Origin: Auanema rhodensis
Taxonomy: Eukaryota > Animalia > Nematoda
DNA length: 64,000 nucleotides
NCBI GenBank assembly: GCA_964057225.1
Contig: OZ059898.1
Location: 13,950,001 to 14,014,000, forward strand
Direction of reading: 5' to 3'
The notes beneath the pieces were generated by a model. That model did no database searches. It was not told where the DNA came from and saw only the letters and a list, made by a program, of their open reading frames with translations. Positions 1-64,000 of this stretch are shown here, one piece after another. A program made the position numbers and the translations under genes. The stretch's first letter is position 1. Every line of letters begins with the position of its first letter.

Positions 1-199
1 GCTACGATGGCTCTTGAACTATTTGATTAGATGAGTTGACACATCTTTGACTTCATTGATAATTACGAATGAAAAGCAGTAACATATTTTTTTCAAACGT
101 TCCACATCGAAAATTCAAAAATGGACAAGCTCAAGTATTTTCAAAATCTTTGCAACATATTGCAAAACGTCAAACCATTCTTAAAAAATGAAAAATGTA

Positions 200-271
200 T
201 GCGTTCGGGGGGAATCGAACCCCCGTCGACTGCTTGGAAGGCATCCATGCTGACCATTACACCACGAACGC
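200..271 (-). tRNA. tRNA-Gly(TCC), variant copy (anticodon-stem T42G)
   Basis: Same cloverleaf, but the + strand reads GTCGACTGC instead of GTCGAATGC. Confidence 0.85.
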
Positions 272-720
272 TACAATAGGTTGTGAACTATTAGATTAGA
301 TGAGTTGACACATCTTTGACTTCATTGATAATTACGAATGAAAAGCAGTAACATATTTTTTTCAAACGTTTCACATCAAAAATTCAAAAATGGACAAGCT
401 CAAGTATTTTCAAAATCTTTGCAACATATTGCAAAACGTCAAACCATTCTTAAAAAATGAAAAATGTATGCGTTCGGGGGGAATCGAACCCCCGTCGACT
501 GCTTGGAAGGCATCCATGCTGACCATTACACCTCGAACGCTACGATGGCTCTTGAACTATTAGATTAGATGAGTTGACACATCTTTGACTTCATATATAA
601 TTACAGAATGAGAAGCAGAAACATATTTTTTTTAACGTTTCACATCAAAAAATCAAAAATGGACAAGCTCAAGTATTTTCAAAATCTTTGCAACATATTG
701 CAAAACGTCAAACCATTCTT

Positions 721-733
721 AAAAAATGAAAAA
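721..733 (-). terminator. Pol III oligo-T terminator (TTTTTCATTTTTT), repeated in nearly every array unit
   Basis: T5 and T6 runs starting just downstream of the tRNA 3' end on the minus strand. Confidence 0.85.
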
Positions 734-737
734 TGTA

Positions 738-809
738 TGCGTTCGGGGGGAATCGAACCCCCGTCGAATGCTTGGAAGGCATCCATGCTGACCATTACAC
801 CACGAACGC
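738..809 (-). tRNA. tRNA-Gly, anticodon TCC (representative consensus copy of the array)
   Basis: Reverse complement GCGTTCGTGGTGTAATGGTCAGCATGGATGCCTTCCAAGCATTCGACGGGGGTTCGATTCCCCCCGAACGCA. Acceptor stem GCGTTCG/CGAACGC, anticodon loop CTTCCAA, T arm GGGGG-TTCGATT-CCCCC, A box TGGTGTAATGG, B box GGTTCGATTCC. CCA is not encoded. Confidence 0.98.
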
Positions 810-1002
810 TACGATGTCTCTTGAACTATTAGATTAGATGAGTTGACACATCTTTGACTTCATTGATAATTACGAATGAAAAGCAGTAACATATTTTTTT
901 CAAACGTTTCACATCAAAAAATCAAAAATGGACAAGCTCAAGTATTTTCAAAATCTTTGCAACATATTGCAATCAAATCGTTCAGAAAAAATGAAAAATG
1001 TA

Positions 1003-1074
1003 TGCGTTCGGGGGGAATCGAACCCCCGTCGAATGCTTGGAAGGCATCCATGCTGACCATTACACCACGAACGC
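1003..1074 (-). tRNA. tRNA-Gly(TCC), consensus copy
   Basis: Identical to the consensus unit. Confidence 0.97.
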
Positions 1075-4000
1075 TACAATAGGTTGTGAACTATTAGATT
1101 AGATGAGTTGACACATCTTTGACTTCATTGATAATTACGAATGAAAAGCAGTAACATATTTTTTTCAAACGTTTCACATCAAAAATTCAAAAATGGACAA
1201 GCTCAAGTATTTTCAAAATCTTTGCAACATATTGCAATCAAATCATTCACAAAAAATGAAAAATGTATGCGTTCGGGGGGAATCGAACCCCCGTCGAATG
1301 CTTGGAAGGCATCCATGCTGACCATTACACCACGAACGCTACGATGGCTCTTGAACTATTAGATTAGATGAGTTGACACATCTTTGACTTCATTGATAAT
1401 TACGAATGAAAAGCAGTAACATATTTTTTTCAAACGTTCCACATCAAAAAATCAAAAATGGACAAGCTCAAGTATTTTCAAAATCTTTGCAACATATTGC
1501 AAAACGTCAAACCATTCTTAAAAAATGAAAAATGTATGCGTTCGGGGGGAATAGAACCCCCGTCGAATGCTTGGAAGGCATCCATGCTGACCATTACACC
1601 ACGAACGCTACGATGGCTCTTGAACTATTTGATTAGATGAGTTGACACATCTTTGACTTCATTGATAATTACGAATGAAAAGCAGTAACATATTTTTTTC
1701 AAACGTTCCACATCGAAAATTCAAAAATGGACAAGCTCAAGTATTTTCAAAATCTTTGCAACATATTGCAATCAAATCGTTCACAAAAAATGAAAAATGT
1801 ATGCGTTCGGGGGGAATCGAACCCCCGTCGAATGCTTGGAAGGCATCCATGCTGACCATTACACCACGAACGCTACGATGGCTCTTGAACTATTTGATTA
1901 GATGAGTTGACACATCTTTGACTTCATTGATAATTACGAATGAAAAGCAGTAACATCTTTTTTTCAAACGTTTCACATCAAAAATTCAAAAATGGACAAG
2001 CTCAAGTACTTTCAAAATCTTTGCAACATATTGCAAAACGTCAAACCATTCTTAAAAAATGAAAAATGTATGCGTTCGGGGGGAATCGAACCCCCGTCGA
2101 ATGCTTGGAAGGCATCCATGCTGACCATTACACCACGAACGCTACAATAGGTTGTGAACTATTAGATTAGATGAGTTGACACATCTTTGACTTCATATAT
2201 AATTACGAATGAAAAGCAGTAACATATTTTTTTCAAACGTTTCACATCAAAAATTCAAAAATGGACAAGCTCAAGTACTTTCAAAATCTTTGCAACATAT
2301 TGCAAAACGTCAAACCATTCTTAAAAAATGAAAAATGTATGCGTTCGGGGGGAATCGAACCCCCGTCGAATGCTTGGAAGGCATCCATGCTGACCATTAC
2401 ACCACGAACGCTACGATGGCTCTTGAACTATTAGATTAGATGAGTTGACACATCTTTGACTTCATTGATAATTACGAATGAAAAGCAGAAACATATTTTT
2501 TCAACGTTTCACATCAAAAAATCAAAAATGGACAAGCTCAAGTATTTTCAAAATCTTTGCAACATATTGCAATCAAATCGTTCACAAAAAATGAAAAATG
2601 TATGCGTTCGGGGGGAATCGAACCCCCGTCGAATGCTTGGAAGGCATCCATGCTGACCATTACACCACGAACGCTACGATGGCTCTTGAACTATTTGATT
2701 AGATGAGTTGACACATCTTTGACTTCATTGATAATTACGAATGAAAAGCAGTAACATATTTTTTTCAAACGTTTCACATCAAAAATTCAAAAATGGACAA
2801 GCTCAAGTATTTTCAAAATCTTTGCAACATATTGCAAAACGTCAAATCATTCAGCAAAAATGAAAAATGTATGCGTTCGGGGGGAATCGAACCCCCGTCG
2901 AATGCTTGGAAGGCATCCATGCTGACCATTACACCACGAACGCTACAATAGGTTGTGAACTATTAGATTAGATGAGTTGACACATCTTTGACTTCATTGA
3001 TAATTACGAATGAAAAGCAGTAACATATTTTTTTCAAACGTTTCACATCGAAAATTCAAAAATGGACAAGCTCAAGTACTTTCAAAATCTTTGCAACATA
3101 TTGCAAAACGTCAAACCATTCTTAAAAAATGAAAAATGTATGCGTTCGGGGGAAATCGAACCCCCGTCGAATGATTGGAAGGCATCCATGCTGACCATTA
3201 CACCACGAACGCTACAATAGGTTGTGAACTATTAGATTAGATGAGTTGACACATCTTTGACTTCATTGATAATTACGAATGAAAAGCAGTAACATATTTT
3301 TTTCAAACGTTTCACATCAAAAAATCAAAAATGGACAAGCTCAAGTATTTTCAAAATCTTTGCAACATATTGCAATCAAATCATTCACAAAAAATGAAAA
3401 ATGTATGCGTTCGGGGGGAATCGAACCCCCGTCGAATGCTTGGAAGGCATCCATGCTGACCATTACACCACGAACGCTACGATGGCTCTTGAACTATTTG
3501 ATTAGATGAGTTGACACATCTTTGACTTCATATATAATTACAGAATGAAAAGCAGAAACATATTTTTTTCAAACGTTTCACATCAAAAATTCAAAAATGG
3601 ACAAGCTCAAGTATTTTCAAAATCTTTGCAACATATTGCAATCAAATCATTCACAAAAAATGAAAAATGTATGCGTTCGGGGGGAATCGAACCCCCGTCG
3701 AATGCTTGGAAGGCATCCATGCTGACCATTACACCACGAACGCTACGATGGCTCTTGAACTATTTGATTAGATGAGTTGACACATCTTTGACTTCATTGA
3801 TAATTACGAATGAAAAGCAGTAACATATTTTTTTCAAACGTTTCACATCAAAAATTCAAAAATGGACAAGCTCAAGTATTTTCAAAATCTTTGCAACATA
3901 TTGCAAAACGTCAAACCATTCTTAAAAAATGAAAAATGTATGCGTTCGGGGGGAATCGAACCCCCGTCGAATGCTTGGAAGGCATCCATGCTGACCATTA

Positions 4001-4785
4001 CACCACGAACGCTACGATGGCTCTTGAACTATTAGATTAGATGAGTTGACACATCTTTGACTTCATTGATAATTACGAATGAAAAGCAGTAACATATTTT
4101 TTTCAAACGTTCCACATCAAAAAATCAAAAATGGACAAGCTCAAGTATTTTCAAAATCTTTGCAACATATTGCAATCAAATCGTTCACAAAAAATGAAAA
4201 ATGTATGCGTTCGGGGGGAATCGAACCCCCGTCGAATGCTTGGAAGGCATCCATGCTGACCATTACACCTCGAACGCTACGATGGCTCTTGAACTATTAG
4301 ATTAGATGAGTTGACACATCTTTGACTTCATATATAATTACAGAATGAAAAGCAGAAACATATTTTTTTTAACGTTTCACATCAAAAAATCAAAAATGGA
4401 CAAGCTCAAGTATTTTCAAAATCTTTGCAACATATTGCAATCAAATCGTTCACAAAAAATGAAAAATGTATGCGTTCGGGGGGAATCGAACCCCCGTCGA
4501 ATGCTTGGAAGGCATCCATGCTGACCATTACACCACGAACGCTACGATGTCTCTTGAACTATTAGATTAGATGAGTTGACACATCTTTGACTTCATTGAT
4601 AATTACGAATGAAAAGCAGTAACATATTTTTTTCAAACGTTTCACATCAAAAAATCAAAAATGGACAAGCTCAAGTATTTTCAAAATCTTTGCAACATAT
4701 TGCAAAACGTCAAATCATTCAGCAAAAATGAAAAATGTATGCGTTCGGGGGGAATCGAACCCCCGTCGAATGCTTGGAAGGCATC

Positions 4786-5201
4786 TATCGCGAATGCGAT
4801 TATCCATCATTCAATCGATGCAATCTCATCACGTTGGCTGATGAGATTCACGGGCACTCTGTTTTTATACCACCGTCGCGGACGGTCGCTTTTCTCTCTC
4901 CTCGTTGCTGTCTTTATCTTATGACTCATCTAGTCTGAACCACCGTTTTATCCTTGTCCTTTAGTAAGACTATCTCTAGTCTCATTAGTGATGTATATCT
5001 AGTCTTATTACATTCACTCTAGTCTTCTATGTATTTTATCTAGTCTTATTATATATCTTCTAGTCCTTATATTCTGTATTATGTATATCTGAATGGCATA
5101 TGAATGAATCTTTCTTCCTCTAATAGTATTTTACGTTAACAGGGCATAGAATAGAAAGTGTGAACCTGGGAGGCTATTTGAAGAGCCCTCTATCTTCAAA
5201 A
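4786..5201 (+). repeat. 5' LTR of element A (416 bp, TATCGC...TTCAAAA)
   Basis: Direct repeat of 12125-12540; no difference seen by eye. Confidence 0.95.
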
Positions 5202-5211
5202 TGGTGCATCG
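5202..5211 (+). promoter_or_regulatory. Primer binding site complementary to the tRNA-Gly(GCC) 3' end
   Basis: TGGTGCATCG directly after the LTR; its reverse complement CGATGCACCA is the 3' end of eukaryotic tRNA-Gly(GCC) plus CCA. Confidence 0.85.
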
Positions 5212-7991
5212 GCATCACTTTCTACTCTATGACCTTTCTATTGCGCTACTTTATCTTTTTTCTTTTTTTTTCTTCAAGCCAGTCTGCTCGTTAATAGTGA
5301 CTCGTTGGATGTCCTTTACAGTATAAGTTCACTGATCTAAATACTCTAAAGGAATCGTATGTCAGTATGACATAATTGGTTGTTAAATATTGTCTAGATA
5401 TCAGTGATAATTAAACATTATTTAAAATTTTGGTTGATACCATATTTTTGTACCACATGATTACAGAAAGTAACATAGTGGGTTGTTCGCTATATAAACT
5501 CTATTGGATTACCCAATGGCTACTTCCTTTAACTTGCCGGCAGTGACTCAGCTGGGATTGATCACCCCTTATTATGTTTCACAGTATTTTCCTAGGAAGA
5601 ATATGCGAGAGTACGAGAAAAATGCAGACAAAGTACCAACAAACACATTTTATGGCGATCTTATTTTTACTGACTGAGGACAGTGAGAAACAATGATATG
5701 AATTACGCATTAGCAAAGCTACCGTCTAAAAACGCTATTTATTCATTTATTCTTTGATTTTGAGACCTTTTTATATCTTTTATATTTTACGTAACTTTCA
5801 ATAATCATTGCAAACAGTTTTGATAGACTTCGAGTGCAAAAGTTATTTTAACAATTGTGAATCAATTGAATAGGTGACTAAAAGGCATCTTAGACCAATG
5901 TCTCCTTGCTATATGAGTAATGCTGTCTGTTTCCTCATCTGTAAAGGAGTCAGTATCTTAGAGATCAACGATTATTTGTGAACATGTGTGGAAGGAGCCT
6001 ATCAACAAGGAACGTCTGTTGACCTACTTGTTGATGTTTGTTTGGTACCCTTGCACTCTCGGTAGGTGTTGTTTATATAAAAATGCGAAAGAGTTCCGAG
6101 TTTTTACTATTTACGGCTTGTTTTATAGTTTTTAAATTTCTTTATTCATCCATTGTCTGTAAATCTATTGTTTCCAACCATATGAGTCATATGTAACGAC
6201 CAACGGGTCAATGAGAAAGGTCAGAGTCCAAATCATGAAATTCATAAAATTTATATATTTTATCTTATATAAGATCATCACCCACGTTCTATAGGACAAA
6301 ATACATTAACTATATTGTTAAAATCCTACGCAGATGAAAATTTCTGTGAAAAATCACAAAACATCATAATATCCCATCCTACATAGATGAGATAATGATA
6401 AGACACGAAAGAGCTACGAATTATCATCCTACGCATGTTAAAGCATAAAATATAAATCTCAGCAAAGGTTAAGAGATATTTCCAACATTTTGCACCAAAA
6501 AGTCGATTTTAGCAAATATGTTGACAAGATACGCGAAAAAAGACAAAAGATGTTGCCATCTGTTCATTGACCTGGTGCGGCGCCATTAGCACCACGCAAA
6601 CATCTCTCACACATTATCTAGGTCATCATCGAATGACATGGAATATCAAAACATTTTAAAATGTTATGAGAAGTTAACCCACTCGTTTTGTTTCAAACGC
6701 ATTAAATAATCTCATTTAATAATCTTACATATACTTTTTGCAGATTAGCTCCTCCCTCTTAACATCCCACACGGCCTAGCTGCCAGACAGGTCATTCATT
6801 CCGCCGCTACAACCAGCCACAGCACCCGACGCCATCTGCTAACCTATTCACCAGACAAGGACAATCGACATCAAGGATCCTCAAGGAGAATCAAGTTAGT
6901 TTTCATTTGTTCGCATTAACACTTTAACCGCTTATTGAATTTGAATTGATACTCTCTGGTATCAATTATACATTTACATTAAGTTGGTAAGTTATTTTAT
7001 AATTTCAATTTGTTTTATTTTAATTTTATTATTTCACATTTTATATTGTTTATATTTCATTCACATCTGTTATCTTATACAATTTCCTTTGTTCATCTGT
7101 CCAGAAATAAATCTTTTGTCTCAAATCACTCATCCTTTTCATACACATACTTTCTGATCAATCAAACAATAATATTTTGAATATTTTTTGGATATCCTTA
7201 TTATATTTCAACCAATTAATATTAATATTGATATTATATTTTTTGATAAAAAACAACAGCATATTTAGTATCAAATTACTCAGAAAACTTTACTGAATTC
7301 ATCCAAGCTAGTTTGCTCACATTTTTTGATCGATTTTGGGAAACTCAATTTTTTCTCTCTATTTCCTACAGTAATCTCTCAACTTGAATTGTTCTCTCAT
7401 CTAGTGAATCATCCAATTTTTCTTTTTTAACCAGAGAAAGATACTTATTGAATTATCTTTGCCTGAACAATCTCCATTTTAAAAAAAAAAAAAAAAAAAA
7501 TTAAAAATATACTAACTTAGCTAACAAAAAAAAAAAAAAATATATTCAAAAGATAAAACATACATTTTTTTACAAAAGATTCCACACAAGTAATTTAACG
7601 AAACAGTAACAACTACACGAAAAAACTAACAGTATAACTCTCCAAAGAAAAAACTGTTAACAAATATTCAACTAAATATTCATTGTACCTTCTAATAGTG
7701 AACTATTTGCTTATCTTATTTGCTTATATTACTTGTTTATTTATATTCCTATTTATATTATATATTGTTATTCCTTCTATCGACAGCTATTATATTCGGA
7801 CTTTAATTCAATTGATTTTAATAATCAATCCACAAATTAGCTAGATTAAACACAAAATTAACTTGAACAATAATATTTCTCTTCAAACAAAATGATTATG
7901 AGTCCCTCTTCTCCATCGGAAACTCGTAACTCGTAACCTGACTGCCTTAGCAAGACAGTTAAGTTGTTTAAAAAGAAATATAACTCACGCG

Positions 7992-10900
7992 TTGAAGTTG
8001 TTCAACACGGTGAAGGAGGACATCCTCCCGTACCATCAAGCATTCATCTTCCCCCCGGTTGATGACATTGACAGATGTCGAGAGTTCATACATACGCACA
8101 AGCCTAGCTTGATGCGTATATATTATAAAGCCATCCCGGTTGGGGACGTCTTCCGATCACTACGAGATCAGTTAGACGAACATCGAGTGGTGCTCGAGGA
8201 ACGCACCCATGTGGACTACCCAGCAACTTGGTTGGAATTATACCAAGGTAGCTATAAAAGGATGTTGGCCAAACACCCTCAAGCCCATAAGACCATGAAA
8301 GCTCATGAAATCGACCAACTTGTCACCAAAGACATTGGCGAAGAACATCCGCCCACAGTTGCAAAACTGATCAAGGGCATTTTGGACTATTGTGATGAGA
8401 GAGATCTCATTGTGAACACAGGCGAAGTTGAGGAATATACTCAACTTATCCAACTTCGCCGAGATGAACTCGATGACTATCAGAGTTCATTTGACTCTAC
8501 AGTACATGACTCAACAACATTGCAAAATGACATGAACAGAATGAAATACTCCAGAAAAAATTTAGAGATGAGTTTCTTTTCTGGAATACAAAAACATTTA
8601 AACAACATTCAGAAAACACTTGACAAAATTTGGCAACGATGGCATAATGAATATGTCGTCGCCCTTCGAGCAACACACATGTTGGATCACAAGCAAGGAC
8701 ATTTCTCCACAGCTACACCAAAAGTAGGCACAGTAGTGCTAATGTCAGATGACAATACGAAACGAAACCAGTGGAAAATGGGTTTAATAACAAGCATACA
8801 GAACACGGAATCTGTGAGAGTTGCAGAAGTCCGTACATCTGATGGACACAAACTAATTAGACCCATCAATCGCCTGATTCCCCTTGAAATTCCTTCCGAC
8901 AACGAGCATCATACGGAAAACAGTCATACGCAGTCCCCACACAAATCAGACAAAACTGTCACGTTTAAAGAAACTCCAGAGGTCATTTTACTCGATAACG
9001 AAGTATCCACCGTTGTGGAAACCAGCACATCGACCGGACCCAATACAACTGAAAACGTGATAGACCCAAACGTTATCACTATCAACGATGATGATGACAT
9101 CGAAGTGATCACCATTGCAGATGATGAAGGTGAAAATGAACCACAACCTCGAAAACGACAACGTCTCCCCAGTTACACACATTTTTTCATAGCCATGATA
9201 CTGGGTATTCTCGTCAATACAATGTCCGCAACCAACATCTGCCAGTTCTCTTGCATCAAAGGAGGAGTAGGCATATCAAACTGCGGTACTGGACATCCCA
9301 TCCGAGTTTGTGCCCGAGAAACATGTGTAGAGTACAACCCAAATACTCCCAACTTCACCATAGTATTTCCGGCTCATGTTGTATTGCATGACCACACATT
9401 CATCTCACGACATATTATCGATAAAAATGACACATTTGCATTGCATCAACTGGATTGTCCAGCAACTCCGTTTTGCGATATGATTCAATGTCTGTTCTGT
9501 CTTGAACTACTCCACAACCCATCTTGTTTCCCATACGCAGCACTCTCGGCGACCGCACTCATCATATGGCTCATTCTATTTAGCATTCTTTTAAGCATCA
9601 TAGTCATCCGAATTTGTTCTAAAAAATTTGTTCATATTGCACAATACACCCTTTTTTCCGTTTGGCGTATGATCACTCAATGTCTCCCATCTCATATAAG
9701 ATCTCATATCTCTATTCAGGAAGAACGATCGGTACTCGAGTACGTCCCGCTCAGTTCTCACAAGCTACCTCGATGGCAGAAGTCTACACCCTCACAACGA
9801 TCACGACAACGTGACCGATTAGTTCACCGAGTCGGGTATCTTTTGGTTGCAATAATCGTCATTTTTTTGATTGAATCTCTTGTAGTTAATGCATGTACTA
9901 TTGTTCCTCCGAGTATATCACATGTTCCAGGCAACTCCGTCTCGAACTTATCACCTACCCACCAAGTCAACCAAGTCAGCAGCTCCACCACCCTCCATAC
10001 TTACGATAATGAGGTATGTTTCACAACTTCACATTCAAACCGATCATACGCCAATCCCCTCACGAACTCACACCTGCGCATCAAACTTATGTATACACGT
10101 ATACTGTGCACGAAAGTATCCTTATTTTTTACACGTCACACCATCGTAAAAACTGAATCCGCAAAACGGTGTCCCCATATGGGCTCTTGTGTAGGATCGT
10201 TTTGTGCGAACGTTCGACCCAATACATCAATCTCAGAACTCTCATTAGCCAACCAATATCCAGGTACCAGCTATTGTTCAGAAAGCTGTGGATTTCTATC
10301 ATGCGGTTGTGCGTTGCCAACTTCTGGTTGTCTCTTCTATCGCAACTTTCATGTTCCCAATGACAATATCACCCACGAAGTTTTCTACTGCTCACGATGG
10401 ACACCTAGGGTTTTTCTCCAGATTAGCATCCATACAGCTATTGAGAACAAAACTGAAACGATCTCGCACGTCCCCTTTTTACCACACTCTACAAAAATCA
10501 TTAACGGGTACCATATTACTCTTGGGAGAATAACATATTCTGATAATGAAATCCTCCATAGACGATTCATTACTTCCAACTCGAGAATTGCAGTTTTACC
10601 TCACTCTGCTACATTTTCATACTCGTGCGGAAAAGTTAAAACCGCTGACCCATTCTCCGAATGTACTGTAACAGACACATGTTCATGCAGACCAGCCGAA
10701 ACAGTCGAAAATTGCTATTGTCAGGACAGCAATCCTAACATGCTCTATACTAATAACTACACCCTACCATTATCTCTTCCATCTCTGACCATGATCCCAA
10801 AAAACAATCTCATTTTTGCTCATCCCATAAGCGCTGTTGACATTAAAATGTGGACAAATATCTCAGATGTCACTTATGAATACGACAATAGTCCTACTAT

Positions 10901-11534
10901 TTGCGAACTAAAATCCAAAGACCTAGTTGGATGTTTTGACTGTGTTACTGGAGCAACAACAATCATTACTTGCATCAGTACATCATCCCACATTCGAATT
11001 TCGTGCGACGATGAAGAATTTCTGCTTACATGCAATTCTCAGGGTTACAACAACTCTATTCCCATACAGAGCAATTTTTCAACACCGTCTATAACGTGTA
11101 CTCATCCGTGTACTTCCGCCACATTACATCTCAAAGGCAACTTGTACTACGTGAACGAATACATAGGTTTTGAACAGTCCACTCATCAGATTACAAACAG
11201 TTCATTCAGTCTCCTGAACGTCGAGTTTACCATACCGAGCTTTTTTGTACCCACTCACTTAATCAGCTCACTTGTTTCGTTTTACTCGGACTACCTTAAA
11301 ACGATTGTAATACTATTGAGTGTTTTGATCACAGTACTCGGCTTTGTAACCGCCGTAATTGACCGCGTCTTCCAGTTGTCAAGTACACCCGCTCTCCTAG
11401 CATATTTACCCATACAAATACTTATTATCTGCGCAATTCCTTTTCGCATCATTTTTTTCACAATTCATTTGTTGTTCAAGATTGTAGTTCGAGCCAGTCA
11501 TAGCGCAGTGGCTAAGGGTACGCACTCTCAGTGA
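7992..11534 (+). CDS. env: BEL/Pao-derived polyprotein: unknown N-terminus, DUF5641-like domain, phlebovirus Gn/Gc-like envelope glycoprotein; likely original ATG at 7892/7898 separated by a 7-bp duplication
   Basis: IWQRWHNEYVVALR...PKVGTVVL...RNQWKMGLI...RPINRLIPLE resembles DUF5641. Cys-rich ectodomains including KRCPHMGSC...PGTSYCSESCGFLSCGCALPTSGCLFYR and GCFDCVTGA. Internal signal and transmembrane segments. No protease, RT, RNase H or integrase core motifs. Confidence 0.85.
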   Translation: MKLFNTVKEDILPYHQAFIFPPVDDIDRCREFIHTHKPSLMRIYYKAIPVGDVFRSLRDQLDEHRVVLEERTHVDYPATWLELYQGSYKRMLAKHPQAHKTMKAHEIDQLVTKDIGEEHPPTVAKLIKGILDYCDERDLIVNTGEVEEYTQLIQLRRDELDDYQSSFDSTVHDSTTLQNDMNRMKYSRKNLEMSFFSGIQKHLNNIQKTLDKIWQRWHNEYVVALRATHMLDHKQGHFSTATPKVGTVVLMSDDNTKRNQWKMGLITSIQNTESVRVAEVRTSDGHKLIRPINRLIPLEIPSDNEHHTENSHTQSPHKSDKTVTFKETPEVILLDNEVSTVVETSTSTGPNTTENVIDPNVITINDDDDIEVITIADDEGENEPQPRKRQRLPSYTHFFIAMILGILVNTMSATNICQFSCIKGGVGISNCGTGHPIRVCARETCVEYNPNTPNFTIVFPAHVVLHDHTFISRHIIDKNDTFALHQLDCPATPFCDMIQCLFCLELLHNPSCFPYAALSATALIIWLILFSILLSIIVIRICSKKFVHIAQYTLFSVWRMITQCLPSHIRSHISIQEERSVLEYVPLSSHKLPRWQKSTPSQRSRQRDRLVHRVGYLLVAIIVIFLIESLVVNACTIVPPSISHVPGNSVSNLSPTHQVNQVSSSTTLHTYDNEVCFTTSHSNRSYANPLTNSHLRIKLMYTRILCTKVSLFFTRHTIVKTESAKRCPHMGSCVGSFCANVRPNTSISELSLANQYPGTSYCSESCGFLSCGCALPTSGCLFYRNFHVPNDNITHEVFYCSRWTPRVFLQISIHTAIENKTETISHVPFLPHSTKIINGYHITLGRITYSDNEILHRRFITSNSRIAVLPHSATFSYSCGKVKTADPFSECTVTDTCSCRPAETVENCYCQDSNPNMLYTNNYTLPLSLPSLTMIPKNNLIFAHPISAVDIKMWTNISDVTYEYDNSPTICELKSKDLVGCFDCVTGATTIITCISTSSHIRISCDDEEFLLTCNSQGYNNSIPIQSNFSTPSITCTHPCTSATLHLKGNLYYVNEYIGFEQSTHQITNSSFSLLNVEFTIPSFFVPTHLISSLVSFYSDYLKTIVILLSVLITVLGFVTAVIDRVFQLSSTPALLAYLPIQILIICAIPFRIIFFTIHLLFKIVVRASHSAVAKGTHSQ

Positions 11535-11576
11535 TTGATGACGGGTTCAATACCCAGTGAGTCCTCGATTTATTTT
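11489..11576 (+). ncRNA. Putative tRNA-like Pol III transcription unit inside element A
   Basis: A box TAGCGCAGTGG (11501-11511) and B box GGTTCAATACC (11544-11554) at tRNA spacing. GGG-TTCAATA-CCC T arm, flanking TCGAG/CTCGA inverted repeat, then TTTATTTT. Acceptor and anticodon stems are degenerate. Confidence 0.5.
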
Positions 11577-11761
11577 CTCGATTTCTTAGTTCCCTATCAT
11601 AGCAAACGATTGTTCAATTTGATTTACACCAGTCCTACACAATTTATCATTTTGCCGCGGGGAGGTATACTACGTATAAAAACCATCATTATTTCAGTCT
11701 TGATAACATCAAAGAATGGAGCGATTCCCTTGATCAACTCCAGGATAACGGCAACTCAAAG

Positions 11762-12091
11762 ATGCCTAACAAAAGTCAGAATACGTCTGCACCAAAAAAG
11801 CAGAACAACTCTAAAGTGAAGTACAGAAAAATGGAAGAAGACATGAAATGTCAACTCTGTTGGAAGAAGGGCCACACCATGGGAAAATGCACAGTCTACA
11901 AGACTGCAGCACAACGCGTCAAGCGTTGCAAGTTGATCAACATGTGCTTGAAGTGTTTGCGGAACCACTTTGGAAAACCGTGTGTGGAGAAGATGAAGAA
12001 AATATGTCATGTGTGCAAAGGAAGCGGACTGGACCACGATCATCCTGGTGTATTATGCAAGCTGCAGTTTGCGGAGGAACTAGCAGAATGA
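11762..12091 (+). CDS. Small basic triple zinc-knuckle (BEL Gag nucleocapsid-like) protein, 109 aa
   Basis: Lys-rich N-terminus, then CQLCWKKGHTMGKC / CLKCLRNHFGKPC / CHVC...HPGVLC. Same layout as the Gag Cys-His array in the element D polyprotein. Confidence 0.75.
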   Translation: MPNKSQNTSAPKKQNNSKVKYRKMEEDMKCQLCWKKGHTMGKCTVYKTAAQRVKRCKLINMCLKCLRNHFGKPCVEKMKKICHVCKGSGLDHDHPGVLCKLQFAEELAE

Positions 12092-12124
12092 AATCAGTTC
12101 TGATTTCTCTCTCCTGGCCCGGAA

Positions 12125-12540
12125 TATCGCGAATGCGATTATCCATCATTCAATCGATGCAATCTCATCACGTTGGCTGATGAGATTCACGGGCACTCTG
12201 TTTTTATACCACCGTCGCGGACGGTCGCTTTTCTCTCTCCTCGTTGCTGTCTTTATCTTATGACTCATCTAGTCTGAACCACCGTTTTATCCTTGTCCTT
12301 TAGTAAGACTATCTCTAGTCTCATTAGTGATGTATATCTAGTCTTATTACATTCACTCTAGTCTTCTATGTATTTTATCTAGTCTTATTATATATCTTCT
12401 AGTCCTTATATTCTGTATTATGTATATCTGAATGGCATATGAATGAATCTTTCTTCCTCTAATAGTATTTTACGTTAACAGGGCATAGAATAGAAAGTGT
12501 GAACCTGGGAGGCTATTTGAAGAGCCCTCTATCTTCAAAA
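12125..12540 (+). repeat. 3' LTR of element A
   Basis: Direct repeat of 4786-5201. Confidence 0.95.
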
Positions 12541-13212
12541 GCATCCATGCTGACCATTACACCACGAACGCTACGATGGCTCTTGAACTATTAGATTAGA
12601 TGAGTTGACACATCTTTGACTTCATTGATAATTACGAATGAAAAGCAGTAACATATTTTTTTCAAACGTTTCACATCAAAAATTCAAAAATGGACAAGCT
12701 CAAGTATTTTCAAAATCTTTGCAACATATTGCAAAACGTCAAACCATTCTTAAAAAATGAATGGTTTGAAGCGTTCGGGGGGAATCGAACCCCCGTCGAA
12801 TGCTTGGAAGGCATCCATGCTGACCATTACACCACGAACGCTACGATGTCTCTTGAACTATTAGATTAGATGAGTTGACACATCTTTGACTTCATTGATA
12901 ATTACGAATGAAAAGCAGTAACATATTTTTTTCAAACGTTTCACATCAAAAAATCAAAAATGGACAAGCTCAAGTATTTTCAAAATCTTTGCAACATATT
13001 GCAATCAAATCGTTCAGAAAAAATGAAAAATGTATGCGTTCGGGGGGAATCGAACCCCCGTCGAATGCTTGGAAGGCATCCATGCTGACCATTACACCAC
13101 GAACGCTACAATAGGTTGTGAACTATTAGATTAGATGAGTTGACACATCTTTGACTTCATATATAATTACGAATGAAAAGCAGTAACATATTTTTTTCAA
13201 ACGTTTCACATC
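12541..13212 (-). repeat. tRNA-Gly(TCC) array, segment 2
   Basis: Array resumes at the TSD; about 2.5 units. Confidence 0.96.
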
Positions 13213-13557
13213 CGTTCCATTCGGACTCCCCATATATGTAGCTGAAGGGTTAGAGCCAGACGACCAGAGGACCGAGGAATGGCTCCGCCTTCCCTCGTTC
13301 CCTTGGTCGGGAGTTCGCCTCTTAGCAAGCTCATGGACGGCTTGTAGTTTAGTCTTTATACTTATATTTATCTTATTGTATTGTATCTTTATCTTTGTAT
13401 ATTATTGTTGTAGTTTCATGCCAATAAATCTTTCTCTCTTTTATCTTATGATTGACCTTATGCTCTTTATTCCTTACCGCTACACCAAGGAATACTATGC
13501 GCGTCATAGTATAAACTACAATGGTTTATATTATCGACGCAGGAGCATAACGGAACG
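13213..13557 (+). repeat. 5' LTR of element B1
   Basis: Repeated at 16432, 35420 and 38635. Confidence 0.93.
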
Positions 13558-13570
13558 TGGAGGTTCCACC
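13558..13570 (+). promoter_or_regulatory. Primer binding site complementary to the tRNA-Gln 3' end
   Basis: TGGAGGTTCCACC is the reverse complement of GGTGGAACCT-CCA, the metazoan tRNA-Gln 3' end. Confidence 0.85.
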
Positions 13571-14545
13571 TCGAACTCATCTTTTGAAAAAAAAAAAAAT
13601 TTTTTTATTGTAAAAGTCCATTTTTGCATTCTAAATTATAAATTCCTCCACTTGAAACAACAAAATGAAGGCGCCAATTTGTTTTAAGGTACAGATACAA
13701 GGGATCTCGCTTAAATGCGAGATAGGACCAATAAAAATTTTTGCCCACCGTCCTCAATTTAAAACCGTCTGAATGTCCACCCTTTTCTATATCGTATCTT
13801 GTACCGCTTCTCATGCCATTTTGAGGACGTTTGGATTGAAATAGAGGACAATTTCGCCAAACGAGAAATTATAATTGTTCACATTTTTTTTTTGGGCATA
13901 GAGAAGTTTGATTATTGGAACAAAAAGTTATAAGACGCGCGCAATTGATTATAGTTTGTATATTTTGTGGTCAGGACTAGAATTTTGAAAAATTATTATA
14001 TTCAGACGTAAAAGATCATTTTACATATTATTTTGCGGGAAACCAAAAACGGTTACATAAATTGAATATAAAAAGAGACCACACTAGTCCGAAAAAGCCT
14101 GGTAAATCTGCAATAAGACTTCTCAGCTCTTATTTGACAGTCAGGTCAAGTTGGCGGAAGCATAACTGCTACGGATTTTATCCCCGTAGATTATGTCACC
14201 TTCCTCAAATCATTTCGTTGTTTCAACTCATAAGATACCCCTTATTTCCTACAGTAATCCTAAGTAAATTGGAAATGTTTAAAAATAGACGTATTTTTCT
14301 CATTTTTTAAAAGAAATTCGCTTAGGAAAACGCACTTTTGCTTATTTTGATCAAGAAAAAGGACAGCCTTTTCAATAACTCTCCTCAAACCTCATTAGCA
14401 TGCACAATGTCGAAAACATTTTGAGCAAAACATGCTATTTAAGGGAAAAGGAATGAGGAAAAGATTGCAAACATAAGTCCATTTTCTTGACGAAAACAGA
14501 GCAAAGTGCACAAAAATAAAAACACAGAGTACAAACTTTATTCAG

Positions 14546-15090
14546 TCAATACCCATATTTGATTTGCAACCGAGTTCGAAACTCAGAGGCAAGAAACATA
14601 GGAGTTTCGCTCGCAATTAAATCTTCACTATATTCTAAACCTCGCGAAACCCTAAGTTCCAAACCAAATAATGAGTCATCATAAACAATATAGATTTTAA
14701 ACAATAATCTATATAATAAATAATAATAAAAATGACTCTTTTCCTGGTACCAGGCCCAAGGACGTGCGGTTAATAAACCGGCCCTACCATTATATACATG
14801 AGCGCATAGATCAACTAAGCACCTTCGACCAACAAGCTCCACTTCGGGAGCTACATCTACGAAGGTGGCAAAGTTTATATGGCCCTGCCCCAAATAATAC
14901 ATTTGGTGATCTTCGATAAACTAAAGTAATCAAATAATCAAACATAAAATGGAGATACACAAACCAATAAAATTATATCAAGATTTGGCCTATAAGCCAA
15001 AACTCCTTCTCCATCGTACTCAACGATGGATTCGTATAATTTCCACAGGACATAAGTCATGCCAGTGGGATTATAACGTTGGAAATCCAT
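14546..15090 (-). CDS. Predicted two-exon antisense ORF (~166 aa, unknown function) in element B1
   Basis: AAAAATG start at 15090. Exon 15090-14965 (MDFQRYNPTG...LDIILL), 44-nt GTTTGT...TTTAG intron (14964-14921), in-frame exon 14920-14546 (FIEDHQMYYLGQGH...QIKYGY*). Confidence 0.45.
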
Positions 15091-16431
15091 TTTTTTTTTC
15101 TTTCTTTCTTTTCTTTTCTTTTGTTTCTAACCTTAAAATAAATGTCCAAAGGCCGCAAAAGTACAAAGGGGATGACATGAATAAAGTTTTTTTTAAAGAT
15201 TCTAGAGCAGTAAGAAAACAAAATTAGAGGAAAGTGCAAGAGCGGATAAAAATAGTTTTTGCGAAGAGATAAACATCATTAACTATAATAAGCTTACGGT
15301 AGATAGGCGGAGTCAGATTCCTGGCCAGGATTTGAAAAACTCCCTCTCATTTACCCTCCGCATCGCCCAGCAAAGCATGACTATCCTATTGCTCCCGAAT
15401 CTTTCTCTCTCCCAACACACATCTAAAAGAATCTTACGCACCTTACGTCAACATCCCACACGTAGCTCACCATTCTCGGTTTTTCCAAACCAAGAGTCCT
15501 ATAAAGGTGGCCAAAAGATTCTCATCGGTTTTCCGAGCCCTTTACTCGTCCGATACCAACAGTGACGCTACTGTCGCAAGTCGTCGCAGAAGCCGTACCC
15601 GACTTCTTAGTGTTCAAATAGAAAAACCGCACCAACCAGCCGAGAAGCCGAAGCCGCAAGTCGACCAGTTTTATACTCCCCGAGAAGGAACATATTCACC
15701 TTCTGACGACACCTACGAAGATCCGGACTTCATCAAAGCCGACGACAGAAAAAATTTTTATATACATTCTTTTCTTTTCTGTAAATTGTAAAAGGAAAGT
15801 AACGGTGAATTAGAAAACTTTTTGATGAGAGATTAAGTGAGTAAACAACCAAAAATAAGGAATAAGTGAAAATATAATAGAAATAAATGGCTACCGTAAT
15901 CCTATACGACCGATAGAGATAAAATTTTGCGCTAAACTGAGCTCCATATGTATCTCCAGGAAGAGACGAACATTGGCAGGCGCCTAAGCCACACCCCATC
16001 TGAGTGGTAGCCTCCATTAGTACTCAACGATTCATTCAGAGAGACATATGGAGACGAGTAAATTATTAACTAAAATTATCCCCATCATCATTAGGATACG
16101 AGTAACCATGTAACCGAAATGTTTAATAATTCCTTAGTGTCTCACATAAATCACACATTCATGAAACAAAGAATTTTTTTTTATTACAGTACTACAATGA
16201 CTAAATTTATTTTCTAATCCTCCGTTACAAAATAACATAAAACCTATTATTGTATTCAAATTCTATCTTAATACCATAAAGAAACCTATTAAAACTATTT
16301 ATATATCTTTCTACATGTAGATTTTAAAACTTTTAAATTTATTTGTAAACTCCTAGACTCTAAAACTCAGCTACATATACACTAAAAACTCTTTATATCG
16401 CGCGGACGCGAAAAATCTTTGAAAAAGGGCA

Positions 16432-16771
16432 CGTTCCATTCGGACTCCCCATATATGTAGCTGAAGGGTTAGAGCCAGACCACCAGAGGACCGAGGAATG
16501 GCTCCGCCTTCCCTCGTTCCCTTGGTCGGGAGTTCGCCTCTTAGCAAGCTCATGGACGGCTTGTAGTTTAGTCTTTATACTTATATTTATCTTATTGTAT
16601 TGTATCTTTATCTTTGTATATTATTGTTGTAGTTTCATGCCAATAAATCTTTCTCTCTTTTATCTTATGATTGACCTTATGCTCTTTATTCCTTACCGCT
16701 ACACCAAAGAATACTATGCGCGTCATAGTATAAACTACAATGGTTTATATTATCGACGCAGGAGCATAACG
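16432..16771 (+). repeat. 3' LTR of element B1 (truncated by 5 bp)
   Basis: Direct repeat of 13213-13552. Confidence 0.93.
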
Positions 16772-19700
16772 TTCCACATCGAAAATTCAAAAATGGACAA
16801 GCTCAAGTATTCTTAAAAAATGAAAAATGTATGCGTTCGGGGGGAATCGAACCCCCGTCGAATGCTTGGAAGGCATCCATGCTGACCATTACACCACGAA
16901 CGCTACGATGGCTCTTGAACTATTTGATTAGATGAGTTGACACATCTTTGACTTCATTGATAATTACGAATGAAAAGCAGTAACATATTTTTTTCAAACG
17001 TTCCACATCGAAAATTCAAAAATGGACAAGCTCAAGTATTTTCAAAATCTTTGCAACATATTGCAATCAAATCGTTCACAAAAAATGAAAAATGTATGCG
17101 TTCGGGGGGAATCGAACCCCCGTCGAATGCTTGGAAGGCATCCATGCTGACCATTACACCACGAACGCTACAATAGGTTGTGAACTATTAGATTAGATGA
17201 GTTGACACATCTTTGACTTCATATATAATTACGAATGAAAAGCAGTAACATATTTTTTTCAAACGTTTCACATCAAAAATTCAAAAATGGACAAGCTCAA
17301 GTATTTTCAAAATCTTTGCAACATATTGCAAAACGTCAAACCATTCTTAAAAAATGGAAAATGTATGCGTTCGGGGGGAATCGAACCCCCGTCGAATGCT
17401 TGGAAGGCATCCATGCTGACCATTACACCACGAACGCTACGATGGCTCTTGAACTATTAGATTAGATGAGTTGACACATCTTTGACTTCATTGATAATTA
17501 CGAATGAAAAGCAGAAACATATTTTTTCAACGTTTCACATCAAAAAATCAAAAATGGACAAGCTCAAGTATTTTCAAAATCTTTGCAACATATTGCAAAA
17601 CGTCAAACCATTCTTAAAAAATGAAAAATGTATGCGTTCGGGGGGAATCGAACCCCCGTCGAATGCTTGGAAGGCATCCATGCTGACCATTACACCACGA
17701 ACGCTACGATGGCTCTTGAACTATTTGATTAGATGAGTTGACACATCTTTGACTTCATTGATAATTACGAATGAAAAGCAGTAACATATTTTTTTCAAAC
17801 GTTTCACATCAAAAATTCAAAAATGGACAAGCTCAAGTATTTTCAAAATCTTTGCAACATATTGCAAAACGTCAAATCATTCAGCAAAAATGAAAAATGT
17901 ATGCGTTCGGGGGGAATCGAACCCCCGTCGAATGCTTGGAAGGCATCCATGCTGACCATTACACCACGAACGCTACAATAGGTTGCGAACTATTAGATTA
18001 GATGAGTTGACACATCTTTGACTTCATTGATAATTACGAATGAAAAGCAGTAACATATTTTTTTCAAACGTTTCACATCGAAAATTCAAAAATGGACAAG
18101 CTCAAGTACTTTCAAAATCTTTGCAACATATTGCAATCAAATCATTCACAAAAAATGAAAAATGTGTGCGTTCGGGGGGAATCGAACCCCCGTCGAATGC
18201 TTGGAAGGCATCCATGCTGACCATTACACCACGAACGCTACAATAGGTTGTGAACTATTAGATTAGATGAGTTGACACATCTTTGACTTCATTGATAATT
18301 ACGAATGAAAAGCAGTAACATATTTTTTTCAAACGTTTCACATCAAAAAATCAAAAATGGACAAGCTCAAGTATTTTCAAAATCTTTGCAACATATTGCA
18401 ATCAAATCATTCACAAAAAATGAAAAATGTATGCGTTCGGGGGGAATCGAACCCCCGTCGAATGCTTGGAAGGCATCCATGCTGACCATTACACCACGAA
18501 CGCTACGATGGCTCTTGAACTATTTGATTAGATGAGTTGACACATCTTTGACTTCATTGATAATTACGAATGAAAAGCAGAAACATATTTTTTTCAAACG
18601 TTTCACATCAAAAATTCAAAAATGGACAAGCTCAAGTATTTTCAAAATCTTTGCAACATATTGCAATCAAATCGTTCACAAAAAATGAAAAATGTATGCG
18701 TTCGGGGGGAATCGAACCCCCGTCGAATGCTTGGAAGGCATCCATGCTGACCATTACACCACGAACGCTACGATGGCTCTTGAACTATTTGATTAGATGA
18801 GTTGACACATCTTTGACTTCATTGATAATTACGAATGAAAAGCAGTAACATATTTTTTTCAAACGTTTCACATCAAAAATTCAAAAATGGACAAGCTCAA
18901 GTATTTTCAAAATCTTTGCAACATATTGCAAAACGTCAAATCATTCAGCAAAAATGAAAAATGTATGCGTTCGGGGGGAATCGAACCCCCGTCGAATGCT
19001 TGGAAGGCATCCATGCTGACCATTACACCACGAACGCTACAATAGGTTGCGAACTATTAGATTAGATGAGTTGACACATCTTTGACTTCATTGATAATTA
19101 CGAATGAAAAGCAGTAACATATTTTTTTCAAACGTTTCACATCGAAAATTCAAAAATGGACAAGCTCAAGTACTTTCAAAATCTTTGCAACATATTGCAA
19201 TCAAATCATTCACAAAAAATGAAAAATGTATGCGTTCGGGGGGAATCGAACCCCCGTCGAATGCTTGGAAGGCATCCATGCTGACCATTACACCACGAAC
19301 GCTACGATGGCTCTTGAACTATTTGATTAGATGAGTTGACACATCTTTGACTTCATATATAATTACAGAATGAAAAGCAGAAACATATTTTTTTCAAACG
19401 TTTCACATCAAAAATTCAAAAATGGACAAGCTCAAGTATTTTCAAAATCTTTGCAACATATTGCAATCAAATCATTCACAAAAAATGAAAAATGTATGCG
19501 TTCGGGGGGAATCGAACCCCCGTCGAATGCTTGGAAGGCATCCATGCTGACCATTACACCACGAACGCTACGATGGCTCTTGAACTATTTGATTAGATGA
19601 GTTGACACATCTTTGACTTCATTGATAATTACGAATGAAAAGCAGTAACATATTTTTTTCAAACGTTCCACATCGAAAATTCAAAAATGGACAAGCTCAA

Positions 19701-22194
19701 GTACTTTCAAAATCTTTGCAACATATTGCAAAACGTCAAACCATTCTTAAAAAATGAAAAATGTATGCGTTCGGGGGAATCGAACCCCCGTCGAATGCTT
19801 GGAAGGCATCCATGCTGACCATTACACCACGAACGCTACAATAGGTTGTGAACTATTAGATTAGATGAGTTGACACATCTTTGACTTCATTGATAATTAC
19901 GAATGAAAAGCAGTAACATATTTTTTTCAAACGTTTCACATCAAAAATTCAAAAATGGACAAGCTCAAGTATTTTCAAAATCTTTGCAACATATTGCAAT
20001 CAAATCATTCACAAAAAATGAAAATGTATGCGTTCGGGGGGAATCGAACCCCCGTCGAATGCTTGGAAGGCATCCATGCTGACCATTACACCACGAACGC
20101 TACGATGGCTCTTGAACTATTTGATTAGATGAGTTGACACATCTTTGACTTCATTGATAATTACGAATGAAAAGCAGTAACATATTTTTTTCAAACGTTC
20201 CACATCGAAAATTCAAAAATGGACAAGCTCAAGTACTTTCAAAATCTTTGCAACATATTGCAAAACGTCAAACCATTCTTAAAAAATGAAAAATGTATGC
20301 GTTCGGGGGGAATCGAACCCCCGTCGAATGCTTGGAAGGCATCCATGCTGACCATTACACCACGAACGCTACAATAGGTTGTGAACTATTAGATTAGATG
20401 AGTTGACACATCTTTGACTTCATTGATAATTACGAATGAAAAGCAGTAACATATTTTTTTCAAACGTTTCACATCAAAAATTCAAAAATGGACAAGCTCA
20501 AGTATTTTCAAAATCTTTGCAACATATTGCAATCAAATCATTCACAAAAAATGAAAAATGTATGCGTTCGGGGGGAATCGAACCCCCGTCGAATGCTTGG
20601 AAGGCATCCATGCTGACCATTACACCACGAACGCTACGATGGCTCTTGAACTATTAGATTAGATGAGTTGACACATCTTTGACTTCATTGATAATTACGA
20701 ATGAAAAGCAGTAACATATTTTTTTCAAACGTTTCACATCAAAAATTCAAAAATGGACAAGCTCAAGTATTTTCAAAATCTTTGCAACATATTGCAATCA
20801 AATCGTTCAGAAAAAATGAAAAATGTGTGCGTTCGGGGGGAATCGAACCCCCGTCGAATGCTTGGAAGGCATCCATGCTGACCATTACACCACGAACGCT
20901 ACAATAGGTTGTGAACTATTAGATTAGATGAGTTGACACATCTTTGACTTCATTGATAATTACGAATGAAAAGCAGTAACATATTTTTTTCAAACGTTTC
21001 ACATCAAAAATTCAAAAATGGACAAGCTCAAGTATTTTCAAACTCTTTGCAACATATTGCAATCAAGTCATTCACAAAAAATGAAAAATGTATGCGTTCG
21101 GGGGGAATCGAACCCCCGTCGAATGCTTGGAAGGCATCCATGCTGACCATTACACCACGAACGCTACGATGGCTCTTGAACTATTAGATTAGATGAGTTG
21201 ACACATCTTTGACTTCATTGATAATTACGAATGAAAAGCAGTAACATATTTTTTTCAAACGTTTCACATCAAAAAATCAAAAATGGACAAGCTCAAGTAT
21301 TTTCAAAATCTTTGCAACATATTGCAATCAAATCGTTCAGAAAAAATGAAAAATGTGTGCGTTCGGGGGGAATCGAACCCCCGTCGAATGCTTGGAAGGC
21401 ATCCATGCTGACCATTACACCACGAACGCTACAATAGGTTGTGAACTATTAGATTAGATGAGTTGACACATCTTTGACTTCATTGATAATTACGAATGAT
21501 AAGCAGTAACATATTTTTTTCAAACGTTCCACATCGAAAATTCAAAAATGGACAAGCTCAAGTACTTTCAAAATCTTTGCAACATATTGCAAAACGTCAA
21601 ACCATTCTTAAAAAATGAAAAATGTATGCGTTCGGGGGGAATCGAACCCCCGTCGAATGCTTGGAAGGCATCCATGCTGACCATTACACCACGAACGCTA
21701 CGATGGCTCTTGAACTATTTGATTAGATGAGTTGACACATCTTTGACTTCATTGATAATTACGAATGAAAAGCAGTAACATATTTTTTTCAAACGTTTCA
21801 CATCAAAAATTCAAAAATGGACAAGCTCAAGTATTTTCAAAATCTTTGCAACATATTGCAATCAAATCATTCACAAAAAATGAAAAATGTATGCGTTCGG
21901 GGGGAATCGAACCCCCGTCGAATGCTTGGAAGGCATCCATGCTGACCATTACACCACGAACGCTACGATGGCTCTTGAACTATTTGATTAGATGAGTTGA
22001 CACATCTTTGACTTCATTGATAATTACGAATGAAAAGCAGTAACATATTTTTTTCAAACGTTCCACATCGAAAATTCAAAAATGGACAAGCTCAAGTACT
22101 TTCAAAATCTTTGCAACATATTGCAAAACGTCAAACCATTCTTAAAAAATGAAAAATGTATGCGTTCGGGGGGAATCGAACCCCCGTCGAATGC
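16772..22194 (-). repeat. tRNA-Gly(TCC) array, segment 3 (~20 units)
   Basis: Tandem units; the first has a 40-bp spacer deletion. Confidence 0.98.
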
Positions 22195-22373
22195 GGTAAA
22201 CTGACAAGTTTACCAAACTTTAGGTTTACCAAACTAGGTTTACCATGCAATAGACAAGTTTACCATAGTTATATGGTATACCAGGTTTACCAGGTTTACC
22301 AAAGTATACCTAATATTAATTTATGAACACTTTACAAGGTTACCAAGTTTACCAAATTTATCAAGTATACCAA
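22195..22373 (+). repeat. Left TIR of MULE C1
   Basis: Inverted copy of 26207-26385 with few mismatches. Confidence 0.93.
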
Positions 22374-22924
22374 AATAGATTAAAAAGAGTTTTGAGTATT
22401 TTGAAGAAGTTTCCAGGTATAACAAACAAATACGATAAAGATATGAAAATGTAAGCTTTTTTTGAAATGATTGATGAGTAATTTTAAAAATATAAGTTTT
22501 AAAAAGATATAGTAAGAAAAGTCAAAATCTAAATCATCCTAATCTCAAAATTCTTGTAAACTGAAATAGAATCTATTATCAAAGAACCTTAATTCATATG
22601 AAATTTCTAAAATGTTTGAAGTAGACTAATATAGAACAATTAAATAAAAATAAATATTAATTTTTGACAAGATTGTCTTATAAGTGTTAAAAATATTGTT
22701 CATATTTAAGAAAAATGTAACATAAGTTCATTATAACGCGTGTTGAACCCTCCGGTATACCATATTAATGACACCTACCATCAATTGAATGACAATTGAG
22801 CGTCATATATAGTTCATAAAAAAAGCAAAAATTGTGAACATCATCTAGAACATGAAAAATAATTTGATTTTATCAAACCAATTTTAAACTTCAAGTTTAA
22901 CGCAACCTTCTCAATCTTTCAATC

Positions 22925-25815
22925 ATGAATGCTTTTGAACTTATTTTCGATAACAGCATTGCTGTTCTTGATTGCATGCCTGATTTATTGGGCATGCATC
23001 AGGGTAAAAATTTTTTCAGGATTTCAAAAAGACAATTTATTGTCTACAAGGATATCACTCGGGATATCTTTGTTCCATGGAACAGAAAAGGTCAGTTTTA
23101 TATTTTCAAGTTTCTATATATAATTTGTTTCAGGAGGCAATGGTCTGCCTGCTATCAATAACAAGACCTCTTCGAGAGGTTGTAAACTGGTTGACGGGCA
23201 ATACATCCTTTGCTCGAAGGATGAATGCGCCGAATACTCTTACAGAACAATCCGCTGTAAGAAACCAGATATGGATCTTACTAAAGAGGTTTTTTGTTGA
23301 TTTAAGATATATAATTAATTTTTGTTTTAGATTCATATGATTGTACAAGGCAAGGAAAAAATTGTTGAGCCGGTGCTTATCATTTATAACGTGCAGGTAG
23401 GTTCTCTTATTTTGCTTTTTGCTCTATGTACTATATTTAGGAATCTTTGGAAAATTTTGTGCCCGCTAAACAGAGAATCCTGCCCTCTGTCAGCATGGAA
23501 GTTAAAAATGTTCTGGAAAACAGAACAACAGCTGCTGCTAAGGAAGTGCTAAAAAATATGGAAATTAGCTCCAGTCAGGTATGGGTCTCATTTAATTCTG
23601 CATATCAGCACAAATTGCTTGCTATTTTTCTACATTTTTTTATTTTAGCTGACTAGTCTTGCCCGAAGTGTCAGCACCCACATCAAGTCGGGTACTGGCA
23701 AAAGATCGCCGAGCGATGTCAATAAACTCGTTGATAGATTCGCGAATGCGAGTATGAAAGTGGAGCACATGGAACCAATCAAAGTGGAAAGAACAGGTTA
23801 AATTAAGTTTTTATCAATTTAATAGTAATGATTTTTTAGATCGTGGTATTGCCTTCTGCCAGATTGTCGGATACCCGACGGCTTTCAAGCATTTTTGTGC
23901 TTGCTTGCCAACGGTTGAAGATATGAACGACCATCTTCGCTTTGTGGACAATCTCCAATACATGCCTAAACAGGAGGCAAAGGAAGCATTTGGTGAGTAT
24001 TTTGTAATTGAGGCATTGAAACTTTTTTAATCTTCCAGTGCGAATTTTGAATCAAGTGAATGCTTCCGGAGCTCTACCAACAATAGGAAGTATCATAATG
24101 ATTGATACTACATTTTCAATCAGTAGTGGCGAATACGTCACTCTAGCCCTCGGAGTTTCGGATATGTTCACGTAAGTATAGATTATATTAGTTACATCTT
24201 TTTTTATAATGTTAATTTAGGTCAAAAAAATCTGGTAAAAACGCTGGCATATTGCTTGCATGTATGGTACATAGTACCAAAAACGCTGGCAATCATGAAG
24301 CATTCTCGGCATATTTGAACAAAATGCTATCTCAATATGGAAGGAACAAAAAAGTAGCTGGTTTGTGCCATGATGGTGAAGATGCTTTTAAAGCATACAA
24401 CACTGTAAGAAATTTTTTTACATAAGGTTTAATTGTTCTTTATTTTAGGGATCATTTTTAAAAGATGCTGTGCCGCTAAGATGTTCCGTGCACCGAATGG
24501 AGAATATAAAAAGCACATTCGGCAAAGACGATGATGCTGAGAGAAAGGAACATATCCTACATAAACTATTCGGGAGAAAAAAAGAGGTATACTTGATATT
24601 GTTTTTGAACACTATTTTTATGTTTTAAGACTGAATATGGAACAATCATGAGGAAAGGGGCTTTATCGTCCCTAACTCGTGACGAATATGAGAAGAAAAT
24701 GCAGGATATTATTATGAATTGTGGAGAGAAAACTCGACAATGGTTTGTTTTATCAAAATTTTAACTAATGTTTTTTGGATTCAGGCTCATTGCTAATAAA
24801 GAAGATTTGTATCAAACAAATAGTTTGATTCAAAAATTAAGAGCTGGGCAAAGCCAGCAATTTTTTTCCACTAACTTGCTAGAGTCGAGAAACGCTCAGT
24901 TAAAAGCAAGAATGCCTCATCCAATTCCTGCTCACCAGGTTTTAGAAAAAATGCTGCAAATACATGAAGGTAACTAAACTATTAAAAAAAAGAAAAAATT
25001 AATTTCATTATAGAAGAAATCAAAGATCGAATTGGAGCCATTCATCAGAAATCGGACAAACTGGCCACTCACTTTCATGTTGAGAACCATGAGTGGTTAG
25101 TAATGACACGTATTGAGAAAATGAACAAACTCAAACTTTTTGGTTTGAATGACTTCATTTTTGAAAATACGTTGTCGAACTATCCCTCATGGATGAGTGA
25201 GCCAGTAGGAACTAATAATGCTGACGTGTTTTTCGAAACTGTTCAGCGTTTGGAGGTATTTCCTGCTGCAAAAGCGGGTATATATTTTACCAAAGACAGT
25301 ACTGGAGCGTAAGCTGAGAAAATTCGTAATAAAGTTTATTATTAATTTTTCAGATTGGGATGCGTCAATGAAGTTAATAATGAGCTTGTATGCTCAAGCC
25401 CAGGATGTTCTCAGCGAAATTTTCCGAAACACGCTCTATGTCATCACAGGTTTCTTAAATTTATAGTACAATTAAGTATATTTTTGTTTCAGACTAGCTG
25501 TTTTCATATCATTGGAGAATGAAAATAAAAAAAATGCAATTGTTGAAAACCTGGAACGGAAAAGGAACGAGAGAACAGCAAGAGACGTGCAATCCGAGCA
25601 ATTGAGACCAGCTGACGGGTCTAAATTCGATCAGAGACGATTTGGTTCGCAATTCTCCAAAACAAACCGTAAAAGAAACTACTATGACATGGAGTAAGTT
25701 TAACACTACTGATCCCGAAATAATTTTTTATTACAGTACGACAGCCGATTCAGATGAAGAGATTTTGATTCCAGGCCCATCAGGACAACAGGATCGCTAC
25801 TACTCACTTTCATAA
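22925..25815 (+). CDS. MULE transposase, ~15 exons (manual splice model)
   Basis: Joining exons across ~14 short GT-AG introns gives IDTTF (D ~24104), CHDGEDAF (D ~24372), LRCSVH (CxxH), STNLLESRNAQLK (E ~24882) and a SWIM-like CSSPGC...CHH. Stop at 25813-25815; AATAAA follows. Confidence 0.85.
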
Positions 25816-26206
25816 AGTGCCGTAGCTACAAAAATCGGATATTAATAAACTTGAATAAGGTGAGTGAACTAACATATTTCAAACTATATATTTAATTTCA
25901 TTTACAATATTGATCCATCACACACTCTCACCAAATTGAAAATCATTATTAAAAGGTCAGTTAGAACGATTGCTTAACATCTTTAATGAACACTTTTCAT
26001 GTATGCAACAGCTCCACAAAAAGAAAACATGCGAAACGGAAAGTTTTTTAAAAATTAAATTTCGATTCTTTTAACACTTCATGTTCAACTAATGTAAAAA
26101 ATTTTTTCCTGATAGTATAATCTCTAATTTGAAAAAAACATAAAATTTCAAACTACAACTTTTGTATTTTGGTATACTTAGTATAAAGATATTTTTTTTG
26201 GTAAAC

Positions 26207-26385
26207 TTGGTATACTTGATCAATTTGGTAAACTTGGTAACCTTGTAAAGTGTTCATAAATTAATATTAGGTATACTTTGGTAAACCTGGTAAACCTGGT
26301 ATACCATATAACTATGGTAAACTTGTCTATTGCGTGGTAAACCTAGTTTGGTAAACCTAAAGTTTGGTAAACTTGTCAGTTTGCC
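26207..26385 (-). repeat. Right TIR of MULE C1
   Basis: Inverted copy of 22195-22373. Confidence 0.93.
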
Positions 26386-26957
26386 GTCGAATGCTTGGAA
26401 GGCATCCATGCTGACCATTACACCACGAACGCTACAATAGGTTGTGAACTATTAGATTAGATGAGTTGACACATCTTTGACTTCATTGATAATTACGAAT
26501 GAAAAGCAGTAACATATTTTTTTCAAACGTTTCACATCAAAAATTCAAAAATGGACAAGCTCAAGTATTTTCAAAATCTTTGCAACATATTGCAATCAAA
26601 TCATTCACAAAAAATGAAAAATGTATGCGTTCGGGGGGAATCGAACCCCCGTCGAATGCTTGGAAGGCATCCATGCTGACCATTACACCACGAACGCTAC
26701 GATGGCTCTTGAACTATTAGATTAGATGAGTTGACACATCTTTGACTTCATTGATAATTACGAATGAAAAGCAGTAACATATTTTTTTCAAACGTTTCAC
26801 ATCAAAAATTCAAAAATGGACAAGCTCAAGTATTTTCAAAATCTTTGCAACATATTGCAATCAAATCATTCACAAAAAATGAAAAATGTGTGCGTTCGGG
26901 GGGAATCGAACCCCCGTCGAATGCTTGGAAGGCATCCATGCTGACCATTACACCACG
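26386..26957 (-). repeat. tRNA-Gly(TCC) array, segment 4 (~2 units)
   Basis: Array units between the MULE and element D. Confidence 0.96.
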
Positions 26958-27398
26958 TTTGGACTATGAATCCAAGAGTTATTCCAGGGGAATAGCTGTA
27001 GTATTACTCGTTCGACGTGATACAGGAGTTAATACCGTTTAGGAGTATTAACGAAGGTTGATACTCGAAGAGAGTATTATCAGGGTTGAACTTCGCAGAT
27101 TTGGGTTAAAAAGGTTTATTAAATAAAGATGGTACAGTGGTAGAAAAGTTAGATTCGAAAGTGAAGGTTTCTTGGGTTTATATATGATTTAGCTTAAGGG
27201 TGATATTTGATATTTGAATAGAAAGGTCACGTTAATGTAAACTATAGAGGTGATAAAAGTTCAACATCCTTTGAGAATGTTGCGCAATAGGTTAATGATA
27301 CAATTATTCGGTTAATAGATAATGGTTTAGTATTTCAGAAGAGTTATGTTTATATTGTAAATCATTATATTTTGTTAATAGTCAGGCATTTGCCGACA
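26958..27398 (-). repeat. 3' LTR of element D
   Basis: Direct repeat of 34863-35303. Confidence 0.96.
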
Positions 27399-30300
27399 TT
27401 GCCGGGCGAGGGTTGCGATTTGAATTTTTCAAACAGCAATAAGAGAGGATAGCTGGTAGAAGGAAAGGAGCGAGAAAGGAGAGGGCTGTGTATAAGATAT
27501 ATGAACATGCTGTGACTGCAGCTACGACGGGTACGATCCATTTCCAATTATTCTGGATCACTTCTATTAGAGGTTCCAAGTTGGGGAGATTCCAAGAGAG
27601 TCCAGATGTTCCATTATGTAGTTTGATCAGTTCTTCTGAAATTGTAGTGTCACTTATGTAGTGTAATCTGGTACTTAGCTGGATAAATTGCTTTGTTGCT
27701 CTTCCGCATGTTAGAGTACAATTTTCTTGTACTTTGGGTTCATTGAAGTATAGTTTTATCGTTGTGGCGGGATTTTTGTCGGAGCATCGAATTATAGTAG
27801 AAAAGGAATCGCAGTTCAGTATTGCATTTAACTCGTCCTTTGTTTCACATGTCATGTTTAGCGTTGTTCCTTCTTTGCATTTATAACATCCTGTTATCAT
27901 TTGAAAATCTGAAAAACAAGGATGTCTATTAGTGTATAGACTTTCGATGCTAAATTGCGGGTTTTGCATTGTGAGCGTTGATTCTTCCATTTTTGATAGA
28001 ACTGTTATAGTTCCTGCTTCTTTTGTTATCCTATAATTCGTATTAATTTTTGGAAGCTCATATTTTTTCAGTTCTCTTTGCGTCGCTGAATCGCAATTGC
28101 AAGAGAGCTGTGCTGCGGCCCCCAAACATGGGCAAGGCTTTCTTATGTGGCATGCATTAAACTTATCTGCCGCCATTCTTGCATTGCTGCATATAACAGC
28201 TGGTTTTATTTGCTCCGTTATCATGTAGTTGTTTGTCTCAGATGTTAAAAAAATTTTGTTGTACAGTTCCGTTGTTGCTTTTGCTGTGACTGACGAAATC
28301 TGTAATGATATTCCGTGAAACTCGTATTTTCGGTAGGGCTGTAGCAAAATGTCGTATTTTTGAGTGTTGTTGAGGTATATGATCGTTAATTTTGCTTGCA
28401 CTTCTTGCTTCCATTGTATGCATTTGATCTCTTCGTATACTTCTTTGTTCTCTGGTTGATAAGTTGGTCTAAATAAAATGCATCCTTCTATAGGAAGTCC
28501 ACAGCTGTTGAATAGTCCTCCTCCGGCTCTGGTGCAGTAGGTTCTTCCAGGATTTTCGTATGCAGAATATAGTTCGGATACAAATGTATCCTGTCGAATA
28601 TCATCGCATCCGGTGCCCCAGGGGCAATGAGTTGTACCGGCGCATCTATGAGAGGAGTGAATGGTTAGGTTAGTTATTCTAGTGAATCCTTGCGAAACTT
28701 TTTGGCATGAAAATTTATGTTGAATTAATTGAATTTCTAGTTTTCCTATAGTGGAGTTTTGATATTTGATGTAGGAGCAGAGAGAGTTTTGTAAGGGATT
28801 GAATGAAATTTCTTCGTTGGTTATTTTGGTGCAGTTTTGTATATCGTCGCAAAAGATTTCTATGTTTTTATGAGCGTTGGGGGATCCACAAGCTTGCGCC
28901 TGGCATATGAGAAAAAAGAGTGTGAATAGGAGGGAAGGGATGTACGAAATGGTGGGCTCGTTCTGTCGGCGGTATGTTCTTAGTCTTCTGTAGATTAGAC
29001 CACAGCTAATGAATAAAAGAGCGCAGCCAATTAATGGCGTAAGTACTATAAGAATAGCTAAGATTGGATTACAGTGAGGATTGCCTATGATATGTAGGAT
29101 GAATGGCGGTGGGAAGTCACATGGGTGAGGAAGTTTGCATGTTTGATTCTGAGTTGACTCCAAGTTGAAGCGTGAAACGGATGCTGTTTTTGGTAAAACT
29201 GAAATAGGTAGTGGGATTATTTCGGATTGGTGTGCAGAGAGATTATGGCAGCTGGAGTCGATGCATATTGTTGAGTGGTTTGGTTGTGCTGGAAATACCA
29301 CTTGTGATGTTGAACACCTGATTATCGGTTGGGTCATAGCAACTGAAAATATTTGTATTAGCATCAGAAAACGAAAAATGTTCCTTAGCCGGTTCGGATT
29401 GGTTGGTGTGTGTGAAAGATGATTGACAGTTATTTCCTGTGATTCTCTTCCTTTGTCGAAATTGTCCTTGAGCTCGAGTGGGTAGAGTTTTTCAACTGGT
29501 TTCGTGAGTTCTTTGCCGTTTCCTAATTTAATTCTTGCGGATCTGAATATGTTATCCGAAGACGGTAGTAGGGCAGTAATGCGCGCCATTTGCCAGTTGC
29601 ATCTGTTCAGGTTATCTTCTTCCACAAGGACCACCTCATTTAGCGTTGGGTGGTTAGAACTTCTGTGCGTTTGTTTTGTGGATGCGTGGGCATTACGGAG
29701 ACATAGAAGATATTCCTTGGACCACCGATCCCAGAATGATTCCGCTATAATTTCCACTTTCTGCAGATTTTCAAATGCTTCTTTATTCGTTTGTATTGGG
29801 TTTGGTTCATCCAAGGCTTGTCCCAATTGTTCTACGTTACCTCCTGGTACGAGAACGGGGCTGCCGTTATTCAAGAAATCTGCTGGTGTCAGGGGTCGGT
29901 CGTCTACATTATCTGAATTTGTATAGGTGATCGGTCTGGAATTTATTATTCCTTCGATCTTTATAATTGCCGTCGTTAGTTGGTCTTTGTTGACCAATTT
30001 AAGCTGCAATGATTTGTAGAGCGAAGTTTTTACTATCGCAACCAGTCGCTCCCATACTCCTCCAGTCCATGGGGCACTGGGAGTGTTAAAAATCCATGTA
30101 ATGTGGTGTTTTTGTAAAAATTTTGTGAAACTTGTTCTATGTTCACTATCATAAGTTTCTAACATGTTAAGTATCTTAGCCGAGTGAACAAAATTGCTCC
30201 CATTGTCCGAACGGATAACGTCCGGTAATCCTCTGCGAGCTACGAATCTTATAAATGCATTGAGGAATGTATTAGAGGTCATGTCGTTAATTGGTTCGAG

Positions 30301-33300
30301 GTGAACTGCTCGAACCGTTAGACATGTAAAGATTACTATATATATTTGTTCACTTTTTCTATATTTAATGGGTCCGATACAGTCTAGCCCCGTATGCTTA
30401 AATGGCATAGCTTTTGTAATTCGATCTTCTGGCAGAGGTGCCAGAAAATCTGTGGTGAATGGGCGACTGAGTATTTTTTGACACGGGACGCACTTTTTTA
30501 TAATTGATTTGCATACCTGCCTTGTTCCTGCCATGAAAAACTTTTGAAAAAATAGGCTGATCAGATGTGTAGTTCCCAGGTGTGCATTTTCTTTATGTAT
30601 GGAAAGCAAAATTAGTTTACCTAAATCAGATTTTTTGGGTAGTAAAAAGGGATACTTTGTGGATGCAGGCAATTTGGCGTTAAGCAAACGTGTTTGAATT
30701 ATACGTAATCCGTTGTTATCCTTGGTGGTGCGAAATTGCTTTATTTCCGATTGTTTTAATTTTTTCTGGGCCTCTTGTATGAGAAAGAGATCTGCGGTTT
30801 GGGATTGCTGCTTTTCCTTTTGCGCTCGTTGTAGCATGGTTGATGTTGGGGTTTTGTTTATTTTCTGCAATAGTACTAGCGCGGCTTTAAATACCAAACC
30901 TGTGGTCCGTTGTAGTTTGGAGTACGAATTAAATCTTCCTGGTTGTATTATTGACTCGTATGATTGAATATCAGTAGATACGGGTAGAATGAGTATGGGG
31001 GGTTCGTCTTCGTCTATTGGAGCGGTGAGTTCCTTTATTGGTCTGTTGTCCATTTGTGATAGCCATGGTGGAGAAAACAACCAGCGTTCCTTTAACAGAT
31101 TTTGGTCTGTTGTCCCTCTAGTTCCAATGTCTGCTGGATTATGGTCGGTATCAACATAGTGGAAGTGTAGTGAAGCTTTTTGAGCTTCCAACCTTCTTCC
31201 TATTTCTTCAATGTTTTGCCGCATATTACTGATAAAAACGGGGACACTTTTTTTCGTTATAAGCCAAGATAGAGCTATTTGGCTATCTGACGCAATGTTA
31301 ATTGCCAGATTCGGCTCGTTCAAATTATTGTATATTGTTTCCGCGATTTTCATTCCCATAAAAATTGCGGATAGTTCTAAGCGCGGGATGGTCAAAGTCC
31401 TATTTTTGGGGGCTAATTTTACTTTCCCCATTATGATTGGAGCTCTTTCTGTGTTGGTAGTTAAATAGGCGCATGCTGCAATAGCTTTTGTGCTTGCGTC
31501 TACAAAAACCCACAGTTCTTTCTTGTCTCTTTTGCTAGATAATTCCCGCGGAACTTCAATGTTGAACGGCCCTATTTTTGTGCTGGCTTTGTTCCAATCG
31601 GCGACGAGATCCTCGGGGACTTGCTCCTTCCAATCGACATTGCTGTTCATTACTTGTCTTAAAATAATTTTATATGGAAGTAGGAGCGGTGCCGCTAGTC
31701 CTATGGGGTCATATATGCTGTGTAAACTACTCAGCATATCTCGTTTAGTAAAAGACTGTTGCATACGCATTTGTCCTGTTAATACAAACGAATCTTTACT
31801 GGCGTTATATAGTACACCTAGTATTTTGGGATTTTTATCTGGGTGGTGATCTATCGCCGGAATTTCGTTGTTAAAATGGGATGAGTTACTAAAGTATTCT
31901 CTAACATTCATCGAAATTTGAGAGAATATTTTCTTTGAATCTTTATATAAATCGGTTAGTTCTTTTTGATCATTGGTTGTATAAAAAATATTATCTACAT
32001 AAAGATATCTTAGGGTTTTTTCTACAAATGGTGAGGTGTGGCTATTCAAATACGCGTGTAACGACATGTTTAATACAGCGGGGCTTGCCGTAATGCCAAA
32101 AGCTAACCTATTAAATCGAAATTCTATTATATTGTTTGGTGTAGGCGGCTTATTGACATCTTTCAACCAAAGAAAGCGACAGAGATCTTTACAATCATTA
32201 GCTATGCGTATTTGTGTGAAAGCACCTTCAATATCACACATCAGAAAATACGATTTGGTACGAATACCTATCAAGATATCGAGAATTTTGTTGGTGAAGC
32301 TCTCACCTGTTGAGGTTATGTCATTTAGAGAGAGTTGTCCTTTTTGTTTAGCAGATGCGTTAAAGACTATGCGAAGAGGCTTGGTTTTTTGGGGTTTCCA
32401 CACACCGCGATGTGGCATATAATAAGTTCTGGTCGCCTCAACATCTGCCGGGACTAACTCTATTACGTTTTCTTTTAAATATTGTGAGAACGTTTCTTGA
32501 TAGTATTTTTGTTGATTGGGGTCTTTTTGTAAGGATATTTGAAGACGATTAAGTGTTGCCAAAGCAAGATTACGGTTAGATTGAATATTTATGGCGTTTT
32601 TCTTTAGTGGGAGAGGGGCGGTTATGTAGCCGTTATCAAACGTAAGTAAAGTAGAATATTCGTTATAGAATAGTTCTGATTTGTTCAAAGCTCCTTCATG
32701 TGGAGCAATGCCCAAACTATCTATTTCGAATAATTGTTTAATCATAACTTCCTCCGGTATTTGAGGGTTTATGATTAAGGAATGGACGGCTATGGATTCA
32801 TGGGTATTATTTGTTTTTCCATAAATACAGGGACCAAAGTGGGTGTGTTTAATTTTTAGACCCGATGGTAATGAAATGGATGGCTCTTCAGTTATTACTG
32901 AATCATACCAATCCATACCTAACAAAATGTCGGGTGAGAATGTTTCCCCATTAATGAATTGATTGGTGACGGAAATTTTGGTTTTTTCAAGAAATTCTCT
33001 ATCCCGGATTTGTAGAGAACAGCATTTTAGGTTTCCGGTGAGTGGTTTTGGGGATGTTAGCAAAATTAGTTTAATTATTTTTCCATATGGGGTTTGCAAA
33101 ATAGCTTCGACTGTTTTTGTTTCAAAAGTTTCTTTATTGCCCGAAAATCCGGTTGCTGTAATGTTTTGTGTTGCTAAGGTATTCAAGTTGCATGTCTCAG
33201 CTGTCTTTTGATGGATGAAGCTTTGAGTTGCTCCGGGGTCAAGAAATATGGTTTTAGTATGATAAGTGTTTGTTAAAGGATTTAAGAGAGAGATTTGAGA

Positions 33301-34599
33301 AGTCATGAGGTAAGCGGGAGAAGGATGGAAAGATTTAGATATAGTGGTGCAATTCATGGACGGTTTAGTAATTTTGATGGTTGGCTTAGGTAGGCATAAA
33401 GTATAATTATGCTCTTTTTTGCAGTTTCGGCAACTTTCGAATTTGCACTTACTGCTTGAGTGTGTTGGACTAAAGCAAATCCAACACCTATTTTTTCTCT
33501 TTATAATCTCTCTTCGTTCTTGGGGGGTGGTTATCGTGGGGCATTTTGTAGGGCGATGACCCTGCTTATCGCAAAAAACGCAGGGTCGTTCTGATTTTTC
33601 TGAGGATTTGATGGGTTTTGAGAAAAAGGGCTGAGTTTGGTCTCGATACTGAGGTTCGGATCGTTCTCGTCTTAAATAAGCCGAGGTTTCCTTTGAGTAT
33701 GCTATACCCTCTATGTCCTTCAGAATTTGACTTATAGTATTTTCGCCGGGCGATCGCCAACAGCGCATATCTATAATTTCTTCAGGAAATTTCTCAGATA
33801 TCTCTGTGACCCAAGCTGGGTCTTCAGTATTGTATATATATTGAGATCTTGCTCTGTCGAGTTGGTCGAGCAAAGCTCGAATCTCATTAACTCGGGATCT
33901 CAAAGAGGTGGGGTCGGATTTTGCGACAGGTAATCTCCTGATATTACGGTATATGCGAAAGTCAACCGCTAATATCGGTTGATATGTGTTTTGTAAGGTT
34001 TCGATTATTTGGTGATAAAATTCGCCGTTTAAAGGCTTATTCTCGAGATGAACCCTGGCAGGTCCTTGTAGGGCTTCTGCCAAAAAAATGTTTTTCTGTT
34101 GTATATTTAGGCTAGGTTCATTGTGAATGAGGGTTTTGAATTGGTTCCAAAAGAGTGGAAATGTTAAGGAGTCTCCGTTAAATGTGGGAATCGAAAGTTG
34201 AGGTGTTTTAACGGAGAGACCAAAGCTAGTTCGCGTTGGTCTTTTATTCCGATCCGACTCTTGGTCGTCTTCGGAATCGGGGAGGGGTTGTTTTTTAGCT
34301 GTTTTGGTTTCTAGTTCCAAAATCAGGATGTTCGCTCTTGTTACTGTGTCAGCATGAAGCGTGGTTACCTCGTTTATTCTTCTGTTCAATTCAGAAAACG
34401 TAGGTTCGGGGAGAAGAGAAGCAAGAGTAGCGAGAGATGATTCTTCAGACCTAAGTTGTGTGAGAGATGTGTGTAGGCGTAGAAGCGAAATGTTTTCTTG
34501 GTTCTCGGTTTTAGTTTTTATGAGTAGTTTGGCTAGTTGCTCAAATTTGTCTGCGAAATTGTGGAGTTTTTCATTGAAAACTTCTTCAGTACGGTCCAT
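27382..34599 (-). CDS. Gag-Pro-RT-RNaseH-Integrase-DUF5641-Env polyprotein, BEL/Pao family
   Basis: DUF1759-like IPTFNGD; triple zinc knuckle CVFCDKQGHRPTKC; protease FLDPGAT; RT YMPHRGV...CDIEGAF...FGITASP...YVDN; RNase H FVDAS...TIPRLEL...SDS...NPADIGTRG; integrase H-H-C-C, LDCIGP, SDNGSNF, GVWERLV; FWDRWSKEYL; Cys-rich phlebovirus Gc-like C-terminus with a transmembrane segment. Confidence 0.97.
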   Translation of the reverse strand: MDRTEEVFNEKLHNFADKFEQLAKLLIKTKTENQENISLLRLHTSLTQLRSEESSLATLASLLPEPTFSELNRRINEVTTLHADTVTRANILILELETKTAKKQPLPDSEDDQESDRNKRPTRTSFGLSVKTPQLSIPTFNGDSLTFPLFWNQFKTLIHNEPSLNIQQKNIFLAEALQGPARVHLENKPLNGEFYHQIIETLQNTYQPILAVDFRIYRNIRRLPVAKSDPTSLRSRVNEIRALLDQLDRARSQYIYNTEDPAWVTEISEKFPEEIIDMRCWRSPGENTISQILKDIEGIAYSKETSAYLRRERSEPQYRDQTQPFFSKPIKSSEKSERPCVFCDKQGHRPTKCPTITTPQERREIIKRKNRCWICFSPTHSSSKCKFESCRNCKKEHNYTLCLPKPTIKITKPSMNCTTISKSFHPSPAYLMTSQISLLNPLTNTYHTKTIFLDPGATQSFIHQKTAETCNLNTLATQNITATGFSGNKETFETKTVEAILQTPYGKIIKLILLTSPKPLTGNLKCCSLQIRDREFLEKTKISVTNQFINGETFSPDILLGMDWYDSVITEEPSISLPSGLKIKHTHFGPCIYGKTNNTHESIAVHSLIINPQIPEEVMIKQLFEIDSLGIAPHEGALNKSELFYNEYSTLLTFDNGYITAPLPLKKNAINIQSNRNLALATLNRLQISLQKDPNQQKYYQETFSQYLKENVIELVPADVEATRTYYMPHRGVWKPQKTKPLRIVFNASAKQKGQLSLNDITSTGESFTNKILDILIGIRTKSYFLMCDIEGAFTQIRIANDCKDLCRFLWLKDVNKPPTPNNIIEFRFNRLAFGITASPAVLNMSLHAYLNSHTSPFVEKTLRYLYVDNIFYTTNDQKELTDLYKDSKKIFSQISMNVREYFSNSSHFNNEIPAIDHHPDKNPKILGVLYNASKDSFVLTGQMRMQQSFTKRDMLSSLHSIYDPIGLAAPLLLPYKIILRQVMNSNVDWKEQVPEDLVADWNKASTKIGPFNIEVPRELSSKRDKKELWVFVDASTKAIAACAYLTTNTERAPIIMGKVKLAPKNRTLTIPRLELSAIFMGMKIAETIYNNLNEPNLAINIASDSQIALSWLITKKSVPVFISNMRQNIEEIGRRLEAQKASLHFHYVDTDHNPADIGTRGTTDQNLLKERWLFSPPWLSQMDNRPIKELTAPIDEDEPPILILPVSTDIQSYESIIQPGRFNSYSKLQRTTGLVFKAALVLLQKINKTPTSTMLQRAQKEKQQSQTADLFLIQEAQKKLKQSEIKQFRTTKDNNGLRIIQTRLLNAKLPASTKYPFLLPKKSDLGKLILLSIHKENAHLGTTHLISLFFQKFFMAGTRQVCKSIIKKCVPCQKILSRPFTTDFLAPLPEDRITKAMPFKHTGLDCIGPIKYRKSEQIYIVIFTCLTVRAVHLEPINDMTSNTFLNAFIRFVARRGLPDVIRSDNGSNFVHSAKILNMLETYDSEHRTSFTKFLQKHHITWIFNTPSAPWTGGVWERLVAIVKTSLYKSLQLKLVNKDQLTTAIIKIEGIINSRPITYTNSDNVDDRPLTPADFLNNGSPVLVPGGNVEQLGQALDEPNPIQTNKEAFENLQKVEIIAESFWDRWSKEYLLCLRNAHASTKQTHRSSNHPTLNEVVLVEEDNLNRCNWQMARITALLPSSDNIFRSARIKLGNGKELTKPVEKLYPLELKDNFDKGRESQEITVNHLSHTPTNPNRLRNIFRFLMLIQIFSVAMTQPIIRCSTSQVVFPAQPNHSTICIDSSCHNLSAHQSEIIPLPISVLPKTASVSRFNLESTQNQTCKLPHPCDFPPPFILHIIGNPHCNPILAILIVLTPLIGCALLFISCGLIYRRLRTYRRQNEPTISYIPSLLFTLFFLICQAQACGSPNAHKNIEIFCDDIQNCTKITNEEISFNPLQNSLCSYIKYQNSTIGKLEIQLIQHKFSCQKVSQGFTRITNLTIHSSHRCAGTTHCPWGTGCDDIRQDTFVSELYSAYENPGRTYCTRAGGGLFNSCGLPIEGCILFRPTYQPENKEVYEEIKCIQWKQEVQAKLTIIYLNNTQKYDILLQPYRKYEFHGISLQISSVTAKATTELYNKIFLTSETNNYMITEQIKPAVICSNARMAADKFNACHIRKPCPCLGAAAQLSCNCDSATQRELKKYELPKINTNYRITKEAGTITVLSKMEESTLTMQNPQFSIESLYTNRHPCFSDFQMITGCYKCKEGTTLNMTCETKDELNAILNCDSFSTIIRCSDKNPATTIKLYFNEPKVQENCTLTCGRATKQFIQLSTRLHYISDTTISEELIKLHNGTSGLSWNLPNLEPLIEVIQNNWKWIVPVVAAVTACSYILYTALSFLAPFLLPAILSYCCLKNSNRNPRPAMSANA

Positions 34600-34851
34600 T
34601 GCTACCGTTTTTTGATTTTTTGATGCAAAATGTATGACTTTTGAATTTCTTAGTTGAATTGTTGCAAAATGTGTTGGTAACTTTTTTGATTTTGAGATTG
34701 AGATAGAGATAAAGATTCAGATGAGATGAGATGAAGCAAAGAAGTTTAAAGAATGTGATGATGAAGAAAAGTAAACAAATGAACTGAGAAATAAAAAGTG
34801 AGAATAGAAAATAATACAAAAAGGTTTCTAACAATTGATACCTGATTTGGA

Positions 34852-34861
34852 CGATGCACCA
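34852..34861 (-). promoter_or_regulatory. Primer binding site of element D, tRNA-Gly(GCC)
   Basis: Minus strand TGGTGCATCG, 1 nt after the 5' LTR. Confidence 0.85.
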
Positions 34862-34862
34862 A

Positions 34863-35303
34863 TTTGGACTATGAATCCAAGAGTTATTCCAGGGGAATAG
34901 CTGTAGTATTACTCGTTCGACGTGATACAGGAGTTAATACCGTTTAGGAGTATTAACGAAGGTTGATACTCGAAGAGAGTATTATCAGGGTTGAACTTCG
35001 CAGATTTGGGTTAAAAAGGTTTATTAAATAAAGATGGTACAGTGGTAGAAAAGTTAGATTCGAAAGTGAAGGTTTCTTGGGTTTATATATGATTTAGCTT
35101 AAGGGTGATATTTGATATTTGAATAGAAAGGTCACGTTAATGTAAACTATAGAGGTGATAAAAGTTCAACATCCTTTGAGAATGTTGCGCAATAGGTTAA
35201 TGATACAATTATTCGGTTAATAGATAATGGTTTAGTATTTCAGAAGAGTTATGTTTATATTGTAAATCATTATATTTTGTTAATAGTCAGGCATTTGCCG
35301 ACA
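34863..35303 (-). repeat. 5' LTR of element D (TGTCGG...CCAAA)
   Basis: Direct repeat of 26958-27398. Confidence 0.96.
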
Positions 35304-35419
35304 CCACGAACGCTACAATAGGTTGTGAACTATTAGATTAGATGAGTTGACACATCTTTGACTTCATATATAATTACGAATGAAAAGCAGTAACATATTT
35401 TTTTCAAACGTTTCACATC

Positions 35420-38400
35420 CGTTCCATTCGGACTCCCCATATATGTAGCTGAAGGGTTAGAGCCAGACGACCAGAGGACCGAGGAATGGCTCCGCCTTCC
35501 CTCGTTCCCTTGGTCGGGAGTTCGCCTCTTAGCAAGCTCATGGACGGCTTGTAGTTTAGTCTTTATACTTATATTTATCTTATTGTATTGTATCTTTATC
35601 TTTGTATATTATTGTTGTAGTTTCATGCCAATAAATCTTTCTCTCTTTTATCTTATGATTGACCTTATGCTCTTTATTCCTTACCGCTACACCAAGGAAT
35701 ACTATGCGCGTCATAGTATAAACTACAATGGTTTATATTATCGACGCAGGAGCATAACGGAACGTGGAGGTTCCACCTCGAACTCATCTTTTGAAAAAAA
35801 AAAAATTTTTTTTATTGTAAAAGTCCATTTTTGCATTCTAAATTATAAATTCCTCCACTTGAAACAACAAAATGAAGGCGCCAATTTGTTTTAAGGTACA
35901 GATACAAGGGATCTCCCTTAAATGCGAGATAGGACCAATAAAAATTTTTGCCCACCGTCCTCAATTTAAAACCGTCTGAATGTCCACCCTTTTCTATATC
36001 GTATCTTGTACCGCTTCTCATGCCATTTTGAGGACGTTTGGATTGAAATAGAGGACAATTTCGCCAAACGAGAAATTATAATTGTTCACATTTTTTTTTT
36101 GGGCATAGAGAAGTTTGATTATTGGAACAAAAAGTTATAAGACGCGCGCAATTGATTATAGTTTGTATATTTTGTGGTCAGGACTAGAATTTTGAAAAAT
36201 TATTATATTCAGACGTAAAAGATCATTTTACATATTATTTTGCGGGAAACCAAAAACGGTTACATAAATTGAATATAAAAAGAGACCACACTAGTCCGAA
36301 AAAGCCTGGTAAATCTGCAATAAGACTTCTCAGCTCTTATTTGACAGTCAGGTCAAGTTGGCGGAAGCATAACTGCTACGGATTTTATCCCCGTAGATTA
36401 TGTCACCTTCCTCAAATCATTTCGTTGTTTCAACTCATAAGATACCCCTTATTTCCTACAGTAATCCTAAGTAAATTGGAAATGTTTAAAAATAGACGTA
36501 TTTTTCTCATTTTTTAAAAGAAATTCGCTTAGGAAAACGCACTTTTGCTTATTTTGATCAAGAAAAAGGACAGCCTTTTCAATAACTTTCCTCAAACCTC
36601 ATTAGCATGCACAATGTCGAAAACATTTTGAGCAAAACATGCTATTTAAGGGAAAAGGAATGAGGAAAAGATTGCAAACATAAGTCCATTTTCTTGACGA
36701 AAACAGAGCAAAGTGCACAAAAATAAAAACACAGAGTACAAACTTTATTCAGTCAATACCCATATTTGATTTGCAACCGAGTTCGAAACTCAGAGGCAAG
36801 AAACATAGGAGTTTCGCTCGCAATTAAATCTTCACTATATTCTAAACCTCGCGAAACCCTAAGTTCCAAACCAAATAATGAGTCATCATAAACAATATAG
36901 ATTTTAAACAATAATCTATATAATAAATAATAATAAAAATGACTCTTTTCCTGGTACCAGGCCCAAGGACGTGCGGTTAATAAACCGGCCCTACCATTAT
37001 ATACATGAGCGCATAGATCAACTAAGCACCTTCGACCAACAAGCTCCACTTCGGGAGCTACATCTACGAAGGTGGCAAAGTTTATATGGCCCTGCCCCAA
37101 ATAATACATTTGGTGATCTTCGATAAACTAAAGTAATCAAATAATCAAACATAAAATGGAGATACACAAACCATTAAAATTATATCAAGATTTGGCCTAT
37201 AAGCCAAAACTCCTTCTCCATCGTACTCAACGATGGATTCGTATAATTTCCACAGGACATAAGTCATGCCAGTGGGATTATAACGTTGGAAATCCATTTT
37301 TTTTTTCTTTCTTTTCTTTTCTTTTGTTTCTAACCTTAAAATAAATGTCCAAAGGCCGCAAAAGTACAAAGGGGATGACATGAATAAAGTTTTTTTTAAA
37401 GATTCTAGAGCAGTAAGAAAACAAAATTAGAGGAAAGTGCAAGAGCGGATAAAAATAGTTTTTGCGAAGAGATAAACATCATTAACTATAATAAGCTTAC
37501 GGTAGATAGGCGGAGTCAGATTCCTGGCCAGGATTTGAAAAACTCCCTCTCATTTACCCTCCGCATCGCCCAGCAAAGCATGACTATCCTATTGCTCCCG
37601 AATCTTTCTCTCTCCCAACACACATCTAAAAGAATCTTACGCACCTTACGTCAACATCCCACACGTAGCTCACCATTCTCGGTTTTTCCAAACCAAGAGT
37701 CCTATAAAGGTGGCCAAAAGATTCTCATCGGTTTTCCGAGCCCTTTACTCGTCCGATACCAACAGTGACGCTACTGTCGCAAGTCGTCGCAGAAGCCGTA
37801 CCCGACTTCTTAGTGTTCAAATAGAAAAACCGCACCAACCAGCCGAGAAGCCGAAGCCGCAAGTCGACCAGTTTTATACTCCCCGAGAAGGAACATATTC
37901 ACCTTCTGACGACACCTACGAAGATCCGGACTTCATCAAAGCCGACGACAGAAAAAATTTTTATATACATTCTTTTCTTTTCTGTAAATTGTAAAAGGAA
38001 AGTAACGGTGAATTAGAAAACTTTTTGATGAGAGATTAAGTGAGTAAACAACCAAAAATAAGGAATAAGTGAAAATATAATAGAAATAAATGGCTACCGT
38101 AATCCTATACGACCGATAGAGATAAAATTTTGCGCTAAACTGAGCTCCATATGTATCTCCAGGAAGAGACGAACATTGGCAGGCGCCTAAGCCACACCCC
38201 ATCTGAGTGGTAGCCTCCATTAGTACTCAAGGATTCATTCAGAGAGACATATGGAGACGAGTAAATTATTAACTAAAATTATCCCCATCATCATTAGGAT
38301 ACGAGTAACCATGTAACCGAAATGTTTAATAATTCCTTAGTGTCTCACATAAATCACACATTCATGAAACAAAGAATTTTTTTTTATTACAGTACTACAA

Positions 38401-38974
38401 TGACTAAATTTATTTTCTAATCCTCCGTTACAAAATAACATAAAACCTATTATTGTATTCAAATTCTATCTTAATACCATAAAGAAACCTATTAAAACTA
38501 TTTATATATCTTTCTACATGTAGATTTTGAAACTTTTAAATTTATTTGTAAACTCCTAGACTCTAAAACTCAGCTACATATACACTAAAAACTCTTTATA
38601 TCGCGCGGACGCGAAAAATCTTTGAAAAAGGGCACGTTCCATTCGGACTCCCCATATATGTAGCTGAAGGGTTAGAGCCAGACCACCAGAGGACCGAGGA
38701 ATGGCTCCGCCTTCCCTCGTTCCCTTGGTCGGGAGTTCGCCTCTTAGCAAGCTCATGGACGGCTTGTGGTTTAGTCTTTATACTTATATTTATCTTATTG
38801 TATTGTATCTTTATCTTTGTATATTATTGTTGTAGTTTCATGCCAATAAATCTTTCTCTCTTTTATCTTATGATTGACCTTATGCTCTTTATTCCTTACC
38901 GCTACACCAAGGAATACTATGCGCGTCATAGTATAAACTACAATGGTTTATATTATCGACGCAGGAGCATAACG
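35420..38974 (+). mobile_element. Element B copy 2
   Basis: Near-identical to 13213-16771 with the same junctions. LTRs 35420-35764 and 38635-38974; PBS 35765-35777. Confidence 0.88.
36753..37297 (-). CDS. Predicted two-exon antisense ORF in element B2
   Basis: Same structure as 14546-15090 (offset 22207), frame intact. Confidence 0.45.
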
Positions 38975-41900
38975 TTCCACATCGAAAATTCAAAAATGGA
39001 CAAGCTCAAGTATTCTTAAAAAATGAAAAATGTATGCTTTCGGGGGGAATCGAACCCCCGTCGAATGCTTGGAAGGCATCCATGCTGACCATTACACCAC
39101 GAACGCTACGATGGCTCTTGAACTATTTGATTAGATGAGTTGACACATCTTTGACTTCATTGATAATTACGAATGAAAAGCAGTAACATATTTTTTTCAA
39201 ACGTTCCACATCGAAAATTCAAAAATGGACAAGCTCAAGTATTTTCAAAATCTTTGCAACATATTGCAATCAAATCGTTCACAAAAAATGAAAAATGTAT
39301 GCGTTCGGGGGGAATCGAACCCCCGTCGAATGCTTGGAAGGCATCCATGCTGACCATTACACCACGAACGCTACGATGGCTCTTGAACTATTTGATTAGA
39401 TGAGTTGACACATCTTTGACTTCATTGATAATTACGAATGAAAAGCAGTAACATATTTTTTTCAAACGTTTCACATCAAAAATTCAAAAATGGACAAGCT
39501 CAAGTACTTTCAAAATCTTTGCAACATATTGCAAAACCTCAAACCATTCTTAAAAAATGAAAAATGTATGCGTTCGGGGGGAATCGAACCCCCGTCGAAT
39601 GCTTGGAAGGCATCCATGCTGACCATTACACCACGAACGCTACAATAGGTTGTGAACTATTAGATTAGATGAGTTGACACATCTTTGACTTCATATATAA
39701 TTACGAATGAAAAGCAGTAACATATTTTTTTCAAACGTTTCACATCAAAAATTCAAAAATGGACAAGCTCAAGTACTTTCAAAATCTTTGCAACATATTG
39801 CAAAACGTCAAACCATTCTTAAAAAATGAAAAATGTATGCGTTCGGGGGGAATCGAACCCCCGTCGAATGCTTGGAAGGCATCCATGCTGACCATTACAC
39901 CACGAACGCTACGATGGCTCTTGAACTATTAGATTAGATGAGTTGGCACATCTTTGACTTCATTGATAATTACGAATGAAAAGCAGAAACATATTTTTTC
40001 AACGTTTCACATCAAAAAATCAAAAATGGACAAGCTCAAGTATTTTCAAAATCTTTGCAACATATTGCAATCAAATCGTTCACAAAAAATGAAAAATGTA
40101 TGCGTTCGGGGGGAATCGAACCCCCGTCGAATGCTTGGAAGGCATCCATGCTGACCATTACACCACGAACGCTACAATAGGTTGTGAACTATTAGATTAG
40201 GTGAGTTGACACATCTTTGACTTCATTGATAATTACGAATGAAAAGCAGTAACATATTTTTTTCAAACGTTTCACATCGAAAATTCAAAAATGGACAAGC
40301 TCAAGTACTTTCAAAATCTTTGCAACATATTGCAAAACGTCAAACCATTCTTAAAAAATGAAAAATGTATGCGTTCGGGGGAAATCGAACCCCCGTCGAA
40401 TGATTGGAAGGCATCCATGCTGACCATTACACCACGAACGCTACAATAGGTTGTGAACTATTAGATTAGATGAGTTGACACATCTTTGACTTCATTGATA
40501 ATTACGAATGAAAAGCAGTAACATATTTTTTTCAAACGTTTCACATCGAAAATTCAAAAATGGACAAGCTCAAGTACTTTCAAAATCTTTGCAACATATT
40601 GCAAAACGTCAAACCATTCTTAAAAAATGAAAAATGTATGCGTTCGGGGGAAATCGAACCCCCGTCGAATGATTGGAAGGCATCCATGCTGACCATTACA
40701 CCACGAACGCTACGATGGCTCTTGAACTATTTGATTAGATGAGTTGACACATCTTTGACTTCATTGATAATTACGAATGAAAAGCAGTAACATATTTTTT
40801 TCAAACGTTCCACATCGAAAATTCAAAAATGGACAAGCTCAAGTACTTTCAAAATCTTTGCAACATATTGCAAAACGTCAAACCATTCTTAAAAAATGAA
40901 AAATGTATGCGTTCGGGGGGAATCGAACCCCCGTCGAATGCTTGGAAGGCATCCATGCTGACCATTACACCACGAACGCTACGATGGCTCTTGAACTATT
41001 TGATTAGATGAGTTGACACATCTTTGACTTCATTGATAATTACGAATGAAAAGCAGTAACATATTTTTTTCAAACGTTTCACATCAAAAATTCAAAAATG
41101 GACAAGCTCAAGTATTTTCAAAATCTTTGCAACATATTGCAATCAAATCATTCACAAAAAATGAAAAATGTATGCGTTCGGGGGGAATCGAACCCCCGTC
41201 GAATGCTTGGAAGGCATCCATGCTGACCATTACACCACGAACGCTACGATGGCTCTTGAACTATTTGATTAGATGAGTTGACACATCTTTGACTTCATTG
41301 ATAATTACGAATGAAAAGCAGTAACATATTTTTTTCAAACGTTCCACATCGAAAATTCAAAAATGGACAAGCTCAAGTACTTTCAAAATCTTTGCAACAT
41401 ATTGCAAAACGTCAAACCATTCTTAAAAAATGAAAAATGTATGCGTTCGGGGGGAATCGAACCCCCGTCGAATGCTTGGAAGGCATCCATGCTGACCATT
41501 ACACCACGAACGCTACGATGGCTCTTGAACTATTTGATTAGATGAGTTGACACATCTTTGACTTCATTGATAATTACGAATGAAAAGCAGTAACATATTT
41601 TTTTCAAACGTTTCACATCAAAAATTCAAAAATGGACAAGCTCAAGTATTTTCAAAATCTTTGCAACATATTGCAATCAAATCATTCACAAAAAATGAAA
41701 AATGTATGCGTTCGGGGGGAATCGAACCCCCGTCGAATGCTTGGAAGGCATCCATGCTGACCATTACACCACGAACGCTACGATGGCTCTTGAACTATTT
41801 GATTAGATGAGTTGACACATCTTTGACTTCATTGATAATTACGAATGAAAAGCAGTAACATATTTTTTTCAAACGTTCCACATCGAAAATTCAAAAATGG

Positions 41901-42543
41901 ACAAGCTCAAGTACTTTCAAAATCTTTGCAACATATTGCAAAACGTCAAACCATTCTTAAAAAATGAAAAATGTATGCGTTCGGGGGGAATCGAACCCCC
42001 GTCGAATGCTTGGAAGGCATCCATGCTGACCATTACACCACGAACGCTACGATGGCTCTTGAACTATTTGATTAGATGAGTTGACACATCTTTGACTTCA
42101 TTGATAATTACGAATGAAAAGCAGTAACATATTTTTTTCAAACGTTTCACATCAAAAATTCAAAAATGGACAAGCTCAAGTATTTTCAAAATCTTTGCAA
42201 CATATTGCAATCAAATCATTCACAAAAAATGAAAAATGTATGCGTTCGGGGGGAATCGAACCCCCGTCGAATGCTTGGAAGGCATCCATGCTGACCATTA
42301 CACCACGAACGCTACGATGGCTCTTGAACTATTTGATTAGATGAGTTGACACATCTTTGACTTCATTGATAATTACGAATGAAAAGCAGTAACATATTTT
42401 TTTCAAACGTTCCACATCGAAAATTCAAAAATGGACAAGCTCAAGTACTTTCAAAATCTTTGCAACATATTGCAAAACGTCAAACCATTCTTAAAAAATG
42501 AAAAATGTATGCGTTCGGGGGGAATCGAACCCCCGTCGAATGC
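38975..42543 (-). repeat. tRNA-Gly(TCC) array, segment 5 (~13 units)
   Basis: Tandem units including a 534-bp (265+269) dimer run. Confidence 0.98.
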
Positions 42544-45500
42544 GGTAAACTGACAAGTTTACCAAACTTTAGGTTTACCAAACTAGGTTTACCATGCAAT
42601 AGACAAGTTTACCATAGTTATATGGTATACCAGGTTTACCAGGTTTACCAAAGTATACCTAATATTAATTTATGAACACTTTACAAGGTTACCAAGTTTA
42701 CCAAATTTATCAAGTATACCAAAATAGATTAAAAAGAGTTTTGAGTATTTTGAAGAAGTTTCCAGGTATAACAAACAAATACGATAAAGATATGAAAATG
42801 TAAGCTTTTTTTGAAATGATTGATGAGTAATTTTAAAAATATAAGTTTTAAAAAGATATAGTAAGAAAAGTCAAAATCTAAATCATCCTAATCTCAAAAT
42901 TCTTGTAAACTGAAATAGAATCTATTATCAAAGAACCTTAATTCATATGAAATTTCTAAAATGTTTGAAGTAGACTAATATAGAACAATTAAATAAAAAT
43001 AAATATTAATTTTTGACAAGATTGTCTTATAAGTGTTAAAAATATTGTTCATATTTAAGAAAAATGTAACATAAGTTCATTATAACGCGTGTTGAACCCT
43101 CCGGTATACCATATTAATGACACCTACCATCAATTGAATGACAATTGAGCGTCATATATAGTTCATAAAAAAAGCAAAAATTGTGAACATCATCTAGAAC
43201 ATGAAAAATAATTTGATTTTATCAAACCAATTTTAAACTTCAAGTTTAACGCAACCTTCTCAATCTTTCAATCATGAATGCTTTTGAACTTATTTTCGAT
43301 AACAGCATTGCTGTTCTTGATTGCATGCCTGATTTATTGGGCATGCATCAGGGTAAAAATTTTTTCAGGATTTCAAAAAGACAATTTATTGTCTACAAGG
43401 ATATCACTCGGGATATCTTTGTTCCATGGAACAGAAAAGGTCAGTTTTATATTTTCAAGTTTCTATATATAATTTGTTTCAGGAGGCAATGGTCTGCCTG
43501 CTATCAATAACAAGACCTCTTCGAGAGGTTGTAAACTGGTTGACGGGCAATACATCCTTTGCTCGAAGGATGAATGCGCCGAATACTCTTACAGAACAAT
43601 CCGCTGTAAGAAACCAGATATGGATCTTACTAAAGAGGTTTTTTGTTGATTTAAGATATATAATTAATTTTTGTTTTAGATTCATATGATTGTACAAGGC
43701 AAGGAAAAAATTGTTGAGCCGGTGCTTATCATTTATAACGTGCAGGTAGGTTCTCTTATTTTGCTTTTTGCTCTATGTACTATATTTAGGAATCTTTGGA
43801 AAATTTTGTGCCCGCTAAACAGAGAATCCTGCCCTCTGTCAGCATGGAAGTTAAAAATGTTCTGGAAAACAGAACAACAGCTGCTGCTAAGGAAGTGCTA
43901 AAAAATATGGAAATTAGCTCCAGTCAGGTATGGGTCTCATTTAATTCTGCATATCAGCACAAATTGCTTGCTATTTTTCTACATTTTTTTATTTTAGCTG
44001 ACTAGTCTTGCCCGAAGTGTCAGCACCCACATCAAGTCGGGTACTGGCAAAAGATCGCCGAGCGATGTCAATAAACTCGTTGATAGATTCGCGAATGCGA
44101 GTATGAAAGTGGAGCACATGGAACCAATCAAAGTGGAAAGAACAGGTTAAATTAAGTTTTTATCAATTTAATAGTAATGATTTTTTAGATCGTGGTATTG
44201 CCTTCTGCCAGATTGTCGGATACCCGACGGCTTTCAAGCATTTTTGTGCTTGCTTGCCAACGGTTGAAGATATGAACGACCATCTTCGCTTTGTGGACAA
44301 TCTCCAATACATGCCTAAACAGGAGGCAAAGGAAGCATTTGGTGAGTATTTTGTAATTGAGGCATTGAAACTTTTTTAATCTTCCAGTGCGAATTTTGAA
44401 TCAAGTGAATGCTTCCGGAGCTCTACCAACAATAGGAAGTATCATAATGATTGATACTACATTTTCAATCAGTAGTGGCGAATACGTCACTCTAGCCCTC
44501 GGAGTTTCGGATATGTTCACGTAAGTATAGATTATATTAGTTACATCTTTTTTTATAATGTTAATTTAGGTCAAAAAAATCTGGTAAAAACGCTGGCATA
44601 TTGCTTGCATGTATGGTACATAGTACCAAAAACGCTGGCAATCATGAAGCATTCTCGGCATATTTGAACAAAATGCTATCTCAATATGGAAGGAACAAAA
44701 AAGTAGCTGGTTTGTGCCATGATGGTGAAGATGCTTTTAAAGCATACAACACTGTAAGAAATTTTTTTACATAAGGTTTAATTGTTCTTTATTTTAGGGA
44801 TCATTTTTAAAAGATGCTGTGCCGCTAAGATGTTCCGTGCACCGAATGGAGAATATAAAAAGCACATTCGGCAAAGACGATGATGCTGAGAGAAAGGAAC
44901 ATATCCTACATAAACTATTCGGGAGAAAAAAAGAGGTATACTTGATATTGTTTTTGAACACTATTTTTATGTTTTAAGACTGAATATGGAACAATCATGA
45001 GGAAAGGGGCTTTATCGTCCCTAACTCGTGACGAATATGAGAAGAAAATGCAGGATATTATTATGAATTGTGGAGAGAAAACTCGACAATGGTTTGTTTT
45101 ATCAAAATTTTAACTAATGTTTTTTGGATTCAGGCTCATTGCTAATAAAGAAGATTTGTATCAAACAAATAGTTTGATTCAAAAATTAAGAGCTGGGCAA
45201 AGCCAGCAATTTTTTTCCACTAACTTGCTAGAGTCGAGAAACGCTCAGTTAAAAGCAAGAATGCCTCATCCAATTCCTGCTCACCAGGTTTTAGAAAAAA
45301 TGCTGCAAATACATGAAGGTAACTAAACTATTAAAAAAAAGAAAAAATTAATTTCATTATAGAAGAAATCAAAGATCGAATTGGAGCCATTCATCAGAAA
45401 TCGGACAAACTGGCCACTCACTTTCATGTTGAGAACCATGAGTGGTTAGTAATGACACGTATTGAGAAAATGAACAAACTCAAACTTTTTGGTTTGAATG

Positions 45501-46734
45501 ACTTCATTTTTGAAAATACGTTGTCGAACTATCCCTCATGGATGAGTGAGCCAGTAGGAACTAATAATGCTGACGTGTTTTTCGAAACTGTTCAGCGTTT
45601 GGAGGTATTTCCTGCTGCAAAAGCGGGTATATATTTTACCAAAGACAGTACTGGAGCGTAAGCTGAGAAAATTCGTAATAAAGTTTATTATTAATTTTTC
45701 AGATTGGGATGCGTCAATGAAGTTAATAATGAGCTTGTATGCTCAAGCCCAGGATGTTCTCAGCGAAATTGTCCGAAACACGCTCTATGTCATCACAGGT
45801 TTCTTAAATTTATAGTACAATTAAGTATATTTTTGTTTCAGACTAGCTGTTTTCATATCATTGGAGAATGAAAATAAAAAAAATGCAATTGTTGAAAACC
45901 TGGAACGGAAAAGGAACGAGAGAACAGCAAGAGACGTGCAATCCGAGCAATTGAGACCAGCTGACGGGTCTAAATTCGATCAGAGACGATTTGGTTCGCA
46001 ATTCTCCAAAACAAACCGTAAAAGAAACTACTATGACATGGAGTAAGTTTAACACTACTGATCCCGAAATAATTTTTTATTACAGTACGACAGCCGATTC
46101 AGATGAAGAGATTTTGATTCCAGGCCCATCAGGACAACAGGATCGCTACTACTCACTTTCATAAAGTGCCGTAGCTACAAAAATCGGATATTAATAAACT
46201 TGAATAAGGTGAGTGAACTAACATATTTCAAACTATATATTTAATTTCATTTACAATATTGATCCATCACACACTCTCACCAAATTGAAAATCATTATTA
46301 AAAGGTCAGTTAGAACGATTGCTTAACATCTTTAATGAACACTTTTCATGTATGCAACAGCTCCACAAAAAGAAAACATGCGAAACGGAAAGTTTTTTAA
46401 AAATTAAATTTCGATTCTTTTAACACTTCATGTTCAACTAATGTAAAAAATTTTTTCCTGATAGTATAATCTCTAATTTGAAAAAAACATAAAATTTCAA
46501 ACTACAACTTTTGTATTTTGGTATACTTAGTATAAAGATATTTTTTTTGGTAAACTTGGTATACTTGATCAATTTGGTAAACTTGGTAACCTTGTAAAGT
46601 GTTCATAAATTAATATTAGGTATACTTTGGTAAACCTGGTAAACCTGGTATACCATATAACTATGGTAAACTTGTCTATTGCGTGGTAAACCTAGTTTGG
46701 TAAACCTAAAGTTTGGTAAACTTGTCAGTTTGCC
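42544..46734 (+). mobile_element. Element C copy 2: Mutator/MULE DNA transposon
   Basis: Near-identical to 22195-26385 (offset 20349), with the same 9-bp TSD GTCGAATGC. Confidence 0.94.
43274..46164 (+). CDS. MULE transposase copy 2, ~15 exons
   Basis: Same splice model and DDE/CxxH/SWIM-like motifs; one visible substitution (TTT to TGT near 45771). Confidence 0.85.
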
Positions 46735-48042
46735 GTCGAATGCTTGGAAGGCATCCATGCTGACCATTACACCACGAACGCTACAATAGGTTGTGAACTA
46801 TTAGATTAGATGAGTTGACACATCTTTGACTTCATTGATAATTACGAATGAAAAGCAGTAACATATTTTTTTCAAACGTTTCACATCAAAAATTCAAAAA
46901 TGGACAAGCTCAAGTATTTTCAAAATCTTTGCAACATATTGCAATCAAATCATTCACAAAAAATGAAAAATGTATGCGTTCGGGGGGAATCGAACCCCCG
47001 TCGAATGCTTGGAAGGCATCCATGCTGACCATTACACCACGAACGCTACGATGGCTCTTGAACTATTAGATTAGATGAGTTGACACATCTTTGACTTCAT
47101 TGATAATTACGAATGAAAAGCAGTAACATATTTTTTTCAAACGTTTCACATCAAAAATTCAAAAATGGACAAGCTCAAGTATTTTCAAAATCTTTGCAAC
47201 ATATTGCAATCAAATCATTCACAAAAAATGAAAAATGTATGCGTTCGGGGGGAATCGAACCCCCGTCGAATGCTTGGAAGGCATCCATGCTGACCATTAC
47301 ACCACGAACGCTACGATGGCTCTTGAACTATTTGATTAGATGAGTTGACACATCTTTGACTTCATTGATAATTACGAATGAAAAGCAGTAACATATTTTT
47401 TTCAAACGTTTCACATCAAAAATTCAAAAATGGACAAGCTCAAGTATTTTCAAAATCTTTGCAACGTATTGCAAAACGTCAAATCATTCAGCAAAAATGA
47501 AAAATGTATGCGTTCGGGGGGAATCGAACCCCCGTCGAATGCTTGGAAGGCATCCATGCTGACCATTACACCACGAACGCTACAATAGGTTGTGAACTAT
47601 TAGATTAGATGAGTTGACACATCTTTGACTTCATTGATAATTACGAATGAAAAGCAGTAACATATTTTTTTCAAACGTTTCACATCGAAAATTCAAAAAT
47701 GGACAAGCTCAAGTACTTTCAAAATCTTTGCAACATATTGCAAAACGTCAAACCATTCGTAAAAAATGAAAAATGTATGCGTTCGGGGGAAATCGAACCC
47801 CCGTCGAATGATTGGAAGGCATCCATGCTGACCATTACACCACGAACGCTACAATAGGTTGTGAACTATTAGATTAGATGAGTTGACACATCTTTGACTT
47901 CATTGATAATTACGAATGAAAAGCAGTAACATATTTTTTTCAAACGTTTCACATCAAAAATTCAAAAATGGACAAGCTCAAGTATTTTCAAAATCTTTGC
48001 GACATATTGCAATCAAATCATTCACAAAAAATGAAAAATGTA

Positions 48043-48114
48043 TGCGTTCGGGGGGAATCTAACCCCCGTCGAATGCTTGGAAGGCATCCATGCTGATCAT
48101 TACACCACGAACGC
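48043..48114 (-). pseudogene. tRNA-Gly pseudogene with A-box G19A and B-box C56A (also 48574-48645, 49374-49445, 49640-49711)
   Basis: + strand AATCTAACC (B box becomes GGTTAGATT) and TGATCATT (D loop becomes TGAT). Confidence 0.8.
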
Positions 48115-51100
48115 TACGATGGCTCTTGAACTATTTGATTAGATGAGTTGACACATCTTTGACTTCATATATAATTACAGAATGAAAAGCAGAAACATAT
48201 TTTTTTCAAACGTTTCACATCAAAAATTCAAAAATGGACAAGCTCAAGTATTTTCAAAAACTTTGCAACATATTGCAATCAAATCATTCACAAAAAATGA
48301 AAAATGTATGCGTTCGGGGGGAATCGAACCCCCGTCGAATGCTTGGAAGGCATCCATGCTGACCATTACACCACGAACGCTACGATGGCTCTTGAACTAT
48401 TTGATTAGATGAGTTGACACATCTTTGACTTCATTGATAATTACGAATGAAAAGCAGTAACATATTTTTTTCAAACGTTTCACATCAAAAATTCAAAAAT
48501 GGACAAGCTCAAGTATTTTCAAAAACTTTGCAACATATTGCAATCAAATCATTCACAAAAAATGAAAAATGTATGCTTTCGGGGGGAATCTAACCCCCGT
48601 CGAATGCTTGGAAGGCATCCATGCTGATCATTACACCACGAACGCTACGATGGCTCTTGAACTATTTGATTAGATGAGTTGACACATCTTTGACTTCATA
48701 TATAATTACAGAATGAAAAGCAGAAACATATTTTTTTCAAACGTTTCACATCAAAAATTCAAAAATGGACAAGCTCAAGTATTTTCAAAAACTTTGCAAC
48801 ATATTGCAATCAAATCATTCACAAAAAATGAAAAATGTATGCGTTCGGGGGGAATCGAACCCCCGTCGAATGCTTGGAAGGCATCCATGCTGACCATTAC
48901 ACCACGAACGCTACGATGGCTCTTGAACTATTTGATTAGATGAGTTGACACATCTTTGACTTCATTGATAATTACGAATGAAAAGCAGTAACATATTTTT
49001 TTCAAACGTTTCACATCAAAAATTCAAAAATGGACAAGCTCAAGTATTTTCAAAATCTTTGCAACATATTGCAAAACGTCAAACCATTCTTAAAAAATGA
49101 AAAATGTATGCGTTCGGGGGGAATCGAACCCCCGTCGAATGCTTGGAAGGCATCCATGCTGACCATTACACCACGAACGCTACAATAGGTTGTGAACTAT
49201 TAGATTAGATGAGTTGACACATCTTTGACTTCATTGATAATTACGAATGAAAAGCAGTAACATATTTTTTTCAAACGTTTCACATCAAAAATTCAAAAAT
49301 GGACAAGCTCAAGTATTTTCAAAATCTTTGCGACATATTGCAATCAAATCATTCACAAAAAATGAAAAATGTATGCGTTCGGGGGGAATCTAACCCCCGT
49401 CGAATGCTTGGAAGGCATCCATGCTGATCATTACACCACGAACGCTACGATGGCTCTTGAACTATTTGATTAGATGAGTTGACACATCTTTGACTTCATA
49501 TATAATTACAGAATGAAAAGCAGAAACATATTTTTTTCAAACGTTTCACATCAAAAATTCAAAAATGGACAAGCTCAAGTATTTTCAAAAACTTTGCAAC
49601 ATATTGCAATCAAATCATTCACAAAAAATGAAAAATGTATGCGTTCGGGGGGAATCTAACCCCCGTCGAATGCTTGGAAGGCATCCATGCTGATCATTAC
49701 ACCACGAACGCTACGATGGCTCTTGAACTATTTGATTAGATGAGTTGACACATCTTTGACTTCATATATAATTACAGAATGAAAAGCAGAAACATATTTT
49801 TTTCAAACGTTTCACATCAAAAATTCAAAAATGGACAAGCTCAAGTATTTTCAAAAACTTTGCAACATATTGCAATCAAATCATTCACAAAAAATGAAAA
49901 ATGTATGCGTTCGGGGGGAATCGAACCCCCGTCGAATGCTTGGAAGGCATCCATGCTGACCATTACACCACGAACGCTACGATGGCTCTTGAACTATTTG
50001 ATTAGATGAGTTGACACATCTTTGACTTCATTGATAATTACGAATGAAAAGCAGTAACATATTTTTTTCAAACGTTTCACATCAAAAATTCAAAAATGGA
50101 CAAGCTCAAGTATTTTCAAAATCTTTGCAACATATTGCAAAACGTCAAACCATTCTTAAAAAATGAAAAATGTATGCGTTCGGGGGGAATCGAACCCCCG
50201 TCGAATGCTTGGAAGGCATCCATGCTGACCATTACACCACGAACGCTACAATAGGTTGTGAACTATTAGATTAGATGAGTTGACACATCTTTGACTTCAT
50301 TGATAATTACGAATGAAAAGCAGTAACATATTTTTTTCAAACGTTTCACATCAAAAATTCGAAAATGGACAAGCTCAAGTATTTTCAAAATCTTTGCAAC
50401 ATATTGCAATCAAATCATTCACAAAAAATGAAAAATGTATGCGTTCGGGGGGAATCGAACCCCCGTCGAATGCTTGGAAGGCATCCATGCTGACCATTAC
50501 ACCACGAACGCTACGATGGCTCTTGAACTATTAGATTAGATGAGTTGACACATCTTTGACTTCATTGATAATTACGAATGAAAAGCAGTAACATATTTTT
50601 TTCAAACGTTTCACATCAAAAATTCAAAAATGGACAAGCTCAAGTACTTTCAAAATCTTTGCAACATATTGCAATCAAATCATTCACAAAAAATGAAAAA
50701 TGTATGCGTTCGGGGGGAATCGAACCCCCGTCGAATGCTTGGAAGGCATCCATGCTGACTATTACACCACGAACGCTACGATGGCTCTTGAACTATTAGA
50801 TTAGATGAGTTGACACATCTTTGACTTCATATATAATTACAGAATGAGAAGCAGAAACATAACATATTTCCACGAACGCTACGATGGTCGAACCCCCGTC
50901 GACGATAATCGAACCCCCCGTCGAATGCTTGGAAGGCATCCATGCTGACCATTACACCACGAACGCTACGATGGCTCTTGAACTATTAGATTAGATGAGT
51001 TGACACATCTTTGACTTCATATATAATTACGAATGAAAAGCAGTAACATATTTTTTTCAAACGTTTCACATCAAAAAATCAAAAATGGACAAGCTCAAGT

Positions 51101-54100
51101 ACTTTCAAAATCTTTGCAACATATTGCAAAACGTCAAACCATTCTTAAAAAATGAAAAATGTATGCGTTCGGGGGGAATCGAACCCCCGTCGAATGCTTG
51201 GAAGGCATCCATGCTGACCATTACACCACGAACGCTACAATAGGTTGTGAACTATTAGATTAGATGAGTTGACACATCTTTGACTTCATATATAATTACG
51301 AATGAAAAGCAGTAACATATTTTTTTCAAACGTTCCACATCGAAAATTCAAAAATGGACAAGCTCAAGTACTTTCAAAATCTTTGCAACATATTGCAAAA
51401 CGTCAAACCATTCTTAAAAAATGAAAAATGTATGCGTTCGGGGGGAATCGAACCCCCGTCGAATGCTTGGAAGGCATCCATGCTGACCATTACACCACGA
51501 ACGCTACGATGGCTCTTGAACTATTAGATTAGATGAGTTGACACATCTTTGACTTCATATATAATTACGAATGAAAAGCAGTAACATATTTTTTTCAAAC
51601 GTTTCACATCAAAAATTCAAAAATGGACAAGCTCAAGTATTTTCAAGATCTTTGCAACATATTGCAAAACGTTAAACCATTCTTGAAAAATGAAAAATGT
51701 ATGCGTTCGGGAGGAATCGAACCCCCGTCGAATGTTTGGAAGGCATCCATGCTGACCATTACACCACGAACGCTACGATGGCTCTTGAACTATTAGATTA
51801 GATGAGTTGACACATCTTTGACTTCATATATAATTACAGAATGAAAAGCAGAAACATATTTTTTTCAAACGTTTCACATCAAAAATTCAAAAATGGACAA
51901 GCTCAAGTATTTTCAAGATCTTTGCAACATATAGCAAAACGTCAAACCATTCTTAAAAAATGAAAAATGTATGCGTTCGGGGGGAATCGAACCCCCGTCG
52001 AATGCTTGGAAGGCATCCATGCTGACCATTACACCACGAACGCTACAATAGGTTGTGAACTATTAGATTAGATGAGTTGACACATCTTTGACTTCATATA
52101 TAATTACGAATGAAAAGCAGTAACATATTTTTTTCAAACGTTTCACATCAAAAAATCAAAAATGGACAAGCTCAAGTATTTTCAAAATCTTTGCAACATA
52201 TTGCAATCAAATCGTTCAGAAAAAATGAAAAATGTGTGCGTTCGGGGGGAATCGAACCCCCGTCGAATGCTTGGAAGGCATCCATGCTGACCATTACACC
52301 ACGAACGCTACAATAGGTTGTGAACTATTAGATTAGATGAGTTGACACATCTTTGACTTCATATATAATTACGAATGAAAAGCAGTAACATATTTTTTTC
52401 AAACGTTTCACATCAAAAATTCAAAAATGGACAAGCTCAAGTACTTTCAAAATCTTTGCAACATATTGCAAAACGTCAAACCATTCTTAAAAAATGAAAA
52501 ATGTATGCGTTCGGGGGGAATCGAACCCCCGTCGAATGCTTGGAAGGCATCCATGCTGACCATTACACCACGAACGCTACGATGGCTCTTGAACTATTTG
52601 ATTAGATGAGTTGACACATCTTTGACTTCATATATAATTACAGAATGAAAAGCAGAAACATATTTTTTTCAAACGTTTCACATCAAAAATTCAAAAATGG
52701 ACAAGCTCAAGTATTTTCAAGATCTTTGCAACATATAGCAAAACGTCAAACCATTCTTAAAAAATGAAAAATGTATGCGTTCGGGGGGAATCGAACCCCC
52801 GTCGAATGCTTGGAAGGCATCCATGCTGACCATTACACCACGAACGCTACGATGGCTCTTGAACTATTAGATTAGATGAGTTGACGCATCTTTGACTTCA
52901 TATACAATTACAGAATGAAAAGCAGTAACATATTTTTTTCAAACGTTTCACATCAAAAAATCAAAAATGGACAAGCTCAAGTATTTTCAAAATCTTTGCA
53001 ACATATTGCAATCAAATCGTTCAGAAAAAATGAAAAATGTGTGCGTTCGGGGGGAATCGAACCCCCGTCGAATGCTTGGAAGGCATCCATGCTGACCATT
53101 ACACCACGAACGCTACAATAGGTTGTGAACTATTAGATTAGATGAGTTGACACATCTTTGACTTCATATATAATTACGAATGAAAAGCAGTAACATATTT
53201 TTTTCAAACGTTTCACATCAAAAATTCAAAAATGGACAAGCTCAAGTACTTTCAAAATCTTTGCAACATATTGCAAAACGTCAAACCATTCTTAAAAAAT
53301 GAAAAATGTATGCGTTCGGGGGGAATCGAACCCCCGTCGAATGCTTGGAAGGCATCCATGCTGACAATTACACCACGAACGCTACGATGGCTCTTGAACT
53401 ATTAGATTAGATGAGTTGACACATCTTTGACTTCATATATAATTACGAATGAAAAGCAGTAACATATTTTTTTCAAACGTTTCACATCAAAAAATCAAAA
53501 ATGGACAAGCTCAAGTACTTTCAAAATCTTTGCTGTATATTGCAAAACGTCAAACCATTCAGAAAAAATGAAAAATGTGTGCGTTCGGGGGGAATCGAAC
53601 CCCCGTCGAATGCTTGGAAGGCATCCATGCTGACCATTACACCACGAACGCTACAATAGGTTGTGAACTATTAGATTAGATGAGTTGACACATCTTTGAC
53701 TTCATATATAATTACGAATGAAAAGCAGTAACATATTTTTTTCAAACGTTTCACATCAAAAATTCAAAAATGGACAAGCTCAAGTACTTTCAAAATCTTT
53801 GCAACATATTGCAAAACGTCAAACCATTCTTAAAAAATGAAAAATGTATGCGTTCGGGGGGAATCGAACCCCCGTCGAATGCTTGGAAGGCATCCATGCT
53901 GACAATTACACCACGAACGCTACGATGGCTCTTGAACTATTAGATTAGATGAGTTGACACATCTTTGACTTCATATATAATTACGAATGAAAAGCAGTAA
54001 CATATTTTTTTCAAACGTTTCACATCAAAAAATCAAAAATGGACAAGCTCAAGTACTTTCAAAATCTTTGCTGTATATTGCAAAACGTCAAACCATTCTT

Positions 54101-54117
54101 AAAAAATGAAAAATGTA

Positions 54118-54189
54118 TGCGTTCGGGGGGAATCGAACCCCAGTCGAATGCTTCGAAGGCATCCATGCTGACCATTACACCACGAACGC
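54118..54189 (-). tRNA. tRNA-Gly body with anticodon TCG (Arg) and a T-stem mismatch; probable pseudogene
   Basis: + strand CTTCGAAGG instead of CTTGGAAGG, and CCCAGTCG instead of CCCCGTCG. Confidence 0.6.
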
Positions 54190-57100
54190 TACGATGGCTC
54201 TTGAACTATTAGATTAGATGAGTTGACACATCTTTGACTTCATATATAATTACGAATGAAAAGCAGTAACATATTTTTTTCAAACGTTTCACATCAAAAA
54301 ATCAAAAATGGACAAGCTCAAGTACTTTCAAAATCTTTGCAACATATTGCAAAACGTCAAACCATTCTTAAAAAATGAAAAATGTATGCGTTCGGGGGGA
54401 ATCGAACCCCCGTCGAATGCTTGGAAGGCATCCATGCTGACCATTACACCACGAACGCTACAATAGGTTGTGAACTATTAGATTAGATGAGTTGACACAT
54501 CTTTGACTTCATATATAATTACGAATGAAAAGCAGTAACATATTTTTTTCAAACGTTTCACATCAAAAATTCAAAAATGGACAAGCTCAAGTACTTTCAA
54601 AATCTTTGCAACATATTGCAAAACGTCAAACCATTCTTAAAAAATGAAAAATGTATGCGTTCGGGGGGAATCGAACCCCCGTCGAATGCTTGGAAGGCAT
54701 CCATGCTGACCATTACACCACGAACGCTACGATGGCTCTTGAACTATTAGATTAGATGAGTTGACACATCTTTGACTTCATATATAATTACGAATGAAAA
54801 GCAGTAACATATTTTTTTCAAACGTTTCACATCAAAAATTCAAAAATGGACAAGCTCAAGTATTTTCAAGATCTTTGCAACATATTGCAAAACGTTAAAC
54901 CATTCTTGAAAAATGAAAAATGTATGCGTTCGGGGGGAATCGAACCCCCGTCGAATGCTTGGAAGGCATCCATGCTGACCATTACACCACGAACGCTACG
55001 ATGGCTCTTGAACTATTAGATTAGATGAGTTGACACATCTTTGACTTCATATATAATTACAGAATGAAAAGCAGAAACATATTTTTTTCAAACGTTTCAC
55101 ATCAAAAATTCAAAAATGGACAAGCTCAAGTATTTTCAAGATCTTTGCAACATATAGCAAAACGTCAAACCATTCTTAAAAAATGGAAAATGTATGCGTT
55201 CGGGGGGAATCGAACCCCCGTCGAATGCTTGGAAGGCATCCATGCTGACCATTACACCACGAACGCTACAATAGGTTGTGAACTATTAGATTAGATGAGT
55301 TGACACATCTTTGACTTCATATATAATTACGAATGAAAAGCAGTAACATATTTTTTTCAAACGTTTCACATCAAAAAATCAAAAATGGACAAGCTCAAGT
55401 ATTTTCAAAATCTTTGCAACATATTGCAATAAAATCGTTCAGAAAAAATGAAAAATGTGTGCGTTCGGGGGGAATCGAACCCCCGTCGAATGCTTGGAAG
55501 GCATCCATGCTGACCATTACACCACGAACGCTACAATAGGTTGTGAACTATTAGATTAGATGAGTTGACACATCTTTGACTTCATATATAATTACGAATG
55601 AAAAGCAGTAACCTATTTTTTTCAAACGTTTCACATCAAAAATTCAAAAATGGACAAGCTCAAGTACTTTCAAAATCTTTGCAACATATTGCAAAACGTC
55701 AAACCATTCTTAAAAAATGAAAAATGTATGCGTTCGGGGGGAATCGAACCCCCGTCGAATGCTTGGAAGGCATCCATGCTGACCATTACACCACGAACGC
55801 TACAATAGGTTGTGAACTATTAGATTAGATGAGTTGACACATCTTTGACTTCATATATAATTACGAATGAAAAGCAGTAACATATTTTTTTCAAACGTTT
55901 CACATCAAAAAATCAAAAATGGACAAGCTCAAGTACTTTCAAAATCTTTGCTGTATATTGCAAAACGTCAAACCATTCTTAAAAAATGAAAAATGTATGC
56001 GTTCGGGGGGAATCGAACCCCCGTCGAATGCTTGGAAGGCATCCATGCTGACCATTACACCACGAACGCTACGATGGCTCTTGAACTATTAGATTAGATG
56101 AGTTGACACATCTTTGACTTCATATATAATTACGAATGAAAAGCAGTAACATATTTTTTTCAAACGTTTCACATCAAAAAATCAAAAATGGACAAGCTCA
56201 AGTACTTTCAAAATCTTTGCTGTATATTGCAAAACGTCAAACCATTCTTAAAAAATGAAAAATGTATGCGTTCGGGGGGAATCGAACCCCCGTCGAATGC
56301 TTGGAAGGCATCCATGCTGACCATTACACCACGAACGCTACAATAGGTTGTGAACTATTAGATTAGATGAGTTGACACATCTTTGACTTCATATATAATT
56401 ACGAATGAAAAGCAGTAACATATTTTTTTCAAACGTTTCACATCAAAAATTCAAAAATGGACAAGCTCAAGTACTTTCAAAATCTTTGCAACATATTGCA
56501 AAACGTCAAACCATTCTTAAAAAATGAAAAATGTATGCGTTCGGGGGGAATCGAACCCCCGTCGAATGCTTGGAAGGCATCCATGCTGACCATTACACCA
56601 CGAACGCTACGATGGCTCTTGAACTATTAGATTAGATGAGTTGACACATCTTTGACTTCATTGATAATTACGAATGAAAAGCAGAAACATATTTTTTCAA
56701 CGTTTCACATCAAAAAATCAAAAATGGACAAGCTCAAGTATTTTCAAAATCTTTGCAACATATTGCAATCAAATCGTTCACAAAAAATGAAAAATGTATG
56801 CGTTCGGGGGGAATCGAACCCCCGTCGAATGCTTGGAAGGCATCCATGCTGACCATTACACCACGAACGCTACGATGGCTCTTGAACTATTTGATTAGAT
56901 GAGTTGACACATCTTTGACTTCATTGATAATTACGAATGAAAAGCAGTAACATATTTTTTTCAAACGTTTCACATCGAAAATTCAAAAATGGACAAGCTC
57001 AAGTACTTTCAAAATCTTTGCAACATATTGCAAAACGTCAAACCATTCTTAAAAAATGAAAAATGTATGCGTTCGGGGGGAATCGAACCCCCGTCGAATG

Positions 57101-60100
57101 CTTGGAAGGCATCCATGCTGACCATTACACCACGAACGCTACAATAGGTTGTGAACTATTAGATTAGATGAGTTGACACATCTTTGACTTCATTGATAAT
57201 TACGAATGAAAAGCAGTAACATATTTTTTTCAAACGTTTCACATCAAAAATTCAAAAATGGACAAGCTCAAGTATTTTCAAAATCTTTGCAACATATTGC
57301 AAAACGTCAAATCATTCAGCAAAAATGAATAATGTATGCGTTCGGGGGGAATCGAACCCCCGTCGAATGCTTGGAAGGCATCCATGCTGACCATTACACC
57401 ACGAACGCTACGATGGCTCTTGAACTATTTGATTAGATGAGTTGACACATCTTTGACTTCATATATAATTACGAATGAAAAGCAGTAACATATTTTTTTC
57501 AAATGTTTCACATCAAAAAATCAAAAATGGACAAGCTCAAGTATTTTCAAAATCTTTGCAACATATTGCAATCAAATCGTTCAGAAAAAATGAAAAATGT
57601 GTGCGTTCGGGGGGAATCGAACCCCCGTCGAATGCTTGGAAGGCATCCATGCTGACCATTACACCACGAACGCTACAATAGGTTGTGAACTATTAGATTA
57701 GATGAGTTGACACATCTTTGACTTCATATATAATTACGAATGAAAAGCAGTAACATATTTTTTTCAAACGTTTCACATCAAAAATTCAAAAATGGACAAG
57801 CTCAAGTACTTTCAAAATCTTTGCAACATATTGCAAAACGTCAAACCATTCTTAAAAAATGAAAAATGTATGCGTTCGGGGGGAATCGAACCCCCGTCGA
57901 ATGCTTGGAAGGCATCCATGCTGACCATTACACCGCGAACGCTACAATAGGTTGTGAACTATTAGATTAGATGAGTTGACACATCTTTGACTTCATATAT
58001 AATTACGAATGAAAAGCAGTAACATATTTTTTTCAAACGTTTCACATCAAAAAATCAAAAATGGACAAGCTCAAGTACTTTCAAAATCTTTGCTGTATAT
58101 TGCAAAACGTCAAACCATTCTTAAAAAATGAAAAATGTATGCGTTCGGGGGGAATCGAACCCCCGTCGAATGCTTGGAAGGCATCCATGCTGACCATTAC
58201 ACCACGAACGCTACGATGGCTCTTGAACTATTTGATTAGATGAGTTGACACATCTTTGACTTCATTGATAATTACGAATGAAAAGCAGTAACATATTTTT
58301 TTCAAACGTTTCACATCGAAAATTCAAAAATGGACAAGCTCAAGTACTTTCAAAATCTTTGCAACATATTGCAAAACGTCAAACCATTCTTAAAAAATGA
58401 AAAATGTATGCGTTCGGGGGGAATCGAACCCCCGTCGAATGCTTGGAAGGCATCCATGCTGACCATTACACCACGAACGCTACAATAGGTTGTGAACTAT
58501 TAGATTAGATGAGTTGACACATCTTTGACTTCATATATAATTACGAATGAAAAGCAGTAACATATTTTTTTCAAACGTTTCACATCAAAAAATCAAAAAT
58601 GGACAAGCTCAAGTACTTTCAAAATCTTTGCAACATATTGCAAAACGTCAAACCATTCTTAAAAAATGAAAAATGTATGCGTTCGGGGGGAATCGAACCC
58701 CCGTCGAATGCTTGGAAGGCATCCATGCTGACCATTACACCACGAACGCTACGATGGCTCTTGAACTATTAGATTAGATGAGTTGACACATCTTTGACTT
58801 CATATATAATTACGAATGAAAAGCAGTAACATATTTTTTTCAAACGTTTCACATCAAAAAATCAAAAATGGACAAGCTCAAGTACTTTCAAAATCTTTGC
58901 AACATATTGCAAAACGTCAAACCATTCTTAAAAAATGAAAAATGTATGCGTTCGGGGGGAATCGAACCCCCGTCGAATGCTTGGAAGGCATCCATGCTGA
59001 CCATTACACCACGAACGCTACGATGGCTCTTGAACTATTAGATTAGATGAGTTGACACATCTTTGACTTCATATATAATTACGAATGAAAAGCAGTAACA
59101 TATTTTTTTCAAATGTTTCACATCAAAAAATCAAAAATGGACAAGCTCAAGTATTTTCAAAATCTTTGCAACATATTGCAATCAAATCGTTCAGAAAAAA
59201 TGAAAAATGTGTGCGTTCGGGGGGAATCGAACCCCCGTCGAATGCTTGGAAGGCATCCATGCTGACCATTACACCACGAACGCTACAATAGGTTGTGAAC
59301 TATTAGATTAGATGAGTTGACACATCTTTGACTTCATATATAATTACGAATGAAAAGCAGTAACATATTTTTTTCAAACGTTTCACATCAAAAATTCAAA
59401 AATGGACAAGCTCAAGTACTTTCAAAATCTTTGCAACATATTGCAAAACGTCAAACCATTCTTAAAAAATGAAAAATGTATGCGTTCGGGGGGAATCGAA
59501 CCCCCGTCGAATGCTTGGAAGGCATCCATGCTGACCATTACACCGCGAACGCTACAATAGGTTGTGAACTATTAGATTAGATGAGTTGACACATCTTTGA
59601 CTTCATATATAATTACGAATGAAAAGCAGTAACATATTTTTTTCAAACGTTTCACATCAAAAAATCAAAAATGGACAAGCTCAAGTACTTTCAAAATCTT
59701 TGCTGTATATTGCAAAACGTCAAACCATTCTTAAAAAATGAAAAATGTATGCGTTCGGGGGGAATCGAACCCCCGTCGAATGCTTGGAAGGCATCCATGC
59801 TGACCATTACACCACGAACGCTACAATAGGTTGTGAACTATTAGATTAGATGAGTTGACACATCTTTGACTTCATATATAATTACGAATGAAAAGCAGTA
59901 ACATATTTTTTTCAAACGTTTCACATCAAAAATTCAAAAATGGACAAGCTCAAGTACTTTCAAAATCTTTGCAACATATTGCAAAACGTCAAACCATTCT
60001 TAAAAAATGAAAAATGTATGCGTTTGGGGGGAATCGAACCCCCGTCGAATGCTTGGAAGGCATCCATGCTGACCATTACACCACGAACGCTACAATAGGT

Positions 60101-62158
60101 TGTGAACTATTAGATCAGATGAGTTGACACATCTTTGACTTCATTGATAATTACGAATGAAAAGCAGTAACATATTTTTTTCAAACGTTTCACATCAAAA
60201 ATTCAAAAATGGACAAGCTCAAGTACTTTCAAAATCTTTGCAACATATTGCAAAACGTCAAACCATTCTTAAAAAACGAAAAATGTATGCGTTCGGGGGG
60301 AATCGAACCCCCGTCGAATGCTTGGAAGGCATCCATGCTGACCATTACACCACGAACGCTACGATGGCTCTTGAACTATTAGATTAGATGAGTTGACACA
60401 TCTTTGACTTCATTGATAATTACGAATGAAAAGCAGTAACATATTTTTTTCAAACGTTTCACATCAAAAAATCAAAAATGGACAAGCTCAAGTATTTTCA
60501 AAATCTTTGCAACATATTGCAATCAAATCGTTCACAAAAAATGAAAAATGTATGCGTTCGGGGGGAATCGAACCCCCGTCGAATGCTTGGAAGGCATCCA
60601 TGCTGACCATTACACCACGAACGCTACGATGGCTCTTGAACTATTTGATTAGATGAGTTGACACATCTTTGACTTCATTGATAATTACGAATGAAAAGCA
60701 GTAACATATTTTTTTCAAACGTTTCACATCGAAAATTCAAAAATGGACAAGCTCAAGTACTTTCAAAATCTTTGCAACATATTGCAAAACGTCAAACCAT
60801 TCTTAAAAAATGAAAAATGTATGCGTTCGGGGGGAATCGAACCCCCGTCGAATGCTTGGAAGGCATCCATGCTGACCATTACACCACGAACGCTACAATA
60901 GGTTGTGAACTATTAGATTAGATGAGTTGACACATCTTTGACTTCATTGATAATTACGAATGAAAAGCAGTAACATATTTTTTTCAAACGTTTCACATCA
61001 AAAATTCAAAAATGGACAAGCTCAAGTATTTTCAAAATCTTTGCAACATATTGCAAAACGTCAAATCATTCAGCAAAAATGAAAAATGTATGCGTTCGGG
61101 GGGAATCGAACCCCCGTCGAATGCTTGGAAGGCATCCATGCTGACCATTACACCACGAACGCTACAATAGGTTGTGAACTATTAGATTAGATGAGTTGAC
61201 ACATCTTTGACTTCATTGATAATTACGAATGAAAAGCAGTAACATATTTTTTTCAAACGTTTCACATCAAAAATTCAAAAATGGACAAGCTCAAGTACTT
61301 TCAAAATCTTTGCAACATATTGCAAAACGTCAAACCATTCTTAAAAAATGAAAAATGTATGCGTTCGGGGGAAATCGAACCCCCGTCGAATGCTTGGAAG
61401 GCATCCATGCTGACCATTACACCACGAACGCTACGATGGCTCTTGAACTATTTGATTAGATGAGTTGACACATCTTTGACTTCATATATAATTACGAATG
61501 AAAAGCAGTAACATATTTTTTTCAAACGTTTCACATCAAAAAATCAAAAATGGACAAGCTCAAGTATTTTCAAAATCTTTGCAACATATTGCAAAACGTC
61601 AAACCATTCTTAAAAAATGAAAAATGTATGCGTTCGGGGGAAATCGAACCCCCGTCGAATGCTTGGAAGGCATCCATGCTGACCATTACACCACGAACGC
61701 TACAATAGGTTGTGAACTATTAGATTAGATGAGTTGACACATCTTTGACTTCATATATAATTACGAATGAAAAGCAGAAACATATTTTTTTCAAACGTTT
61801 CACATCAAAAATTCAAAAATGGACAAGCTCAAGTATTTTCAAAATCTTTGCAACATATTGCAATCAAATCATTCACAAAAAATGAAAAATGTATGCGTTC
61901 GGGGGGAATCAAACCCCCGTCGAATGCTTGGAAGGCATCCATGCTGACCATTACACCACGAACGCTACGATGGCTCTTGAACTATTAGATTAGATGAGTT
62001 GACACATCTTTGACTTCATTGATAATTACGAATGAAAAGCAGTAACATATTTTTTTCAAACGTTTCACATCAAAAAATCAAAAATGAACAAGCTCAAGTA
62101 TTTTCAAAATCTTTGCAACATATTGCAATCAAATCATTCACAAAAAATGAAAAATGTA

Positions 62159-62230
62159 TGCGTTCGGGGGGAATCGAACCCCCGTCGAATGCTTGGTAGG
62201 CATCCATGCTGACCATTACACCACGAACGC
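62159..62230 (-). tRNA. tRNA-Gly with anticodon ACC
   Basis: + strand CTTGGTAGG gives anticodon loop CTACCAA; the rest of the gene is consensus. Confidence 0.65.
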
Positions 62231-64000
62231 TACGATGGCTCTTGAACTATTTGATTAGATGAGTTGACACATCTTTGACTTCATTGATAATTACGAATGA
62301 AAAGCAGTAACATATTTTTTTCAAACGTTTCACATCAAAAATTCAAAAATGGACAAGCTCAAGTACTTTCAAAATCTTTGCAACATATTGCAAAACGTCA
62401 AACCATTCTTAAAAAATGAAAAATGTATGCGTTTGGGGGGAATCGAACCCCCGTCGAATGCTTGGAAGGCATCCATGCTGACCATTACACCACGAACGCT
62501 ACAATAGGTTGTGAACTATTAGATCAGATGAGTTGACACATCTTTGACTTCATTGATAATTACGAATGAAAAGCAGTAACATATTTTTTTCAAACGTTTC
62601 ACATCAAAAATTCAAAAATGGACAAGCTCAAGTACTTTCAAAATCTTTGCAACATATTGCAAAACGTCAAACCATTCTTAAAAAACGAAAAATGTATGCG
62701 TTCGGGGGGAATCGAACCCCCGTCGAATGCTTGGAAGGCATCCATGCTGACCATTACACCACGAACGCTACGATGGCTCTTGAACTATTAGATTAGATGA
62801 GTTGACACATCTTTGACTTCATTGATAATTACGAATGAAAAGCAGTAACATATTTTTTTCAAACGTTTCACATCAAAAAATCAAAAATGGACAAGCTCAA
62901 GTATTTTCAAAATCTTTGCAACATATTGCAATCAAATCGTTCACAAAAAATGAAAAATGTATGCGTTCGGGGGGAATCGAACCCCCGTCGAATGCTTGGA
63001 AGGCATCCATGCTGACCATTACACCACGAACGCTACGATGGCTCTTGAACTATTTGATTAGATGAGTTGACACATCTTTGACTTCATTGATAATTACGAA
63101 TGAAAAGCAGTAACATATTTTTTTCAAACGTTTCACATCGAAAATTCAAAAATGGACAAGCTCAAGTACTTTCAAAATCTTTGCAACATATTGCAAAACG
63201 TCAAACCATTCTTAAAAAATGAAAAATGTATGCGTTCGGGGGGAATCGAACCCCCGTCGAATGCTTGGAAGGCATCCATGCTGACCATTACACCACGAAC
63301 GCTACAATAGGTTGTGAACTATTAGATTAGATGAGTTGACACATCTTTGACTTCATTGATAATTACGAATGAAAAGCAGTAACATATTTTTTTCAAACGT
63401 TTCACATCAAAAATTCAAAAATGGACAAGCTCAAGTATTTTCAAAATCTTTGCAACATATTGCAAAACGTCAAATCATTCAGCAAAAATGAAAAATGTAT
63501 GCGTTCGGGGGGAATCGAACCCCCGTCGAATGCTTGGAAGGCATCCATGCTGACCATTACACCACGAACGCTACAATAGGTTGTGAACTATTAGATTAGA
63601 TGAGTTGACACATCTTTGACTTCATTGATAATTACGAATGAAAAGCAGTAACATATTTTTTTCAAACGTTTCACATCGAAAATTCAAAAATGGACAAGCT
63701 CAAGTACTTTCAAAATCTTTGCAACATATTGCAAAACGTCAAACCATTCTTAAAAAATGAAAAATGTATGCGTTCGGGGGAAATCGAACCCCCGTCGAAT
63801 GCTTGGAAGGCATCCATGCTGACCATTACACCACGAACGCTACGATGGCTCTTGAACTATTTGATTAGATGAGTTGACACATCTTTGACTTCATATATAA
63901 TTACGAATGAAAAGCAGTAACATATTTTTTTCAAACGTTTCACATCAAAAAATCAAAAATGGACAAGCTCAAGTATTTTCAAAATCTTTGCAACATATTG

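Follow-up and report, generated by a model that had tools for sequence, protein, structure and literature searches.

Mobile elements inserted within a tandem array of tRNA-Gly genes: tolerated insertions or targeting of the tRNA gene?

Introduction

Do mobile elements seek out tRNA genes, or are they simply tolerated where such genes are highly redundant? The question is raised by the 64-kb window analysed here (the whole stretch of DNA presented above), in which elements have inserted inside tRNA coding sequences. An earlier note on this DNA had proposed targeting of the tRNA gene body by unrelated transposons. We describe the array and the elements and then weigh this proposal against other explanations.

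Results

The tRNA-Gly array

TRF and ARAGORN show the whole window to consist of some 120 glycine tRNA genes in tandem, interrupted by four elements, here called A to D, and by second copies of two of them, B' and C'. The host is most likely a clade V nematode. The array unit is 265-269 bp long and contains one 72-nt tRNA-Gly(TCC) gene on the minus strand. ARAGORN detects 116 tRNA genes among ~121 units, 87 of them identical. In an Rfam scan limited to positions 4300-47400 the main tRNA variant scores 68 bits, and no RNA genes other than tRNA were found in the elements or the spacer. Direct reading of the unit finds A-box and B-box regions in the tRNA and a run of five Ts 5 nt downstream of each gene. 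The tRNA is a constrained sequence: minor alleles reaching a frequency of 5% occur in none of its columns but in 28 columns of the spacer, and per-site diversity is 13-fold lower in the tRNA (0.004) than in the spacer (0.057). With their cloverleaf, internal boxes, T-run terminator and constraint, the array units look like functional Pol III tRNA genes. GC content also sets the tRNA apart as the sole GC-rich stretch of the unit (58%, and 28% in the spacer); the tRNA contains 67-92% of the GC-rich 5-mers and 71% of the GC-rich 9-mers, the word sizes of the targets. The array is divided as follows.

1-4785, minus strand: first array block; its last bases are the left duplication of A (4781-4785), within a tRNA
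12541-13212, minus strand: array between A and B, 2.5 units, starting with the right duplication of A (12541-12545)
16772-22194, minus strand: array between B and C, 20 units, its last bases being the left duplication of C (22186-22194)
26386-26957, minus strand: array between C and D, 2.1 units, with the right duplication of C at its start and the left duplication of D (26953-26957) at its end
35304-35419, minus strand: array between D and B', 116 bp, starting with the right duplication of D (35304-35308)
38975-42543, minus strand: array between B' and C', 13 units (ARAGORN, TRF)
46735-64000, minus strand: array to the right of C', ~64 units, of which the one at 50848-50918 is scrambled

We considered the scrambled unit as a footprint of earlier insertions and rejected it as such; one of its breakpoints falls at the edge of the duplication of D, and ~0.1 such coincidences are expected by chance.

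Four insertions and their target sites

Junctions were read directly and element ends were set by self-BLAST. Four recent independent insertions are found in the array, A, C and D inside the tRNA and B in the spacer. Element A is flanked by the duplication GCATC (4781-4785 and 12541-12545), which is nt 27-31 of the tRNA, in the 5' strand of the anticodon stem. Element C is flanked by GTCGAATGC (22186-22194 and 26386-26394), nt 39-47, and element D by CCACG (26953-26957 and 35304-35308), nt 6-10. Element B lies upstream of the nearest tRNA, ~106 bp from the 5' end of that gene. The 9-bp repeat flanking B contains one mismatch, and the array is polymorphic at this site. The claim that A, C and D fall within the 72-nt tRNA and only B in the spacer is thus borne out by clean duplications at the nucleotide positions given for them. 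The span 4781-35308 under which the locus had been reported runs from the outermost base of the first duplication to that of the last.

A, C and D differ in site, in duplicated sequence and in orientation, and no motif is common to the three sites. A lies on the plus strand, opposite to the tRNA genes, and D on the minus strand like the genes themselves. There is no set distance from the Pol III start site (A at nt 27-31, D at nt 6-10, B ~106 bp upstream). By local GC content the sites of A, C and D rank in the top 14%, and that of B at the 46th percentile. The insertions are young, as there is no mismatch between the two LTRs of A or between those of D (100% identity), and the LTRs of B have 2 mismatches in 340 positions.

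Elements A and D are relatives

Element D is an env-bearing BEL/Pao element of the Atlas-like belpaovirus type and is apparently intact, with zero breaks counted.

26958-35303, minus strand: element D, 8346 bp
26958-27398, minus strand: D 3' LTR, 441 bp, 100% identical to the 5' LTR
34863-35303, minus strand: D 5' LTR, with the primer-binding site just inside it (~34849-34862)
27382-34599, minus strand: single D ORF of 2405 aa with gag-pol-env domains
33775-34182, minus strand: gag domain DUF1759 (Pfam)
33115-33252, minus strand: protease (Pfam)
31903-32337, minus strand: RT (Pfam)
31282-31749, minus strand: Peptidase_A17 (Pfam, 3e-38)
30076-30627, minus strand: integrase zinc and core domains (Pfam Integrase_H2C2 and rve)
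29476-29766, minus strand: DUF5641 (Pfam, 8e-18)
27682-28851, minus strand: Phlebovirus_G2 (1e-45) and Phlebo_G2_C (Pfam)

D has LTRs and a 5-bp duplication, where 4-6 bp are expected of BEL/Pao elements, and its Peptidase_A17, RVT_1, Integrase_H2C2, rve and DUF5641 domains follow the Pao-type order. The relatives found for it are proteins annotated as BEL/Pao-type. A phlebovirus-like class II fusion glycoprotein follows Pol in frame, as in Atlas-like elements, and the best match of the envelope to a solved structure is 7a4a (E = 1e-22), which we take to be the Atlas Gc entry, its PDB title reading 'Integrase catalytic domain-containing protein'. D shares its LTRs, the single Gag-Pol-Env frame, the Pao-type domains and Phlebovirus_G2 with two Belpaoviridae whose Gn-Gc envelope is phlebovirus-like, namely Cer13 of C. 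elegans and Atlas virus of Ancylostoma ceylanicum. The identical LTRs and unbroken frame described for Atlas are likewise found in D, but the polyprotein of D is shorter (2405 aa against 2828 aa) and its LTRs are longer (441 bp against 271 bp). The nearest public relatives of its Pol, from Haemonchus, Ancylostoma and Necator, are only 38-40% identical, and the protein of D itself is absent among the matches in the protein collection. D is of descriptive value as a very divergent, apparently intact Atlas-like endogenous virus.

Element A is a non-autonomous LTR derivative of the same env-bearing BEL/Pao (Atlas/Cer13-like) type.

4786-12540, plus strand: element A, 7755 bp
4786-5201, plus strand: A 5' LTR, 416 bp, 100% identical to the 3' LTR; the primer-binding site starts at 5202
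12125-12540, plus strand: A 3' LTR (self-BLAST)
7992-11534, plus strand: A ORF, 1180 aa, with DUF5641 (integrase C-terminal, ~8601-8885) and a Phlebovirus_G2 fusion domain (~9978-10823)

The ORF is free of stops and frameshifts. Pfam detects only DUF5641 and Phlebovirus_G2 in A, and no gag, protease, RT/RNase H or integrase core, so that A lacks the Pao-type RT and protease by which a BEL/Pao element would be recognised. A tblastn search with the D protein gives no match upstream of the A ORF, and the 5' internal part holds no coding remnants, its longest stop-free stretch being 70 aa. The missing gag-pol is one large internal loss or replacement. We class A as a defective BEL/Pao derivative because of its homology to D (24-30% protein identity) and the common start of the primer-binding sites, whose first 10 bases are identical. 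A and D are therefore not among "three unrelated transposons", as the earlier note had described the insertions in the tRNA, since each carries an envelope gene of the phlebovirus type and belongs to the Atlas/Cer13-like BEL/Pao elements. The array's own tRNA-Gly was rejected as the primer of A or D, as only 7 of the first 10 expected positions match in a by-hand comparison with the tRNA 3' end.

Elements B and C

The remaining two elements are delimited as follows.

13213-16771, plus strand: element B (3559 bp), LTR-type and non-coding, located in the spacer
13213-13552 and 16432-16771, plus strand: B LTRs, 340 bp, 2 mismatches
22195-26385, no strand assigned: element C, 4191 bp, a non-autonomous TIR transposon

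The plus orientation of B is suggested by a purine tract ahead of its right LTR, and no coding remnants were found in it. C has TIRs of 180 bp (22195-22373 and 26207-26385) that are 98% identical and packed with the 9-bp motif GGTTTACCA. Pfam finds no transposase in its 18 ORFs of 43-87 aa, and a search with the TIR end gave no match in metagenome contigs. C had previously been labelled a MULE. Its long TIRs and its 9-bp duplication, where 9-11 bp are expected, agree with this label, but neither a Mutator-type DDE transposase nor autonomous MULE kin was found, which leaves the label unproven. Merlin elements likewise make duplications of 8-9 bp, so any assignment of C to a superfamily is provisional.

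A segmental duplication within the array

35420-38974, plus strand: B', a copy of B, copied along with its flanks
42544-46734, no strand assigned: C', a copy of C with 1 mismatch in 4191 bp, the identical 9-bp duplication and flanks with 0-1 mismatch

B' and C' come from a segmental duplication of ~22 kb, in which both elements were copied together with their flanks. The 116 bp to the left of B' are 100% identical to the 116 bp to the left of B. These co-duplicated flanks rule out B' and C' as independent insertions, and as segmental duplicates they leave the number of independent events at four. There are 20 units between B and C and 13 between B' and C', and this difference between the two copies, made with their flanks, indicates that the array is recombinationally active. 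Unequal crossing-over after the insertions probably duplicated the ~22-kb block carrying B and C. The window has descriptive value as a clear record of elements moved with array units by unequal exchange.

Long near-identical repeats assemble poorly, and with identities of 99.7-99.98% between B and B' and between C and C' one might ask whether the elements were misplaced in a collapsed or mis-joined repeat array. We give this almost no credence: the duplications are exact and of the expected length, the joined flanks restore an uninterrupted tRNA or spacer, and consistent private variants occur in the units flanking both the B and the C copies.

Discussion

The duplications of A, C and D all lie in the gene, which could suggest that each element recognises the tRNA-Gly sequence itself. 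A precedent for such gene-body specificity is given by the Dada transposons, which, like A, C and D, insert inside multicopy small-RNA genes including tRNA genes. Dada elements make 6-7-bp duplications, have no terminal inverted repeats and use one fixed site per family (PMC3706591). We rejected C as a Dada element on these traits, as its duplication is 9 bp long, its ends are inverted repeats of 180 bp and it occupies one site once. Moreover, each element is found once among more than 116 identical targets, the sole second copy, C', being a segmental duplicate, and the three sites have no motif in common. Sequence-specific recognition is in our view very improbable.

The chance probability of at least three hits out of four in the tRNA, given in the earlier note, was reproduced (P = 0.063 with a target fraction of 0.27 under a uniform null). 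This value is not significant and the hypothesis was post hoc. The expected tRNA share of hits rises to 0.67-0.92 when a GC-rich target is required. Because no other part of the unit forms a GC-rich island, the same hit pattern is predicted if the elements generally prefer DNA that is GC-rich, nucleosomal or open, and "tRNA" and "GC-rich or open DNA" cannot be separated as the target from four events in one window. Given this confound, the membership of A and D in one clade and the differing sites and orientations, the headline of tRNA gene-body targeting by unrelated transposons is not supported.

We prefer, as the rather probable explanation, that the insertions are tolerated in a redundant array and that their excess in the gene body would reflect a generic local bias or chance. 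The safe-harbour alternative already raised for this locus fits a window in which a redundant array carries gene-disrupting insertions. The loss of one gene among more than 100 would cost nothing. D as an intact element, A as its gag-pol-less relative, probably copied with proteins from another element, B as a non-coding LTR element and C as a non-autonomous TIR transposon would all be recent and independent arrivals. The tRNA would offer the only GC-rich stretch without A/T runs in each 267-bp unit, and its body may carry a positioned nucleosome if silent, or be TFIIIC-bound and open if active. Dedicated recognition of tRNA genes by the elements would then be unnecessary. Three points count against tolerance with a generic bias. 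Two different env-bearing BEL/Pao lineages, each with an identical pair of LTRs, lie within ~22 kb in one tRNA array, which is far above random expectation if such elements are rare in the genome. The insertions are also so young that selection had little time to act. Finally, the spacer is just as dispensable as the gene body, and tolerance alone leaves unexplained why the latter would be preferred.

A rival explanation is tethering to Pol III chromatin, in which the Atlas-like integrase of A and D would be drawn to TFIIIC/TFIIIB-bound tRNA genes, or to the whole array, and insert where the gene body is protected or bent. In its favour, the two BEL/Pao-type insertions both lie within the gene body and are very young. 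At only 24-30% protein identity, A and D have the envelope type and the first 10 bases of the primer-binding site in common, which would agree with a trait of the whole clade, and according to reviews Pol III targeting has evolved repeatedly in LTR elements of compact genomes. On the other hand, there are only two events, at different positions of the tRNA and in opposite orientations, and in the integrase region of D Pfam finds no domain beyond the usual BEL/Pao set. The known systems also differ in geometry. Ty3, Ty1 and the Dictyostelium elements TRE and DGLT-A are, as here, retroelements associated with tRNA genes, probably also here in a compact genome, but these tethered elements insert outside the gene, upstream or downstream at characteristic distances, and spare it, whereas in this array the insertions interrupt the gene itself, at positions that vary. 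Ty3 uses one fixed position, and the sites of A, C and D vary. D lies within a tRNA gene, but the word tRNA is absent from the Atlas-virus literature examined; the Pol III-targeting review leaves Pao unmentioned, and no title listed in our literature search deals with targeting of tRNA genes by BEL/Pao elements or MULEs. We regard tethering as unlikely.

The broader proposition, that nematode Atlas-like belpaoviruses and perhaps the TIR element too preferentially integrate into Pol III tRNA gene bodies or arrays, appears to us quite unlikely. If true, it would be the first Pol III-directed integration in BEL/Pao and the first case of an LTR element targeting the inside of the gene and not its side. 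With BEL/Pao, a third lineage of LTR elements would be known to find safe havens in Pol III genes, here with a new in-gene geometry, and there would be implications for the persistence of env-bearing endogenous viruses in compact nematode genomes.

A further comparison is with R1/R2 and Pokey in rDNA, where a redundant tandem array of RNA genes likewise carries gene-disrupting insertions and undergoes turnover by unequal exchange. R1/R2 and Pokey are site-specific and found in many units, whereas here four different elements occupy one unit each. The window is of descriptive value as a very large tRNA-Gly(UCC) tandem array acting as a mobile-element sink.

Insertions in the tRNA-Gly array

The array is built of head-to-tail units of 265-269 bp with ~95% identity (TRF), in which a 72-nt tRNA is followed by 5 nt, a five-T run and ~197 bp of AT-rich spacer. 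ARAGORN detects 116 tRNA genes in the window, all on the - strand, and the anticodon is TCC (Gly) in 114 of them, TCG in one and ACC in one. Array DNA sums to ~32.4 kb, equal to ~121 units, while inserted DNA forms six blocks of 31.6 kb in total, 49% of the window. We derived the anatomy of the insertions from self-BLAST, direct reading of the junctions and exact repeat comparison.

Elements inserted in the array
A, 4786-12540, + strand: LTR element, LTRs of 416 bp with 0 mismatches, duplication GCATC at tRNA nt 27-31
B, 13213-16771: LTR-type element, LTRs of 340 bp with 2 mismatches, flanking repeat TTTCACATC / TTCCACATC in the spacer, ~106 bp upstream of the nearest tRNA
C, 22195-26385: transposon with terminal inverted repeats of 180 bp, duplication GTCGAATGC at tRNA nt 39-47
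D, 26958-35303, - strand: LTR element, LTRs of 441 bp with 0 mismatches, duplication CCACG at tRNA nt 6-10
B', 35420-38974: second copy of B
C', 42544-46734: second copy of C

The earlier note had placed the duplications of A, C and D within the tRNA and B in the spacer. This observation is confirmed, because the flanks of A, C and D, minus the element and one duplication copy, rejoin as an unbroken tRNA, and because the one mismatch in the 9-bp flanking repeat of B sits at an array-polymorphic position (~72 T versus 15 C variants). Its count of four independent insertions is also upheld, as B' and C' are B and C repeated along with their flanking sequence. To the left, 116 bp are identical between B and B', and 295 bp between C and C'; the 572 bp to the right of C and C' differ by one base, and C and C' themselves by 1 of 4191 bases. 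As read from these sequences, a block of ~22 kb comprising B, array and C is tandemly duplicated by unequal exchange (13130-26957 and 35304-47306). The change from sequence of the type right of C to that of the type left of B lies in the tRNA into which D is inserted. There are 20 array units between B and C and 13 between B' and C', the two array lengths having diverged after the duplication.

Nature of the inserted elements

D, which is co-oriented with the tRNAs, carries a single unbroken ORF of 2405 aa with Gag, Pol and Env in one frame. Its Pfam domains are, in order, gag-like DUF1759, aspartic protease, RVT_1, Peptidase_A17 (Pao), integrase zinc and core domains, DUF5641, Phlebovirus_G2 (E = 1e-45) and Phlebo_G2_C. 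Among solved structures the best match of the envelope is 7a4a (1e-22), which we take to be the Gc protein of Atlas virus, from hookworm; Gc proteins of phenuiviruses rank next. The Atlas element, too, is a belpaovirus whose LTRs are identical and whose Gag, Pol and Env share one frame (PMC9094657). In a collection of 5.8 billion proteins, D's own protein was not among the matches; the closest proteins come from Haemonchus contortus, Ancylostoma ceylanicum and Necator americanus, and Caenorhabditis proteins reach 31% identity. Since identity to these strongylid relatives is only 38-40%, in Pol, D represents a new, undescribed and divergent lineage of Atlas-like elements. Its host is probably a nematode of clade V. 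With 0 breaks counted, D has the appearance of an endogenous belpaovirus that is intact and was inserted very recently. The partial tRNA beside its 3' LTR (26891-26962, nt 6-72) scores 47.7 bits, above the Rfam gathering threshold. Since its terminator and the two internal promoter regions are preserved, Pol III factors could still bind right beside the LTR.

A has an open frame of 1180 aa with only DUF5641 and Phlebovirus_G2 (Pfam), and its homology to D is confined to this frame (30% identity in the integrase C-terminus and 24% in the envelope). Neither Pfam nor tblastn with D's protein detected gag, protease, RT/RNase H or integrase core in A. The interior of A that precedes the frame is 31% GC, and stop-free stretches in it do not exceed 70 aa. 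The damage amounts to one large internal loss or replacement, with 0 stops or frameshifts in the remainder. The identical LTRs suggest that A was copied very recently, using proteins provided in trans, and it appears to be a non-autonomous element that has retained env. The earlier note had described the transposons as unrelated. This does not hold for A and D, which share the homologous frame, the first 10 bases of the primer-binding site (5202-5211 in A, ~34849-34862 in D) and an A-run at the end of the LTR; judged on these features, A and D belong to the same clade, though only distantly. We rejected the array's own tRNA-Gly as their primer: in a comparison by hand, the primer-binding sites match it at just 7 of their first 10 positions, and the primer is therefore another tRNA.

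We found no coding capacity in B. LTR elements usually have TG...CA ends and duplications of 4-6 bp; B departs in both: its 340-bp LTR-like direct repeats have CG...CG ends, and its flanking repeat is 9 bp long. The inverted ends of C are packed with a 9-bp motif. The duplication length and the long inverted repeats of C fit a MULE, but no transposase domain was found in its 18 ORFs. C is non-autonomous and a candidate MULE.

Possible reasons for the insertions in gene bodies

The note had further proposed that tRNA gene bodies are targeted. Its chance figure is reproduced, with P = 0.063 for at least three of four insertions at a target share of 0.27, and P = 0.051 if the duplications have to lie wholly within the gene (share ~0.25). 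Three of four is not significant, and the pattern was noticed post hoc among many features. Moreover, GC content is 58% in the tRNA versus 28% in the spacer, and the tRNA holds 67% of 5-mers with at least three G or C, 92% of those with at least four, and 71% of the 9-mers in which five or more bases are G or C. The sites of A, C and D lie at the 86th-93rd percentile of local GC and that of B at the 46th. Conditioning on GC is partly circular and shows only that the data cannot split a tRNA effect from a GC effect. A/T runs of at least five occur five times in the spacer and never in the tRNA. Within the array, being in the tRNA and being in GC-rich or open DNA are fully confounded.

Integrases of the retroviral type prefer DNA that is bent on nucleosomes, and for many TIR transposons the preferred target is open or GC-rich DNA. 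We consider it reasonably probable that integration is tolerated in a redundant array and that the gene-body excess reflects chance or a generic local bias. Anatomy, ages, redundancy and composition are direct observations at this locus; the redundancy would let gene-disrupting insertions persist as neutral, and a generic bias of this kind may put them in the gene body. The note's interpretation is partly supported: tolerance by the redundant array, which we prefer, fits the window, and gene-body targeting is not borne out, given the P value of 0.063 and the confounding with GC.

Tethering of elements like A and D to Pol III chromatin seems unlikely to us, but we keep it as a live rival because one tRNA array holds, within ~22 kb of each other, elements of two distinct env-bearing BEL/Pao lineages, the LTR pair of each element being identical, and because their insertions are so young that selection had little time to shape them. 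Should such elements be rare in the genome, the presence of A and D would mean that the array is strongly enriched in them. Integration of Ty1, Ty3 and the Dictyostelium elements takes place alongside tRNA genes, at characteristic distances, whereas A, C and D are inside the gene. No title in the literature searched concerns targeting of tRNA genes by BEL/Pao elements or MULEs; the word tRNA is absent from the Atlas-virus papers examined, and Pao is not mentioned in a review of Pol III targeting.

R1/R2 and Pokey reside in rDNA arrays, and the present locus is best regarded as a further case in which a redundant array of RNA genes serves as a sink for mobile elements. Dada inserts within small-RNA genes at fixed sites, with duplications of 6-7 bp and no terminal inverted repeats (PMC3706591). 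That each element recognises the tRNA sequence in a comparable way is highly improbable: although more than 116 identical targets are on offer, every element is present just once, and C does not resemble Dada in its 9-bp duplication and 180-bp inverted ends.

Variation within the array

Identical tRNAs make up 87 of the 116 copies, and the remaining 29 carry 1-3 substitutions, some of which fall in the D-loop or T-loop. When 86 complete units are aligned, minor alleles of at least 5% occur in 28 columns of the spacer and none of the tRNA, and mean per-site diversity is 0.0566 versus 0.0044, with a slight bias in the tRNA 3' part, where the anchor used to pick the units lies. A tally across all 116 copies agrees on the low variation of the tRNA. 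The main tRNA variant scores 68 bits in an Rfam scan of 4300-47400, which returned no non-tRNA RNA families in the spacer or the elements. From their sequence, the tRNA genes look functional. Two copies have single-base anticodon changes, TCC to TCG (which reads as Arg) at 54118-54189 and TCC to ACC at 62159-62230.

Across the whole array we observed unit length variants of 265 bp and 269 bp and several spacer variants at intermediate frequency, which suggests that the repeats have a higher-order structure and that unequal exchange is frequent. One scrambled unit (50848-50918) is built from short tRNA and spacer fragments and could be a repair scar. One of its fragments has its start precisely at tRNA nt 10, where D's duplication has its edge, and another stops at nt 43, within that of C; this match of breakpoints is probably a coincidence.
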